NCBI GenBank assembly: GCA_964187785.1
Contig: OZ076409.1
Span: 54,190,001-54,250,000, forward strand
Direction: 5' to 3'
DNA: 60,000 nucleotides
Source of the DNA: Amphiscolops sp. MND2022
Lineage: Eukaryota
Part shown: one piece after another, positions 1 to 60,000 of the stretch
How positions within the stretch are numbered: the first letter of the stretch is position 1
How the letters are laid out: every line of letters begins with the position of its first letter
Made by a program: the position numbers and the translations under genes
The notes under the pieces: model-generated
Seen by the model: the letters and a program-made list of their open reading frames with translations, nothing else
Databases searched by the model: none
Told to the model about the DNA's origin: nothing

Positions 1-1877
1 AGGACCCGCTGATGGGAACCTTGCAATTTGAGACGATATCTGTCAACAAGTACCTGTTATCAAAACATACCAAAGGCACTCGGAAAAATCCCCTGAAGAC
101 TGGAAAAATACCAAAATATAACACCATAACATCTAAAAAATTTGGAAAAACTCTGGGTAAACGTCTCCGTCCAGAGTCCAATCGTTCTTGGCGTCAAACA
201 CGAGGGAGCCAGATCTTTTAAAAACCGCTAAGGAAAGCCTCCCAAGACGATCCCTCTGTGATCGCCAAACAATGAGGTTCTTTGTAACGATAAGCGCTGG
301 CGCATGAACCGCAACTCAGAATGGAGGAACTAGAACAGCGAATAGGATCCGGGACCTAGATCTCCGCGGCCCTAGCTCATTTTCCTTCCGAAGGAGCCAG
401 TCCCAAGGTGGGGGAACCGTCTTGTAGGACGCTCTCTGGCCTGGTCCCAGTCTGTAACTGCTGAGAATAACGGGCATCCGTCTCGGCCCTTTGCCTGGGA
501 CCACCGTTTAGACAGCCTTTAAAAACAATGCCAAGAATAAACAGTGTAAATTTCCATCTTCCACCCGATATCGGAAAAAGATCTAAAATGGGGAATAAGA
601 TCTAAAATTGCACAAACTAGCGCTGGCGCTAGTTCAAACGGCTAAATCCAGCAGAAATACATCAAAGCACACATCGGAATGGCAAACCACACAGCTAAAA
701 AGCTGGGGCGCAGGGGCTCCAAGCACCAAACAAGGACAATTAAGCGAAAAGACTCATTTTACCGGTTTCTGCAACATAGGGTAGAATAATGCTGAAAATC
801 GATAAAACCGGTGTTAGCACCTAAAAAAGAGTCTATTTTCGGATGTTCTTGCCGTCTCTGGCTTCTGTCATGGCGGCGCGCCCGTGTTTTTGCTCGTTCT
901 TGCTCTTTGTTGTCGAAGTACCTGCCAATTTCGTAGAAACAGTGAAAAGAGCAATCACATGCTCCGTGCCACGTCACACATCGAATTAGAATTTTTGACA
1001 AAATTTCTGAACATGTCAAAGTTGCAAAATCGGTTGATATTGCTGTACCAGAGCTTGCCGTTACAACTGGCTTTCACCTATCGTACATAATCGCAAATCA
1101 CTGAAAACAGCTAGAAAAACCTGTTAAACACCAGTAGCGACGTGCTACTGTCCACTACGCTTCAAAAAAGAGGACCCGCTGATGGGAACCTTGCAATTTT
1201 AGACGATATCTGTCAACAAGTAACTGTTATCAAAACATACCAAAGGTACTCGGAAAAATCCCCTGAAGACTGGAAAAATACCAAAATATAACCTCATAAC
1301 ATCTAAAAAATTTGGAAAAACTCTGGGTAAACGTCTCCTTCCAGAGTCCAATCGTTCTTGGAGTCAAACACCAGGGGGCCAGATCTTTTAAAAACCGCTA
1401 GGGAAAGCCTCCCAAGACGATCCCTCTGTGGTCGCCAAAAAATGAGGTTCTTTGTAACGATAAGCGCTGGCGCTTGAACCGCAACTCAGAATGGAGGAAC
1501 TAGAACAGCGAATAGGATCCGGGACCTAGATCTCCGCGGCCCTAGCTCATTTTCCCTCCGAAGGAGCCAGTCCCAAGGTGGGGAACCGTCTTGTAGGACG
1601 CTCTCTGGCCTAGTCTGTAACTGCTGAGAATAACGGGCATCCGTCTCGGCCCTTTGCCTGGGACCACCGTTTAGACAGCCTTTAAAACAATGCCAAGAAT
1701 AAACAGTGTAAATTTCCATCTTCCACCTGATATCGGAAAAATATCTAAAATGGGGAATAAGATCTAAAATTGCACAAACTAGCGCTGGCGCTAGTTCAAA
1801 CGGCTAAATCCAGCAGAAATACATCAAAGCACACATCGGAATGGCAAACCACACTGCTAAAAAGCTGGGGCGCAGGG
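1..1877 (-). repeat. Tandem array of LTR + PBS + short leader (period 1170 bp); second LTR copy 1453-1877 truncated
   Basis: aggacccgctgatgggaacc occurs at 1 and 1171, and near identity continues to about 1877. Segment 1066-1452 is homologous to the leader at 3318-3700 of the main element. Confidence 0.9.
283..1065 (-). mobile_element. Complete LTR of a family related to the giant Gypsy element
   Basis: On the minus strand it begins TGTAACGGCAAGCTCTGGTACAGC and ends GCGCTTATCGTTACA, the same termini as the LTR at 2588-3317. The middle is diverged. It is followed on the minus strand by the same 15-nt spacer and a TGGCGATCACAGAGGG PBS. Confidence 0.9.
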
Positions 1878-2159
1878 TTGCTATTTTTTTGGTTAAAGTG
1901 TAGTTTATATCTTATCTCAGGAAGTTTTAGATACTTTTTCAGTTATTTTATACAGCGACAAAAAATATTATTCACCTGTCGAAATGTTTTAATGTAATTA
2001 GAGATCGAAATGTAATTAGAAGTTTTCGAGGTCTTGACATGATTTTAGGATTAACTACAAAAACCTTCGAAGAATGACTATCATTGTTTGATTGCAAATT
2101 TTGCGTATGTACGTTTTCTCTGAATATGATCCTCAGTAGGCTTCTGAGTGGCAGCTGTA

Positions 2160-2430
2160 TCGTCAAATTCAAAAACGTTTGCTTTTCTTCGAAAAGTCAT
2201 TTAGTGCCGAAAAACTTTAAGGGGACCTCCATGCTCGCAAAACGATTTGTTTGCAAAAAAAACAAAGTGATCCTCGGTGAAAAAAATTGTTAGAAAAAAA
2301 GTCGCAAAGTACCGACAAAAAAACCAAATGGGGGGACCCTTTGGTTTTCCTCTACCTTTCCAAGCATAAAAAAATTGGTTTAGTTCGGGACTTGAACCCA
2401 CTAACTCTTGCTTTCAGGCCCCGTAATGAG
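2160..2430. repeat. Fragment of dispersed HINE-type repeat with tRNA-like 3' piece
   Basis: Motifs tagtgccgaaaa, atgctcgcaaaacg and gggggaccctttgg recur at 44.5-45.9 kb, 49.4 kb and 56.5 kb. gggacttgaaccc is a reverse B-box-like motif. Confidence 0.6.
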
Positions 2431-2587
2431 TTAACGACCAAATGATATAGTTTATGTTTTATATTTCAAAGAGCAAGTTTTATTATTTTTCGCCCATATT
2501 TCATATGGGAAAGGAAAACATTTAACTCAAACGGGTTTTTTTCACAAAATTTGCCAACCACCAAATTTATATTTAACTTCAAGGGTG

Positions 2588-3317
2588 TGTAACGGCAAGC
2601 TCTGGTACAGCAACATCAGCCGACATGTTTAGAAAATTTTGTCAAAAATTCGTTCAAATTTGACGTGGCACTCAAACATGCTCAAGACGAAGTACCTGCC
2701 AAAAAAAGCACCCCAGAAAAGCAGAAATCGCCGCTCGCGACGAACAAGCACCGGAGACGACAAAAAAGACGTCCCCGACGCATACAGAACACGGTATTGT
2801 GTCAATCTCTAGGAGATATCCATTACTACAGTAAAGGAAACCAGTGTTCCAGATGTTCGCCTGAGTATCCCTGCGGTATCCTGTGTGGCAACTAGCGCTA
2901 GCGCTGGGAAGCTGAGGTCAACTTTCATCAAATGACTCTGAACTCTTGATTTCTTGTTGTATTTTTCGATGTGGTAAATTAATATGCTCGAGAGCTGTTG
3001 TTTAACATCTGTTTATCCCATTTGGCGATTTTATCAGATTCTCCAATATTACGGTTCAACCTTCATCGATTTTCAGCCCAATTTTTAAAGGCTAGTTGAG
3101 CAGTGGTCTTGAGTCTTGCAAGATGCCTGTTACTTTTAGCAGTTACAGACTAGGACCAGGCCAGAGAGCGTCCTACAAGACGGTTCCCCCACCTTGGGAC
3201 TGGCTCCTTCGGAGGGAAAATGAGCTAGGGCCGCGGAGATCCAGGTCCCAGATTATATTCGCTGTTCTAGTTCCTCCACTCTACGTTGCGGTTCAAGCGC
3301 CAGCGCTTATCGTTACA
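2588..3317 (+). repeat. 5' LTR (730 bp)
   Basis: TGTAACG...CGTTACA terminal inverted repeat; direct repeat of 20746-21477. Confidence 0.97.
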
Positions 3318-3332
3318 TAGAAACTCATTTTT

Positions 3333-3350
3333 TGGCGACCACAGAGGGAT
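3333..3350 (+). promoter_or_regulatory. Primer-binding site, tRNA-Arg-like
   Basis: TGGCGACCACAGAGGGAT resembles the complement of the eukaryotic tRNA-Arg(TCG) 3' end (TGGCGACCACGAAGGGA). It is conserved in the minus-strand copies near 250-267 and 1420-1437. Confidence 0.75.
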
Positions 3351-4489
3351 CGTCTTGGGAAGCTTTCCCTAGCGGTTTTTAAAAGATCTGGCCCCCTGGT
3401 ATTCAGCGCCAAGCCCGTTTTCGACTCTGGACAGGAGAGAAGAGCAGAGTTTTACCTCTTTTTAGTCGTATTACGTCTTACTGGAACTGGGAGAGGCGTT
3501 GAACCAGAGAAAATGCCGAAGAAAGCGTGTTTTCAGGTGCGAAAATGGTATTTTTGGGCATTTTAGAAGGAAATCGCTCTTTATGTGTGATGTGTTGTGT
3601 ACCCATCAGCGGGTACCTTTTGGCAGGTGTAGAGGACCGTAGCACGTGGCTACGGGTGTCTAACAGGTTTTTTGAGCTTTTTTCAGCCATTTTATGCCAT
3701 GCAAGAGGGTAACGGATGGATGGTTGACCATGCTCCAGCGAGGCGAAGGAGGGGACAAATCTTGTGTAGCCTACTTCCTATTCCCATTTCTCGTGGAGAC
3801 GTCCTAGAGGCATGGTTTTTGGTGGACAGCAAGTACAACGACAGACGGTGCTAATGGTCCCACTCGCGTGTTTCTATCTGGTCTAGATGTGGAGAAATAA
3901 CGTGGTGAAGATGCACCCCCTATGACCAGATGAGTCGCTCAGATGGAGTATGGTTGGCGAAAATTTTGAAAATACACCTCTTTCGATGGAGAATCGTTGG
4001 TGCAGTTGGTGCAGGTCAGTGACGTTCTACTATAAATGTAACGACACCCTACGAAGTGCTTTTCTGCGAAAAAGATAGCACTTGGAAAAAAAAACCTCAT
4101 TTTGTGTTTTTTTTGGTGTTTTTCTTGGTTTCGAGCACTAGTGCTCACAGAAGCCAAGAAAGTTTGGTAGGAAGTGTTGAAAAAGCAGCTGCAAGGCTCG
4201 AGGAAGCCGGCACAAGGCACGAAAGGCGAGGTTGAAGCCTTTGATTGTGATAAAAGTGCCAATTTGATGCCGAAAAATGTGAAAAAAGTGGAAATTTGGC
4301 CAAAAAGGCACCCAAAATGTAAACGTACACGAGTGTGGAAGTGTAAAATGACAGTGTACGGCACTATCCCAAGTGTAGTTGACCCTCAGGATACTAATTG
4401 CAACTTTTGTAGCGGACTCAGGCAGCCTGGGGCTGATACAGTGCGAAAAACTTGTGATTTTTGGCATTTCTGAGTAGAGAAAGTGCATT

Positions 4490-4830
4490 AACCAAAAACA
4501 CCCAGAGCAAAGCTTATTCGAAAAGAGCGGGCTCGAGCGCTCTCATTTTCGATTGTAGCAGCAAAAACGACGCGTTGAGGTGAAAACCGCATGCAAAAAT
4601 TCCTTTTCAGCGTTGAGAAAAGTTGAAAAACCTTGATTTTTGGCCAGTTTCAGGAGTGTCAAAGCGCATCATTAAAACCTCTGGGGCACTCAGTGTTTTC
4701 GAGACCGGGGAGCCCGCGCGCACCTATTTTCTGTTTTTAAAATACAAACAACGCATTGTGGTGAAAACCGCGTGCAAAAATTCGTTTTCAGTGCTGAGAA
4801 AAGTGGAAAAACGCACTGAATTTGGTCAAT
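4490..4830 (+). repeat. Diverged ~181-bp tandem duplication in the leader
   Basis: gtgaaaaccgc(a/g)tgcaaaaattc...gagaaaagt at 4580 and 4761. Confidence 0.75.
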
Positions 4831-6046
4831 TTTCCACAAAACCGGACTGTCTCTGAGCTAGGGTCGGGTCATCGATTCCTGAACCCTAGCCAAAAAGTGG
4901 TTGCATTTTCGTAACCATTACAAAACTTAACGTTAGTGCCGAAATTTTGACGAGCGTATCGCTCACCAAAGTCGAGAAAAGCCCTCTGACGTTTCGACTT
5001 CAGAAAAGCACATAAAAGCCAAAAAAATCCAAAACTACAGGACTGTCAGTGCCTTATACCTAACGGGCACAACCAATTGAGGGTTTATCCCAGTGCTACG
5101 GATAGTGGGGCAACACGTTGGTCCGATTTTGCCCGCCGTATCACTTCCTGAGGTGATCCTCTTGGTCAAATTGTGAAAAAAGTCGTCAAAAACAGTGTTT
5201 TTTCGTGTACAACGTGCATAGTGGGTCGAAACCTCAAATAAGCGCTCGCGCTTCAATTCGACCATTTTAGTGGCATTGTAGGTGCCTGCTGGCATAGACT
5301 ACCAAGTTTGGTGCCGATCTGTCTGATACTTGTCGAGAAAATAGAAAAAACGTGGAGCCCAAAAAGGTGTCCAAAAAGGCAGTTTTTTCTTAATTTTTCC
5401 AAGTAACCCGGGTACCTCAGCCGAAGGGTGGGGCTATATTGCAGCCCACCATTGTAACTTGTGCTAGCTCTTACGTTGCTGCAGAGAATTTGAGCTTGCT
5501 AGCTTTTTCCAGTGGACCGCAATCTTGAAAAAGACGTGAAAAACAGTGTATTTCGGTACATAGTGGTACCGCACGTCTGTACCTAGGTGAAACTGTGTAG
5601 AAGGGGCGCAGCTCAAAACTGTGTTCGTTTTCGTAAACCTACGTGTACCTAAGATCTGCTGGTCAATTTTGGGCTTGATACCGCGCTTCTAGCGCACACA
5701 CGAGCCTGTTGAGTGTTGTTGTGCGATTTTTGGAAAATCCAAAATTTCTTCGAAATTCTTCCTGTGAGTGACCGGAGACTCTTGGCCCTAAACCAGGTTG
5801 ATTTTCTAGCCCAGTGTGCTTGTGGGAAAACGCTGTGCAATTTTGAACAGCCTACGAGCTCTGGAACGTGTTTCGAAAAATCTAGAACGTTGAATACCAT
5901 CAAAATTCTTAAGTGCTCACCGGGACGACCAAGGGATCAGCTTCGAATTGAAGACCCTGGTGCGTTCGGCGACCCAATTTGAGTCTTCCGAGTAATCGTG
6001 AGCGGTATCTCGATCGCTATTGATAAACGCGTTGGCCACCGAACCG

Positions 6047-9000
6047 ATGGCGGTATCCCATACCGGTTCACAATCATGGGTCACGATAGAGGGTTCGCGT
6101 TTTTCAGACGACATGTCTGACGAAGTCACTATCGAACAACAGCGAAAAGAGGATTTGGCCGCTATGGTTCTTCCCTCAGAGAACTCCAGTGTTGCTGAAA
6201 ATTCACGCCAAACCGAGCAGTGGGTCGACGAAACTTGCCGCGATAGAGCCAATGAAGTGGAAGAGGGCTGGCCCAATTCGAATGCAACCGATGAACTGGC
6301 GGCTGAGGAAGGGTGCTCGCGCGCACCCCCGGCTGGCGAAAGACAACTTGGCTCACAAACCGACATGGAGCAGGACCTCACTTACGTGGGAGGCATGAGT
6401 TACGCGCGACGGCGGGGACTCGGGACCAATCGAGGACCTACCCGGGTCTGTGCCTACGGGAAGCACAAGAAGGTACGACCACCTATACTACAGGTAGGTG
6501 AGCCACGTCAAGAGGTATCCCGTGTCAGGAGTATGACAGGCTCATTGGCCTCATCGCAACGGTCTTCAGTATACAAGGCAGCACTATTGGATGCCCAAGC
6601 CGAAACCCAACGGGCCCTAACAGGTCTGGCCAGCACTCGTGCTGAATGCAATGAGCAACATCTTGCCATCGTGGAGAACATTAAAGTGATGCAGACGACG
6701 ATGCGTGAGGGCCTGCAGGTCAGCGATCAATTGCGTACCGCGCAGAATGTGCAAAATGCTCGAGTGGACACATTGGGTCACCGGATAGGAGAGATGAATG
6801 ACACGTTGATGGCTCGCGAGTTGCGCGTGGAAACGCAGATCAACGACTTAAGCAATCAGATGCACACGGTACTCAATGCCATTGATGTCATGAGGCGTGA
6901 GAGGTCACTCCCGTGGCAGCCCAGTGCAAGTGGAGGCGTGCGGAATGGAGGTCCAGTCCGTATCTCGGAGCCGACGTGCCCGAGCCAGGTAGTGAAGTCG
7001 GAACTGCCGAGCGCGCTAAAGCCTAGCACTTCCAGGCCGGCAGTGCCTGCGCCCCGGAAAGATGAAGGAGTAGCCGGAAATTTGGTGATAGCCACGCCTG
7101 AGGCAGAGCGCAAGCCTGCACGAGTGCAGATGAGGGGACATCACGACTCAGCAGAATCATCGATGCCTTCTGCAATCCAGAGCACCACTCGAGATCAAGG
7201 CGTGGACCCGATGTCGACCATCTATCTTGATTCCTCGGTTGAAGTTGACCTATCTAACACCAAGGCAACGCTAGGCTCTCAAACCGAGGGAGCAACGTTT
7301 GCAATTGCCCCTATTTCAATGTCAGGACCAGATTCCATATACTGGACCGCAGACTCGTCAGCCGATCATGGACTGCCCTCGGGCACTCCCTGTGCTAGCA
7401 GCACTCGCAAAAAGGACGAAATCGCCGACCTGTCGATACAAGCCACTCTTGGTAGTCATGACAGGACGCGCGAGGGGGAGGCCAAGGCCGATGAAGGAGA
7501 AGCCATATCCCCCGAGCAGCTGAGATTCACGGCCGCCATATCAAAGGCGATGTCAAAAGAGTTAGCGCCCTTACTCGCCGGCAGAGACTTGGCTCAGGCG
7601 AGGCCCAATGTATATCGCGGGTCCAAAGACGGATCCATTGATGGGTGGATCCTTATTATTCAGAGATACCTGAAAAGAACGCAAACCAAGGTCTCAGCCG
7701 AGGACCAGGCTTGGAGCATCATCGGTCACCTTGAAGGTGAAGCCCGCAACTACATCATTAACAAAGCGGAATCCGAACGTGACACCCCCGAGAAGGTGTT
7801 CGAATTGTTATCCAGCCGCTTTGGCGCTGGAGGAAAACGTATGCAAGTGCGACAAGCTTTCCAGAGCCGCATTCAACAAGAGAAAGAAGACTGGATGCAG
7901 TATTTAGACGCTCTAGAGGGTCTTCGGAGTCAAGGATTCCCACAAGAGGCAATCACCACCAAGCGCTATGAAATCCTCCAGCGCTTCATGGAAGGTGTAC
8001 GAGACCCAGCGCTGAGGCGGGAGCTGGCCATAGTGTATGCCTCGGAAGTCTTCCTGACCGAGCCGCCTACGGTGGAATCCCTCCGCTTTACCACCCGCCA
8101 ATTGCAGCGCAACCGTCCAAAACCTAACCAATTCCCTCAACCCTATGACCCCAGACTAGCAATGAGGTCTCGACCTCATCCCTTCGCGCCACTACCCCCC
8201 AACAAAATGGTGTTACCACAAGGAGTAATGCCTCCCCCACCTGCGAGTAATGCTCCCCCCAATCAAGCAGCAGTGCAGCCTGCGGTACGCCTGCCCGTTG
8301 GCGCGTGCTATAATTGCGGTCAAGCTGGGCAATTTGCCCGGGACTGTCCCACCCGCGATCAAGCTCGCAAACCAGTGGCAGCTCCTGAACCAGAAGGTGT
8401 GAAAGTCACTGCTGAAGACGTAACTGATGGCGTGTTGGAGAGCTATCCAGGCATTCATCAGTGTGCGCACTGTGGAGTCTATGACCATGTGGATGTCCCC
8501 TGTGGTGAGCATTCTGAAGCCCCGAGGCCTAATGATGAATTGGCCTATAATCGATGGCTCGAGGTGGAATCCGCTGGTGTGGCCGCCCACACGGTACCCC
8601 TGGAAGATGATCGCGTATTAATGCTACACCTAGCGGAGCCCCCAGCGTTTCACCCCCCACTGATAGTTACATGTGGGACAAAGCAGATTCAGACGTGCTT
8701 GGAGCCTACAACGTTCGATCCACAAGGGAGAACGTTGATCTCGATTCATCTTATGCTGGCAGCCGAGCAGGTGCGTAGACCAACGCTAACCTTGGCGAAA
8801 CTCTGGGTTGAGCTATCTGTCCTCTATAACCGGATGGAATTGCCCCGCCCAAAACAGTGGCACGTCCCTGGAGAGTCGGAGACCCTGACTACGTACTCGC
8901 CAGTACCAGTCTGTGCAACGATGGACGGCGTGGACGTGAAGTTCGAGGCCTGTGTGGTGGTAGATGTGTTCCCACCCGGCTTATGCTTGGGACCTCAAGA

Positions 9001-10666
9001 GCTGAAATGCTATAATATCAACCACCAAGAACCCACCGGGGAAGCGCGAATAGATGAGCGTGCATCGCTCGTTGTCTCCTTTGTGGTGCCTCATGCAGCA
9101 CCTATCCCACTGCGAGGCCTGGTGGACACTGGTTCCGGAGTATCCATACTAACCTTCTCCGCCTTCAACCGGGTAGTTGCACGGACCGGAGCGGTCCTGA
9201 AACCCTATCAAATTGATTCGTACGCTCCCAATGGGAAGACAATAAAGACTTTCGGGTTGGCTGAGCAGATACGCTTCCAGTTGGGAGGGTATGAACTCGA
9301 AACCAGTTTCGTCGTGGTAGATGACGCAATGGGCGTGGAAGACTTTCTGTTTGGTCGAAACTTCCTCCGTTCCTACCAAGTCTTGGTAGATCTAACCTCC
9401 ATGAAGATAGTGGTGCGAGCACCTGTGAAGCCCGTCTGGCATCATGCACACACCCAGGTAGGTGACGCTTCGTTAACTACCTCCATTACCCTGGACAGTG
9501 ACCTAGTCCTACAGCCTTTCGAGCGTACAGTGGCAAAGGCCAAACTTGTCACCAACGCGCTTGAACCATTAATCTTCCAGACCGTTGCGCTTAACGCCTC
9601 GTTGTCTGATCCCTCATTGCAAAATACCATCTTTTTAGAGGACAGCGTAGCCACTGTCAGTGAGACAGGAACACTGTATGTGAGCCTGGTAAACCTCACC
9701 AGCAACCAGCAGCGTGTACGATGTGGTGCCCACCTAGGCACGGTAGTGCCTGTGTCTCTAGTATACCAGGCTGTGCCCCAAAAGCTGGATGCTACTGTGG
9801 AAGCTGACCACAAAACTGAAGCCGACAACAGTCGAGCAAATTTTGTTTATAAAGTGTACAGTGAAATGAATCTATCCACTGCTTCTGAGTTAACTTCTTC
9901 ATCTGAATTTGAGTTTTTGTCTTCTACGGATCCAAGTGAAGCGGGGCTTTCGGAGCGCGAGATTCGCAAGCGCACCGATCCCGACCTATTGGCCCCGATC
10001 CCTGGGCCCGATTCTCAATTGCAAGAAGTCAAGAACCTCTGGGGCGCTAGCGCCTGCGAGTCCTTAGACAACATTCTTAACGAGTTTGATGACCTATTCA
10101 TGAAACGCAAGGCGGATATTGGTCGCTGTACCATTGCTAAACACACCATAGAGGTAGAGCCTGAGGCGGTACCGCACCGTGAAGGTGCTCGCAGAATGTC
10201 CCCCGAAAAGGCTGAACGAGCCAACCAGGAGGTTCGGAGCTTATTGACCTTAGGGATGATACAACCTTCACTGTCCCCATGGTCAAGTGGTATCGTAAAG
10301 GTAAAAAAGAAAAGCGGGGAGTTACGCTTTTGCTGTGACTTCCGACCGCTGAATGAAGTAACCATTAAGGATGCCTACCCCCTGCCCCGTATCGATGAAA
10401 GCCTGGCGCGACTGGGCAATGCAAAGATCTACACCAGCATAGATCTTGCCTGGGCTTTCTGGCAAATTCTCTTGCGAAAGGCGGACCGCCACAAAACAGC
10501 CTTTGCCTGTGAGTTGGGACTCTTTGAATGGCGAAGAATGCCATTTGGCTTGTGCAATGCATCAGCCACCTTCCAGCGAGCAATAGCGCGAGCGCTGCAA
10601 AAAAATAGTCAATCGCAAAGGCAGCATGGTCATGGCATACATCGACGACATAGTTATAGCAACTGA
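6047..10666 (+). CDS. gag-pol: Gag-Pol part 1: coiled-coil N-terminus, capsid, Zn knuckle, pseudo-protease, aspartic protease, dUTPase-like domain, RT N-half
   Basis: Capsid-like DGWILIIQRYL...LEGEAR; CYNCGQAGQFARDC; LVDTGSGVS; RFCCDFRPLN, YPLPRID, DLAWAFWQ, RMPFGLCNASATFQR. First ATG at 6047. The frame is lost at the A7 run at 10599-10605. Confidence 0.93.
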   Translation: MAVSHTGSQSWVTIEGSRFSDDMSDEVTIEQQRKEDLAAMVLPSENSSVAENSRQTEQWVDETCRDRANEVEEGWPNSNATDELAAEEGCSRAPPAGERQLGSQTDMEQDLTYVGGMSYARRRGLGTNRGPTRVCAYGKHKKVRPPILQVGEPRQEVSRVRSMTGSLASSQRSSVYKAALLDAQAETQRALTGLASTRAECNEQHLAIVENIKVMQTTMREGLQVSDQLRTAQNVQNARVDTLGHRIGEMNDTLMARELRVETQINDLSNQMHTVLNAIDVMRRERSLPWQPSASGGVRNGGPVRISEPTCPSQVVKSELPSALKPSTSRPAVPAPRKDEGVAGNLVIATPEAERKPARVQMRGHHDSAESSMPSAIQSTTRDQGVDPMSTIYLDSSVEVDLSNTKATLGSQTEGATFAIAPISMSGPDSIYWTADSSADHGLPSGTPCASSTRKKDEIADLSIQATLGSHDRTREGEAKADEGEAISPEQLRFTAAISKAMSKELAPLLAGRDLAQARPNVYRGSKDGSIDGWILIIQRYLKRTQTKVSAEDQAWSIIGHLEGEARNYIINKAESERDTPEKVFELLSSRFGAGGKRMQVRQAFQSRIQQEKEDWMQYLDALEGLRSQGFPQEAITTKRYEILQRFMEGVRDPALRRELAIVYASEVFLTEPPTVESLRFTTRQLQRNRPKPNQFPQPYDPRLAMRSRPHPFAPLPPNKMVLPQGVMPPPPASNAPPNQAAVQPAVRLPVGACYNCGQAGQFARDCPTRDQARKPVAAPEPEGVKVTAEDVTDGVLESYPGIHQCAHCGVYDHVDVPCGEHSEAPRPNDELAYNRWLEVESAGVAAHTVPLEDDRVLMLHLAEPPAFHPPLIVTCGTKQIQTCLEPTTFDPQGRTLISIHLMLAAEQVRRPTLTLAKLWVELSVLYNRMELPRPKQWHVPGESETLTTYSPVPVCATMDGVDVKFEACVVVDVFPPGLCLGPQELKCYNINHQEPTGEARIDERASLVVSFVVPHAAPIPLRGLVDTGSGVSILTFSAFNRVVARTGAVLKPYQIDSYAPNGKTIKTFGLAEQIRFQLGGYELETSFVVVDDAMGVEDFLFGRNFLRSYQVLVDLTSMKIVVRAPVKPVWHHAHTQVGDASLTTSITLDSDLVLQPFERTVAKAKLVTNALEPLIFQTVALNASLSDPSLQNTIFLEDSVATVSETGTLYVSLVNLTSNQQRVRCGAHLGTVVPVSLVYQAVPQKLDATVEADHKTEADNSRANFVYKVYSEMNLSTASELTSSSEFEFLSSTDPSEAGLSEREIRKRTDPDLLAPIPGPDSQLQEVKNLWGASACESLDNILNEFDDLFMKRKADIGRCTIAKHTIEVEPEAVPHREGARRMSPEKAERANQEVRSLLTLGMIQPSLSPWSSGIVKVKKKSGELRFCCDFRPLNEVTIKDAYPLPRIDESLARLGNAKIYTSIDLAWAFWQILLRKADRHKTAFACELGLFEWRRMPFGLCNASATFQRAIARALQKNSQSQRQHGHGIHRRHSYSN

Positions 10667-12722
10667 GACTGTAGAAGATCACATGGCGCGTTTGCGCGAG
10701 GTTTTTGAATGCCTCCGCGAAGCTGGCTTCAGGATGCGCGTAGCCAAATGCGACTTCATGAAACCAGAAATCAAATATCTGGGACGCGTGGTCTCAGCAG
10801 AAGGTGTCAAACCGGACCCGAAAGCTGTTGCCAAACTGCGCGATTGGGACATCCCCCGCAACAAAACTGAAATGCAAGGTTTCCTGGGATTCGCTAATTA
10901 TTATCGTGAATTCATCCCGTGGCATGCCAAGCTGGTGGCGCCCCTCCACGCCGTTACGGGACTGAATGCCACATTTGCATGGGGTCCTGACCAACAAAAA
11001 GCCTTCAACGAAATCAAGACAGCATTGATCGAGGCGACTGCGCTCGCGCAGCCTGATTCCGAAGGAGAGTTTGTGCTGGACACCGATGCCAGCGCCGTTG
11101 CCATTTCCGGTATCCTACACCAGTGGCAAGGAGCTCCAGGAGAGCGACGTCTACGACCGATCATATACGGCAGCAAGAAACTGACCACAACCCAAGCCAA
11201 ATATGGGGCACCCAAGCTGGAGATGTTTGCTGCCTACTACTTCATTATCAAGTACCACAGCTACCTTTGTCCCCGAAAGTTCACCCTGAGAGTCTACAAC
11301 CAAGCCCTATCCTGGTTGAAAACCTACTCCACGGACCAAGCATTGATTGGACGTTGGATTATGACACTGGACAGGCATCACTTTCGCGTGGAACACAGAC
11401 CACGAACGCAACACCGCAATGCTGATGGCTTGAGCAAACGAACCAACGATTATCGATGCCGAGAACAGCAGCTTGCGCAGCTGCCAGCTACTGGAGAGCG
11501 TTGGAACTTCCTCTCGGCCGAGGAATTCGACAACCTCCCCATAGCCCCATGGTTCGACCTGCAAGGTCGAATCATTCCAAATCATCCTGACCTACCACCG
11601 CATCTGCAGAACTTGGAGCCTAAGGCTCCTGACCAAGCACTCCGTGTGCTTCGCCGTGTGCAACGAGCGAACAAGCGAGAACGACAGGCGAAGGCGCTAG
11701 CCGCGCCTTTACCGCCTCAGCCTCCACCCGTGCTACAGAAGCACGAGGACTTCTATCCAGACTATCCTGAAGACTGGATAGACGTCACCACTGAGGCGAG
11801 CGAGGATTACCTGCTGCCAACACATGCAGTAAATGTCCCCTCGCGCACCATCTATTCTGTGACGGGAACGAGTAACGCCATGCTACAGAACTCTCCTGGT
11901 GGCGTGCGCGAGTCGATCATGGCCCTCAAGGACATCGACACCGAGCTCCATGAACACACACATACCGTGCACGGGATCAAGGACTTGGTTTTAGCCCAAA
12001 ACCGCGATGTCCATGTGCTAGCGCTGAAAAAGCTCGTGCAGTGTGAATCCCTAGATAACGATGTGTTTCCCGAGAACGTGCGTGAGTTCGCACGTAATTA
12101 CTTCCGCCAGAAAAAGGATCTCTTGTTCATAAACAAGAATGATGTCCTTTGCGTGCAATACTCCCCCACCCAACGCCCACTGCACGAACGTCCGTGCATG
12201 ATCATAATGCCTCAACTGTACCAGCACGAGATTCTGTTCCGTGCGCACGACGCAATGGGACACCAAGGTATCTCAAAAGTGGTAGCTCGAATTCAAGAGC
12301 GCCACACTTGGCCCGGCATACAGCGCAGTGTCGGTCGATACGTCGGCCAATGCCTCACCTGCCAACAAGTACGTGACAAGCCTGGTGACGTACGATTCCA
12401 ATTGAAAAACATTCAGAGTGGCTACTTCAACGAGTTGGTCCAATATGACCACTTAAAAATCTGCCCCTCTGATAACAACAACACTGGCATTTTGGTCATC
12501 ATCGACCATTTCTCTAAATTTGCAGAGGCAGTCCCTTGTAGTCATCATGACTATGACGCAGTGACCACCTCACGATTGCTGCTGCAGAAATGGTTTGCCC
12601 GCCACGGCACCCCCGCTCGCATGCAATCAGACAATGCTCCCAACCTTACTGCTGAAGTCTCTAATGAGTTCCTAAAGGCAGCTCACGTCACTAAGGTGAC
12701 CTCCACTGCCGGACATCCCTGA
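10626..12722 (+). CDS. pol: Gag-Pol part 2: RT C-half, RNase H, long tether, integrase N-terminal part (ends at a premature TGA)
   Basis: YIDD, YLGRVVS, FLGFANYYR; LDTDAS...NADGLS; HHCC (HDAMGHQG...CLTC); YDH and SDN of the DDE triad. Confidence 0.95.
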   Translation: MVMAYIDDIVIATETVEDHMARLREVFECLREAGFRMRVAKCDFMKPEIKYLGRVVSAEGVKPDPKAVAKLRDWDIPRNKTEMQGFLGFANYYREFIPWHAKLVAPLHAVTGLNATFAWGPDQQKAFNEIKTALIEATALAQPDSEGEFVLDTDASAVAISGILHQWQGAPGERRLRPIIYGSKKLTTTQAKYGAPKLEMFAAYYFIIKYHSYLCPRKFTLRVYNQALSWLKTYSTDQALIGRWIMTLDRHHFRVEHRPRTQHRNADGLSKRTNDYRCREQQLAQLPATGERWNFLSAEEFDNLPIAPWFDLQGRIIPNHPDLPPHLQNLEPKAPDQALRVLRRVQRANKRERQAKALAAPLPPQPPPVLQKHEDFYPDYPEDWIDVTTEASEDYLLPTHAVNVPSRTIYSVTGTSNAMLQNSPGGVRESIMALKDIDTELHEHTHTVHGIKDLVLAQNRDVHVLALKKLVQCESLDNDVFPENVREFARNYFRQKKDLLFINKNDVLCVQYSPTQRPLHERPCMIIMPQLYQHEILFRAHDAMGHQGISKVVARIQERHTWPGIQRSVGRYVGQCLTCQQVRDKPGDVRFQLKNIQSGYFNELVQYDHLKICPSDNNNTGILVIIDHFSKFAEAVPCSHHDYDAVTTSRLLLQKWFARHGTPARMQSDNAPNLTAEVSNEFLKAAHVTKVTSTAGHP

Positions 12723-15404
12723 ACTCAAGGCTTGGTGGAACGGCAAAACCGCACCCTCTTAACCTTGCTGCGAGTCTTTTGCTCACGTCGCATGCGCGAC
12801 TGGGACCAATGCTTAGATGAAGTAATCGGTGCCTATAATTCCACCAGGCACGCCACTACAGGCTTCTCGCCCTATATGTTAACAAGGGGTGTTGAGAAAG
12901 CAATCCCCCTCACCTTTTTATACCCTGAATTTGCAGCCAAGTCCTTCGACACGCATGAAGCATAGGTGGATCATGTGTTGGCTCGCCAACAAGAAATTCA
13001 CGACTTGGTCCGGCGCAATACGCACCAAGCCCAATTACGCCAAAAATTGAAGTATGATCGTGCTATTCGAGCACGAGCTTACCAGCCAGGAGAGCTTGTC
13101 TGGGTTTTTTGCCGCTACGTGCCGCAAAAAGGCTCTCCCAAACTGATGCGCGCCTGGCGTGGCCCGCACAAAATAGTACAAGTCTTTCAAGAAGGACGTG
13201 TCTACGCATTGGACACAGGCCAAAAGGTTCATTTTGAGCGCCTGAAACCTCATCATAGTGGGCCCCTTGAGCTCGCCACCGCGCAAGCGGACAGCGGCGA
13301 AATAGTGGTACTCATGGACCCTGACCCTGAACGTTCTGTTGAAGCAGTTGACGACGATAAGTCCCAGCCTTCATATAAAACTGAACAACTACTTTCAGAA
13401 GCATCTGACGTGTCCTTGCCTTCGCGCAAGCAACATTGGATGGATACCCGTCTGCGCACAAAGTTACGTGCTGGAGGTTCCCGCATGCACTACCAGCAAT
13501 TCGACTACTCAACTTCGGGCACTGACGACGAGTTGTCCGAAATCATGCTACCGGTACCTCCTGATCCCGTTGATGCTGATCGCAGGGAGCCCGAACCCCA
13601 ACTCCCTTCAGACCAATCAATATCACCTACCCATCATCTGCCTCAACTATTCTCCGACCATGAGCGCGCGCGCTCTCCGTCACCACGAATATCCTCTCCC
13701 GAAAAACAGCCCTCCTTACTGAGAACATCGGCCCCACTACTGACAAATCCATCACTGACGAGTTTCCTCAACAACTATCCCATTTGGCCGGCCGCTCCTT
13801 CCCTTCCTCTGAAATCCGCCACTGAGGATGACGACGCTCAGTCCAATGTCCCTACTCTTCCCACAACATTGCCCGGAGCGGGGACCGCTCCTTTTTTCAA
13901 AAGGGGGAGGGGGAGACCACCCAAAACGCGAAAAAGGCTGGTCAGAGCGAAGGCAAGAACGAGGAAGAAAGAAACAACAACAATAATGCCGTCGGAAACA
14001 GTAATACCGACCGAGACTTCTGAGGTTCCCCGATACCAGCTGAGAAGCAGGCGGCAGCCACGCTATAAGTGCGGGACCTGTGGGCTGCGAGACTGTGTTT
14101 GCTTGCTAGCCGTCAATGAGAACCGGAGGGTTCCCACTGGAGCCCGGGGAGTCCCTCCAGAGCGGGGAGAAAATCTAGTACATCGCCTTACGGTGAGAGC
14201 TGAAAAGACTTATTCCTCCCTGGAACGACACGGAGACCATCCCGTGGATACTATTATGGAAAAGTTATCACTACCTGGAGTAGCGAAGGCCCCATGTCCT
14301 CGATTTAAGGAGTGGACTAGCGACGGAAAAGGGTTAGAGTTCACCCTCGCAACGGTGATGCCCCCAGTACCCAGCAATATTGCGTTTGGATCCTTCAACT
14401 TCGAACGGGAGACTGTGCAAATGGTCCGATGCATCACCGGTGATCTTCTCTGTGACAAATACGGAATTCACGTGGATCTGGGCGGAGTATACAGCCCAGC
14501 GCCGCACTGGTGTTTGCTGGTCACTGCTCCACGAGTGGAGGCAATAGTGGAACCATTGCACCTGCTGTCCTTCTTGGAAGGTCTGAGGACCCTCACTACC
14601 GCGGACTTGATACTTTGCTTCCACATCATAGACTGGTATCGTGGCAAAGTGAAATTCGCGAGGTGGTTGGAGCTGATCATCACTTGTTTCCCCAATTATC
14701 CTCGCATTAGATTGCTGGACGAGTGGACTCATACTTTCGAGATTCCGCTTCCTCCGAAAGCCGTTTTGAGCACCCTAGACACATGGGTTAGGGCGGGCAG
14801 TGATAATCGAGCGATGCCACGCTCGGTATGGCAAGACCTGGCTGCAATCCAGGGGCGTACGCCCCGCGTATGCTTGCCTGCCGACAATGGGCCGGGGAGA
14901 GAGATTATCTACCCGGGAATCCTGCATCCAGCCCCAACAGAGCACCTCTCATATGATGTGACTGATTTTCTTCAAGTAGAAGGTGATATGGTGTTAGCGT
15001 GTCCCGCTGACCTAGAGACCAACTCAGCTGCCCTACGGTACGTGCTACGAGAATGCGGCAAGGAGAACGTATTCTCCTTACGTCCTAAGGTGGGGGAGAT
15101 TCTCACCATTCCTCCCGATATCAACCCAAACCCCAATCAGAGTATTCACTTGCTAATAATCAGAGTAAACCAGCGTGCGCCGCTGCTCGCAGACGACTAC
15201 CTACGTTGTATGACGCACTTGATACAGCGTTTGATGGAGAAGGGATCCACGAGGGTCCACCTACCTATACTGGATCCAGAGCGACCCGCCCTCTCATTGG
15301 TAAACTTATACCATACCCTAACGAATTTGCTGGAGGGCACTGGCATTCACGTAGTGCTGCATAACCGCGTGTATGTGTCCATTCTGAACATAGGGCTGGA
15401 GTAG
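12723..15404 (+). pseudogene. pol: Gag-Pol part 3: integrase C-terminus plus long extension (AT-hook, Cys motif, two macrodomain-like domains); in-frame stop at 12963-12965
   Basis: VERQNRTL, YNSTRH...GFSPY and the GPY/F-like WRGPHKI; KRGRGRPPK; CGTCGLRDCVC. Same frame as part 2 across TGA 12720 and TAG 12963. Confidence 0.9.
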
Positions 15405-15662
15405 CCCGCCCAAAACGCTTTTTGTTGCCCCCCCCCCTATTTAATTTACCCACCCCGATAATCGTTATACCTGGGAGGAAGTGTTAAACCATCCCATGAA
15501 ATGATTACATTGTAACGTAGCGCTAAATAACTTCTATCTTTATGTTGTAATTAGTTAGTTGAACTACAATTTAAACTTGTTGCGGTTCCCCCATGGAACC
15601 ATCTTTGTACTATTGTAGCTGAATGATGAGCCTTAAGCTCCCCCCACAATGCACCTAGTAAG

Positions 15663-15683
15663 CCTAACGGTGATCCTTTTTAG
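15663..15683 (+). promoter_or_regulatory. Putative branch point and 3' splice acceptor for ORF3
   Basis: CCTAAC...CCTTTTTAG ending 12 nt before the ORF3 ATG. Confidence 0.6.
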
Positions 15684-15695
15684 AACTATGATATA

Positions 15696-18600
15696 ATGGC
15701 TTATTACCCCAACAACACGGTACCTATTTCCACGACGGGACCTCACGCCAATAGGCCTCAAGAATTGCCTGCGCGAGCGCAGAGGACTAATCAAGTCCAA
15801 TACGTAGAAGAGCGATTGAGGAACGGCCTCTCACCGTTAGCGGTAGCGGGCGTGGCCGCCCTACTTACCCAACTAGACACAATGCAGACGCTGCCGGGCG
15901 TATCCGTGTCTCTGGTGACGGAAGTAGCCGGTTACCGTCGCACCCTAACCTGCCAAAACAATGCGTGGGATGGCCACGATCTGACGCACCAGTTCCTGGA
16001 TGAACGTTCTACCACAATGCTCGGGCCCAGCCAAGGCACGAGATTCGAGCAAGAAGCCTCACTGTGTATGGTGCCTGCCAGCGTAGCAACAATGCCTCCT
16101 CCTCAGATGGTCGCACTGCCCCCACCAGCACCAAATCCAGTACCAATGACGCCAACTTATTCCGGTTCGCCTGCCTTTGGAACCTCATATCGAGCACCAC
16201 ACATGGTACTGCAAACCACTACTAATGCACCAGTCTCTGATCGGGATCCCTCGGGGTCCCGGTTACCACCCATACCCAACCCAGAGCTGACGGGAAGGAG
16301 TACCAGCGAACAGGCCGTAATTGTGGCCTTGCAAGCAGTGGCGAACTATCCCAACTCCACCGATTTCGTCCGTGCCGTGGAGCAGAGAATCCCTGGTTTA
16401 GCCACGTATCTGCAAGCTGCTGCTCAGCCCGCGGGCTGTGACCCTCCTGCTCCCCTAGTCGAAACGGCATCTATGGATATGGAAATTGTCGCTGGACCGA
16501 GTAACAGCGCAAGCGCTGCCTCTGGCACACGAGAAGAAGCGGGGAGAAAGCGGCTAACTGAAGAAACTGTCTCAGTTACCCCAGCTGGCTCGGTAACCGA
16601 GAGCCCAACTAGTCGTCCCCCTCCCGACAAGCGCGCTGATGTACCTCGGCCCCAGCTGAAGAGTGTGGTCATCCCTAGGCCCCCGTACCGGGTAGGTCAT
16701 CTAGGCCGAAGCGCACCTCAAATGTCTTTAGCAGACGCGATCGAACAGTATGGAGACCCGGATGCAGGCTCGGAAGTGAGCTCTGTGCCCTCGGGCATCA
16801 ATCCAATAGATATGTCCCTGGAGATACCTGAGACGGTGGAGGAAGCCCATCCTCCAGCTTTCCTCCCTCCATCTGACGACGTATCCGGCTCAGTAGTCAC
16901 CAATGATAGCAAACGCATTTGGATAGCGGCTGAGCATCTCTACCCCAGTCAATGCGCTATCAAGAAAAGGACCCCTCCAACTGAAACGGAGCAAAAGGAG
17001 ATCAACCGGACAACGATACCGGCGCAAGTCACGCGTTCGCTCCGCCCCCGTGACGCAGACATGTCGGAGCAGGCTTGGGAACAGCGTGCTCGAGAGCAGC
17101 TGCCTATGACAACCAACGATTACATGGCGCCCCTGCAACACAATATCACTGAGCAATTCCCCGCACGGTATGTGTTGCGAGAAGGTGAGACATGGGAGGC
17201 GAACGCCCGTTACGCTCGCAACCTGAGATCTTTGAAACCCCTATTGAAAGCAGCTCTGCAGCGCGCGCGCTACTGCATGGCAGTTGATTCTACTTGCCGA
17301 AGTGACCTCCCTATTGACAATTTAATGCCTGACGTGCTGGTGCTAACTATGCCCCTGTCTCGCTTCGCTGAGGTCGCTGAGATGGTTGGAGCCATATACG
17401 ATCCAAACTTAAGAGGATCACAAAAGGAACCACCCCCACAGCGAGTGATCTTTGCCAATCTTCTTGATCACATGGCTTGCGAAGGATTGCTGCACGACCT
17501 GGACGCCATAATGTCCAATGTCCGACGACTTGGAGACATTGACGCCCTGGTAAATGAGGTGGTCGGTGCAATGGAACGTGCCGCAGGGATCCTTCGGGGT
17601 CGTCTGGGAGCGCTCGCGCTCTTTGTATCCCCACCAGGATTCATGTATTGGCCACGAAGTCTGCAGCAGTTCGTCTACATTCTGCTGGAGGTGTGCAAGG
17701 CGCGCAGAGTCGAATTCGCCATCTGTGCACCGAACTTGCGCGTGGACCGAGAGGACCTGCGCCCAGATACCTTATCGTATCCAGCCTTCTTTGCCGCCGT
17801 ATCTAGAGCGCTTGTGGCTATAGAACGCTCGGGAAACGCCCAGCTAACCATTGACGATGCTATCCTCTATGATTATGGAATGCGGATGGGCAGATTGGCC
17901 TTTGACCTTGACGGCAACCGCATTGCCCGAGAATCTAATGTAACCGAACGAGAGGCTGTTCGCCGGTATAATTGGCTAGTGCGAAGAGATAAAGAAATCC
18001 CAGTGCGCGCAGAATTAGCCGACCTGACAAAACAAATTGGTGCATGGCCTGCAGCGCGCACCGTCGAGAGAACAATTCCTCAGATCCACTTCGCCTCGGG
18101 AATCGAGCCCGTGAAGCTGCCTGTAGGGCTGCGGTGTATCGTAGCAATGGAAGCAACAAACCTGAAAGCAGAAGTCGACGCCGCAGCCACCACTTATGCT
18201 TATTGGTACCAGACTAGGTTTGCCACCAGAACTCTGGCAGAAGTAGCTCGAGAGCTCAATTGTCCATTGGAAGCCTTCTGTACCAGTCTTGGTCTAGGAT
18301 GGAACCTAGAGGTACTAACTTCTGAGTTCTCGCTGACCTCTACGCAAACGGACAAGCTGCTAGAAACAATTGGAGAGGCAACCGTCGGAGAAATACTAGC
18401 GCTCGCGCTAGCGATGGGCCCAACCAAGTTTGTAGCCGGACCACTGGCCTTTTTAGTCGACATAGTAATTGCCTGCGACCTCACCGTGTTCTACAGCTAC
18501 TTGGTCCTGGCACAAGGACAACTACGCAGCCTGACCCGTTGGGGACACTTGATGACTTCCAAAGACCAGCAAGACTATTCCGCCCAACTGGAGCGCATGC

Positions 18601-20003
18601 GTGCGTCAATCCAGCACTGGCTAAACTCCACCCTGGTGTTCGCCTCTGGCCTATTCGTGGGCGCAGACCAATCCCAACCACTACATAACTCCGACCAGCA
18701 GATCTCACGGGAAACGGCAGGATTCCCCATGCCGCAGCAGATTGCAGATCTCACCCTGGCTGAAGTAGAAGATTTTGTGGCAGCAATGGCTCCTGTCTTG
18801 GCCCCTATCTTTGGCGCAGTGGGCGTGTGCCGATACCCAACAAAACCATTGGCAACAGCCGTCCAAGTGCACATGGCCTCCTTCAGTACCTACCTGCGGG
18901 GCCATCCCTCACTGGCGTATCCAAGGGTAATACATGCAGTGCTGAGTGGTGAGGTGCCGCATGGGTACACGACCATAAAATCCGAAAGAGAGTTGGAGGA
19001 GAACCTGATGGGTTTGCTGCGCGCGCGCACCAGGAATGCATGTCCTCTACCCCGAGAGCATGGACCTGTGAACTGGTATTCCGCACCTCTCAGTTTGGAA
19101 GGGGTCCCCTTTAGGTTCCCCTGGAGTCAAGAGTTCATAAGGAAGGCGATTCGCGCCAGCACTAGTGCTGGTCCACCTGTAGACCCTTTATACTGCTTCA
19201 AATGCATCGCCTTCCCAAACCGCTATTGGAAGGAGCCGTTAGGTTGGCCCAGGGCAAAACCCGTTGGACGCGCCCCAGAGGTGTTCAACCGCCAAATCCA
19301 ACACTTGGAGTCAGCCCAGATCCCAGGATTGATTGAAGGCGCTGCTCAGATCAGGCAGAGGAATCTTCAATCCCGCGTTATCCCGTTCCCCAGGAAGTCG
19401 GCATGGAAACCCACGGGAAAGATGACCATGTCTGGAGATATGTCCATCGTCCAGCATGATGAAATAAACTCCGTGTTGGGCTCAACAGAACGTGCGAGAT
19501 GGGAAGAGTACTGTCTGGAGTTGGAAATTGCAAGCTTCCCTAAATGGAAGAGAGCTTGCGAGCTCTGGAGCCAATCTGGATGGATCTCACGCCGTGTAGC
19601 ACTAGCGGTAGAAGGTAGAGCAGAGATAGCGAGACAACAGGCGTTCGCGCCTACCATGCTCGCACCAACGATGGCGATGTCTTTGGATCGGCCCATCTCT
19701 CAACCGATCACCATTAACCTTCCAACCCATAACTTGGAGCCAAACCCAGTTGGCCCGTCTTCGTCGCGAACGAGCCCTCAGTCCTCGCAGCAGCAGTCCG
19801 GAGAGCACACTGCCGAATTGACTCCCAATGCAGCACTAGTGCAGCCTATTGCCGAGTTGTCGCTCCCCGAAAGTCCGTCGGACTCTGAAACAGTTACCAC
19901 AGAAGTTTCTCCCCGACGTCGAGCGTCAGTGTCGACTGATAACCCAGAACAGAACCTAGATGATGCCACTAAAGAGCGGACCCGACGCAGTTCAGCTCAA
20001 TAA
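15696..20003 (+). CDS. ORF3 of the retrotransposon, 1435 aa: Pro/Ser-rich ends, central SGNH-hydrolase-like domain, uncharacterised helical region
   Basis: Uninterrupted 4.3-kb ORF between pol and the 3' LTR. SGNH-like blocks at about 17268-17822. No evident signal peptide. Confidence 0.88.
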   Translation: MAYYPNNTVPISTTGPHANRPQELPARAQRTNQVQYVEERLRNGLSPLAVAGVAALLTQLDTMQTLPGVSVSLVTEVAGYRRTLTCQNNAWDGHDLTHQFLDERSTTMLGPSQGTRFEQEASLCMVPASVATMPPPQMVALPPPAPNPVPMTPTYSGSPAFGTSYRAPHMVLQTTTNAPVSDRDPSGSRLPPIPNPELTGRSTSEQAVIVALQAVANYPNSTDFVRAVEQRIPGLATYLQAAAQPAGCDPPAPLVETASMDMEIVAGPSNSASAASGTREEAGRKRLTEETVSVTPAGSVTESPTSRPPPDKRADVPRPQLKSVVIPRPPYRVGHLGRSAPQMSLADAIEQYGDPDAGSEVSSVPSGINPIDMSLEIPETVEEAHPPAFLPPSDDVSGSVVTNDSKRIWIAAEHLYPSQCAIKKRTPPTETEQKEINRTTIPAQVTRSLRPRDADMSEQAWEQRAREQLPMTTNDYMAPLQHNITEQFPARYVLREGETWEANARYARNLRSLKPLLKAALQRARYCMAVDSTCRSDLPIDNLMPDVLVLTMPLSRFAEVAEMVGAIYDPNLRGSQKEPPPQRVIFANLLDHMACEGLLHDLDAIMSNVRRLGDIDALVNEVVGAMERAAGILRGRLGALALFVSPPGFMYWPRSLQQFVYILLEVCKARRVEFAICAPNLRVDREDLRPDTLSYPAFFAAVSRALVAIERSGNAQLTIDDAILYDYGMRMGRLAFDLDGNRIARESNVTEREAVRRYNWLVRRDKEIPVRAELADLTKQIGAWPAARTVERTIPQIHFASGIEPVKLPVGLRCIVAMEATNLKAEVDAAATTYAYWYQTRFATRTLAEVARELNCPLEAFCTSLGLGWNLEVLTSEFSLTSTQTDKLLETIGEATVGEILALALAMGPTKFVAGPLAFLVDIVIACDLTVFYSYLVLAQGQLRSLTRWGHLMTSKDQQDYSAQLERMRASIQHWLNSTLVFASGLFVGADQSQPLHNSDQQISRETAGFPMPQQIADLTLAEVEDFVAAMAPVLAPIFGAVGVCRYPTKPLATAVQVHMASFSTYLRGHPSLAYPRVIHAVLSGEVPHGYTTIKSERELEENLMGLLRARTRNACPLPREHGPVNWYSAPLSLEGVPFRFPWSQEFIRKAIRASTSAGPPVDPLYCFKCIAFPNRYWKEPLGWPRAKPVGRAPEVFNRQIQHLESAQIPGLIEGAAQIRQRNLQSRVIPFPRKSAWKPTGKMTMSGDMSIVQHDEINSVLGSTERARWEEYCLELEIASFPKWKRACELWSQSGWISRRVALAVEGRAEIARQQAFAPTMLAPTMAMSLDRPISQPITINLPTHNLEPNPVGPSSSRTSPQSSQQQSGEHTAELTPNAALVQPIAELSLPESPSDSETVTTEVSPRRRASVSTDNPEQNLDDATKERTRRSSAQ

Positions 20004-20730
20004 ACCCAGCCGCTAATGGGAGCGTTCGCGCTCCCTATACCCTCATAAACTGCCAACAAACAGTGCCTCAAAACTTCTCATCCAGAACGGTGCTATAGTA
20101 CAAAGTGCAATTTTTGTTCTTAGTTATGGTTATATAATTAGTGTACCATTAGTGTTGCACTGGGTGTACGGCCAATAGAGTACGCCTGCCCCAATGGCTT
20201 GAGTGACCAAGCAGAAAGAAAAGAAAACTATTGTTCAAAAAAACTATCATTTTTGTTGCGCACCGTTCGCGGTGTTTTTGAGTTGTCTTATCCCTCTTGA
20301 TTGCGTTTCTTTCTAGTCTAGTGTTCTTCATCAATCTGGTTGTTCACCGTAAGAGCCCCCAAGCTCTAAAAAAAGTTTTTGATCGCCTGAAATGAACTGA
20401 AGACTTGTAGTCTCAAATGGTAAGGAAAAGAAATTTTAGCTGACTTTGGTCGCAAATAGGTTTTTACACAAGTTGACTGCCCAAACGAATTTTAACCGGC
20501 TGAAAACTGTAGCTCTCGAGCTGGTGCTAAAACCTCGTTCATGTTTTGTACGAATAGCTAGGCAGTAAGTTCTTTTTTTTCTCGTAAAAAAACTGCAAAG
20601 TCGACCAAAATTGTTGCCGAAAAACAAGGACTCGTCCTTGTTCCCCGATGTGTGGATGATGGTTCCCAGCAGTCACTGTGATGCAGTTCCCAGACGATCC
20701 AGACGCCGCTTGCCAGGGACGACAAGCCAG

Positions 20731-20745
20731 GAGCCTGGGGAGTGA
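20731..20745 (+). promoter_or_regulatory. Imperfect polypurine tract
   Basis: gagcctggggagtga directly before the TG of the 3' LTR. Confidence 0.6.
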
Positions 20746-21477
20746 TGTAACGGCAAGCTCTGGATGTACAGCAACATCAACCGACATGTTTAGAAAATTT
20801 TGTCAAAAATTCGTTCAAATTTGACGTGGCACTCAAACATGCTCAAGACGAAGTACCTGCCTAAAAAGCACCCCAGAAAAGCAGAAATCGCCGCTCGCGA
20901 CGAACAAGCACCGGAGACGACAAAAAAGACGTCCCCGACGCATACAGAACACGGTATTGTGTCAATCTCTAGGAGATATCCATTACTACAGTAAAGGAAA
21001 CCAGTGTTCCAGATGTTCGCCTGAGTATCCCTGCGGTATCTTGTGTGGCAACTAGCGCTAGCGCTGGGAAGCTGAGGTCAACTTTCATCAAATGACTCTG
21101 AACTCTTGATTTCTTGTTGTATTTTTCGATGTGGTAAATTAATACGCTCGAGAGCTGTTGTTTAACATCTGTTTATCCCATTTGGCGATTTTATCAGATT
21201 CTCCAATATTACGGTTCAACCTTCATCGATTTTCAGCCCAATTTTTAAAGGCTAGTTGAGCAGTGGTCTTGAGTCTTGCAAGATGCCTGTTACTTTTAGC
21301 AGTTACAGACTAGGACCAGGCCAGAGAGCGTCCTACAAGACGGTTCCCCCACCTTGGGACTGGCTCCTTCGGAGGGAAAATGAGCTAGGGCCGCGGAGAT
21401 CCAGGTCCCAGATTATATTCGCTGTTCTAGTTCCTCCACTCTACGCTGCGGTTCAAGCGCCAGCGCTTATCGTTACA
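20746..21477 (+). repeat. 3' LTR (732 bp)
   Basis: Differs from the 5' LTR by about 5 substitutions and 2 small indels (counted by eye). Confidence 0.97.
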
Positions 21478-21559
21478 GTGTTACCCATAGAATTCAACAC
21501 ACATAAATTTAGCTTCATTCCAGATGTATTTGTGGAGATTTCTAGACTTTTTGATTGAC

Positions 21560-24100
21560 CCCAAGGACCCCATAATGACCCAAAAATGACCCAAAAATGA
21601 CACCAAAAATGCAGAAATTGGCAAAAAAATTCCAATTTTTTAACGTTTTGCGGCAGTTCTTGTCAATTTTTTGATAGATATTGTGATTAGAATGTTGAAA
21701 TTGTTCAACAAGGTACGAACGCGTTGTCCAATAGTCTTCTATGAAAAAATAATTGCTGTTTTCCAAATAAAAAACATCTCAAATTGACATTGAAAACGAC
21801 AAAGAAGCCAAAAATGTCCCAATTTTACCGTTTTTAGGCGACTTTTGTCGAATTTTTGATGGACTTCGTGGATTAGAATGTTGGAAATGCTCAACATGGC
21901 ACACATTCGTTGTCCAGTAGGCTCTTCCGAAGAGCTAATAGCTGTTCTCCAAATGAAAAAGATCTCAAATTGACACCGAAAATGACAAAAAACCCAAAAT
22001 TTTCCAAATTTCAAAAGTTTTTTCAATTTCTGTCAAAATTTCGACAGACTTCTTGAATTGGAATGCTTAAAAGAGTCAACAAGGAAACAATTTACTATCC
22101 AGTAGGATTATTTGAAGAGTTTGTTGCAGTTATCTGAATGAAAAGGTCTCAAATTGGCACCAAAAATGACAAAAAGCACAATGTTTTCAAATTTTTAAAG
22201 TTTTTATTCAATTTCTGTCAAAATTTCGACGGTCTTCTTAGATTGGAATATTGAAATGTTTAACAGGGTGAAAAAAAGAAACGGTCGGTTGTCCAGTAGT
22301 CTTTTATGAAAAGATAACTGCAGTTTTTCAAATGAAAATCGTCGCAAATGTACACCGAAAATCACAAAGAAGTCAAACTTTTCCAATTTTCAAAATTTTT
22401 ATGCATTTTTGGGTAAAGTTTGGACAGACTTCGTAGATTGGAATGTTTGAAAGAGTGAACAAGGGAACGGGTTGGTTGTCCAATAGTCTTTTATGAGAAG
22501 ATGATTGCAGTTTTTCAAATGAAAAATCTCTCAAATTGACACCAGAAATGAAAACCAGCCCAAATATTTACAATTTTCAATAATTTTCATGCATATTTCC
22601 CCACATTTTTGACGGACTTTGTGGATTGGAATAGTGAGAAGTGCCAAAAAGGAAGAAATGTGATGTCCAATTTGCTTAGAGAAGAGATAAATGAAGTTTT
22701 TTAAATTGAAAAGATTTGGGGTTGACATCGAAAAACACAAAAATTCGAAAGTTTACCGATTTTCACTATTTTTTTTCGATTTTGTCAAACTATCGACAGA
22801 CGTCGTGGACTAGAACGTTGAAACCCCTAAACAATGGAACAAATTGTTGCTTCGGTGAGCTTTCGTCAAGTGATTGTCGTAATTTATTTTAAAAATTTCA
22901 AGTTTCGTCGTTTTCGATGCTGTTTCTGAACAATTATCAAAAGATTTCGTTTCAAGACAAAAGAACGAGCTATGCAAAATTTTTTTGAAAAGAACGTTGC
23001 AGCGTTTTGCTTCACAAACACTTCAGAATGACCCCAAATGGGTGGAAAATTTTCACCTTCGTTTTTGTTCATCTTATGTACTTTTTGAATCGTTTTTGAG
23101 TCAGATTGTTGGCAATCGTTCAACAGAAATTGAACTGAATATCCAGTAGTTTCCCAAAGAAATATTTGCCGACTTTGGTTGGAAAATGGCTCAAAATTGA
23201 CCGCAAATCTCAGAAAGGTCCAAATGTTTGCCAATTTCTGACGTTTTCAGTGAATTTGTTTGAGATTGGAAATTTTTGGTGAGATAAAAACTCCAAAAAC
23301 CTCCAGATGAAAACACTAGGTCCACAGGATATTTTTCGAATGAAATTGGCATATTTTCTTCAGAATAACCCAAACAATGGAAGAACTCAGAGTTTTCAAG
23401 TTTGTACATTTTTAGGCTATTTTTTTGAACAATTATTGAGCTACTTCCTTGCACAGAATGGGTTCGAAAACTCAGCAATAAATAATCCTGGTATCCAGTA
23501 GGCAATTGTGAAGATTTAACTGCACTTTATTGCTGGAATTGGTCAAAATCCATGACACAACAGAAAATCACGTTTTTTGACAAACTAATCCCAATTTTTG
23601 TTCATACCACGAAAGTGTTTGAAGAATAGAATTTCCATTGACCTGAACGTTGAAACAATAAAGTTATCAAATTGGAATTTGCGGAAAAAATGGGATGAAG
23701 TTCATCGAGTTTACTACAAACGTGTCAAAACTTCCGAGTTTCCCTTAATTTCGAGAACATAATCCCAATTTTCGACCCAATTTTCAGGATTGAAGCGCGT
23801 AGCTACCAGTAGTGTTTCGAAAATTATCAGACAAATTTATTTGCAAAACTTTCAAAAACTTTTGTTGAAACGTAAATTTCGACGTTATTTGTGCAATGTT
23901 TAAAATTCAATTAGCTCCAAGCAAAATCACTAGATATGGAGTAATCCTTCCAAAGGAATTTGTTTCGAGCTATTTCGTGGGTTAGAATGCTGTGAACAGT
24001 CAGCAACAACTAAACTCTGCGTCCAGTAGGCTTATTTTGAAGAGACATCTGTATATTCATGTTAGGAAAGTTCCTCAAACTGACCCCAATTTGTAGAAAA
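21560..24100. repeat. Diverged AT-rich tandem repeat, ~185-190-bp unit
   Basis: Recurring tcca(g/a)tag, gatt(a/g)gaatg and ctcaaattgacacc at about 21726, 21911, 22098, 22291, 22478 and 22666, decaying toward 24 kb. Confidence 0.8.
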
Positions 24101-24886
24101 TGTTTCCAATTTTTTGACACTTCTGGTGAAACTATGTGCATAATGTAACAAACTGGGACCATTCAAGTTACATTAAACTTGTAAAAGATCTAGTTTCAAG
24201 CTTTTCCTATTTTCTCAGTGCCAAAAATTATCCCAAGAAAAAGGCCTGAGCCTCAGAAACCACAGTTTTCTCAACAGGCGTCACAAAACAATGCATTGTT
24301 TGAATTTTTTTGGTGAAGTCCTATGATTGCGAAACAAGTTTCAGCTCGCTAACTAAACTCAGACAAGCTGAAATCAGCTGAAAGAGCAAGGGGTACCATT
24401 CGACCAAATGAAAGTTTCGGAAAGACACACAGACACGAAAAAACTGAAGTGAGGTAATTTTCACTATCAATAGGAAAACTCATCAGTTCCACATGATCAA
24501 AAGTAACAAAGAGGTCACACTCAAAACTCGGGAAATGTTTTCCTTTACAGAAAACCTCAAAATCTAAAAATTTCAAAAAAATGTTTGTCGAAAATTGTTT
24601 TAGAAAAACTTAATCGAAAACTTTCTCTTTACTGGGTAAGTCGCATAGTGCCAAAAAACGAAAAGTGGCCAGCTATCGCAGAAAAAGTTAATACAGTGTT
24701 TCCTTTAAAAATGAGCTAAAATGATTCAAAGCTTTCTTTCATTCGAACTTCTTTCGTTTTTACAGTGCATTGGCTATTTTTGAGCCTCAAGTTTATGTAG
24801 TTGTGGAACAGTTTGTGGCGGAAATTATCTCGCTGCTCAGCGGGCGTCTTGTTCAATGAAGCGCGTTCTTAGTCAGCGCTTTTGAT

Positions 24887-25270
24887 AACAAGACGGGAAC
24901 ATCTAAAGTAGGCTTTTATCTACGGCTCAAAAAGCGCAAACTACCCTTTGGGCTTTTTGAAACTTCAGTTTCCTGCAAAATGAAAGGGGACCCTTTGGCG
25001 ACAAAAAACATTGCTGAAAAAAGTCAAAGGGGTTTTCAAAATTCAAAAAATTCAAAACCTGTAGTGCCGTCCGGTTTTGTATCTTTCGTTAATATTGAGT
25101 ACACGAAGGCGGGGACCCTTTGCACTAACTTCGATGCGTTTTCGCTTGCCGGTCAAGTAGTTTAGCAGTTCTGTAGAAAAAGTGTCCACTACGCATACAT
25201 TCTGTTGTCTGACGAAAAAACTTGCCAATGTAATAGTCGGGCTCATTTTGTTAAAATGCGCCGACTAAAA
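24887..25270 (-). mobile_element. HINE/DINE-1-like non-autonomous element, family 1
   Basis: One end is AACAAGACGGGAAC. The other is TAGTCGGGC...GCGCCGACTAAAA (hairpin/subTIR). The same ends occur at 39409-40525. Confidence 0.7.
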
Positions 25271-25380
25271 ACACTTCAATACGCAGAACAAAAGTTTTTC
25301 CAACAGCATTTTCTGATAATCTGAAAACACCAATTTTTGAACTTCATATTGTTATCTATTTTTAAGTTTTGTAGTTGATC

Positions 25381-25720
25381 TTCTCGTAAACAACAAGCAG
25401 TTGCTTTCTCTTCTACTGATGTGGAATATATGAGTATTTCCTTAGCTACTCAAGAATGTGTTTACTTGTTGCCTGTTGTTCAGAATTTAGGTCTAGATGT
25501 AGGTGGTCCTGTTTTCCTTCACGGTGACAACCATGGGGCGATAAAGCTGGCTGAAAATCTTATCTCAAACAGTCGAAGCAAAAATGATATTCGACACCAT
25601 TTAATTCGTGTTCTAGTGAAAGGCCTACGGAAGACAACATTGCAGAACTTTTTACGGAAGGTTTAGCCAGTGCAACTTTCAGTCAGTTCAGAAGTGGACG
25701 ATTTAGTACATTATCATTGA
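25381..25720 (+). pseudogene. Ty1/copia RNase H remnant
   Basis: SRKQQAVAFSSTDVEYMS...GDNHGAIKLAEN...SRSK-DIRHHLIR followed by the PPT ttgaggggcg. Confidence 0.85.
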
Positions 25721-25726
25721 GGGGCG

Positions 25727-26122
25727 TGTCAGAGGTCAATGAAACTATACTGACTTTGAAAATGACGTCATCAAGACAAACATGAAGGATCAATTGCTGC
25801 TATTTTAAGAACGTGGCACGTCTAATCTTTTGACGATCCTTTTCGACCTTCAACATTTTGCCGGATCTTTTAGAATATTACGTAACCCACATATCACTGA
25901 CTAGATATTCCTCTGTTTATACTACCGAACCTGTTTACGACAACCAAAATATTTTCTGTTGTCACTGCATCTTCTTTGTCAGTGCATGAAAAACAGATTC
26001 CCAAAAACCATAACCAAGATAAGATATCAACTGCTAAGTTGCAAAAAATATTATTCTCATTTAAAGATCTTTTGTGTTCTTATTCTTTCGAGTTATCTCG
26101 ACATATTGTTGTCCAGCTGACA
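25727..26122 (+). repeat. Probable copia 3' LTR
   Basis: Starts TGTCAG right after the PPT; CTGACA at 26117-26122 is a matching inverted end. Confidence 0.5.
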
Positions 26123-27289
26123 CTGAGGCAACCTCGTCGTCATCTTTTACAGGGGATATACAAAGTCGTTCTGAGGGAAACTTCTTATAAAACACCCATA
26201 TTATCAAGATCAGACATTACATCCGATTTTTTTTGAACGCTTCTCTTTAGCTATTAGCTTTCTAGTTGAAGGCATTACAAAAGTCAAGAGGGTTCAGACC
26301 CGAATTAACGAAAGATTTAGAGTAAAGAACAGATTGAGTTGCGGTATTAACTGCCGGTTCAACTGGTGCGGCAAAACTGAAGTTCATTTGTTTTTGAGTT
26401 CGCTCTACTCATACTCAACTGACAAAGACACGCCTCAACTAAGATGGCATGGATCTAAAAATAAACAAATAACGTCGCTAAGACTATATTAGGATTATAA
26501 CCATGACGACACAATACGTCACACCCTAGAGTGTTCTTAAAACAGCAACAGCATTAATTTACCTTTGAAATACATACAACAATATGAAATGGTTAAATGA
26601 CTACAAATTTACATACAATAATAACTAGGTACGCTCGATGGTTTTCAAAATGTGGACGTAAGGTCCGTATTACCACAGCTCAAATATGAAAGAATTAATT
26701 CAAGTGATCTGATTGGTTGATTGTTAATACGAACAACGTGTCAATCTGGCTACAGCACACTGCCAGTTGACCGAGTTTCTTTTCCAATTTCATGTTTTAC
26801 AAATTGATTCTTTGTGTTTCTTTAAACTCACAACGATATTAACAGACTTCATATTGTACAGATCCATTGACATGGGAAATATCACTGATACTAATATTTC
26901 AATCATGTACCAAATCAGTAAGGAATAAACTTGACAATAGGATATAAATTCACCACTAGTTTTTGTTGTAGTCATGCAGACGTTGATTCCGTTCCTTCTT
27001 AAATAGGCAGAACGCCTGGGCGAGGTGCCGTGTTTTCTCTGTCAGGGGTTATTTGGTACGAGTTACACTCACATGAGGTAGCTTGTGACATTATTTATGA
27101 AAAAATTTATAACAACTAGCAAGCATGGTGTCCATACCTTTTAAATCTGGCATTTCGTGTCAGATTCGTGGCAGACTTTGTTGCTTGCTTTTTGTCATCT
27201 CGTAGAAGAAATCTTAAGACATCTATCGTAGATTATTTATTGATGGCTTTCGAGAATACACAGAGTGAGCAGTTGCTGAATGAATTAAA

Positions 27290-27472
27290 ATAGATTCACG
27301 ATTTCTGTTGCCAACCTCAAACATGATTTAAAGATTTTCCAGCTTGGCATGCTTCACTTTGAGTGAGTAAAGGCAACAGCTGACACCAGCAAATCTTGAA
27401 ATGCAACTTTTTCTGGAACTGAATAAGAAATTCTGGGACGAAGAACTTGTGAGCGAAAGGTGAGTTAGTGTT
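27290..27472 (+). pseudogene. hAT transposase C-terminal dimerisation-domain remnant
   Basis: FLLPTSNMI*RFSSLACFTLSE*RQQLTPANLEMQLFLELNKKFWD matches the hAT pattern PTS..ERxFS...R..L.P.NLE..LFL..N. Confidence 0.7.
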
Positions 27473-27766
27473 AAACATTAATGCAATTAATTGCAATTGT
27501 TGCAATTAATTGATTGATTGCCTCTGATCAGTAATTGCAAATATATTATTGTTTCTTGAATAAATGATTTTTTGCGTATCAAGTAATATTTGAGCGTAAT
27601 TTTTGAACTCCTGATTATAGAGTGCGCATATGTTAAACTAGTTGAATGATAAGCTAGGACATCAATGTTGAGCCCATGGAAAGCTCGAAATCACGTAAAT
27701 GACTCGAAGCATTATTCGTTTCACATTTATCAGCAATTATGCAAACAATGTCAGAAACACGGGGCA

Positions 27767-28215
27767 CGGTAATAAGTTCGAACGCATAAGTTCGAATTTT
27801 AATTTCGAATGGACTAAGTTCGAATCTTCCAAAAACCGGAACAAAATCGAATCACTGTGTTCGAATTTTGAACTAAGTATAAAACGTGCCTCTGATATTT
27901 CCCCATTTCATCTAGTGCCCCGCGGCCCCTTGGGGCCGCTTATGTTCCCATCTTGCTAAGCGAGGTCGAACAGGAGCAAAGACCTTGCGGGAACGAGATT
28001 GCGAAGCGATCGTAGTGGGAGCTGGTCTTTGCGACGGTGAGGGCGAGCGTGCATACACCGGATATGCCCTACATTTCAGTTCTTAGATTCCTTTAGATCC
28101 TAGGCGGTGGAGCTCTCAGGATCTTGTGTGAAGGATGTCCAGTTTACACCGGATATGCCCGATATGAAAATTCGAACTTGGTGTTTCGAAACTATTCCAT
28201 TCGAACTCATTTTTT
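27767..28215. mobile_element. MITE-like element with TTCGAA-rich inverted ends and a GC-rich core
   Basis: ttcgaatggactaagttcgaa on the left is roughly the reverse complement of ttcgaaactattccattcgaa on the right; internal hairpins. Confidence 0.45.
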
Positions 28216-28229
28216 GATTTGCACTCATT

Positions 28230-28760
28230 GCAGTTTCATCTAGTAAAAGCTAGAATCCGAGTAACACATGTGGTTTTCAACCACTTTCCAGAAAAGAAGC
28301 GAATACGCCAACATAATGAGTTGAGGATTTAGTCCAACCGCCAATCATCAGTGCGAAAATCTTTCCCAGTAATTTTGCTATTTTGCACTCGACTTTGGAT
28401 AACTCGATTCATAACTTTCATGATAATATTCCTGCAAACCGGATATAAAAAACTGTGTTTCCGAGTGTATTCACTTTCAACGAACGAGAAAGATTGTAAT
28501 TCTTCACATATCCAGTCGAGCCATCCGTTATAATATTTGTGCTTTTTGATAGTTGACAGTACTTTGACGAAATTGTCACGTGTTGATCTGTAATCGCTTC
28601 CTCTGGATGAAACGCTTTCTAATGGTTCATTAAATTCGTGTATCCCTTGTTGTTGGTTTGGAAAATTTCTTTGTCACAAATGCATCGCCATTTGTTTTGG
28701 TTTACTTCGCATTATGTAAAAAACTTATCGCGAATGCTTCATTCGATTCTCCGCTGGGAG
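28230..28760 (-). pseudogene. hAT-like transposase N-terminal/central remnant
   Basis: Minus-strand GWLDWICEELQSFSFVESEYTRK...FALMIGGWT...THYVGVFASF...LLGF, with stops and frameshifts. Confidence 0.6.
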
Positions 28761-30359
28761 GCTTAATCTACAATCCGCAAAACAATATATAATGAGCGGG
28801 TTTGCTTCTATACAACGTTGCGCGTCGATCGCCAATAAAACTGGTTTGAATGCATCATTCATTTTGACTTCCATTGGTTGAATTAGTACATTTATGATGG
28901 GCTTTAAAATTAATTAATGAAAAGGCCATATCTGATGGATTGTTGTTTTCCCTCCATTGAATGACCGTTAGTTTCTCCCGCATTAGTTTTTGAGCAGCCC
29001 TGTGTGGCGGCAACAAGTATAAGAGTGAGCACCAAAGCACATACTGCGCTCTCAACGTGGACACCAATCTTGTGTTTTTGAGAGTGGACACCATGTCTGC
29101 TAGAGAAGAGCAGGTACCTAGCTATTCGGGTACGTTTTCTTACCTGCCGTACAGCGTTGTCCCACACTATACTTCTTTGTACAGCACTGCAACATCTACT
29201 CCGATTGCGAGTTTGAATATGGAATATTATATAGCAGCAAAAATAAAAACAAAGAGGTTGTTTTTTGGATAGGACAAAACGTTTTTATACCCAAAGGGCC
29301 CCTTGGATTTTTTGACAATGTGTTAATTTTGTTTCGAAAACATCAGTTTTGAAAAGTGTCCCCCTTTGTTTTTTTTTGGTAATGTGCGAAGTTTTCGTTT
29401 ACTGTTGTTTCTGGTGAGAACAAACCAAAAAAAGTTCTATTGAAGCACTTCTTGGTACTGTGAAATTTAGAAGTTATTCAAAAGACACTCTGAAGTACTG
29501 TAGTTCTTTTTCAGCCTTAAGCGGGGCGCCTATTTATGCCATTATCTGCTTGTTCTTATTAAAGTTAGCATTTCGAATTTTCAAGCCTATAAAAAGAAAC
29601 CACATGACAGCTTAGGTTGGGGCCACATTCAAAGTGCGCACTCTTTTCCTTGACTAAACACATTTAACAAGTCCTTGACTAAACAAGTAATACCCGAAGG
29701 GATACGCTCAGACTCCAGAAAATTCTCAAACTGGAAACAACAAGGAACCGAACAAGTTACTGAGACAACTCTCATCCGTTCAACAGGATAAAAAACAATC
29801 AATGAGGTCAACCTTTGGACTCCGAAATGTGTTTTTCTCTCAGGAAACCTCAAAATAATCCTCAAAATTGGGAAAGTTTTTTCCACAAAATCTTCAAAGT
29901 CGCATTGTGCCAAAAAATGGTGACATTCCATGTTCGCATAACCCTTTGCTCCTGCGTTTTGTTGCTTCTGAAGTACAACGTAACTTTCGCCAAATAATGT
30001 TTCATCTTCAGTTTTGTCCGAACTCCGATTAATTCGTTCGCAATGCGTTTTTAGTACACGTGAACTTGGTGCACATGTTTTGCAGATTTATAGTATTGTT
30101 TCGTTTATCAGTTTCCAGCTTCTTCAAGGTATGAAGTCAAGTAACTATTCAAACTTGTCTGAAAATGTAGACAGATCGTTCGTTCGAATACTGTACATAT
30201 TAAAGTCCAAGCTTACAAATAACTTTCGTTTATACTATTCACGAGGAACTTGTTGTATGCCAGAGAAAACAGTTTCGTTATCTGGCGTAGTTTATTCGCG
30301 CCACTTTATCGGGGCATAGTTACGTTATATCAACATTCAATTCCTTCACTTGTTTCGCT

Positions 30360-32229
30360 ATGGCTGAACACTGTGGATTGAGAGAGCCCTCTGACAGCGA
30401 GTGTTTCGAAATACGGCCTGCAGGCGCGGGAAAAGGTTTTGGTGTTTTCGCTACACGAAAGATCGATATAGGTGAGTCTTTTGAAAAATCATCACATCAA
30501 ATTTATCGCTACTGCCAGCCATAACTCTCAGAGTTTAAATACATTCGTCAGTAAAAAACGTTAGTTGAAGTTGCGCTAGCAAGTATTTTTGTTCCAGAAG
30601 AAACGTTCTAAGCCGAACATTTTTGTCGCCATTGGAAGTATTCGGATTTTTTGGGAATAAAAACTGATTTCTTGTCCTGTAGAAAATAAATTTGAATGAT
30701 TTTACTAACAGCTTGGACAAATGAATTCAAAGAAGACAACAAACAATCTCAACAGTGCAAAAGGAGCGATTGGCCAAAACAGATCCGGAAATTAGCTGAA
30801 ATCTTCATCAAAGTTTCACTAAAAAGAGATCCTGATTGAGATCAGAAAAAGTCGAATGCTCCCATGTAACCAGAAGTTAGACAAGGAAAATAAACTTCGA
30901 AAAAGTATTTCATATGAAAAATATTTTGACTTCTTGTTAAAAACTGTTTTCCAGGCTCTGTAATATTGACGAGTTCATACTCTCTGAAGTCAACGTCATA
31001 CGACGACTCTGCAGAACTGATTGGACAGTTCGAACAATTGAATTCTCAAGAAAAACATGAAGTTCTCTCGTTGTCCAATTGCAAAGTAAGACCTGAGAAT
31101 GACATAGCCGAGTACGGTGACACGCCAACAAAAGATCATCTGCTCGGAATCTTCCAAACCAACTGTTCTTATGTCTGCTATCTCGACTGCTACGTTTTAT
31201 GCGCGAGGTTTTCCCGATTAAATCACTCGTGCCAGCCGAACTGTTCGCATGTCTTTGATTCTGTCAATCGCGAAAAAATCGTTTCGGCAGCTAGAAACAT
31301 AACAGGTGAGTTGAATTTGTTGGAAACGAAATTTTTGTACTTTTTGATCTGCATTCAATGCTTTAAATGATTTATGATTGATATGGAGGTATGGTTTCGC
31401 AGTATTTAAAATTCATGTTGGAAGTATGTCGAGACTTTTTCAGAAAAAAATCAAGCATTTGACTTTAATATTAGCTCCGTAATATCCTAATCCAATTTAC
31501 CCTGTTATAAGCTTGACCTCATTTCATTTAGGAGGCGAAGAACTCACAATTTGCTATCTTAATTCAACCCAAGATTGGTTCCTCGAAACAAGTGACAGAA
31601 TCGGCCTCCTTCAAAGATATTACAACTTCATTTGCTCGTGCGAATTGTGCACGTTGCCGATTCCTCAAATGCTACAGCGTGACCAGGAATTGAACAAACT
31701 GCAATCTCATTTCGAAAAACTAAATTCAAGAGTCTTGAGTTTCGAAACTGAGGAAAATATTTTAATAACAGCATCAAAAATGGCAAATAAGTTGGACCTC
31801 ACTGTTCACATCAAAGAATACTTCGATCGTTTACTGTTTCATTTATACTGCTCAATCTGCGACGACAGTCAAGCTCAGAGGATGGCTGCAAAGTGTGAAA
31901 AACATTGGGCGATTTTACATGGTGAGAAAAGTTTTCAAGCTCGCAAATTTCGTTTTCATAGTTTCGACCCCTATTCTTCATTTGGAGAAGTTGAAAGTTG
32001 TTTTGGTGAACCAGTTTTAACAGAAATTGATCAACTTTTGTTATGTAATGTTATAGTAACCCATGACGCTCCTAAATTTTGCTGCCAATGTTTGCAAAAA
32101 AGGAATCGAACTTCCGAGCAGTGCCTTAAATGTGCTGTCGTTTTTTACTGCTCTGAAAGATGTAAAAGTATGCATGCTATAAGACATGAAAAGTTTTGTT
32201 CTTTAGCTGCTCAATTTACAAACTTTTAA
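30360..32229 (+). CDS. SET-domain lysine methyltransferase with post-SET motif and C-terminal MYND finger; exons 30360-30471, 30955-31305, 31532-32229 (386 aa)
   Basis: GKGFGVFATRKIDIG | RLNHSCQPN...AARNIT | GGEELTICY...CSCELC; C-terminal CCQC...CLKC...YCSERC...H...HEKFC. GT-AG introns with matching phase 1. Confidence 0.88.
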
Positions 32230-32541
32230 TCAAAACAGTTTTCAGTTCTCAATCTCATAAAGCAAGTTGTAACACAAGCTTCGAAATGGAACTTCATTGT
32301 TATCAATGAAGTTTGAATAGAAATGCAGATGTATCTTCATTAAGAACAACGAAGCATGATGTTTGTATATACAAGAGTACGCTAAGCATTTAATTGTTTA
32401 GTTACTGATATCTGTGGCTACCCAGAGTCACAAAAACTTCCAAAAAGTGTTCTAAAAAATGTTTGAAACAGTCGAAAGTTTAAAAACTCAATGCTCCAGT
32501 TTCGAGGGATACAGGCCGATTAAGAAGTTGTTTTCCAAAAA

Positions 32542-32727
32542 CTATGCACTTCCGGATACTATCTCCCCAAAACAAGCTCTGGTACCATCTTTGCAACCAA
32601 TCTTTTGGTGATTGTCTTCTTGAAGCAGTGATTTCAAAGTGACTTGCTCAAGCTCACAAAGGCGTAATTGCTCGCTGTTACTCATTTTTTCCTCCGTTGA
32701 GTATGGTAGTGATAATACCACTAAGCT
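32542..32727 (-). CDS. Possible terminal exon of an unidentified minus-strand gene
   Basis: ttttctag acceptor followed by an open frame to TAG, convergent with the SET gene. No recognisable domain. Confidence 0.25.
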   Translation of the reverse strand, partial: SLVVLSLPYSTEEKMSNSEQLRLCELEQVTLKSLLQEDNHQKIGCKDGTRACFGEIVSGSA

Positions 32728-33719
32728 AGAAAAGAATTTACTCAAAACCAAACAGTGGTGAGTTAACAGAAATTCGAACATCGGTCACGCATCAACACAA
32801 GCCTAATGCTCTAATCACATTATGATCCCAGACTGAAAACTTTTCCGGTGCTTCTCACAAAATTTCATGTAGAAATAAAGATTATTTATTGAAACAATTG
32901 CATGCTTAGTGACCTTATTTGCTAGGTTTTCTTGATCTTGATACTCAGTTGGTTCAATTAGGTTTTCTCCCGAAAAAACTATATATTTTCTATCGAAAAC
33001 TGCTAAGTAGCTATATGTTTTGTCCTTGAACAGTATGAAATGTCATTTTCACGAAAATATTCAAATTTTAGACTGGAATAAAACAGCTAAAAAGAAAAGT
33101 TTCAAGAGTTTAGACTTTTCACACCTTCTTTGAATGCTTCTCTCCAAAAATTTTTTTTCTGAAAAAAATTCCGTTAGCCAAATTTTTCTTTGTTGAACAC
33201 CCTGCATTCGCACACCCATCAGAACATGCAGAGATTATACAAAAAAGCCTGAAACAGTCAAAAATCGACAATTTGGCACATTTTGCTTTTTGTTGAGTCG
33301 ATGAAAATTCAATGTCCGTTTTCTCAACTCGAGTATGCTGAAAACTAATTTGTATTCAAAAGCTACGAATATTGATGACAACTCGTAAAAATTTAATAAG
33401 AATGCTGAATCAGTTGAAATCGAGGAAAATCAACAGTTTTTAACATTTAAGTGCCCTTTCGAAGCGAGAAATTGCAGTTTTTCACCGAAAAGCAAAGATA
33501 AGAAAAGTTTATTTGATTGGAAAGGAGAAAAACAACTTTTACGTTAAGAGGTTAAAAAAATCCAATCTGGACGGGAAACGAGTTATCAAGACTCGTCAGT
33601 CCCCGCCCAAAGTGAACTAATTAGGGATGTTGAGATATGTCCTAATCCAATACTTAAGATTCGTCGACCAATATTTATAACTATAAAGGTGCGGAAATTT
33701 ACACTTATTTCAAAATTAG

Positions 33720-35040
33720 GTTTCAGATTTTTCGAAATAAAGCGAAAAAAATGCCTATTATCAGCAATAAAAACATGTAACTTTTGATATCAAATTCTTA
33801 AATTGAAATCGACTGAGTTCCTTCAAGTTGCTGGGTAGCAAGCTGGCTTCTGTTGGATTTCCGTTGGACAGTTGTTCTACAGTTTGCAGTTGCCAAGAGA
33901 CTTTCTGTGCCATCTGGTACAATACGCGTTTTGAGAAGGCATATCAATAGTATTTTTAATTCACCATTTTGCCCTAGTTGTCGAAAAAGTTCTTTTACGT
34001 TCTTTACAATGAAGAGTTCCAAAACAGTTTGGATTTTGTTGCGTTGTAAAATCTGAAAGTCATTTTTTTCTTGAAAAAGGTTGCTCGAATAATTCTCCGC
34101 TGAGCAGATTCGATTTTTTTCAGAATCAATTTAGATGCTGATCCATAAATCAGCAGACCGTAACATAATACAGACTTTGCAAATGAGTTATGAAACATCA
34201 ATAAACACTTCTGCGTGTACATGTGTCGTGTTCTATAAATAAGACTACAAAATTTATTGAGTTTCCTCACTACATTCTCGATATCTTCACTGAATCTTAG
34301 GTATCTGTCAACATAAACACCTAGATACTTGCATGCGCTTTGTCCAATTTACGGAGTTTACCAGGGTGTCCCCTTCCAAAAGATATTATTTCACATTTTT
34401 CTTTTCTAATACTCACCTCATTCGCACAAAACCATTCAGAGAATCGAATTCTGGTTGAATTGAGCAACAGCCTTTACGGTTGGCTTTGATGATTGTAGTG
34501 TCATCAGCAAAGATGGCCAATTTGCAATCACTCTCTCCTAAGTTGATGTCATTTATGAAAGCAAAAAAGAAAAGGTCCTAAGATTGAACCCTGGGGTACA
34601 CCAGTTTCAATGTTCAGGCATGGCGTATTCGTTCCATTGAATGAGATGTAGTTTCCTATCTGAGAGAAAACTACAATTAATATCATAGATCTTCCCACTA
34701 AAGCCGTAGCTGTCAAGCTTGGACATCAGTATTTTTGATCTAAGGTATCGAAAGCTTTTTGTAAATCGATGAAACATCCTTTCCTTGTGCTTTTTTGTCA
34801 ATCTCAGAACGCATATACTCTGTTACTGCTGCTATTACGTCAACACAAGACACTTTATTTGTGAAACCACATTGTGCGGGGCGTAACAAACTGAATTTAA
34901 TTTTGAAAGCAACATTCGTTTGTGTGTAATCTTTTCAGGAACTTTACTTTAGGAGCTCAAGAGGCTAATCGGCCGATAATTTGCCGGGTCATCTTTGTTA
35001 CCTTTCTTGTAAAGTGGAATCACTTTAGCGCACTTGATAG
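33720..35040 (-). mobile_element. Degenerate non-LTR (CR1/L2-group) RT fragment
   Basis: VIPLYKKG, NYRPISLL, GVPQGSILGP, FADDTT, YLGVYVD, YGLLIYGS...QRRIIR, with many disruptions. Confidence 0.88.
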
Positions 35041-36027
35041 GAATTTTGCGGATCTTTCAACTTAGAAATCTGTTCAACAAAACATAAATTTTGTTTTCTA
35101 TTTGCATAAGTTTGACCATGGTATTTTTTTCGCTTTTTTCATTATTAAACTCAAGAATGCTTTTTGTAAAAGCGTATGAAATAACTATTTGAATCATCGT
35201 TGACTCGGTAGATAATTTAGTTTCTTGAAAATTTTCGCCTTCATTGGGTAAACTAGTTGTAAACTAGAGATGCTATTCGTGAAAGCAATAAGGATAACCA
35301 TGTTTCGTCGTTGAAGTCGGAACGCTCAAAAACTATACAAACATGCGTAATATTGGACTTTATGGTTTCATTTTGAGACGGAAAAAGTAAAAATTCAACT
35401 ATCCCTTAAAATACATGTTTCGATCTATGTTTCTACCCATATTTAGGGTAGTTGAGTTCTGAACACTAAGCTTAGGAGATAAGTGAAAGGGAGCAATGTG
35501 AAATTACTTGTCCAGCCGCTGGTTTTGACCGAAGTCGAGCTAAAGGAGCTGGAAGCGCCCCAGGAGCAAGTCACAAAATCATTACTGCTTTTCTTCAACC
35601 TAGATTTCACATAGAGAAAATGGAGCGTGAAGTTTCATCTTTTGAGTTTTTCAAGTACAACTGATTGTGACTCATTGCCGACATCAGTTAGAATTAAATT
35701 GAAGTTAACTAACAAACTTCAACATTTTCATGAATTATTTATATTCCGTCTTGCTATCAATGTTATTTTTCTTAGAATCGTTTTAAATCGAGAACACATA
35801 GTTTCGTTTTTCCCCACTGTTTTTCTACAAGTCTTACAGCACTGGCGCCTCTTAGTCTTTACGGAAAAAGTTTTCGCCCGTATGAGAGCCTCTACAACTT
35901 TGGAGAATAAATTTCAGAGTTATTTTTAATTTCCATTTTTGCTTCCTAGGACAACGTGTATCCTCTGATTAAGAGACTTCTCTTGCTCATATCCTTAAAT
36001 TTTTTTCCTAAGGATGAAAAGATTCCT

Positions 36028-36568
36028 AAACGAGAGCCGCATGTGCGGTAAAGGAGTCGGAAACAGATTAAAATATTGAAAAATATTACCTACATTATTG
36101 TCATTTGGTCATTTTTGGCTTTTTTCTCAGATCCCAGTCATACAATTTTGATGTCATTGTACACCTAGGACCCTAATATGGTGTAGAATGATTGTGAAAA
36201 ATTTCGTTCCAATCGTATGGAGTTTGAGAAAATTGAAAAAGTCCAAAAATGGCTGTTTTTAGGCTAACTTAGGCTATGTTTCTCAGACCCAGTCATACAA
36301 TTTTGATGCCAATGCCAACGCAGGAGAACTTTTGGGTGTAGAACGACTGTGTACAATTTTATAAAAATAGTATGGAGAGTTTTGAAATTTTCATTGAACG
36401 GTCGATTGCATATTTGCAATCGACCGTTCAATGAAAATTTCAAAACTCTCCATACTACTTTTATAAAATTGTAATTAGTCTTTGTAATTAGTCTTTTTTA
36501 TAAAATTGTAATTGTAATTATAAAATTGTAATTATAATTAGTCGAAAACTTTTTCCGACTCCTAAAAA
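36028..36568 (-). mobile_element. HINE-like element, family 2, with internal tandem repeats and a foldback
   Basis: Hairpin CCGCA-TG-TGCGG plus subTIR AGGAGTCGGAA; other end TAGTCGAAA...TTCCGACTCCTAAAAA; internal repeat cccagtcatacaattttgatg twice. Confidence 0.6.
36352..36473. repeat. Near-perfect palindrome, ~59-bp arms
   Basis: ...cggtcgattgca-tatt-tgcaatcgaccg... with arms extending to tacaattttataaaa. Confidence 0.92.
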
Positions 36569-39408
36569 CCCACTCAAAGCCTTGATTTTTCTCTATTTCT
36601 ACTTTTGTTACTTTCAGCTTTTTTATGAATAAGGACCGCGCGTACTGAAACCGGGATTTGGTGGAGAGAGGTGGGATTTTTTGCCCTTAGTACATGGAGG
36701 GCGTGTCCGTGAAAAGAGTTTAGGTGTCAGTACGCTGCAAGCCTTGATTGAGAGTATCTTTTAGTTAGTATGAATGAAACATTCTTGAACTTGAAAGCTG
36801 CATTCATGCTAGTTAGTGTACTTCTTGTTTCTATATACTTAAACTACTGTGGAACAGGAAAATCCTCAAGTATACAATTTTTGAGGGGAGGGTGAAGATT
36901 GCCTGAGTTAATCCTCCATTTTAACACTTCTTGTAGTTGTAGTAGTAATTCTCATGAATGATTCCGCTTCTAGTATCTACAACCCATCCTTATCGAAAAT
37001 GGCTTGGTTTGCTTGCATTCAAACTTCCAAAGTAGTCGTAAAAAACGCAAAGAGCACTTCTCTTGAGCAAAACCTGTGCGATTGAGCACAGTCATTCTGG
37101 GTTCGAACACTCTGAATACGTTTGAGCGCACAAACGCTTTTATGTACTTCTTCAACCAATCTATAGAATAACTTTATTGATGAATTTTATTACAACTTCG
37201 GGCTAATATAAATGATAAAAATACATGTTTTCAACACAATTCAATTAAAACAAAAGCCGTAGTATTCGATGACGACAGGAGTTGTTATCAAATTCCAAGC
37301 AAGAGTTACTTTTCTCTACAACAAACAAACAACAAAAGCACAAGGGGTCACAAAGGTCCGTCTTCAGGTTAGAAACTGTGCAAAGCTGGTTCGGTGTCAA
37401 AGAGATTCGATCCTCCAACACTCGCACGGGTCACCCTCTGATTTGCATCCACAGTAAGAGGCGACTTCTGAAACGCATGCAAAGATGCAAACGGATTATA
37501 CTGAAACATCCGAATACCTACCGTTACATACACGAAATTTTGAATGGTAATACTTAAAATACCGAGCACCGGAAACGTTTATACACGTCAAATCACTGGA
37601 CTAAATTTTGAATTAATGACAAAAGCTCAGCAAGAATATTGCAGAAATGGCAAACTAATTTTCATGTGATGTTTAATATTTTCCAACAAACTGGGGCTGA
37701 GTTAATAGCATTTTAAATTCATTCCATTATGAATACCCCCTCTACTTTAAGACTCTCATTGAGCTGAAAAATTTCCCAGAACCCGTAGTACTACAATTTA
37801 TTATACTTATTCAGTTTTATCGAATCAATATTCCGAACATACAATAGGATTAAACATACATGTAGTTATTGAATTTGCTGTGCGTAAACTTTGCTAGCCT
37901 ACTGTAGAATAATTTAAAACAATTCTGTGTTCAACGTAGAGGGGAACTTCGTCAAACTTGTCTCATCAATCTACTGAGACATTTACTGAGGACATTTTAT
38001 CGGTTTGACTGTATTCGACAGAGACCTACCAGATAATCTGAAGAGTCACAAACAGAATTTTTCAGACGTTTCACTTACCGTAGACTTGTATTTACATTGA
38101 ACGGTGTAGGAAGTGCTAAAAGCAGGCTTGTTTGAATTATGTTGTAAAAATGTGAAGCATTCAGAATAGAACCAAATTGGACTGTCAATAATCCAATCGC
38201 TTCATTGTAAAAAAATCATTCAGAACAAAACTCGTCACTTCTTGAGATGAGAAAACGTAATCAATCGCGATTAATACTATGTGATTCTAGATTTTCATGA
38301 TATCAAGCCCATCACTATTTGAAAGATTTTTGAATGCGCTGTGAAATGCCCCCTGCGAGGCACAGTATTATTTCTGCTTTAGGCTTTCATTTTCAATAAT
38401 AGAAGCATATCTGGAATATATACTCCTGTTAAAACATTATATAGGGCACAATTAATCACTGTACCAGTGTACACCGTCTTGAATTCTTCTCGGACTAAAG
38501 AAAACATAACTACTAAGCTTATACGAAGTTTCACATTCGCATTTGAATGCAGGCGAAGCTCTCGGCGAACGAATAATTATTCGCTTCATCGCATGAGAAT
38601 TGAATAAAATAACTGTCAGCAGCTTGAGAAATTTAAATCTCACACTTATAGTAACTTCCGAACAAAACATCGGAATCTTTTTCAGTAGGTACTCGGATCG
38701 GTTAACGAACATACTCGGCTGAAAAAACTCCTCCTCACAGTTTCTATATTATTGCTGCCGTCGCAGAAATAATAAAGAATTCACAACTTTTCATGCCCTG
38801 CATTGTCCAAAATGTAATTACAGACGTTTTCGCAAAACCAGTGTAAAAGGTATGCTATGATGTTGAAATCGAGCAACATCGGCCGCTGAAAAGCGGGTCT
38901 CTTGATTTTCAGAAAACTGCAACTGAGGATGAAGGATGAAGCAAGTCGATATCCAAGCAAATAGCTCCTGGAAAAAAGCTTTCTTCAGTTAGATTTTTTT
39001 CGTTGTAAAAATTTCAAATGTTAAGACAGAACATGTCCACTTCTGAAGCATACCTCCCACGATCTGTCCCAGAAAAAAGCTTGAGGCTAGAAGCATTTAG
39101 CAGGAGAATACAATTTTCAATTGGTTGTTTGCTGTCTCGAAAGGAGCAGGGCCAACTGCATATCGAGTGAAAAAACTCTAATTGGCGAAAGTTAGAGTAC
39201 ATAGAGACGAAACGTACGCAGAGACGCTTGCAGCTTAAACCCCAAGTGAACTTCGCGCTCTTACGTAGCTCAATATCCGTACTCTAGATCTTCTAGAACC
39301 AACAAAACGCGATTGTGTCATCAGTGAAGAAGTAACTTTAGGCTTGCTGATCAAGAATGAATACTTTGAATCATCGCTCTATATTAGCATGAAGTATCAT
39401 TATGATGA

Positions 39409-40525
39409 AACAAGACGGGAACGTCTTAAGTCGGCGCTATATCTAAGGCTCAAAAAACGCTAAGTTTTTAAAATTGTAAAAGGGGGACCCTTTCGGCTTT
39501 CTGAAAATACAGTTTGTTGCAAAATATCAAAAAATTGAAGGGGGGAGGGAACCTTTGGAGACTTTAAAAATTTTTAGAAAAAAGTCGCACAGTGACGAAA
39601 AAAAACAAAGGGGGGACCCTATAGTCTCGTCCGGTTTTGTATTGTACGTTGAAAAAGGAGTAAATGAAAGGGAGGAACTTTTGCACTATTTTAGATGCGT
39701 TTCCTTTTGCCAGTCCAGTAGTTTTAGTAGTTGAAGAAGAATACTTTTATTTGATATAAATCAAATAAAAACGAAAAGCTTTGATAGCCTTCTGATAATA
39801 CAGTAATAACAACGTTTTAGTCTCGAAACAGGAAATCAATCCATAGTTCTTAACAAAAATGCAATGGATAGTTACAACGCTCAGTAAATTAGTTGAGGCA
39901 AATTCGGATTGCCTTTTATAAAGTTAGCAATAATCTTCTTAGTAAAGCTCCTTTTTTGTAATGTCCAAGTTTGGAAATCAGCTGGAATGGCTCCCACATT
40001 TTTGAGACTGTTATACAATTTAAAAGATCTCTGTGGTACTGAACATTTTAAGACTTTTTTAATTCTGCCAGGTGCAATTTTTGGGATATCATATTTTTTT
40101 TCATCAATCTAGTTATTGGTCTTTCTCCGTCATATTGTTCGATATTATTTAATTCAGTGTAGTTGTCAATTGAATATTTTAGCAATTCGCTCGCATACAG
40201 CTCGAAAACAGTCATAATATCACTTCTTCCAAAAAGTTCCGTTGAAACTGTAAAACCTATCTTTGTTAAAAATTACTCGCAGAATCCTTTTCTGCAACAC
40301 GAATATTTTTTCTAAATTATATTTGTGTGTCGAACCATAAACCAGTAGTCCGTATTGAATTACTGGTTTTATGTAGTAGTTGTAAAATTTTAATATATGA
40401 GCTGTACACAGAGTTCTGTACAAAGTGTCCACTACGTATACATTCTGTTATCTGACGAAAAAAAAAAAGAAAAAACTTTCCACTGTAATAGTCGGGCTCA
40501 TTTTGTTAAAATGCGCCGACTAAAA
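39409..40525 (-). mobile_element. HINE-like family 1 copy interrupted by a LINE fragment
   Basis: AACAAGACGGGAACGTCT (hairpin GACG-GGAA-CGTC) plus AGTCGGCGC; end GCGCCGACTAAAA. Confidence 0.75.
39733..40411 (-). mobile_element. 5'-truncated LINE 3' fragment
   Basis: ILKFYNYYIKPVIQYGLLVYGST...QKRILRVIF; flanked by AGTT on both sides; absent from the copy at 24887. Confidence 0.8.
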
Positions 40526-40810
40526 AGGAAATCTATGAAGACGACCGAAAGTCGTCACCGTATATGGAAATCTTGATAATTGATTTACCAAATTGGCGAT
40601 AATCAGTTTCAGTATGATAGGATTTTCCAACTGCAGTAAATACTCCTAAAGATCTCTATTGGTAAGTTCAATAACAGTATAATCAACTCTGCATTTTTGC
40701 GGGTATAGCGAATCGGATTATGTCAAAAAGCCATGTTGCTGCATCGTTCCTGATGCTTATCAAGTGTAGTGTTAAACATTACTAACCGAATACTTATCAA
40801 CTTTTGCATA

Positions 40811-43800
40811 TTAAACATTCTCCGGAATTTCATGAGAAACATTATACATGAAAGTTCTACGAACCAAATTATGAATGACATGATGAGTGTTGACAGAGAG
40901 AGGGATAGAATTGGGCCGAGGAGACACACAGAGATGAGGAGGTACAGAAATGGAAGATGATAGATTAGAAGACATATTAGATTTAGAGAGAATCGAATTG
41001 ATAGAAGAGATAGAAGTTGGAGAAATGTCATCAATATAGATTAGAGATCCAGGCGTCTTGGAAGCATTGCGACTTCGAAAATGAAAATGATGAGCACCTC
41101 CTGAGACACCTGCACTGTTGTTTTCGATGTCTGCATCGCCACCGCCATTTATTGGAACGCCAATTGCAGTTCCCGAGAATGATGCACTGTTACTGAGAGA
41201 AGTTCCACCAATCACAACTTTGCGCATATTTACACTGTCCCTAACCGGCCTCTTGAACGTGACTGCTGAATTCACGGTTGCTTTGCTGTTTGGAGAAAAC
41301 AAGTCGACTCTATGATTGCATGACTGTTTAAGCTCCGACTTCGGGGAGGGATGTGAAGGAAGACTGCTGGTTCTTTTCCTGACTCGATCATATCTACTCC
41401 CCAACACTTCCAAAGGTTGGTCTAATTCTTCAACAGAATCACTGCTGTCAGAGGATATGTAAATAGGTTCCTCGTACTTTGGTTTTTTGCTTGGCGTTGC
41501 GCCACGCTTTCTGAGACGGTTATTAGACCGAGTATCATCGGGTTTCTCGTTTTCCTTACTGCTAATGTTTTCCACCTTAGTCTCATTCAATGGATTTTCA
41601 ATTACTCCCGGTGTAACTTTCGGTACTGGTTCCTTTTTGTCGTGCACAATATCTTTGGTTACTTCTTCAGTTGCATTCCCACTAGTAGGACTTCTTCCGC
41701 CAGGATGATTTTCGTTTGTGGCTGGACGACCTTTCTTGGTTTCAACTTTTTTCTTTGTGTTCGTTTGTTTATTATTCGTTCGTTTTTTACCCCGAGTTCC
41801 TTTGGTTAACTGTACATTCACATTTTCCAGGCTACGCATTTCTTCATCAATACGCGAGGTTTTCACTTCAGTTTTCTCAGATGATTCCTCCACCTGCATT
41901 TGCTGATCATCTTCAGGAGTCGGCTCCTCGTCGGAAGAGAAATCAATTTCGCCCAAAATTTCCTTCGTGCCTCGCTTTTCGTAACAAATTTCAATACACT
42001 CTGCCTCTTTCGTGGATTTCGCCTTTCGCTTCGAAGAAAGATGCATTTTACGACGAGTTGAACTTTTCACAGACGACGTATCACAATGAGAATCTGTGTC
42101 ACTTCCCAATTTCGAACTACTTTTTTCTAAAACAAAGTTTCACGAGTCAGATTTGCCAAAACTTTATGGCTTGCCAAAACAATTGCCTGGTAGCCAAAAG
42201 GATTGATTGCTATCTAAAAGGTTGTTGGCTCAAAACGAGGCTTTTCAAAAACATTTTTATTTCAAAATATTGCTGTTTGAACAGTAAAGTTTCAGAGAAT
42301 TTCGAAACCACAGTCAATAAAATTGTTCCGAGAATTTCAGGATGCTTTTTGAATGTAGCAGACTTCGGGCAATAATCCGCGGCTGGGCGACACAGCTTGA
42401 TAGCTTCGGAAAAAAACCAAGTGATAAATCTCATGGTGGAATACCCTTCATTTAATGGCTTCTACACGCCCGCTACTCGCCAATGTTCACATGGAGCAAA
42501 AATACGACGAGATTTTTTGCATCAAGTGAGGAAACGATCAGATTACGATAGAAATCATAATACTTAAGATGAATTTCAATTCAAAACCGTGATGCTCAAT
42601 GGGCCAGTGAAGACGACTCTCTTTTGGTCTTGTTAAATTCTGTCTTGTCATCCAAATTGCTGCACACTATCTCAACATTCATTTATAAAATTGCCCTCTT
42701 GAACACTGGGCCATCATTACCGTTACAGATCGCCACAGTTTCGCTTCGCATGGTTATTTTTTTCATAAGAGGAATACTAAAATTCTGCTCTCCGAGATGA
42801 CAAAAATCTGAGAATTGTCAATTTTTCGTTTATTGCAAATTTCCGATACTGCAAAGATGAAAAAAAATTGTAATCTAAATTGTAAATGTATAATTCTATG
42901 ATTTTTCAGATTATGTAAGTTGCTGAAGATGGAAAATTTTCCGAAATGCATTCAATTGAACATCTGATCTTAGTTTTTTCCATAGAAATCATATCCCATG
43001 GTTTGAGGCAGGAATGCTTTGAAAAAGTTCGCTTGATTCAACCTATATCCCACGAGCTCCGATTACGCTTCGTTTCGATTACACTTGGTTCGTCAGTTGA
43101 AACTTCGGAGAAAAATCTTTGACTTCAAATAGAACTGGCATTCATAGTTACTTTCGAACGAATTTTCTAGCAAAAACGGAGCAACTGTCAAAAATTGGTT
43201 CCATCTAAATCAATTTTAAATTCGAATATCACATTCGAATAAAACCAACATCAAAAAATCTACTAGAACTACAGATTAAAACGAACCTAAGGTAAGTAAT
43301 ATTTACGCGGTTTTTCGACTGAGATAACTCAAAAGACGCTAAACTGTGTAGAAGCTTTTGATTAGGCTGCATTTAAGAATTCAGTGAAACAATTTGAGAG
43401 AAACTATTTCTAAATCGTCGAAATATGATATTTTGTGCTAATTTTCGATCAAGTAAATAAAAATCCTCAAAAATCAGATGAAACTAATCTAAAGGTTGCT
43501 ATCTTGTAATTTGGAACTCTACTAAAGAACATGAGTGGAAAACTTGAGGAAAATGCGAGCAAGCAAAAAGCTACTCGACACACACTTCTGCATTTATTGC
43601 CACTTTTGGACCACCATTTCTCAACAATAAAAGCATAAATCAAGCAAAGAAGCATAATAAAACGCGAAAATCAGGTACAATCAAATGACCCTGATGATAA
43701 TTTTCTTTGGAAAAATTTTGGTTTAAAATCAGAAAATTGAAAGAAAAATTGTGAATAACTTTTTTCCAATAGGAGGAAATTTTAGGCATTCTGATATACA

Positions 43801-46800
43801 AGGAAAAATGACAAAAAACTGGGCGATCTCTAACACTCGGAAAAAAATCAACACCCATGAATTTCAGTTCACATATAACTTCATTCGATGCCTTATTCAA
43901 CACAGAGAAGCCGTGCTTCGCAAACACTTGCGAAGCTGCGAACTTCTGAAGAGAAAACCAAATACTCAATATCATAGGGAGAACCAATGGTTAAGGAGTC
44001 GGACAATTTTTCTACTGATTGATCAATTTAAAACAAGACAGGAACGTCTAAAGTTGGCGCTATATCTAATGCTCAAAAAGCGCGAAGTTTTTAAAATATA
44101 CCCAAAACGTTTTTTTTGAAAAACTCAGAAAACAGATTCGCAACACCCAAAAAGTGCCTTTCGTGGACGGAAAACGCAACAGAAGTTCAGATGTAGCAAG
44201 CTGAGACAAATCCGAGCGTTTTTCTCGATACTACGCCTCCTCCTCAGTAAAACACAAATTATTGCGAATATAACGTCAAAAATTGAAAAAAAATATTGAT
44301 GGATATTATTGAGAATTATACAAAACAAGCCGGGATATACAAAACAATTATTATACAAACAAGCCGGGAACGGCATAAGTCAGCCCCATGCCTAAGTCTC
44401 AAAAATAGCACAAAGACTTCAAGGTGTCAAGTATTCTTTTCTACAGTACCCGAAAACCCCAAAAGTTGGACCGAACAGGCGCGCCCTTTGGAATTTTTAT
44501 CATTCATCCTGTTGCAAAATATGAAAAAATTGAAGGGGGACCCTTTGGAAACATTTTTTTTACACAGAGGCGAAGCCGTGCTTCGCAAACACTTGCGAAG
44601 AAAGTTGCGAACTTTTGAAGAAACCCAAATAAGCAATATCATACGGAGAGCCAAGGGTAAAAGGACATTATTGTTAAAATTTCGTCCATTTTACAGCGTC
44701 AAAAAATCCCGAAGGGATACCCATAAATCTCGAAAACAATTCTTCTCCAACTGGAAACAACAGAAAACCCATCTTTCTCAACCGTAAACCTTTAAAAAAA
44801 CAGAAAATTGAGGAAAAAAATTTTCGAAATTTTTCGCAATTTTTTTTGATGAAGGTCTCCGGCAAGTCGCATAGTGCTGAAAACCTTAGCAGTGCTTTAT
44901 GCTCGCAAAACGTTTCGTTTCTAGTAAAAATTGAGGGGGCTTCGATGAAAACAAATTAGAAAAAAAGTCGCATAGAAAAAACAGCGGTCTTAAAAAAACA
45001 AATCGGATATAGCGTGCTGGGCCTGAGAAAACCTAATTTTAAGACAAAAATTATTCGATTTGAAAAATCTCACAATGCCGAAAACTGTAAAAGGGGGGCA
45101 CTTTGAGAATTTTTTAACATCCATTCTATTGCAAAATTTCAAAAAACTGAAGCGAGACTTAAAAAATTTTGCAAAAAAAAAAACAAAAAATGAGAATTTT
45201 CAACAGTCTGATAGTGCCAAAAATCTGAAAGAAGGGACCCTTTGGGATTTTTTAACATTCGTTCCGTTGCAAAATACCAAAAAAAAATGAAGGGAGGAAT
45301 CTTTGGTGACATGAAAAAAAATTGCGAAAAAAAAGTCACAACGCCGAAATAACATGCACAAAAAATTTTGGTCAAGGGCGAGACTCGAACCCACGTCCTT
45401 CTGCTTGGCAGACCTCAAATAGTCCTAATTAACCTCTATGCCAAGTGCCAGAAGTTGCGACAAGTGCTGGAAGTTGCCAGAAGTTGCCACGGCCACAAAT
45501 TCAGACTATGCGACTTGCGGTCTGAAACGAGAGTTGTCGCGCGGAAAAAAAGCATCCGCACTTTCCCATAACACTTGCTTATCGCAAGTGTAAAAAAAGG
45601 GCTTAAAATGCTGAAAGGGGGACTCTTTAGTCTCGCCACGTATTGTACGTTATGCTGAAAAAAGGAACTACTTTTATAGTTCAGTTCCCTGGGCCAAATC
45701 GAAAAAGAGGGGACTCTTCGGGATTTTTACTGTCCATCCTGTTGCAAAATATCCAAAAATTAAAGGGGACCCTTTGGAGACATTAAAATATCTCAAAAAA
45801 GTGACAAAGCCGAAAAAAGGGGAAAGTCTCATAGTACCAAAAAAGTTGAAAGGGGTTCCTTCTGCTTTGGAATGGTTTTGTATTTCATGTTAGAGACATT
45901 GGATGCGTTCAAAATCAAGTACTAAGTACTCATGGTAAAAGTGCACAAAAAGTGGACCAGAGTGAGGCTGACAAAACGAGTCACTGTAATAGTCGGGCTT
46001 TTTTCCTTGAACGACTAAAAACAGCACAAAAACCACAATTCGGGTCCCGAAATACGAATTGCTTCTTGTCATCAAAGCTGCTTTCCAGATCAAAAGTAAT
46101 TTAGAAAATAGGCCGCATACTCAAGTGAAAACACTCATAAAACGCATTCGGTTATCATTCACTAGAAGCCGCAACTAATATAGACTGCTTGGAAGCACCA
46201 CAGATTTTTTTTTTAAAATGAGCGCATACGCACCGGGTCGAACACGAAATCTCTAGGTTGACAAGCAAGGGTCGTACCACTAGACCATGAACGCCTGAAA
46301 CGAGTTGTCGCGCGGAGAAAAAAGCACCCACACTTTCCCATAACACTTGCTTATCGCAAGTGTAATAAACTAATTTGTGTTTCCCCATGAATAATCCCTA
46401 CCGCTTTTTGTGATACTTTTGGCTGTAAAGCTTATTTTCTCTTAGAATGATACTCATGCTTATTCTTTTGAATCAAATGCCACTGCTTGCGAAAAACGTA
46501 ATTACGAAAAGTTATACAAGAGTCAATTTGATTAATTTTGATGCATCGAGTTTTTCAGTACTTTTGGGGGCAAAATTTATACCAGATTTATTGCCTAGTG
46601 AAAAGGAATTTGGTAGTATTTTTTCTATTTCTATCCGGTAACAACGTAGATCCATCACGAGTTAAAGAATCCTGGAAAAAACTTACTGATAGCAACTCCA
46701 TTCTCGTCGCATTGAGGAATTTTCACAGAGTGAACAAGCTGAGTGAGTGATAAGAACTGCCATGGGAACATACGACCCACTTCTGAACCACTGCCCATGC

Positions 46801-49800
46801 GCGCCAGAACCCTGTACGATGATTCGTATGAGTCGTTATCTCCACAATCGGGACAAACGAACCTCTGATGCACAAATGCTTTGGCTACACACATTACATG
46901 CATTGCCCTGCCCCCACATATTATACACTTGATCAGTCTCCAGTCTTCGTCATCAACACACCTGGATGAAAAATTGGAAATGAGAGAAAATCCAGGACAT
47001 ATTTAATTCTATCCCATGATTTTGCATTCAGATAAGGAATCAGTAAAATTTCAATAGTATTAGGCCGCTTGATGGGCAGGAAAAACGCTTTTCGTTTTTG
47101 ATGTAGAGCCACTATGTTCAGTTGACGCATTTGATGAAAAATGTGTCCGACTATTACGGTGATTATTAGTTGGCTCTTTTCGTAGAAAAACGCAGACAAT
47201 AGTAGTGACTTTTCAAGACCAACGAAGTGACAGATTTTATAAGCTGGCTTCCACTGACTGCCACACTAATGTAGCTTCTTCTGCTTCTAATTTTTTGGAG
47301 GATTTTTTGAGGTCTGCCAAGCAGAAGGACGTGGGTTCGAGTCCCGACCTTGACCAAAAATTTTTTTGTGCAGGTTTATTTCGGCTTTGTGAGACTTTTT
47401 TTCAGCAAATGTTTTTAATGTCCCCAAAGGGTCCCCCCTTCTGTTTTCTTTCTATTTTGCAAAAAAATGGATGTTCAAAAACTCCCAGTGGGCCGCATTT
47501 TTCGGCACTATGCGACTAACCGGAGACCAAAAAAATTCGAAAAAAAATCAGAAAAAAATTAGAATTTGTTTTCCAATTATTTCCTCACGCGGGTACTGTA
47601 GAAGAGAATACTTGACACTTTGAAGTCTTTTGGCTATTTTTGAGCCTTAGATATGGCGCCGACTTGGGCCGTTCCTGGCTTGTTTTTTTTTCACTAGACC
47701 AAAGATATCATCACACTAAAAGAGCCACTTTTTACAAACTTTACGTCTAAGCTCTGAAGCATACCCATAGAGGCAAAAAGGGTACTTCTTTTCATGTTTT
47801 ACCATATCTCGTCGAAGCTATGAGACCGCTTAGGGTTTTTGGGCACTGTACTTTGCTGAATTTTTCTTGTTTCACCACAGGGTCACTACTTCGATTTTTT
47901 CTCATGTTTTGAGTCAAAGCAATACGGGTTAAGAGCTCAAACGCTCACTTCAAGTTTTGGCATTGTGCGACGCTTTTTGAAAAAAATTCGCCAATTTGGT
48001 TTTTCAGTTAGAGAAAATCATTTTCCGAGCACGAAAGGCTCCTTTTGGTATTTTTTAGCAATTACATTTGTGAATTTTACTTGGAGAAGTTCAGAGCATA
48101 TTTCAAAAAATGCAATTTTTGATCCTTATGTGCCGCCTTTAGACGTTCTCGTCTTGTTGACATTAGTGACAACTATTGGCCAACGTTTTGAGACAGATGA
48201 AAATGGAGTTTTCGGTTATGAGTTGAGATGTTCAACCTTTTTGGCCCTCAAAAACAAGGTTCCAACAATTTCTTCCATCATTCTTTTCGCAACATCTTGA
48301 TAATGATTCCATGTGAAACGTTTTTCGACGACCATATTTTAAGTGTTTCCAAGACACGCCAGGATTTCTCGGCTAGAGTTAGTTTAATCCTATTAGTCTA
48401 AAATTTGAAAAAAATCTGCCCCTTTCGGTGGTTACACATTTTTCAACTGCAAAATGTTTTTGATTAGCTGAAAAAAAAATTATCATTTATTCATAACTTT
48501 CCGGGATAGAATCAATTTATATTTTCCGGAAGTTGATATTTATATCACTAACAGATTTCTGGAAAATATTTTTTAAAATTTTGACAATGTAATTTTGACT
48601 GAAAACATCCAGATCTTGCACTATAAGTTTTGTGAATCGAATAAACTAACTTATCAGGATCAGGACAGAACTCGTAAGCACAGACCAGCTCCACGACCAT
48701 CCTATCGTGATCTTCATAAGTGGGCTCCCGAGTAGGAATGTGAATTCCGCAGAATCTATCGATCAAGTTTTTGAACTTGTCCACGTCTTGACAAAAAGGA
48801 CATTTGAGGAAGTAAGTACCAGCGTTAAAAACATAAGGCCTCAGACAGTCTTTGTGCAAGACATTGGAGCAGCATTCACAATTGAACAAAGGTCGGTCCT
48901 CAAACTCGTCTGCACAAATAGGACAACACGCGTCCTTAGCTGAAAAACATTCCATGAACACGTCTATTCTGAATAAATCCATGAAGATTCCTGTATACTC
49001 TGTTTACATATGAAAAGCTTTACAAGGATTGCACATTTTCAAACCTGAGACCAATTCGAGCGACTCATTTGATTTGTGAATCGTGCAAGCTATGATGACA
49101 AATGAACGACGCCTGTTATACACAGAGGCGAAGCCGTGCTTCGCAAACACTTGCGCAGAAGGTTGCGAACTTTTGAAGAAAACCAAATAAGCAAAATCAT
49201 ACAGCGAACCAAGTGTAAAATGACATTAAAATTTCATCAATTTTACAGCGCCAAAAAATACCCGAAGGGATACGCATAAGTCTCGAAAACCATTCTTCCC
49301 CAACTGAAAACAGCAAAAAAAATCTCTCTCAACGAAAAACCTTTAAAAAACAGAATCTTGAGAAAAAATTTTTCGAAAATATTTTGATGGTCTCCGGTAA
49401 GTTGCATAGTGCCGAAAACCTTGAGCAGTCCTTTATGATCGCAAAACGTTTCATTTTAAATAAAAATTGAGGGGGTGTTGAATTTCATTCACTTTTTCAA
49501 ACTCGGACTGAAAACATTTAGTACTTCAAGCTCGGACTGAAAACTTTTCGTACTTCAAGCTCGGACTGAAAACATTTGGATTGACTTTAGTATTCATTCG
49601 TTCCTGATTCATTATGTGATGTTACATTCATTCTTGTTACATTGAAAAGCTCTTACGAATCGAAGACATTAAGAATAAGATAGAGAACGATTATTCCCGA
49701 AAGCTAAATTTGCCCTAAAAGAAATCTTTTTTCTGAAACATGGCGCTCAAAATGGCAAACTAGATTACCACCAAAATTGAAAAAATTCTATGTAACGACA

Positions 49801-52800
49801 AAGCGTCAGCCGAAAAAGAAACAAAAACGCGGAAAAATAAACAAAAATTAGGAGTCCGAATTAAAAAAAAACTTTGCGGAAATGAAACACTCCGTCAAAA
49901 GAGTTAAAAGCAAGCAGCTTGGTCACATGAATGTGATAGCCAAACTGGTAAAAGAAGTAGAAACACTAATTTCGGATAGAAATGACTTTTCCAAAAAGAC
50001 AATATCTCGTGTGAGAGCGGCAAGGAAAAAGTTGTTAGATTCTAGGGTAGCAATGGAAAATTAGATGAGGAAATGGATGAGGCCTTAGCGGAAGAAGGAG
50101 ACATAGAAGATGAAGCGGTTACAGAAAACGTAGAGCGGTGTCAAGAAATACTAATGCTTTTGGAAGAGTCATTGTTTACATTGAGGATTTTGAGGAAGAA
50201 ATTGAGAAAAGAAAGGGTAAGGAAGTTCTGCAGGAACAACAGGGGGCGGCGGTAAACGTGGTTTCGGACACAGGCGATCAGGCGCAACGGGATGTAGCAG
50301 TAGTAGAGCGGGTAAATGTTTCAGCGGAAAACTTCGTATCGTGCAGATTGGGGGGTACAGAGCGAGCTTTCACGGAAAATTCGGTTGACGCGGCGGTAGC
50401 GGAGGTTCAAGCAGGCGGAAGACGACTGGACTTTAGTAGAGATGAGGAGCAACGAGATACAAGTCCTGGCTTGCAATCAGTCGAGGACGGAGATGTTATG
50501 GCAGCTGTTTTGGCACAGTTCGATTCTTTGGGGAGTAGCGGTAACACTTTTCAAGGACATCACAGCCAACCGAGCGGACTGGGAACGACAAATTTGAATA
50601 CATTGGAGCTTCAAAGTGTAGCGCAGTCACGATGGTGGAGCAACAATGTGTTGTTGAATGACGATTTCAACCTTGGCGCTGAATTCGGCGGAAATTCCGT
50701 TCGGAGTTCATCGAGACCATCCATATCAACAAGCGGTCAGAGGAATAGAGGAGCTTCAACTATTTCGGAAAAAATTCAGAGTAAATGTCATCATTTGGAA
50801 CACAAAGGAGGTGATGTTGGAAGCGGTCGGCGAACTGGAGAAGTTGGCGATCGGAGAGATGGAGATGTTGGAGTTGTTGGCGGTTGGAGATGTTGGTGCA
50901 GGCGGAGATGGAAACGCTACTGACACAATGCAAGACAAACGCGGCAAAACAAAACGCAGCAAAGCTACCGTCATGTTTTCAACCGACAAAGAAGACAGTT
51001 TTACAACTTATGCAAAATCTAAAAGAGAACTTGACAAGCGGAAAACAACAACCAGAAAGCGAAAAGATGAAGAAAAAGACGACGACGGCCGCGAAGCAGA
51101 AGTAGAAGATGCAGCAGAAGAAGACGACGACGACGACAAAAATGACGAAGAACAGCAAAAAGGAGCAAAACAACTCAAAAAGAGCTTCAAAACGTTCTCA
51201 AAGCGCGTCAATGTGAAGCTTCCAAAAGTGGAACTGCCTAAATTCGACGGATCAGTCACGGAGTGGATGAGTTTCCGAGACTTTTTCGGAAACGCAGTTC
51301 ACCGAAACTCATCATTGTCAAAAATTGACAAGTTTACCTACTTGAAGGCAAGCTTGACAGGGAAAGCAGCAGAAACTATTGCTGGTTTGCCACTCACAAG
51401 TGCAAACTACGACAGTGTGTGGGGGCTTTTGGAAAAACAATCCGGGGACAAGCAGAGGTTAATAGCAAATTTTATGGATAAGCTCGTCAAGATTTCCAGT
51501 GTAGCAGAGAGCAGAGATGTGGCGAGGTTAAGGGGATTTTTAGGACAGGTTGAGGTTATCATTCGAGGTTTGCAGTCATTGTCAGTTGACGAAAGTACAT
51601 TTGGTTCTCTTCTCATTCCAATCTTGTTGGCGAAGTTACCTGAGGATATCAAACTGCAAGTAACGCGTTTGATTTCATCAGAGATTTGGGATTTGAGGGA
51701 ACTCTTACAGCTTCTCAGCAAAGAGATTGAAGCAAGGGAGAAGTGTGCTTTCTCAACAAACAGGGATAAGGTATCGGGACAGTCAGGAAAACCATTTGCA
51801 GTTGATTACACTACTTCATTTTTCGTAAGTAAGACACAGGAAAAAGGGTGTGTTTTCTGTTCAGGTCAACACAGTAGTCATAGATGCTTAGTAGTACAGT
51901 CACCACAGGAACGAAAGAAGAAACTGATGCAGAACGAACGGTGTTTCAGGTGTTTGTCTTCTGAGCATCTATCGCGGGTTTGTAAGGTAGAACGAGGTTG
52001 TTTTAAGTGCGGGCAGATGCATCATCGGGCTATTTGTTTCAAACTTATGTCAAAAACGAGAGCAGAAGGGAACAATTCAGGCAAGGGTCGAAATTGTGAA
52101 AACAGTTCTCGTCCGGCGGGGGCCGAGGACAAATTTCGAACAGACAAGGTTTCGAAGGGCAGCGATCGTGAGCAGACATCTTCTCTTTGTTCCAGCTCTG
52201 GTACTTTGGTACTACTCGAAACGGCAGTTACCGGAGTTTCTAATGGCAAGGATGAAGCATGTCGAGGGAGAATACTTCTTGACAAGTGTTCGCAACAATC
52301 TTACATCACGGAAGAGTTTGCAGGTCGGTGTAGGTTGAAGGTCGTAGGTCGCAAGATTTTTGCGGTGAACGCATTTGGTTCTAATGCGGTTCAACAGGTT
52401 GAGCAGAACGTATACGAGGCTTCAATTCAGACTTTATCTGGAAAAATGGTTGTTCATCTGGTGGGGATGAGCACTATCTGTTCGCCGTTGCTGAGTCCAT
52501 GCAACGTTCATGCTGTCAAGGGGCAGCATCGTTACTTGAGCAACCTTCAATTAGCGGATGATTTCAAAGATGACGTCGTGGGGGCGTTGTCTGTCAATGT
52601 TCTGATTGGTTCAGATCTCTATTACAAGTTCGTGACATCGCGAGTCATTGTCGGTTGCTATGGTAATAAACTTAGTGCGGTCAGCAGTAAGTTTGGTTGG
52701 GTTTTGTCGGGCTCTTTGCAATGTGGGGATGAGCAGTCGGAAAGTTCGGTGGGAACTTTCTTGAGTTCTGTACAGGGTGCAGATACTCTGTCGGAAAAGG

Positions 52801-55800
52801 TCGAATTTTTCTGGAACTTGGAAAGCTTGGGAATTAAGACAGAAGAAGACACTATGCCCGAGGATTTCCAAAAAACAGTTACTTTCAACGGGGAAAGGTA
52901 CGTAACTAAGCTTCCGTGGAACGGGAATGAAGAGTTTTTACAAGATCACAAGAAGCTAGCAACAAGCAGGTTAGAGTCAACTACGAGAAGCATCATTGCT
53001 AAGGGTCGGTGTAAGGAATATGATGATGTTTTGAGGGAACAAGTGGGGGCTGGTCTCCTGGAGGAGGTGCCAGAACAGGACATTAACACAAGCAACAGGT
53101 GTCATTACACACCTCATCATGCAGTCATTAGAGAGGACAAGGCAACCACCAAGCTCCGGGTGGTGCTGGATGGTGCAGCGAGGTCATCAAAGTTTGACTT
53201 CTCAATTAATGACTGTCTTTCTAAGGGTCCAAACTTATTGGTGTCCTTGTTTGCTATCTTACTAAGGTTTAGGTTGTTTCATGTCACAGTTCTTGCCGAT
53301 ATTGAAAAGGCGTTTCTTCAGGTTTGTGTGCATCAAGACGACATTGATGCGTTGAGGATTCTTTGGTATAAAAATCCTTTCGATCGCAACAGGAAGGTGG
53401 CAGTATTTAGGTATTTAAGGGTTGTTTTTGGCTTTGTTTGTAGTCCATTTCTTCTAAACGCAACAATCAGGTATCATCTACAAAGGTGTCTAGAAAAGGC
53501 ACAGAGTGAAAAGGATAAAGTCATGCTGAAGTCATTGATCGACAGCTTTTATGTTGACGATTTGACTCTCAGTATTCCTACAGTGGAAGAAGCGGAGGGG
53601 CTAATTTCACTCTCAGATAAGGTGATAGGTGAGGCTGGAGGAAATGGGTGACAAACAGGTCGGAAGTTTCTAAGTTCTTGGAAACGAAGAAGCTGGTGGA
53701 AAGCATTTCCGAAGGACAGGTAGGCATGAAGGTGTTGGGGCTTTCATATCAAGTCAAAGAGGATGAAATACATTTCGATTTTTCCACATTCTTGAAGTGT
53801 TTAGCAGAAAAGGACAAGCTGACGAAACGAATAGCGCTGGGAGTAGTTTCTAGCGTCTACGATCCTTTGGGGTTAGTTTCACCAGTGGTGGTGGAGCTCA
53901 AGTTAGCAATTCAGGATCTTTGGAAACGGTCTCTGGGTTGGGACGACGTTTTGTCAGAAGAAAGTGGTAAGACATTTCAGGAGGTCTTCAGGGAGTGGAG
54001 AAAAGAAAAGTTGGTAATTCCTAGGCACTATGTTCAGGTACAGGGTAGGTACGGAATTGAGCTTCATAGTTTTGCAGATGCGTCTCAGCGGGTTTGTGCG
54101 GTAGCTTGTTATGGTCGTGCGGTTGTCGCAGGAGAAATCAAAACCTTTTTGATTGCGTCGAAAACTAAGTTGAGTAGCTTGAAATCGGGAACCATTTCAA
54201 GGTTGGAGTTGGTTGCTGCACTTTTGGCTGCTAGACTGAGTAAAAGCGTGGAGGTCGCTTTAGGTGAGGTGGTTCGAGGGAGTCACTTCTGGTCGGATTC
54301 AGCCATTGTTTTGTCATGGATTCGATCACACACAGCAAACAACGGGCAGTTCATTCAACGTAGGTTGCTTGAGATCAGAGAGCTAACTGATGTCAACTCA
54401 TGGTACTACGTACCTTCAGAAGAAAATCCGGCGGACATTCCGTCTAGAGGTTTGAGAGTAGGTGATCTTAGGGAATGTCGGCTCTGATGGCAAGGGCCAG
54501 ATTTCTTGAAACACGAGGAAGGGAAGTGGTTATCGAATGAGGTAGGAAAGGAAGAAGTTTGTACAACAGTTGCAGTTGTTGAGTGTTCACCGGAGGTTAG
54601 GTTACTAAGTGCAGTAGACTGCAGGCGGTACAGCAAATACTCCAGGTTTGTTAAGGTAGTAGGACTTCTTCTGAGCGTATTGGAGCGTTTGCGGAAGATG
54701 TCGTTTAGAAGGAAAGAAAGGCAGGCGGAGAACATGATTCTTTCGGCAGTACAGAAGGCAGGTTTGCAGGAGGAGTTGCGATTTCTCGCGAAGCAGGAGG
54801 GCATTCAGCCTTCGAGGGTCAAAGAGCTTCGGCTTTTTCTATCAACGGACGGGTTGATAAGGTGTCAGACAAGGTTGGCGGAGGCTGTTTTTGTCGTTCG
54901 ATACCAAAAATCCTATTCTTTTACCTGCAGGGGAGTACATAACAGACTTAATTATCATGCATTTTCATGAGAGGGTCAATCATGGGTCGGAGCGGTGTAC
55001 AGTCAGCATACTCGGAGAAGTTTTGGGTAGTCAAGGCAAGACAGCAGGTTCGACGGGTGATCAGGCAATGTACGTTTTGCAAGCGTTACAATAGAAGAAG
55101 ATACAGGGTTCCAGCAGAGGCAAATTTGCCTGTGGAGAGGTTGTCTCAAGCGGCAGCTTTCACTCACATCGGGGTAGACTTTGCGGGACCACTCTACCTC
55201 AAGTATTTTGATCCTGAAGCTGGAAGCAATACGGCGTACATCTGTCTCTTCACCTGTGCGTCGTCAAGAGCAGTTCATTTGGAGGTCACACAAAGTCTCA
55301 CGGTGGCAGCTTTTTTGCGGGCTTTCAAAAGATTCGTGGCAAGAAGAGGCGCTCCAGTGACAATTTATTCCGACAACGGAAAGACTTTCAGAGGAGCGAG
55401 CGAAGATGTCAAGGCTTTTGTGTCTTTCCTTTGCCAGAATTTTTCCCATCCTGGAGTTGACTGGAAGTTCAACGTGGAATTAGCACCCTGGTGGGGAGGT
55501 TTCTGGGAACGGCTAGTGCGATCGGTCAAGGAACCACTCAGAAAGGCGTTAGGTCGTAATGTTATTGGGTACGATGAACTGGTCACAGTAGTCACCGAAG
55601 TTGAAGCAGTAGTCAACAGTCGACCACTAGGATACCTCTATATGGACGACGCATCAGAGTGTCTTCCTTTAACGCCTTCCCATCTCGTCAACGGCAGAAG
55701 TCTTTTGGGTTCAGCTGTCGAATTCCCTGAGAGCAGTCTGCAATCAATTCAACGACGACAACAATTTCTGAAAACACTGGTCGATCAATTTTGGGCAGTG

Positions 55801-57497
55801 TGGTCAAAAGAGTATTTGATAGAGCTGCGACAGTTTTTCAATTCTCCATCAAACAATTTGTCGAACCCGCTTCCAAAAGAAAATGACATAGTATTGTTGC
55901 ATGAAAAACGCCCTCGTCATTGTTGGCGCATTGGAAAATTGTCAAAATTAATTATCGGACGAGATGGTCAAGCCAGAGCTGCTGAAGTGATTTCATCCGG
56001 GAAAACTTTCCGGAGGCTACTGCAATTGATTCCACCTCTTGAAATAATTCTAGAATAACAATTGTTGCTTTGAAAATTAAAACTAACTTGAAACAAGGTG
56101 AAATCAATTGGTACGGTAAATTTGCTTTATCTTGCATTCATATCAACAAGTGGAATCTTCAACAACCTGCCGCGCCTTTCGTCAATGTGGCTTTGCACCC
56201 ATCCCTTCTTCAATGCTGGCGGGAGGATGTTGAATTTCATTCACTATTTCAAACTCGGACTGAAAACAATTAGTACTTCAAGCTCGGACTGAAAACTTTT
56301 CGTACTTCAAGCTCGGACTGAAAACATTTGGATTGACTTTAGTATCTTTAGTATTCATTCGTTCCTGATTCATCATGTGATATTACATTCATTCTTGTTA
56401 CATTGAAAAGCTCTTACGAATCGAAGACATTAAGAATAAGATAGAGAACGATTATTCCCGAAAGCTAAAATTGCCCTAAAAGAAATCTTTTTTTCTGAAA
56501 CAGGGGGGCCTCAGAAAACCTAATTTTAAGACATTTTGAAATTTCTCACAATGCCGAAAACTGTAAAAGGGGGCCCTGTGAGATTTTTTAACAACCATTC
56601 TGTTGCGAAATTTCAAAAAAAATGAAGGAAAACCCATTGGAGTCTTTGAAAAATTTTCGAAAAAAATGAGAAATTTTAACAGTCTCATAGTGCCAAAAAA
56701 TCTGAAAGGGACCCTTTGGGATTTTTTAACATTCGTTCTGTTGCAAAATATCAAAACAAATTGAAGGGAGGACACTTTGAGGAGATTTAAAAAGTTTCCA
56801 AAAAAAGTCTCACAAAGCCGAAAAAAGGAGGAGTCTCACAGTGCCGAAAAAGTGAGAACCTTCTGCTTCGGAATACTTGTAAAAAAATTAGCACATACTC
56901 ACGGGCTCGAACACGAACCCTCTGGGTTGAAAAGCAAGCATCTTACCACTAGACCACGAACGCCTGAACTATGCGACTTGCGGGCTGAAACGAGAGAGTT
57001 GTCGCGCGGAAAAAAAAGCACCCACACTTTCCCATAACACTTGCTTATCGCAAATGTAATAACTGTGAGGATCGATCCGAAGAACATTCTTTACTAATAA
57101 ACAGATTAGATCAATCTATTCTCCTTTCTGAAAAAGCTTCATTGTAAACGTCTTTTGACTAAACTTTTAGAAAATCAAAAACAACATGAAACAATTTCTG
57201 AGATTTCATGTTTCACTTTGGGTTAAAAGTTTTGGATCACACTCGATATTGTCAAACATTTTTTTCTGATAATGAAACAACAGTCTTACGTTGTTCAGGA
57301 ATAATCTGTGGTTGTGCATGATGGTCACACCAGGAATTATAGACGTCATAAAATTCGGTGATGACACCATTTTCTAGAGCACACGGAAAATGAAACATCC
57401 TTTTGCATCTCTTCAGACAGCAGCCAACAACTGCACCCTTCTTCTTGCAATACACACACACTTCTGAAGCGCATCGTCTCACCTCCTTTTTCACGCT
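40811..57497 (-). CDS. PHF7/G2E3/pineapple-eye-like PHD/RING finger gene; exons 57290-57497, 48651-48939, 46687-46961, 40811-42126; 5' exons unresolved
   Basis: ePHD CVYCKKKGAVVGC...C...FHFPC...SWCDHH; CPIC...CECC...HKDC...AGTYFLKCPFC...GIHIP; WRLIKCIICGGRAMHVMC...CPDC. All junctions are GT-AG and in phase; long low-complexity last exon. Confidence 0.82.
43900..46366 (-). mobile_element. Nest of HINE-like elements (family 3 > family 1 at 44358-46020 > family 3 at 44562-45593)
   Basis: Family-3 ends CACAGAG(GCG)AAGCCGTGCTTCGCAAACACTTGCG at 43901 and 44563, and ACACTTGCTTATCGCAAGTGTAA at 45571 and 46343. Family-1 ends at 44033, 44358 and 46020. Confidence 0.7.
47117..47684 (+). mobile_element. 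HINE-like family 1 copy, opposite orientation, with a 3'-half tRNA-like piece at 47310-47356
   Basis: CCGACTATTAC near the start and GGCGCCGACTT...GTTCCTGGCTTGTT at the end; GGTTCGAGTCCC...ACCA inside. Confidence 0.7.
49476..56502 (+). mobile_element. BEL/Pao LTR retrotransposon, full length (7.0 kb), coding region disrupted
   Basis: LTRs 49476-49740 and 56228-56502 (TGTT...AACA); PBS TGGCGC at 49741; PPT ggcgggagga; GGGGG on both flanks. Confidence 0.96.
49882..56058 (+). pseudogene. gag-pol: BEL/Pao Gag-Pol (DUF1759-type Gag, three Cys-His boxes, PR, RT, RH, IN) broken by several stops and frameshifts
   Basis: KLPKVELPKFDG; CFRC...H...C and CFKC..HHRAIC; ILLDKCSQQSYI; ADIEKAFLQ and FYVDD; HSFADAS...WSDS...NPADIPSRG; GVDFAGP, SDNG, WERLV. 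Confidence 0.93.
56890..56964 (-). pseudogene. tRNA-derived segment within a HINE (second copy at 46221-46295)
   Basis: Minus strand GGCGTTCGTGGTCTAGTGGTAAG...GTTCGAGCCC carries A and B boxes but does not fold into a clean cloverleaf. Confidence 0.65.
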
Positions 57498-58334
57498 CTG
57501 AAACAATTAAGTTTAGTCTGAAAAGCGAAAAAAAAATTCAGAACCAGTAAAGCATACCAGAAACATAAGGGATGTGATATCTTCAGATTCAAAATGATTT
57601 TTCTACCCTGAAGAGGTTCTCATGTGCTCTTAATAATGTATAGCTTTCGCATAAACACATACCATGTAGATTTGTCATGGCACATTGGAATCCTTATACA
57701 TAAAAGGACCGTGCGCATCGAAACCAAAAAGGTAATGGTCTACGTATGTATGGCCCAGGTTACAGAGGGGGCTTGTCAACAAGGTGTGGAAGGTGTCAAT
57801 ACGCTGCAAGCTGCAGAGCCTCCTTGCAGTGTAAGTAACGGTCCCGTGAAAATAAATTTGACAACCTCGGTAAGTGGAGGTCTAATTTATAAAACAGAAC
57901 ACCGGATCGCAAAGTATATGCTCGTCTATAAAACAGCGTATCACAATTGAATTGCTCGTTATGGAATTACTGAGAGCTTGAAAGCCTCCCCTCTTCGACG
58001 ATTGCGCTGATTGGAATGAAACTTGACTATGCTAACGTGAACATTAAGATGCTACATGTGTGGTCGCGAGCATCACTCGTCTTTGCTACATTGGGACCCA
58101 AGATCGCGGGTCTCAATCGAGAAAAATAACTACTTGGTAAATCAGAAACAAGATTGATTTCAGAATTGAGCCATCAGATTTTTCAGACCTACAGCCCAAG
58201 TTTTAACATTACACGTTTTTATTATAAAATTTCATATATTTTGTCAAACTTCATCTACAAAAGGTCTCAACGGGTGTTAGATCCGAGGAAGAACTTTTTA
58301 ATACTATTTAATGCGCGAACAACAACCACGAACA

Positions 58335-58543
58335 CAATTTTGAACTGTTTAGCATTTTTTATTCAATTTTGCTCGATTGAATATTTCGATAAAACTTCAG
58401 ATGTCGACTTGTTAATTGTCTTTGTTCCTCCTTATCGTCATGATAAGGAGGAACAAAGACAATTAACAAGTCGACATCTGAGGTTTTATCAAAATATTCA
58501 ATCGAGCAAAATTGAATAAAAAATGCTAAACAGTTCAAAATTG
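58335..58543. repeat. Foldback palindrome, ~102-bp arms, 5-nt loop
   Basis: ...gttcctccttatc-gtcat-gataaggaggaac..., about 2 mismatches. Confidence 0.93.
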
Positions 58544-58583
58544 AGTCTTTGTTCTCAATTGAGTCTTTGTTCTCTTCATTGAG

Positions 58584-59462
58584 TCTTTGTTCTCGAAATC
58601 AGTTGTTGTACATGAAACACATCCATCAACACTTGTGAACAGTTTACACTTTTTACATTGCATTTGTTGCCGTTGTCTCCGTGAAGACCTTCCTCTTTTC
58701 ACTAATAGGATTTGTTTTTGGGAGATACGAGACTACTATATTATTCGAAGATGTACCAGGTATTAGGACATCAGGAAATTCTTCAACTGATACGCTGTTA
58801 ATCGAATTAAAATCGGGTTGCAGTTACGTCCCAGTGAGCCTCTGAATGAGAAAGGAAGTCCATCAATTGCTCACCTCGGTTTTTAGTTACGATGGTTGTT
58901 TCATTCATCAAGAACATCTATGATAGAACTACTTGGTTTGTAAAAATTTACAATTGCATCTAACATGTAATTTGTAATGGACTACAATCTTTGTTACCTG
59001 GCGAACGCGTAATGTATTGAAAACTCGCAGGCTTTTGTAGAAAACAACAGCTGTTGGGAGATTTAGATAAGCTAATGAAGAGTGTTGAGATATTCTTGTT
59101 GGAAACTGTTCGTAGTGTCGCAATGAAGATGTTCTTGATGAATGAAACAACCATCGTAACTAAAAACCGAGGTGAGCAATTGATGGACTTCCTTTCTCAT
59201 TCAGAGGCTCACTGGGACGTAACTGCAACCCGATTTTAATTCGATTAACAGCGTATCAGTTGAAGAATTTCCTGATGTCCTAATACCTGGTACATCTTCG
59301 AATAATATAGTAGTCTCGTATCTCCCAAAAACAAATCCTATTAGTGAAAAGAGGAAGGTCTTCACGGAGACAACGGCAACAAATGCAATGTAAAAAGTGT
59401 AAACTGTTCACAAGTGTTGATGGATGTGTTTCATGTACAACAACTGATTTCGAGAACAAAGA
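58584..59462. repeat. Large inverted repeat: arms 58584-58919 and 59127-59462 (336 bp), 207-bp spacer
   Basis: The arms read as exact reverse complements; preceded by ttgagtctttgttctc three times. Confidence 0.93.
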
Positions 59463-60000
59463 ATCAATGGACGTGAACCAATCCAATACATCTCTTCTGC
59501 AGTCCAATGTGTACAGGAAAACGATTCAACATTTACCAACATCAGTGAGGTAATTTATCTAACATCTGATTATTGTTTTTCATGTAAACGTCAGTTTACA
59601 TCTATGTATCAACTGATATTTACGCTGAAGACCACAAGCATTGTCGCAATGGGACAGCTTGAAAACACAGAATTGGAGAAACAATCAAGGCCTTTATGTG
59701 AACATTGTGTCAAATACAAAACGTCACATGAAAGAGGGTTCGAGAATTTCGATAATGCATGGCCTCGTGTTCTGTGGTCTTATTTGAGTAAAGGCGGTGA
59801 TGAATCATGTCAATTGTGGAAATTGTTACCTGTAACGATGAAAGAAAGTTGGCTACATACTAACTGTTTAGAAAACATAAACTTTCATCAATCAATCAAT
59901 TTCGTAACGGTGTCCGTTTTGCAAGACCTTACGCACAATTTGAAAGGCTTCAATACCTTCAAGGAAACTTGGGATTCTTCGAAGATGAGGAACAAACTGA
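59448..60000 (+). CDS. Open frame running off the window; Cys-pair and Trp-rich, unknown product
   Basis: Stop-free for about 184 codons: CFSCKRQ...LCEHCVKY...NAWPRVLWSYL...LWKLLP...ESW. Confidence 0.45.

Follow-up and report, generated by a model that had tools for sequence, protein, structure and literature searches.

A giant Gypsy-like LTR retrotransposon with a predicted pseudo-protease, degenerate macrodomains and a third open reading frame in Amphiscolops

Introduction

How is an 18.9-kb Gypsy-like element put together, and why would it keep enzyme folds that have lost their catalytic motifs? These questions are raised by a locus on contig OZ076409.1 of Amphiscolops sp. MND2022 (GCA_964187785.1, forward-strand positions 54,190,001 to 54,250,000; this whole 60,000-nucleotide stretch is the window). 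Positions 2588-21477 of the window form an LTR retrotransposon of 18,890 bp with TG..CA ends (Table 1). We consider it probable that the element is an autonomous Gypsy-like LTR retrotransposon of a distinct giant clade, represented here by a copy that inserted recently and is now broken, and that the account of its domains given below holds as a whole.

Structure and reading frame of the element

The LTRs are identical at 724 of 729 aligned bases, with the ends TGTAAC..GTTACA, and enclose an interior of 17.4 kb. The primer site corresponds to the 3' end of the tRNA-Arg(TCG) genes of the host and is identical in the related families B-E. The leader contains 24 ATGs, with upstream ORFs that are all short, and over much of its length is 74-93% identical to that of family B despite near-saturated synonymous sites. 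The intact LTR pair, the 2.7-kb leader and the 1435-aa ORF3 of the first-pass annotation are all seen in the sequence.

Table 1. Features of the element and its flanks, in window coordinates.
Feature	Position	Strand	Remarks
Left target-site duplication, GTG, 3 bp	2585..2587	.	Element flank
5' LTR, 730 bp, TG..CA	2588..3317	+	LTR alignment
Leader, 2,729 nt, non-coding	3318..6046	+	
Primer-binding site, 15 nt past LTR	3333..3350	+	Complementary to host tRNA-Arg(TCG) 3' end
Gag-Pol ORF, single, about 3,120 codons	6047..15404	+	ATG 6047, stop at 15404
Capsid-like domain	7634..8032	+	Pfam PNMA, E 0.00095, under curated cut-off
Zinc knuckle CX2CX4(H)X4C	8303..8350	+	His position changed in window copy; His in sister families
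Putative pseudo-protease, retropepsin-like, D-T/S-G motif lost	8657..9025	+	hhalign to clade protease E 3e-5, prob 73
Active-type retropepsin, DTGS	9074..9421	+	
PR-RT spacer, possible dUTPase-fold remnant	9464..9766	+	dN/dS 0.105
Reverse transcriptase, YIDD	10034..10784	+	Frame break falls inside
RNase H	10980..11372	+	
RNase H-integrase spacer, 240 aa, no assigned fold	11457..12176	+	dN/dS 0.061
Integrase: HHCC, DDE core, GPH form of GPY/F module	12210..13250	+	Two premature stops, window copy
CxxC-x4-CxC motif	14070..14102	+	Conserved in families A-D and F
Macrodomain-like domain A (first), more degenerate	14385..14738	+	dN/dS 0.032
Macrodomain B, TARG1/DarG-type, without catalytic Lys and GCGxD loop	14940..15365	+	dN/dS 0.041
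Candidate splice acceptor: branch-point-like CTAAC, pyrimidine tract, AG	15664..15683	+	12 nt 5' of ORF3 ATG
ORF3, 1,435 aa, open	15696..20003	+	ATG 15696; no family match
SGNH-like domain of ORF3	17262..17819	+	Block-I Ser present, block-V DxxH absent; dN/dS 0.064
ORF3 conserved core, no assigned fold	17829..19583	+	Common to ORF3s of distant families
Purine-rich tract	20730..20745	+	Adjoins 3' LTR
3' LTR, 732 bp	20746..21477	+	LTR alignment
Right target-site duplication, GTG, 3 bp	21478..21480	.	Element flank

One frame break near 10599 and, in integrase, two in-frame stops (12720-12722 and 12963-12965) leave Gag-Pol of the window copy in three pieces. The break is private to the window: all 18 sister copies aligned across it differ there, copies 2 and 11 having no alignment across the break. 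Because families B (3,193 codons in two of three copies) and F (about 3,000-3,110 codons in all four copies) have uninterrupted natural frames, the single long Gag-Pol ORF is real, and the restored product of roughly 3100 aa suggested in the first pass is borne out. The private break and the open frames in B and F rule out both a programmed frameshift and a split of gag from pol.

Domains follow the Ty3/Gypsy order, Gag and then PR-RT-RH-IN. The module after the integrase core reads GPH in families A, B, C and F and GPF in the relatives P0090, P0312, P0096, P0102 and P0101. We predict that an LTR-to-LTR RNA gives one Gag-Pol without a frameshift, that the DTGS protease cuts this product, and that reverse transcription is primed by tRNA-Arg and the purine tract and followed by integration.

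Target duplications are 3 bp in 29 of 31 insertions from families A-D and F, and 4, 5 or 6 bp in none; LTR ends in these families are TG..CA. The integrase would thus cut target DNA with a 3-nt stagger. A 4-6-bp duplication is typical of Ty3/Gypsy, according to the accessible sections of PMC12440569, and families A-D and F depart from this typical length, which is not part of a formal definition. A literature search for 3-bp duplications in Gypsy gave only unrelated work. The first-pass annotation does not mention the 3-bp duplications, the splice-acceptor-like site or the way in which domains grade across the clade from intact-looking to degenerate.

Families and selection

The genome holds six related families, with 423 exact family junctions and 3,557 clade primer sites in 1.07 Gb. 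Segment order is the same in the copies of B, C, D and E that were fetched, and in F. A tree of RT-RH places the elements in a clade of 22 rows (support 100/100) among Gypsy-type Pol matches; three outgroup rows are named, none of the rows is a named GyDB or Repbase reference, and long branches were flagged. Large cargo at the C-terminus is exchanged among clade members; P0101, for example, has a helicase there. With the queries used, no family of P0095, P0098 or P0096 was found in the source genome, two of these searches having a stricter first pass and very low E cut-offs. Viral contigs and JGI metagenome contigs contained no relatives.

Between families A and B, dN/dS is 0.03-0.16 in all accessory segments with finite dS, ratios that are rough, with dS near saturation. 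Neutral cargo is ruled out by values so far below 1. The extra segments could be inert spacers or captured sequences in decay that no longer serve a function, as their lack of Pfam, NCBIfam or PHROGs family matches, the lost catalytic motifs and the loss of ORF3 in family F might suggest. We consider this very improbable: every segment has a dN/dS well under 1, and ORF3 frames stay open in families that are just 42% identical. Within family A, six copies with an open ORF3 still give a dN/dS of 0.25, in pairs that are not independent. The distinct giant lineage proposed in the first pass is upheld by the RT-RH clade and by the distribution of the pseudo-protease (below). Its degenerate enzyme folds recur as motif losses in the pseudo-protease, macrodomain B and the SGNH-like domain, and both the architecture and the purifying selection on the extra segments extend to other genomic copies.

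Pseudo-protease and PR-RT spacer

The segment ahead of the active-type protease has lost the Thr and Gly of the D-T/S-G motif, and its homology to that neighbour covers the C-terminal 37 columns (E 3e-5). Its profile matches clade members outside the training set, namely P0094/P0312 (E 2e-11 to 5e-11), P0092/98/99, P0102 (E 9e-7) and P0101 (E 1e-4), and matches none of seven outgroup proteins. There are good grounds, from these profile comparisons, for regarding a pseudo-protease ahead of an active protease as the mark of the giant-element clade, and the first-pass identification of this domain stands.

The catalytic Asp position is occupied by Glu in families A-F, invariant in nine of nine rows, and by a non-acidic residue in P0090 and P0096 as aligned. 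Pseudo-protease and protease have nearly the same dN/dS (0.034 and 0.033, A against B). The invariant Glu and the matching dN/dS would suit a working enzyme with a rearranged active site, a single-chain pepsin-like protease using Glu and Asp. We regard such rearranged enzymes, among which ORF3 would be a hydrolase (see below), as improbable, in view of the missing acid in P0090 and P0096 and the lost Thr and Gly. In our preferred reading, the pseudo-protease would pair with the neighbouring protease as a tethered dead subunit and would restrain processing until particle assembly, a restraint that would be required with one protease made per Gag.

The spacer between protease and reverse transcriptase might be a remnant of a dUTPase fold, as the first pass had it. 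The equivalent segment of one relative, P0312, matches Herpes_ORF11 at E 0.046; the window element itself gave no direct library match, and the five catalytic motifs of dUTPase are not recognisable by eye in the spacer.

Macrodomain pair

In TARG1 and DarG, a catalytic Lys and a GCGxD loop serve activity, and in TARG1 this loop binds ADP-ribose. The macrodomain region of the window element has no family match in Pfam, NCBIfam, PHROGs or PDB sequences, and a Macro cluster in the ESM Atlas (0.84) is a lead only. TARG1 ranks first for macrodomain B in both Foldseek and VIA (VIA Z 9.4, rmsd 3.6, 116 aligned residues), from one predicted structure of mean pLDDT 43 that bears on macrodomain B alone. 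The relative P0096 is close to TARG1 in sequence (E 1.6e-27) and retains TK and GCGMD, and such intact-looking motifs are present in P0096/97; families A-G have R and DPE/DWD/DPN in their place. This model and these alignments argue strongly that the last Gag-Pol domain is a TARG1-type macrodomain that shares the fold of TARG1/OARD1 and DarG (PDB 4J5S, 2L8R, 5M31) and differs from them in having the catalytic Lys and GCGxD loop replaced.

The profile of domain A matches the single macrodomain of family G (E 9e-4), and hhalign aligns it with macrodomain B at E 0.001-0.002, against controls at 0.16-0.49 and one related comparison at 0.25; the fold search barely probed this domain. Of the tandem macrodomains of the first pass, the second is thus strongly indicated and the first moderately so. 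Across the clade, TARG1 and GDSL domains form a series from intact-looking to degenerate.

The TARG1 fold of macrodomain B, the occurrence of macrodomains in many viral proteins, the intact-looking motifs of P0096/97 together with an intact GDSL in family G, and the swapping of C-terminal cargo would all be in keeping with a counter-defence kit, in which macrodomains would sequester or mask the ADP-ribose signals of a PARP-type defence in the host, with ORF3 suppressing silencing or aiding cell-to-cell passage. For GDSL ORFs, an action on membranes has been proposed (PMC5408684, PMC6431247, from the sections available). We nevertheless judge counter-defence rather unlikely: families A-G have DPE in place of the ADP-ribose-binding loop, and the low, even dN/dS (0.03-0.06) resembles structural constraint rather than an arms race. 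We favour a non-catalytic binding module behind integrase, which may tether chromatin, nucleic acid or protein and would descend from a TARG1-like eraser still intact-looking in distant clade members.

Third open reading frame

ORF3 has no match in Pfam, NCBIfam, PHROGs or PDB sequences and no usable match in the ESM Atlas. It has no signal peptide and no clear transmembrane helix; the N-terminus is negative for hydropathy and the best 19-residue window scores 1.6-1.8 in three families. An errantivirus-like env is ruled out on these grounds, which also weigh against a counter-defence role. The splice-acceptor-like site occurs in 17 of 20 family-A copies, with comparable sites 6-12 nt ahead of the start codon in B-E; a strict consensus pattern for the donor gave no site in the family-A leader. 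From these motifs, ORF3 RNA looks spliced, and we suggest that the protein is made from spliced RNA and stays inside the cell.

Family-G proteins are matched by the ORF3 profile at E 1e-22 to 1e-25 (BLASTP E 2e-14 over 659 columns), and these proteins bear an intact GDSL domain as well. Family-G ORF3s are 2,400-2,950 aa long, with the intact GDSL added as first domain. SGNH hydrolases have a flavodoxin-like fold with blocks I, II, III and V. The SGNH-like label proposed in the first pass is moderately well indicated by an indirect chain of profiles: the ORF3 domain matches the second domain of family G with prob 99, and the latter matches intact GDSL with prob 45 (E 2e-4). Compared directly with GDSL, ORF3 gives E 0.002-0.005, no better than one control at E 0.0075. 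We suggest that ORF3 descends from a GDSL plus pseudo-SGNH protein.

All 11 ORF3-type rows extending over block I have its Ser, and 10 of 12 rows have the block-III Asp-His, which favours the ORF3 hydrolase of the rearranged-enzyme reading, one that would use this Ser with the Asp-His; opposed to it, block-V DxxH is absent in 12 of 12 rows, whereas DGIH is retained in the adjoining GDSL domain of family G, which is intact. ORF3 is missing from all four copies of the young family F, whose LTR pairs are 99.9-100% identical and whose frames are open, and in the single family-F copy that was compared, no ORF3 remnant lies in the 3' region. That family F thrives without ORF3 also speaks against counter-defence. 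We prefer to see ORF3 as an accessory protein that copying within the genome would not need.

Comparison with described elements

Troyka, as far as the available text of PMC12440569 describes it, shares 3-bp duplications, a single Gag-Pol with PR-RT-RH-IN and the lack of env. Its ends are CG..CG rather than TG..CA, its LTRs 100-400 bp and its interior at most 7.7 kb (730 bp and 17.4 kb here), and its knuckle is CX2CX8-10HX4C without GPF/Y, in contrast to CX2CX4HX4C with GPH/GPF. Membership of Troyka, prompted by the 3-bp duplication, is ruled out on these described ends, sizes, knuckle and GPF/Y.

Burro/GYPSM1, a giant planarian Gypsy, is likewise high-copy, with a very long polyprotein bearing extra domains, a dUTPase-like segment between PR and RT, and accessory ORFs (PMC6431247, in part). 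It exceeds 30 kb with an ORF of 4,900-5,100 aa, against 18.9 kb and about 3,120 codons here, and this ORF holds BIR, MATH, BCL2, ankyrin and env-like parts. Pfam gave no match to any of these here, and the sections of the Burro review that we drew on report some of them as found only with HHpred; the same sections mention no pseudo-protease, macrodomain or SGNH (PMC6431247).

In the Vesta/Juno elements of bdelloid rotifers, an ORF3 of GDSL/SGNH type follows pol and has been gained and lost between families, and PR and RT are separated by a dUTPase. Their GDSL keeps its catalytic residues, unlike the degenerate SGNH-like domain of the 1,435-aa ORF3, and their pol, as covered in the accessible portion of PMC5408684, differs from that of the window element, which has a pseudo-protease and macrodomains. 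A non-env ORF3 is therefore not new, contrary to the first-pass statement that Gypsy elements carry at most env as a third ORF. Macro domain ORFs in an LTR retroelement are known from fish epsilon-like endogenous retroviruses (part of PMC4977317, citing Basta 2009); those are retroviruses, whereas here a degenerate TARG1-type pair ends a Gypsy-like polyprotein.

For most of the modules, other retroelements offer precedents, on the partial texts cited (PMC5408684, PMC6431247, PMC4977317). For the full combination, which the first pass did not recognise from described lineages, the literature searched yielded none, and it contained nothing on a macrodomain or duplicated protease in Gypsy; Repbase, GyDB and subscription journals lay outside this search, and a prior entry is possible.

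Implications

We tentatively suggest, as a possibility short of an even chance, that these elements represent a major undescribed branch of LTR retroelements present in more than one host genome. It would be defined by a tethered pseudo-protease/protease pair, single-chain pepsin-like or self-gated, and by an integrase whose 3-nt stagger evolved independently of Troyka. Duplication would have turned its TARG1 eraser and its GDSL esterase into pseudo-enzymes maintained by selection, and elements may exceed 20 kb.

The 3-bp target duplication is a second, apparently independent one among LTR elements, here with ordinary TG..CA ends, and bears on how integrase stagger is set. Default settings of some element-finding tools demand 4-6-bp duplications; such tools would not call these elements intact, despite about 3,500 clade primer sites. 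The tandem pseudo-protease and protease offers a test case for the timing of processing in a frameshift-free Gag-Pol and bears on the origin of two-lobed aspartic proteases from retropepsins. The clade as a whole offers a graded series of TARG1 and GDSL domains, from intact-looking to degenerate, under continued selection.

Structure and activity of the lineage

The element belongs to an LTR retrotransposon lineage of autonomous type, in which the accessory modules are conserved, under selection and catalytically degenerate, and insertions carry 3-bp target duplications. It is 18,890 bp long, its LTRs differ at 5 of 729 aligned bases (724 identical), and its leader measures 2,729 nt, which bears out the giant size, LTR pair and 2.7-kb leader of the first-pass annotation. 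The primer site, which begins 15 nt past the 5' LTR, corresponds to host tRNA-Arg(TCG) genes at their 3' end; the 3' LTR has a purine-rich tract in front of it. Pfam domains follow the Gypsy order (capsid-like, zinc-knuckle, protease, RT, RNase H, integrase). The pol of this copy is in three pieces: its frame is broken near 10599, and the integrase contains two stops. ORF3, the 1,435-aa frame behind Gag-Pol, is open. Genome-wide, the pattern of the tRNA-Arg gene (the same tRNA as the primer) is matched 255 times, and tRNA-Arg genes form a tandem array with a period of ~173 bp at G000:C9:57.54-57.58 Mb (L104, L105).

Coordinates of the element and of other features in the window
Feature	Position	Strand	Remarks
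Gypsy-like element	2588-21477
5' LTR	2588-3317		TG..CA ends
3' LTR	20746-21477		TG..CA ends
Leader repeat	4517-4812		115 bp, spacing 181 bp
Leader stretch	4838-5837		1 kb, 90-93% identity to sister family B; candidate packaging or translation signal
LTR-plus-leader units	1-1877	-	1-715 again at 1171-1877
Diverged satellite	21566-23250		period ~186 bp; starts 90 bp beyond 3' LTR
248-codon frame	31483-32229	+	weak MYND finger match
442-codon frame	40811-42139	-	no Pfam match
BEL/Pao LTR retrotransposon	49473-56493		terminal repeats 98% identical, with 29-bp tandem units; DUF1759, RT, Peptidase_A17 and integrase spread over several frames
Near-perfect hairpin, 105 bp	58332-58546
Perfect inverted repeat, 343 bp	58577-58919 / 59127-59469

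The ORF3 start region as query gave 952 first-look candidates, and 40 scored loci are 97-100% identical. The LTR-leader junction of family A (the family of the element) has 423 exact genome matches and the clade primer-site pattern 3,557, with none for the reversed control of either. Twenty family-A copies were fetched from the top of the ORF3-start candidate list. None encodes an uninterrupted Gag-Pol and six encode a full-length ORF3; lesions are mostly at differing places, and the frame break of the window copy is not present in any of the 18 copies aligned across that site. Two copies on contig C13 (L028/L048 and L033/L053), 8.6 Mb apart, have both flanks in common, so either a segmental duplication or a duplication in the assembly gave rise to them.

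Sister families B, C, D, E and F were found in the same genome through protein searches, with ORF3 identities to family A of 80% (B), 42% (C) and 50% (D). The ten fetched copies of families B-E are 18.9-19.3 kb long and have the segment order and primer site of A; two of three family-B copies contain a single open frame of 3,193 codons. The four family-F copies (14.8-15.1 kb) have open frames of ~3,000-3,110 codons and LTR pairs that are 99.9-100% identical, and all four lack ORF3. Thus, from the long frames in B and F, Gag-Pol is one ORF; the open frames and near-identical LTRs of F indicate that the lineage was recently active, and since F spread in this way without it, ORF3 is dispensable for spread. 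Minus-strand LTR-plus-leader units of a sister family, ~90% identical to A and B, occur at the left end of the window and in L122 (10 kb left of the window), the pair being repeated 5.8 kb further left; no coding matches were identified in them.

In an RT-RNase H tree (39 rows), families A-D and F and 13 other long polyproteins form one 22-row clade on a long stem (support 100/100), in an analysis that gave long-branch warnings and included few named reference rows.

Accessory domains of Gag-Pol

Codon comparison of A with B argues strongly against neutral cargo, which the first-pass annotation had named as a refuting outcome. Values of dN/dS are 0.034 for the pseudo-protease (the retropepsin-like domain preceding the active DTGS protease), 0.033 for the protease, 0.105 and 0.061 for the PR-RT and RH-IN spacers, 0.032 and 0.041 for two macrodomain-like segments, 0.064 and 0.043 for the SGNH-like part and core of ORF3, and up to 0.10-0.16 for low-complexity parts; they are rough, as dS is 1.3-3.6 or saturated, but every finite upper bound on the ratio is <0.27.

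The pseudo-protease label is upheld by homology to the protease over the C-terminal 37 columns (E 3e-5 vs 0.35-0.41 for controls) and by a profile that matches clade members outside its training set (E 2e-11 to 1e-4) and none of seven outgroup proteins. The catalytic Asp position is Glu in A-F and has no acid in the distant clade members P0090 and P0096 as aligned, a pattern that favours a dead subunit. The basal clade member P0101 (3,697 aa) combines the pseudo-protease with a superfamily-1 helicase (AAA_11/AAA_12) at its C terminus. By precomputed Pfam accessions, the outgroup chromodomain elements P0116, P0117 and P0120 have NADAR, DNA methylase or NUDIX domains alongside a 3'-5' exonuclease.

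Of the tandem macrodomains first proposed, the second (macrodomain B, the last domain of Gag-Pol) is TARG1-like: the top matches of its low-confidence model (mean pLDDT 43) are TARG1 and DarG (Z 9.4, rmsd 3.6, 116 residues). The upstream segment matches macrodomains with E 9e-4 to 2e-3 (0.25 vs the three most TARG1-like rows), making a tandem pair likely. In P0096, whose match to human TARG1 has E 1.6e-27, TK and GCGMD are intact; P0090, family G (a related family known from proteins) and A-F have R and DWD/DPN/DPE in their place. In the accessible text of PMC4695847, TARG1 is tied to no retroelement.

The PR-RT spacer, annotated at first as a dUTPase-like domain, has no direct library match. 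Its equivalent in P0312, a clade member, has a herpes dUTPase-related match (E 0.046), so that a dUTPase-fold remnant is plausible. A fish element of the outgroup contains a similar segment (E 0.002), and the spacer is not special to this clade; the accessible parts of earlier reports describe dUTPase-like spacers in Burro (PMC6431247) and bdelloid rotifer elements (PMC5408684).

ORF3

No library assigns a name to ORF3, which is without signal peptide or clear membrane anchor. An exhaustive profile search returned 658 matches, the best 150 of which are mostly fragments (8 of these <40% identical). Proteins of 2,400-2,950 aa have the ORF3 core in common (E 1e-22 to 1e-25), with an intact GDSL domain upstream of it, and are tied to family-G pol by fused products such as P0095, not by DNA; family G was not found in this genome. 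Examples are P0376, P0441 and P0371, the last with three GDSL domains; an element pairing such a protein with a 2,933-aa Gag-Pol would be >20 kb long.

The domain common to ORF3 and G keeps the block-I Ser, has GxND-H in G and NxxD-H in ORF3, and is without DxxH. A profile chain leads from ORF3 to GDSL in two steps (prob 99 for the first, 45 for the second); compared directly with GDSL, ORF3 does not score above one of the controls. The SGNH-like assignment of the first-pass annotation survives as a moderately supported link to GDSL/SGNH. As family G lies outside A-F in branching order, ORF3 was probably present in the ancestor and disappeared in family F.

In 17 of 20 family-A copies, the ORF3 start codon is preceded, at a distance of 12 nt, by CTAAC, a pyrimidine tract and AG, and B-E have similar sites, which suggests that ORF3 is made from spliced RNA; a search for the splice donor found none.

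Target duplications

A 3-bp target duplication flanks 29 of the 31 insertions with both ends located, and none has one of 4, 5 or 6 bp. The two exceptions have an interrupted 5' LTR and a single mismatch, respectively. Outside the 31 are the one E copy and three family-A copies whose ends were missed by exact strings, one of which shows CAC/CAC and has flanks in common with a counted copy. According to the available portion of Kojima (PMC12440569), duplications in LTR retrotransposons are as a rule 4-6 bp long, and a length of 3 bp is a hallmark of Troyka. Troyka's CG ends, short LTRs, long knuckle and lack of GPF/Y do not fit the element, and on these features it is not assigned to Troyka. 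We infer that an independent change of integrase stagger is the simplest reading.

Proposed functions and novelty

Dead subunits dampen retroviral proteases. The tethered pseudo-protease would gate processing of a polyprotein with one protease per Gag. The macrodomain pair may be a binding tether, at the position of the chromodomain in other Gypsy elements, and ORF3 an intracellular accessory. A counter-defence role for the accessory domains seems unlikely to us, as does a reading of the pseudo-protease and the ORF3 domain as working enzymes with rearranged active sites, and we favour the gating and tethering functions.

Taken singly, giant size, dUTPase-like spacers, GDSL ORF3s and macro domains are known from one LTR element or another (PMC6431247, PMC5408684, PMC4977317, in their accessible parts). 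No precedent was found in the literature searched (Repbase, GyDB and closed journals being outside its scope) for a tandem pseudo-protease, a TARG1-type pair in Gypsy-like pol, or 3-bp duplications with TG..CA ends. The element is a real and probably undescribed Gypsy-like variant.

Follow-up and report, generated by a model that had tools for sequence, protein, structure and literature searches.

An LTR retrotransposon encoding two predicted macro-fold domains

The window, by which we mean the whole 60,000-nucleotide stretch of DNA analysed here, carries an LTR element that spans positions 2588-21477 (Table 1). Its LTRs are ~730 bp long and have TG...CA termini, and gag, protease, RT, RNase H and integrase lie between them in Gypsy order, which makes it a member of Ty3/Gypsy. 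The long spacer (15 nt) between the 5' LTR and a TGG motif resembling a primer-binding site is kept in all four subfamilies described below. A leader of ~2.7 kb without a long ORF (3318-6001) separates the 5' LTR from gag. The window copy of gag-pol is disrupted by a frame change near 10600 and by stops at 12720-12722 and 12963-12965; read in sister copies, the integrase core has the normal D-35-E spacing. We found no chromodomain: the 812-aa C-terminal tail matches no Pfam family at E<=1. Within this tail, a variable linker carries an RGRP motif that we take to be AT-hook-like, and about 370 aa lie between the integrase C-terminal domain and the first of the two macro-fold domains.

Downstream of gag-pol is a second ORF with no match in Pfam and no sequence match in the PDB. 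Its residues from about 508 to 731 are conserved at 47-49% across subfamilies, and one full-length copy of subfamily C (15.8 kb) shows no counterpart of this ORF. Inverted partial copies of the LTR 3' end and adjacent sequence (window 180-478 and 1350-1583; 90-94%) lie 1-2.4 kb upstream of the element, and a 186-bp satellite-like array lies to its right (21678-22823). Farther away, the window contains a 6-kb stretch with strong GC skew (50001-56000) and a perfect inverted repeat of 343 bp (58577-59469).

Table 1. Features of the Gypsy element, in window coordinates.
Feature	Position	Strand	Comment
5' LTR (TG...CA)	2588..3317	+	98.6% identity to 3' LTR; target duplication GTG at 2585-2587 directly before
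tRNA-type primer-binding-site-like TGG motif (inferred)	3333..3345	+	starts 15 nt 3' of 5' LTR
gag-pol: PNMA-like capsid, CCHC knuckle, protease, RT, RNase H, integrase, C-terminal tail	6002..15404	+	Pfam
Integrase: H2C2 zinc finger, DDE core, C-terminal domain	12210..13253 (start approximate)	+	Pfam PF17921, PF00665
AT-hook-like RGRP motif in variable linker	13902..13925	+	kept in 4/4 subfamilies
YxLR basic motif, then four-cysteine motif C-x2-C-x4-C-x-C	14031..14102	+	kept in 4/4 subfamilies
Macro-fold domain 1, TARG1/DarG class	14364..14732	+	first phosphate loop deleted; Ala at Lys84 position
Macro-fold domain 2, TARG1 class	14943..15377	+	Asp20 position kept; Gly43 Ala, Lys84 Arg, Gly121 Asp, Gly123 Glu, Asp125 Pro
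Second ORF, 1,439 aa	15684..20003	+	middle 25-27% identical to ORF of sister lineage
3' LTR	20746..21477	+	target duplication GTG at 21478-21480 directly after

The domain pair ends an intact polyprotein in four subfamilies

We searched the eukaryotic genome assembly, which measures 1.07 Gb, has 13 large contigs and probably belongs to an invertebrate animal, with the C-terminal 378 aa of the window protein and obtained 4,498 first-look candidates, indicating a very abundant family; copies of the element were found on all 13 contigs. The 109 candidates that were scored are all 95-100% identical to the window query, and four of these 109 copies have full-length frames of at least 3,100 aa, one of which takes in capsid, integrase and all between, and ends in the same residues as the window copy. 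Two further queries, 52-55% identical to the window sequence, recovered additional subfamilies, one giving frames of at least 3,100 aa in 23 of 108 listed copies and the other stop-free frames of at least 3,000 aa in seven of 108. One copy read from each of four subfamilies encodes a protein of 3,052-3,310 aa, and every one ends in the domain pair. RTs of the four subfamilies are 91-99% identical, as against 45-84% for the macro domains. Proteins that contain both domains at 29-41% identity come from other samples; for two of them, a search of this genome gave no close counterpart (nothing at E<=1e-42; best identity 45%).

These data bear out the central proposal of the earlier note, that two tandem macrodomains of the TARG1/Poa1p class are fused to the integrase polyprotein. 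The predicted folds of both segments are macro folds closest to TARG1, DarG, BT1257 and Poa1p, with sequence similarity also detectable for domain 2; the two domains are homologous to TARG1 and to each other; and the pair follows integrase in intact frames of four subfamilies.

Both domains are predicted to have lost the TARG1 active site and pocket

Residues were assigned TARG1 numbers by transfer from the alignment (chain index plus 6), using 147 rows for domain 2 and 175 for domain 1; these rows are not independent, because most are probably copies from this genome. In domain 2, the position of catalytic Lys84 is Arg in 142/147 rows and that of catalytic Asp125 is Pro in 113/128 ungapped rows. 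Ungapped rows of domain 2 also have Ala at Gly43 (130/136), Asp at Gly121 (130/133) and Glu at Gly123 (122/131), and Asp is kept at the Asp20 position (125/133), which we take to be the adenine-side Asp. In domain 1, the first loop and helix are deleted altogether, Ala occupies the Lys84 position (157/171 ungapped rows), Asp the Gly121 position (165/172 ungapped rows), Tyr the Gly123 position and Gly the Asp125 position; no equivalent of Asp20 was evident when domain 1 was mapped onto TARG1. Thus, neither domain has the catalytic Lys84/Asp125 of a TARG1 hydrolase or its glycine-rich loops (Gly43, Gly121 and Gly123).

Lys84 and Asp125 are the catalytic dyad of TARG1 (PMC9411070, in excerpt), the K84A mutant is inactive (excerpt of PMC8501950), and G43E, I44E and G123E mutants are deficient in ADP-ribose binding (PMC5928194, in the part consulted). 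Because the residues for catalysis and for ADP-ribose binding are lost, both domains are predicted to be catalytically dead and pocket-blocked; the Glu at the Gly123 position of domain 2 is a natural copy of the laboratory binding-dead mutation G123E. The expectation of a non-catalytic pair therefore agrees with the replaced or deleted residues. By contrast, the suggestion that the domains read ADP-ribose, or soak up PAR, through the usual pocket is not supported, given the Asp, Glu and Ala substitutions of domain 2 and the lost loop and helix of domain 1. Both domains share an I-D-x-x-R motif where TARG1 has I-G-C-G-L-D, suggesting that duplication followed pocket loss.

Both domains are under purifying selection

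Between subfamilies, pS is 0.68-0.88, near saturation, and pN is 0.10-0.23 for domain 1 and 0.09-0.39 for domain 2. Although dS is saturated in most comparisons, the two closest subfamilies form the one unsaturated pair, and there domain 2 has an omega of 0.055. Among young copies (20/20), pN/pS is 0.28 for domain 1 and 0.22 for domain 2. All of these are whole-domain counts. They show that both domains are under purifying selection, between and within subfamilies. The macro domains nevertheless change much faster than RT and integrase, for which pN is only 0.006-0.07, and domain 2 fares no better between distant subfamilies (45-56% identical) than the linker where it can be aligned (44-53%). 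This low conservation of domain 2 resembles what a host-conflict surface might show. The AT-hook-like, YxLR and four-cysteine motifs persist within that poorly conserved linker.

Intact TARG1 macrodomains occur in a sister lineage and in distant Gypsy elements

A scan of metagenomes with two distant members returned 23 loci, one of which carries an integrase 47% identical to that of the window family. In five of the 23 loci, those reaching far enough upstream, a macrodomain with intact motifs precedes the putatively dead one. The order in this sister lineage (L059, L064, L068, L070 and L076) is integrase, intact TARG1, linker, a 150-aa region, dead macrodomain and further ORFs. The intact macrodomain matches TARG1 at E 1.6e-24, the dead domain keeps Gly123, and no match to domain 1 was found in the lineage. 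One of the downstream ORFs has an SGNH/GDSL-like domain (PF13472, E 7e-6, below the cut-off), and an ORF related to the second ORF of the window follows it.

We then used the intact domain of the sister lineage to search this genome, yielding 900 first-look candidates, of which 150 were scored. Reading six loci in full showed other LTR elements, each with an intact-motif TARG1 macrodomain, in four positions: after integrase in two elements (L090, L094), between protease and RT in one (L091), between RNase H and integrase in two (L092, L093), and after gag-protease in one short element (L095). Five of these elements have an RT, which shares just 24-35% identity with that of the window clade. 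Gly43, Lys84, Gly123 and Asp125 are all present in 7/7 intact rows from transposable elements, whose activity is predicted. The presence of intact TARG1 in distant Gypsy lineages, at four positions, suggests that ADP-ribose removal is useful to such elements. In a tree with long-branch warnings, the dead domains of both lineages cluster separately from those with intact motifs. The dead domains are acidic, with a pI of 5.0-6.5 in 8/8 rows from this genome, whereas the pI is 7.9-9.9 in six of the seven intact macrodomains from transposable elements, and likewise in the host-like domain.

The end of a TARG1-like ORF with all motifs lies at L126 5057-6001 (minus strand) with no LTR-element ORFs nearby, and is possibly the host gene. 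The YxLR basic motif (14031-14054 in the window) recurs in integrase tails of distant Gypsy lineages (L092, L093, L055 and L064); it is reminiscent of the motif by which foamy virus Gag binds nucleosomes.

Insertions of the clade have 3-bp target duplications

Among 30 LTR loci, ten insertions had both flanks, one locus wrongly labelled as solo being left out; read by eye, these flanks give a 3-bp duplication in all ten and a 4-bp one in none. Four more insertions, from the four subfamilies, agree, giving 14/14. As a control, the intact-macro families of this genome have duplications of 4, 4, 4, 5, 5 and 5 bp in six insertions, with the end of L090 also read by eye. A target-site duplication of 4-6 bp is the norm in Ty3/Gypsy, as a usual trait and not the defining one, and the clade departs from it; if the 3-bp duplication holds, it is an outlier for integrase geometry. 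Analysis of insertion sites had been put forward as a check on guided integration. The 35 insertion flanks show no common target, no tRNA gene and ordinary GC content, so nothing in them proves tethering.

Possible functions of the pair

The position of the pair, its conservation and the loss of its pocket point to a non-enzymatic module. We tentatively favor, at somewhat less than an even chance, a protein-binding module in which two TARG1-type folds without a pocket tether the integration complex, via the integrase tail, to a host chromatin protein. We favor a tether because the domains are acidic and because the AT-hook-like, YxLR and four-cysteine motifs are kept in 4/4 subfamilies; the acidity favors a protein partner over RNA or PAR. 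In such a scheme, a Gypsy ancestor would have captured a TARG1 eraser, one copy of which would have lost its pocket, with I-D-x-x-R coming to replace I-G-C-G-L-D. The pocket-less copy would then have been duplicated in the window clade, and the pair and the neighboring motifs may together form a chromatin-engaging tail. In this the tail would resemble the chromodomain of chromoviruses, and insertion would be broad instead of site-specific. A chromodomain-like tethering role is plausible, and the dead pair may represent a new class of accessory domain for integrases. Several points count against a tether: some 370 aa lie between the integrase C-terminal domain and domain 1, the element's protease could cut the pair free, domain 2 might retain a nucleotide site, and its conservation between distant subfamilies is no higher than that of the aligned linker.

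It is unlikely that the pair is instead a decoy that binds and inhibits an ADP-ribosyltransferase or a reader of the host. In that role it would complement the intact TARG1 erasers found in other Gypsy families in countering a defence based on ADP-ribose. Such a decoy would have to act by protein contact and not by binding ADP-ribose. There is precedent in excerpts of PMC9411070, where catalytically inactive DarG, TARG1 and SCO6735 were tried as inhibitors that act on the transferase DarT by contact, SCO6735 being the strongest. The spread of intact-motif TARG1 over four positions in Gypsy lineages so distant in RT, and the far faster divergence of domain 2 than of RT or integrase, are consistent with this role. 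However, omega above 1 was not seen in whole-domain counts, and the sister lineage retains an intact eraser beside its dead copy, suggesting that the dead copy probably has a different job. We consider surface binding of nucleic acid by the pair (to genomic RNA, cDNA or G-quadruplexes) quite improbable; the analogy would be with the tandem SUD macrodomains of SARS coronavirus or with TARG1 G123E, which keeps RNA binding via basic patches (PMC5928194, in part). Such patches are credited with the RNA binding of TARG1 and SUD (parts of PMC5928194 and PMC2674928), whereas both domains here are net acidic.

The 3-bp duplications raise the further prospect, decidedly improbable in our judgement, that the pair shapes the geometry of integration, as a structural component of the intasome or particle or as a protein cleaved off separately. 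The consistent difference from the 4-5 bp of all six control insertions and the normal D-35-E spacing of the integrase core are in its favor and might relate the pair to the duplication. Nevertheless, it is normally the core of integrase, with its C-terminal domain, that determines the stagger, and this is one clade with one origin, so the pair and the 3-bp duplication may simply be co-inherited. The kept Asp20 position (125/133) and near-invariant Arg at Lys84 (142/147) in domain 2 could mean a residual site, and Gly123 is retained in the sister lineage; even so, it is very doubtful that a remodelled pocket lets domain 2 go on reading ADP-ribose or some other adenine nucleotide, given that G123E and G43E abolish binding by TARG1 (PMC5928194, in part), that domain 2 has Glu and Ala at these positions and Asp at Gly121, and that domain 1 has no loop. 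There is almost no chance that the domains are functionless, decaying leftovers. Their active site is lost and they change faster than the enzymes, but purifying selection between and within subfamilies largely refutes decay, and relatives with just 29-45% identity, which lack a close counterpart in this genome, have retained the pair.

Comparison with known systems

Both domains have the fold and element order of TARG1/OARD1/C6orf130 (PDB 4J5R, 2LGR) and the ALC1-like class (DarG 5M3I, BT1257 2AFC, Poa1p 6LFQ, SCO6735). They differ from these proteins in being tandem, retrotransposon-encoded and acidic rather than basic, and in having lost Lys84/Asp125 and the glycine loops. Among openly readable papers, we found no account of Gypsy integrases that carry TARG1-type macrodomains or a dead tandem of macrodomains. 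Macro domains have been described as additional reading frames in epsilon-like fish endogenous retroviruses, a finding credited to Basta et al. 2009 (in the consulted part of PMC4977317). There, as here, an LTR retroelement captured a cellular macro domain, but those elements are retroviruses, not Ty3/Gypsy. Chromovirus integrases end in a C-terminal chromodomain, similarly a fold captured from a chromatin pathway and placed at the very end of a Ty3/Gypsy integrase, whereas the window clade has a macro fold instead and shows no insertion preference in 35 flanks.

RNA viruses and phages are well known to use macrodomains in counter-defence. The SUD-N/SUD-M domains (Mac2/Mac3) of SARS coronavirus nsp3 are also tandem macrodomains without ADP-ribose-binding residues in a replicase-type polyprotein (PMC2674928, in part), although the predicted folds of the window domains score lower against SUD than against the TARG1 class. 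Mac1 precedes SUD in coronaviruses, and likewise an intact macrodomain precedes the dead one in the sister lineage. One broader conjecture, which we rate as rather unlikely, is that this host lineage uses ADP-ribosylation as a so far unrecognised defence against LTR retrotransposons, and that Gypsy elements captured TARG1 erasers repeatedly to remove the marks. The dead duplicates of one clade would then have become an integrase accessory module, in an integrase with an unusual 3-bp stagger, as the counterpart of coronavirus Mac1 plus SUD. With TARG1-class domains, intact or dead but conserved, in several distant Gypsy lineages of one genome, the question whether ADP-ribosylation restricts LTR retrotransposons becomes directly testable with small soluble domains.

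Follow-up and report, generated by a model that had tools for sequence, protein, structure and literature searches.

The closest described systems to the gene reported here are the ORF3s of the Vesta LTR elements of bdelloid rotifers, which encode GDSL/SGNH proteins with intact catalytic residues (Rodriguez, Kenefick and Arkhipova 2017, PMC5408684). As described there, Vesta1 carries an SGNH-fold protein in the env position, without env features and with a family-specific presence, for which an auxiliary or membrane role was proposed. In all these respects it resembles our locus, and the idea of membrane targeting by retroelement GDSL proteins was already put forward in the same paper. The Vesta1 ORFs, however, measure about 1.3 kb and keep S, G, N and H, whereas the ORF3 studied here spans 4.3 kb, is multidomain and lacks the His; moreover, Vesta1 is reported to show no significant departure from neutrality within its genome, in contrast to the strong purifying selection between subfamilies found here (PMC5408684); the likeness of the two genes is one of described features. 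GDSL derivatives that also lack catalytic residues are described in Athena-L Penelope-like elements, which belong to another retroelement class and whose derivatives were grouped with PC-esterases (PMC5408684). An additional 3′ SGNH ORF of unproven function likewise occurs in the amphibian Ngaro, an element with Gag, RT and RNase H; Ngaro is nevertheless a tyrosine-recombinase element, its SGNH ORF follows the recombinase, and its domain, unlike ours, is recognisable by sequence (bioRxiv 10.1101/2021.08.05.455354).

More distant parallels come from other sources. The ORF1p esterase of ZfL2-1, CR1 and RTEX (PDB 4C1B) is a retroelement SGNH fold and a model for the binding of lipids and membranes, although it belongs to non-LTR elements, lies upstream of pol and has an active triad and a coiled-coil dimer (PMC3905857). 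In C. elegans, the LTR retrotransposon Cer1 encodes CERV, an accessory protein that is not an Env and is translated from spliced mRNA, as we infer here for ORF3, but CERV is nuclear and required for export (PMC10309623). The OSK domain of Oskar (PDB 5A4A) is part of an insect host gene with a proposed bacterial origin (PMC7250577). In a survey of env-carrying Ty3/gypsy elements (PMC13524379), the terms esterase, SGNH and GDSL appear nowhere in the main text. An SGNH/GDSL ORF3 in LTR elements (Vesta), degenerate forms (Athena-L) and a 3′ SGNH ORF (Ngaro) are therefore already known, and an earlier note on this DNA was mistaken in implying that LTR elements offered no precedent. New here are the size of ORF3, a fixed His-to-Arg replacement under strong selection, an extra helical domain, and a series of intact, degenerate and absent domains.

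The window, that is, the whole stretch of 60,000 nucleotides analysed, contains a Ty3/Gypsy retrotransposon of about 19 kb with ORF3 in the retroviral env position. It has the protease, RT, RNase H, integrase order, TG...CA LTRs, and PBS-like and PPT-like sites of this class. Target-site duplications of LTR elements are usually 4-6 bp, and here the element departs from Ty3/Gypsy with a duplication of 3 bp. Its features are as follows:

2588..3317, + strand: 5′ LTR (TGTAAC...GTTACA), preceded at 2585-2587 by the 3-bp target duplication GTG
3333..3352, + strand: PBS-like 20-mer beginning TGG, 15 nt 3′ of the LTR, common to families A, B and C
6047..15404, + strand: gag-pol, with a PNMA-like capsid and a zinc knuckle as well as protease, RT, RNase H plus integrase
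14967..15359, + strand: macrodomain-like C-terminal Pol extension (hhalign to Pol tails of relatives, Prob 97%, E 6e-11)
15663..15683, + strand: site resembling a splice acceptor (CTAAC, a run of pyrimidines, AG), its end 12 nt 5′ of the ORF3 ATG
15696..20003, + strand: ORF3, fully open, 1,435 aa
15783..16013, + strand: conserved N-terminal segment, aa 30-106 (39% identity to family D2, E 7e-14)
16545..16634, + strand: RKR and SPxSxPPxDK motifs, aa 284-313, in a low-complexity linker
17262..17840, + strand: predicted SGNH-fold domain, a likely pseudo-esterase, aa 523-715, with S532 at 17289 and, in place of the catalytic His, R689 at 17760
18081..18650, + strand: all-helical domain, aa 796-985, confidently predicted and without structural match
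18774..18830, + strand: conserved stretch of hydrophobic residues, aa 1027-1045, then RYP
20727..20745, + strand: polypurine-tract-like stretch
20746..21477, + strand: 3′ LTR, followed by GTG at 21478-21480

The earlier note had proposed that the middle of ORF3 adopts an SGNH fold in which the catalytic His is replaced by Arg. The predicted structure of aa 523-715, a three-layer alpha/beta fold with a five-stranded sheet, agrees with the SGNH/GDSL superfamily, and Foldseek matched it to the ZfL2-1 ORF1p esterase with an E of 0.017. The catalytic roles of S, G, N and H are defined in PMC10792757, where neighbouring Asp residues are explained as structural. We read the corresponding residues after aligning one set of 11 family representatives to three SGNH domains that are intact. 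In block I (D531-S532 in the window) the nucleophilic Ser is kept in 11/11, and the Gly before it is absent from all. The oxyanion Gly of block II is absent in the window and present in three of the 11, which form the P0181 group. In block III, N588-L-L590-D591 aligns with G-I-N-D of P0353 and with G-T-N-D of the intact domains, and the oxyanion Asn at the GxND position, again absent in the window, is found in a single representative (1/11). Block V reads E686-D-L-R689-P, and all 11 representatives have Arg for the catalytic His, as proposed, in the register given by the sequence alignment; the acid position holds Asp in none and Glu in five of them. The domain is likely a pseudo-esterase that has lost catalysis.

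Downstream of this domain, confidence in the model for aa 716-1330 is largely confined to the all-helical aa 796-985 and a late helical pair; searched whole, with half of the model at low confidence, the segment matched nothing significantly in solved or viral structures. The hydrophobic stretch at aa 1027-1045 has a Kyte-Doolittle 19-mer value of 2.11 here and of 1.41-2.56 in 8/8 families, which makes it a candidate membrane-touching or buried helix; since the most distant relatives carry charged residues inside it, it may be buried. The RKR and SPxSxPPxDK motifs, possibly for nuclear import or phosphorylation, occur in 5/10 scanned sequences and are missing from the more distant ones. Upstream of the gene, the acceptor-like site is the best-conserved 24-mer of the pol-ORF3 spacer, with 21/24 positions identical against 152/291 overall between the window and one family-B copy, and family C has a pyrimidine run and CAG at the matching place. 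The conservation of such a site just before the ATG suggests that ORF3 is made from a spliced mRNA.

Families A, B, C and D2 of this 1.07-Gb genome all have ORF3 at the same position, and A, B and C each gave 142-150 scored matches out of about 2,700-3,200 candidates. Identity to the window falls in parallel for RT (93-96% in B, 80-81% in C, 63-68% in D, 52% in E) and for the ORF3 core (82, 45, 28 and 22%), so that, judged by these identities, ORF3 has been inherited along with pol; the gene is integral to the element and not a nested insert, in agreement with the earlier note. In the RT tree, A/B/C and D group together (100/100), and family E joins the two of them (100/99). ORF3 is found on both sides of the tree, and also in D2, the sister of D1; D2 itself was placed in clade D through its Pol tail (83-88%) and not through RT.

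The comparison of dN/dS across copies suggested by the earlier note does make selection visible. At a dS of about 0.2, pairwise dN/dS was 0.091 for the whole ORF3 and 0.055 for the SGNH domain, two other ORF3 pairs gave 0.136 each, and no ORF3 segment exceeded 0.23 in the unsaturated comparisons with the window; for the gag-pol pieces of the window against family B the values were 0.026-0.074, at saturated dS. ORF3 is kept by strong purifying selection. The argument made in the note, that ORF3 is open while pol is broken, fails. Gag-pol of the window does carry one RT frameshift near 10.6 kb and stops at 12720-12722 and 12963-12965, but across copies lesions number 25 in 32,590 codons of ORF3 vs 68 in 81,288 codons of gag-pol (p=0.82; counted in 27 of the 30 fetched copies, the other three having served as frame references, and outside the retrieval segment).

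The domain is not in the same state throughout the lineage. Family E, searched for in this genome and not found, has an ORF3 homologue of 2,275 aa (P0353) that aligns with the window ORF3 across 490 columns (Prob 97.6, E 3e-12); its roughly 1,200 additional C-terminal residues have no Pfam match. A pol-ORF3 fusion record of the same family (P0313) contains a domain with GDS/G/GTND/DGIH intact (match to Pfam GDSL_2 at E 9e-7 and 30 bits, cut-off 32.9); past this domain its frame continues, and the sequence there shares 96% identity with the beginning of P0353. These two records suggest that family E has a tandem pair of an active and a degenerate SGNH domain, and the ORF3 domain may descend from such a pair. 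At the other end of the series, ORF3 is absent from 6/6 D1 loci (L152-L156, L158; four of them examined with 1.5 kb of flank only), in which pol is followed by sequence matching the post-ORF3 region of D2 (L157), and the distance from pol to the LTR end is about 2 kb vs 5.7 kb in D2. The simplest reading is a loss, which would make ORF3 dispensable in cis. D1 exists in many nearly identical copies whose gag-pol frames stay open over long distances, and of the 46 best D1-like matches 33 fall within frames of at least 2,990 codons (counted by eye).

Our preferred reading, held tentatively, is that ORF3 is a conserved accessory gene. Its product would be translated from spliced RNA as a cytosolic protein, the SGNH domain without its catalytic His would hold a lipid or another anionic ligand without cutting it, and the ligand-bound protein would link the particles of the element to internal membranes for their transport. 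The lipid-binding step draws on the fixed Ser/Arg pair, the hydrophobic stretch and the analogy with ZfL2-1, which is reported to bind liposomes that are anionic but to leave oligo-A RNA unbound (PMC3905857).

A somewhat unlikely alternative is that the dead SGNH domain binds genomic RNA as OSK does, with ORF3 exporting or localising the unspliced RNA in the way that CERV acts for Cer1. The acceptor-like site and the RKR motif would fit such a regulator, but the motif does not extend to the distant families, OSK ranked 42nd among the structure matches, with about 40 others above it, 6% identity and no better fit to the domain than ordinary hydrolases, and the near-neutral charge of the domain (21 K+R vs 23 D+E; pI 5.3-9.0 across families) gives an OSK-like RNA-binding surface no support. 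The amplification of D1 without ORF3 also counts against it, although a spliced element might need no exporter once ORF3 was lost.

ORF3 could instead be a protein-binding scaffold against host silencing or restriction, its pseudo-enzyme serving as a docking surface or decoy and the macrodomain-like Pol tail acting on the same front. The large, multidomain protein with low-complexity linkers suits this role, as does the Pol tail itself, and a possible action in trans would fit an ORF3-less subfamily thriving alongside ORF3-bearing ones. An arms-race interface is, however, not expected to show purifying selection as strong as that measured throughout ORF3, and a partner for it is not known; we consider this explanation unlikely. 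Quite unlikely, in our view, is a more ambitious version of the transport idea, where Env would have been replaced by a non-fusogenic transmission protein, a pseudo-esterase of tandem-SGNH origin plus the helical domain, that takes capsids out of somatic or nurse cells and, along membranes, into the germline; the ORF3-less subfamilies would then be comparable to env-less superspreaders.

It is improbable that the domain retains enzymatic activity through a rewired active site, for instance one pairing Ser532 with His592 of the block III 'DH'. The ZfL2-1 esterase is reported to lose its activity once the His is mutated (PMC3905857), and here the oxyanion Gly and Asn are mostly lost. The invariant Ser and the retention of His592 in 26/28 diverged fragments would favour it, but His592 is Asp in the P0181 group (3/11). 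Viral haemagglutinin-esterases carry an SGNH domain, and the env position, the acceptor-like site, one hydrophobic 19-mer and a loss in a high-copy subfamily that resembles env loss could recall an unusual envelope glycoprotein of that kind, but this is very improbable, and the note's view that ORF3 is not an Env is supported: hydropathy of its N-terminus gave no signal peptide (best 12-mer -0.16), there is no C-terminal anchor, as the top five hydrophobic 19-mers start at aa 1027, 913, 888, 45 and 547 and include none past aa 1045, and the sole R-x-K/R-R, at aa 1428, is not an internal furin-like site.

Several retroelement classes have captured an esterase fold, and here selection has kept it after the likely loss of catalysis, which points to a binding role; this bears on what retroelement esterases do and on how Env-less LTR elements move within or between cells. 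The lineage offers natural contrasts, with an intact plus a degenerate domain, a degenerate one only, or none. The helical domain without structural match, the macrodomain-like Pol tail and the 3-bp target duplications are also of note.

These duplications are 3 bp long in 24/25 elements with both ends placed (32 examined; L086-L145), one of the 24 falling in a T run where it could be 4 bp; a literature search on 3-bp duplications of this kind found no paper. Across families A, B and C the PBS-like 20-mer begins 15-16 nt past the LTR; it did not match the one guessed tRNA pattern compared with it. At the other end, the G run stops a few bases short of the 3′ LTR. Both offsets may give unusual cDNA ends, possibly tied to the short duplication. 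The 5′ leader (3317-6047) is very long, 2.7 kb, and has no long ORF; its identity between A and B is 85-95% (4.7-5.9 kb), and 57-77% against C (4.7-5.7 kb), and it is a candidate structured RNA or packaging signal. A long integrase extension contains, at about 13900-13960, the motif KRGRGRPPK, which we take to be AT-hook-like; families C and D have comparable motifs. Pol proteins of relatives (P0339, P0296) match Pfam Macro, and a second, more decayed macrodomain-like copy possibly lies directly upstream of 14967-15359.

Just 5′ of the element, tandem remnants of a related LTR lie in the opposite orientation, about 90% identical (164-478, 1334-1641 and 3122-3438), and a degenerate 186-bp tandem array adjoins the 3′ LTR (21584-23247). 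A separate, broken BEL/Pao LTR element with DUF1759, Peptidase_A17 and integrase occupies 49473-56493, its repeats 98% identical, and near the window end (58332-59469) there are a perfect 343-nt inverted repeat and a 105-nt hairpin. One ORF3 fragment, P0159, is labelled at NCBI as a hypothetical protein on an 816-bp contig of a Bacteroidota metagenome bin; the contig is likely host DNA within that bin. Elsewhere in the genome there are at least 39 canonical SGNH matches (L046-L075), in several repeated families and many with intact GDS/GxND/DxxH.
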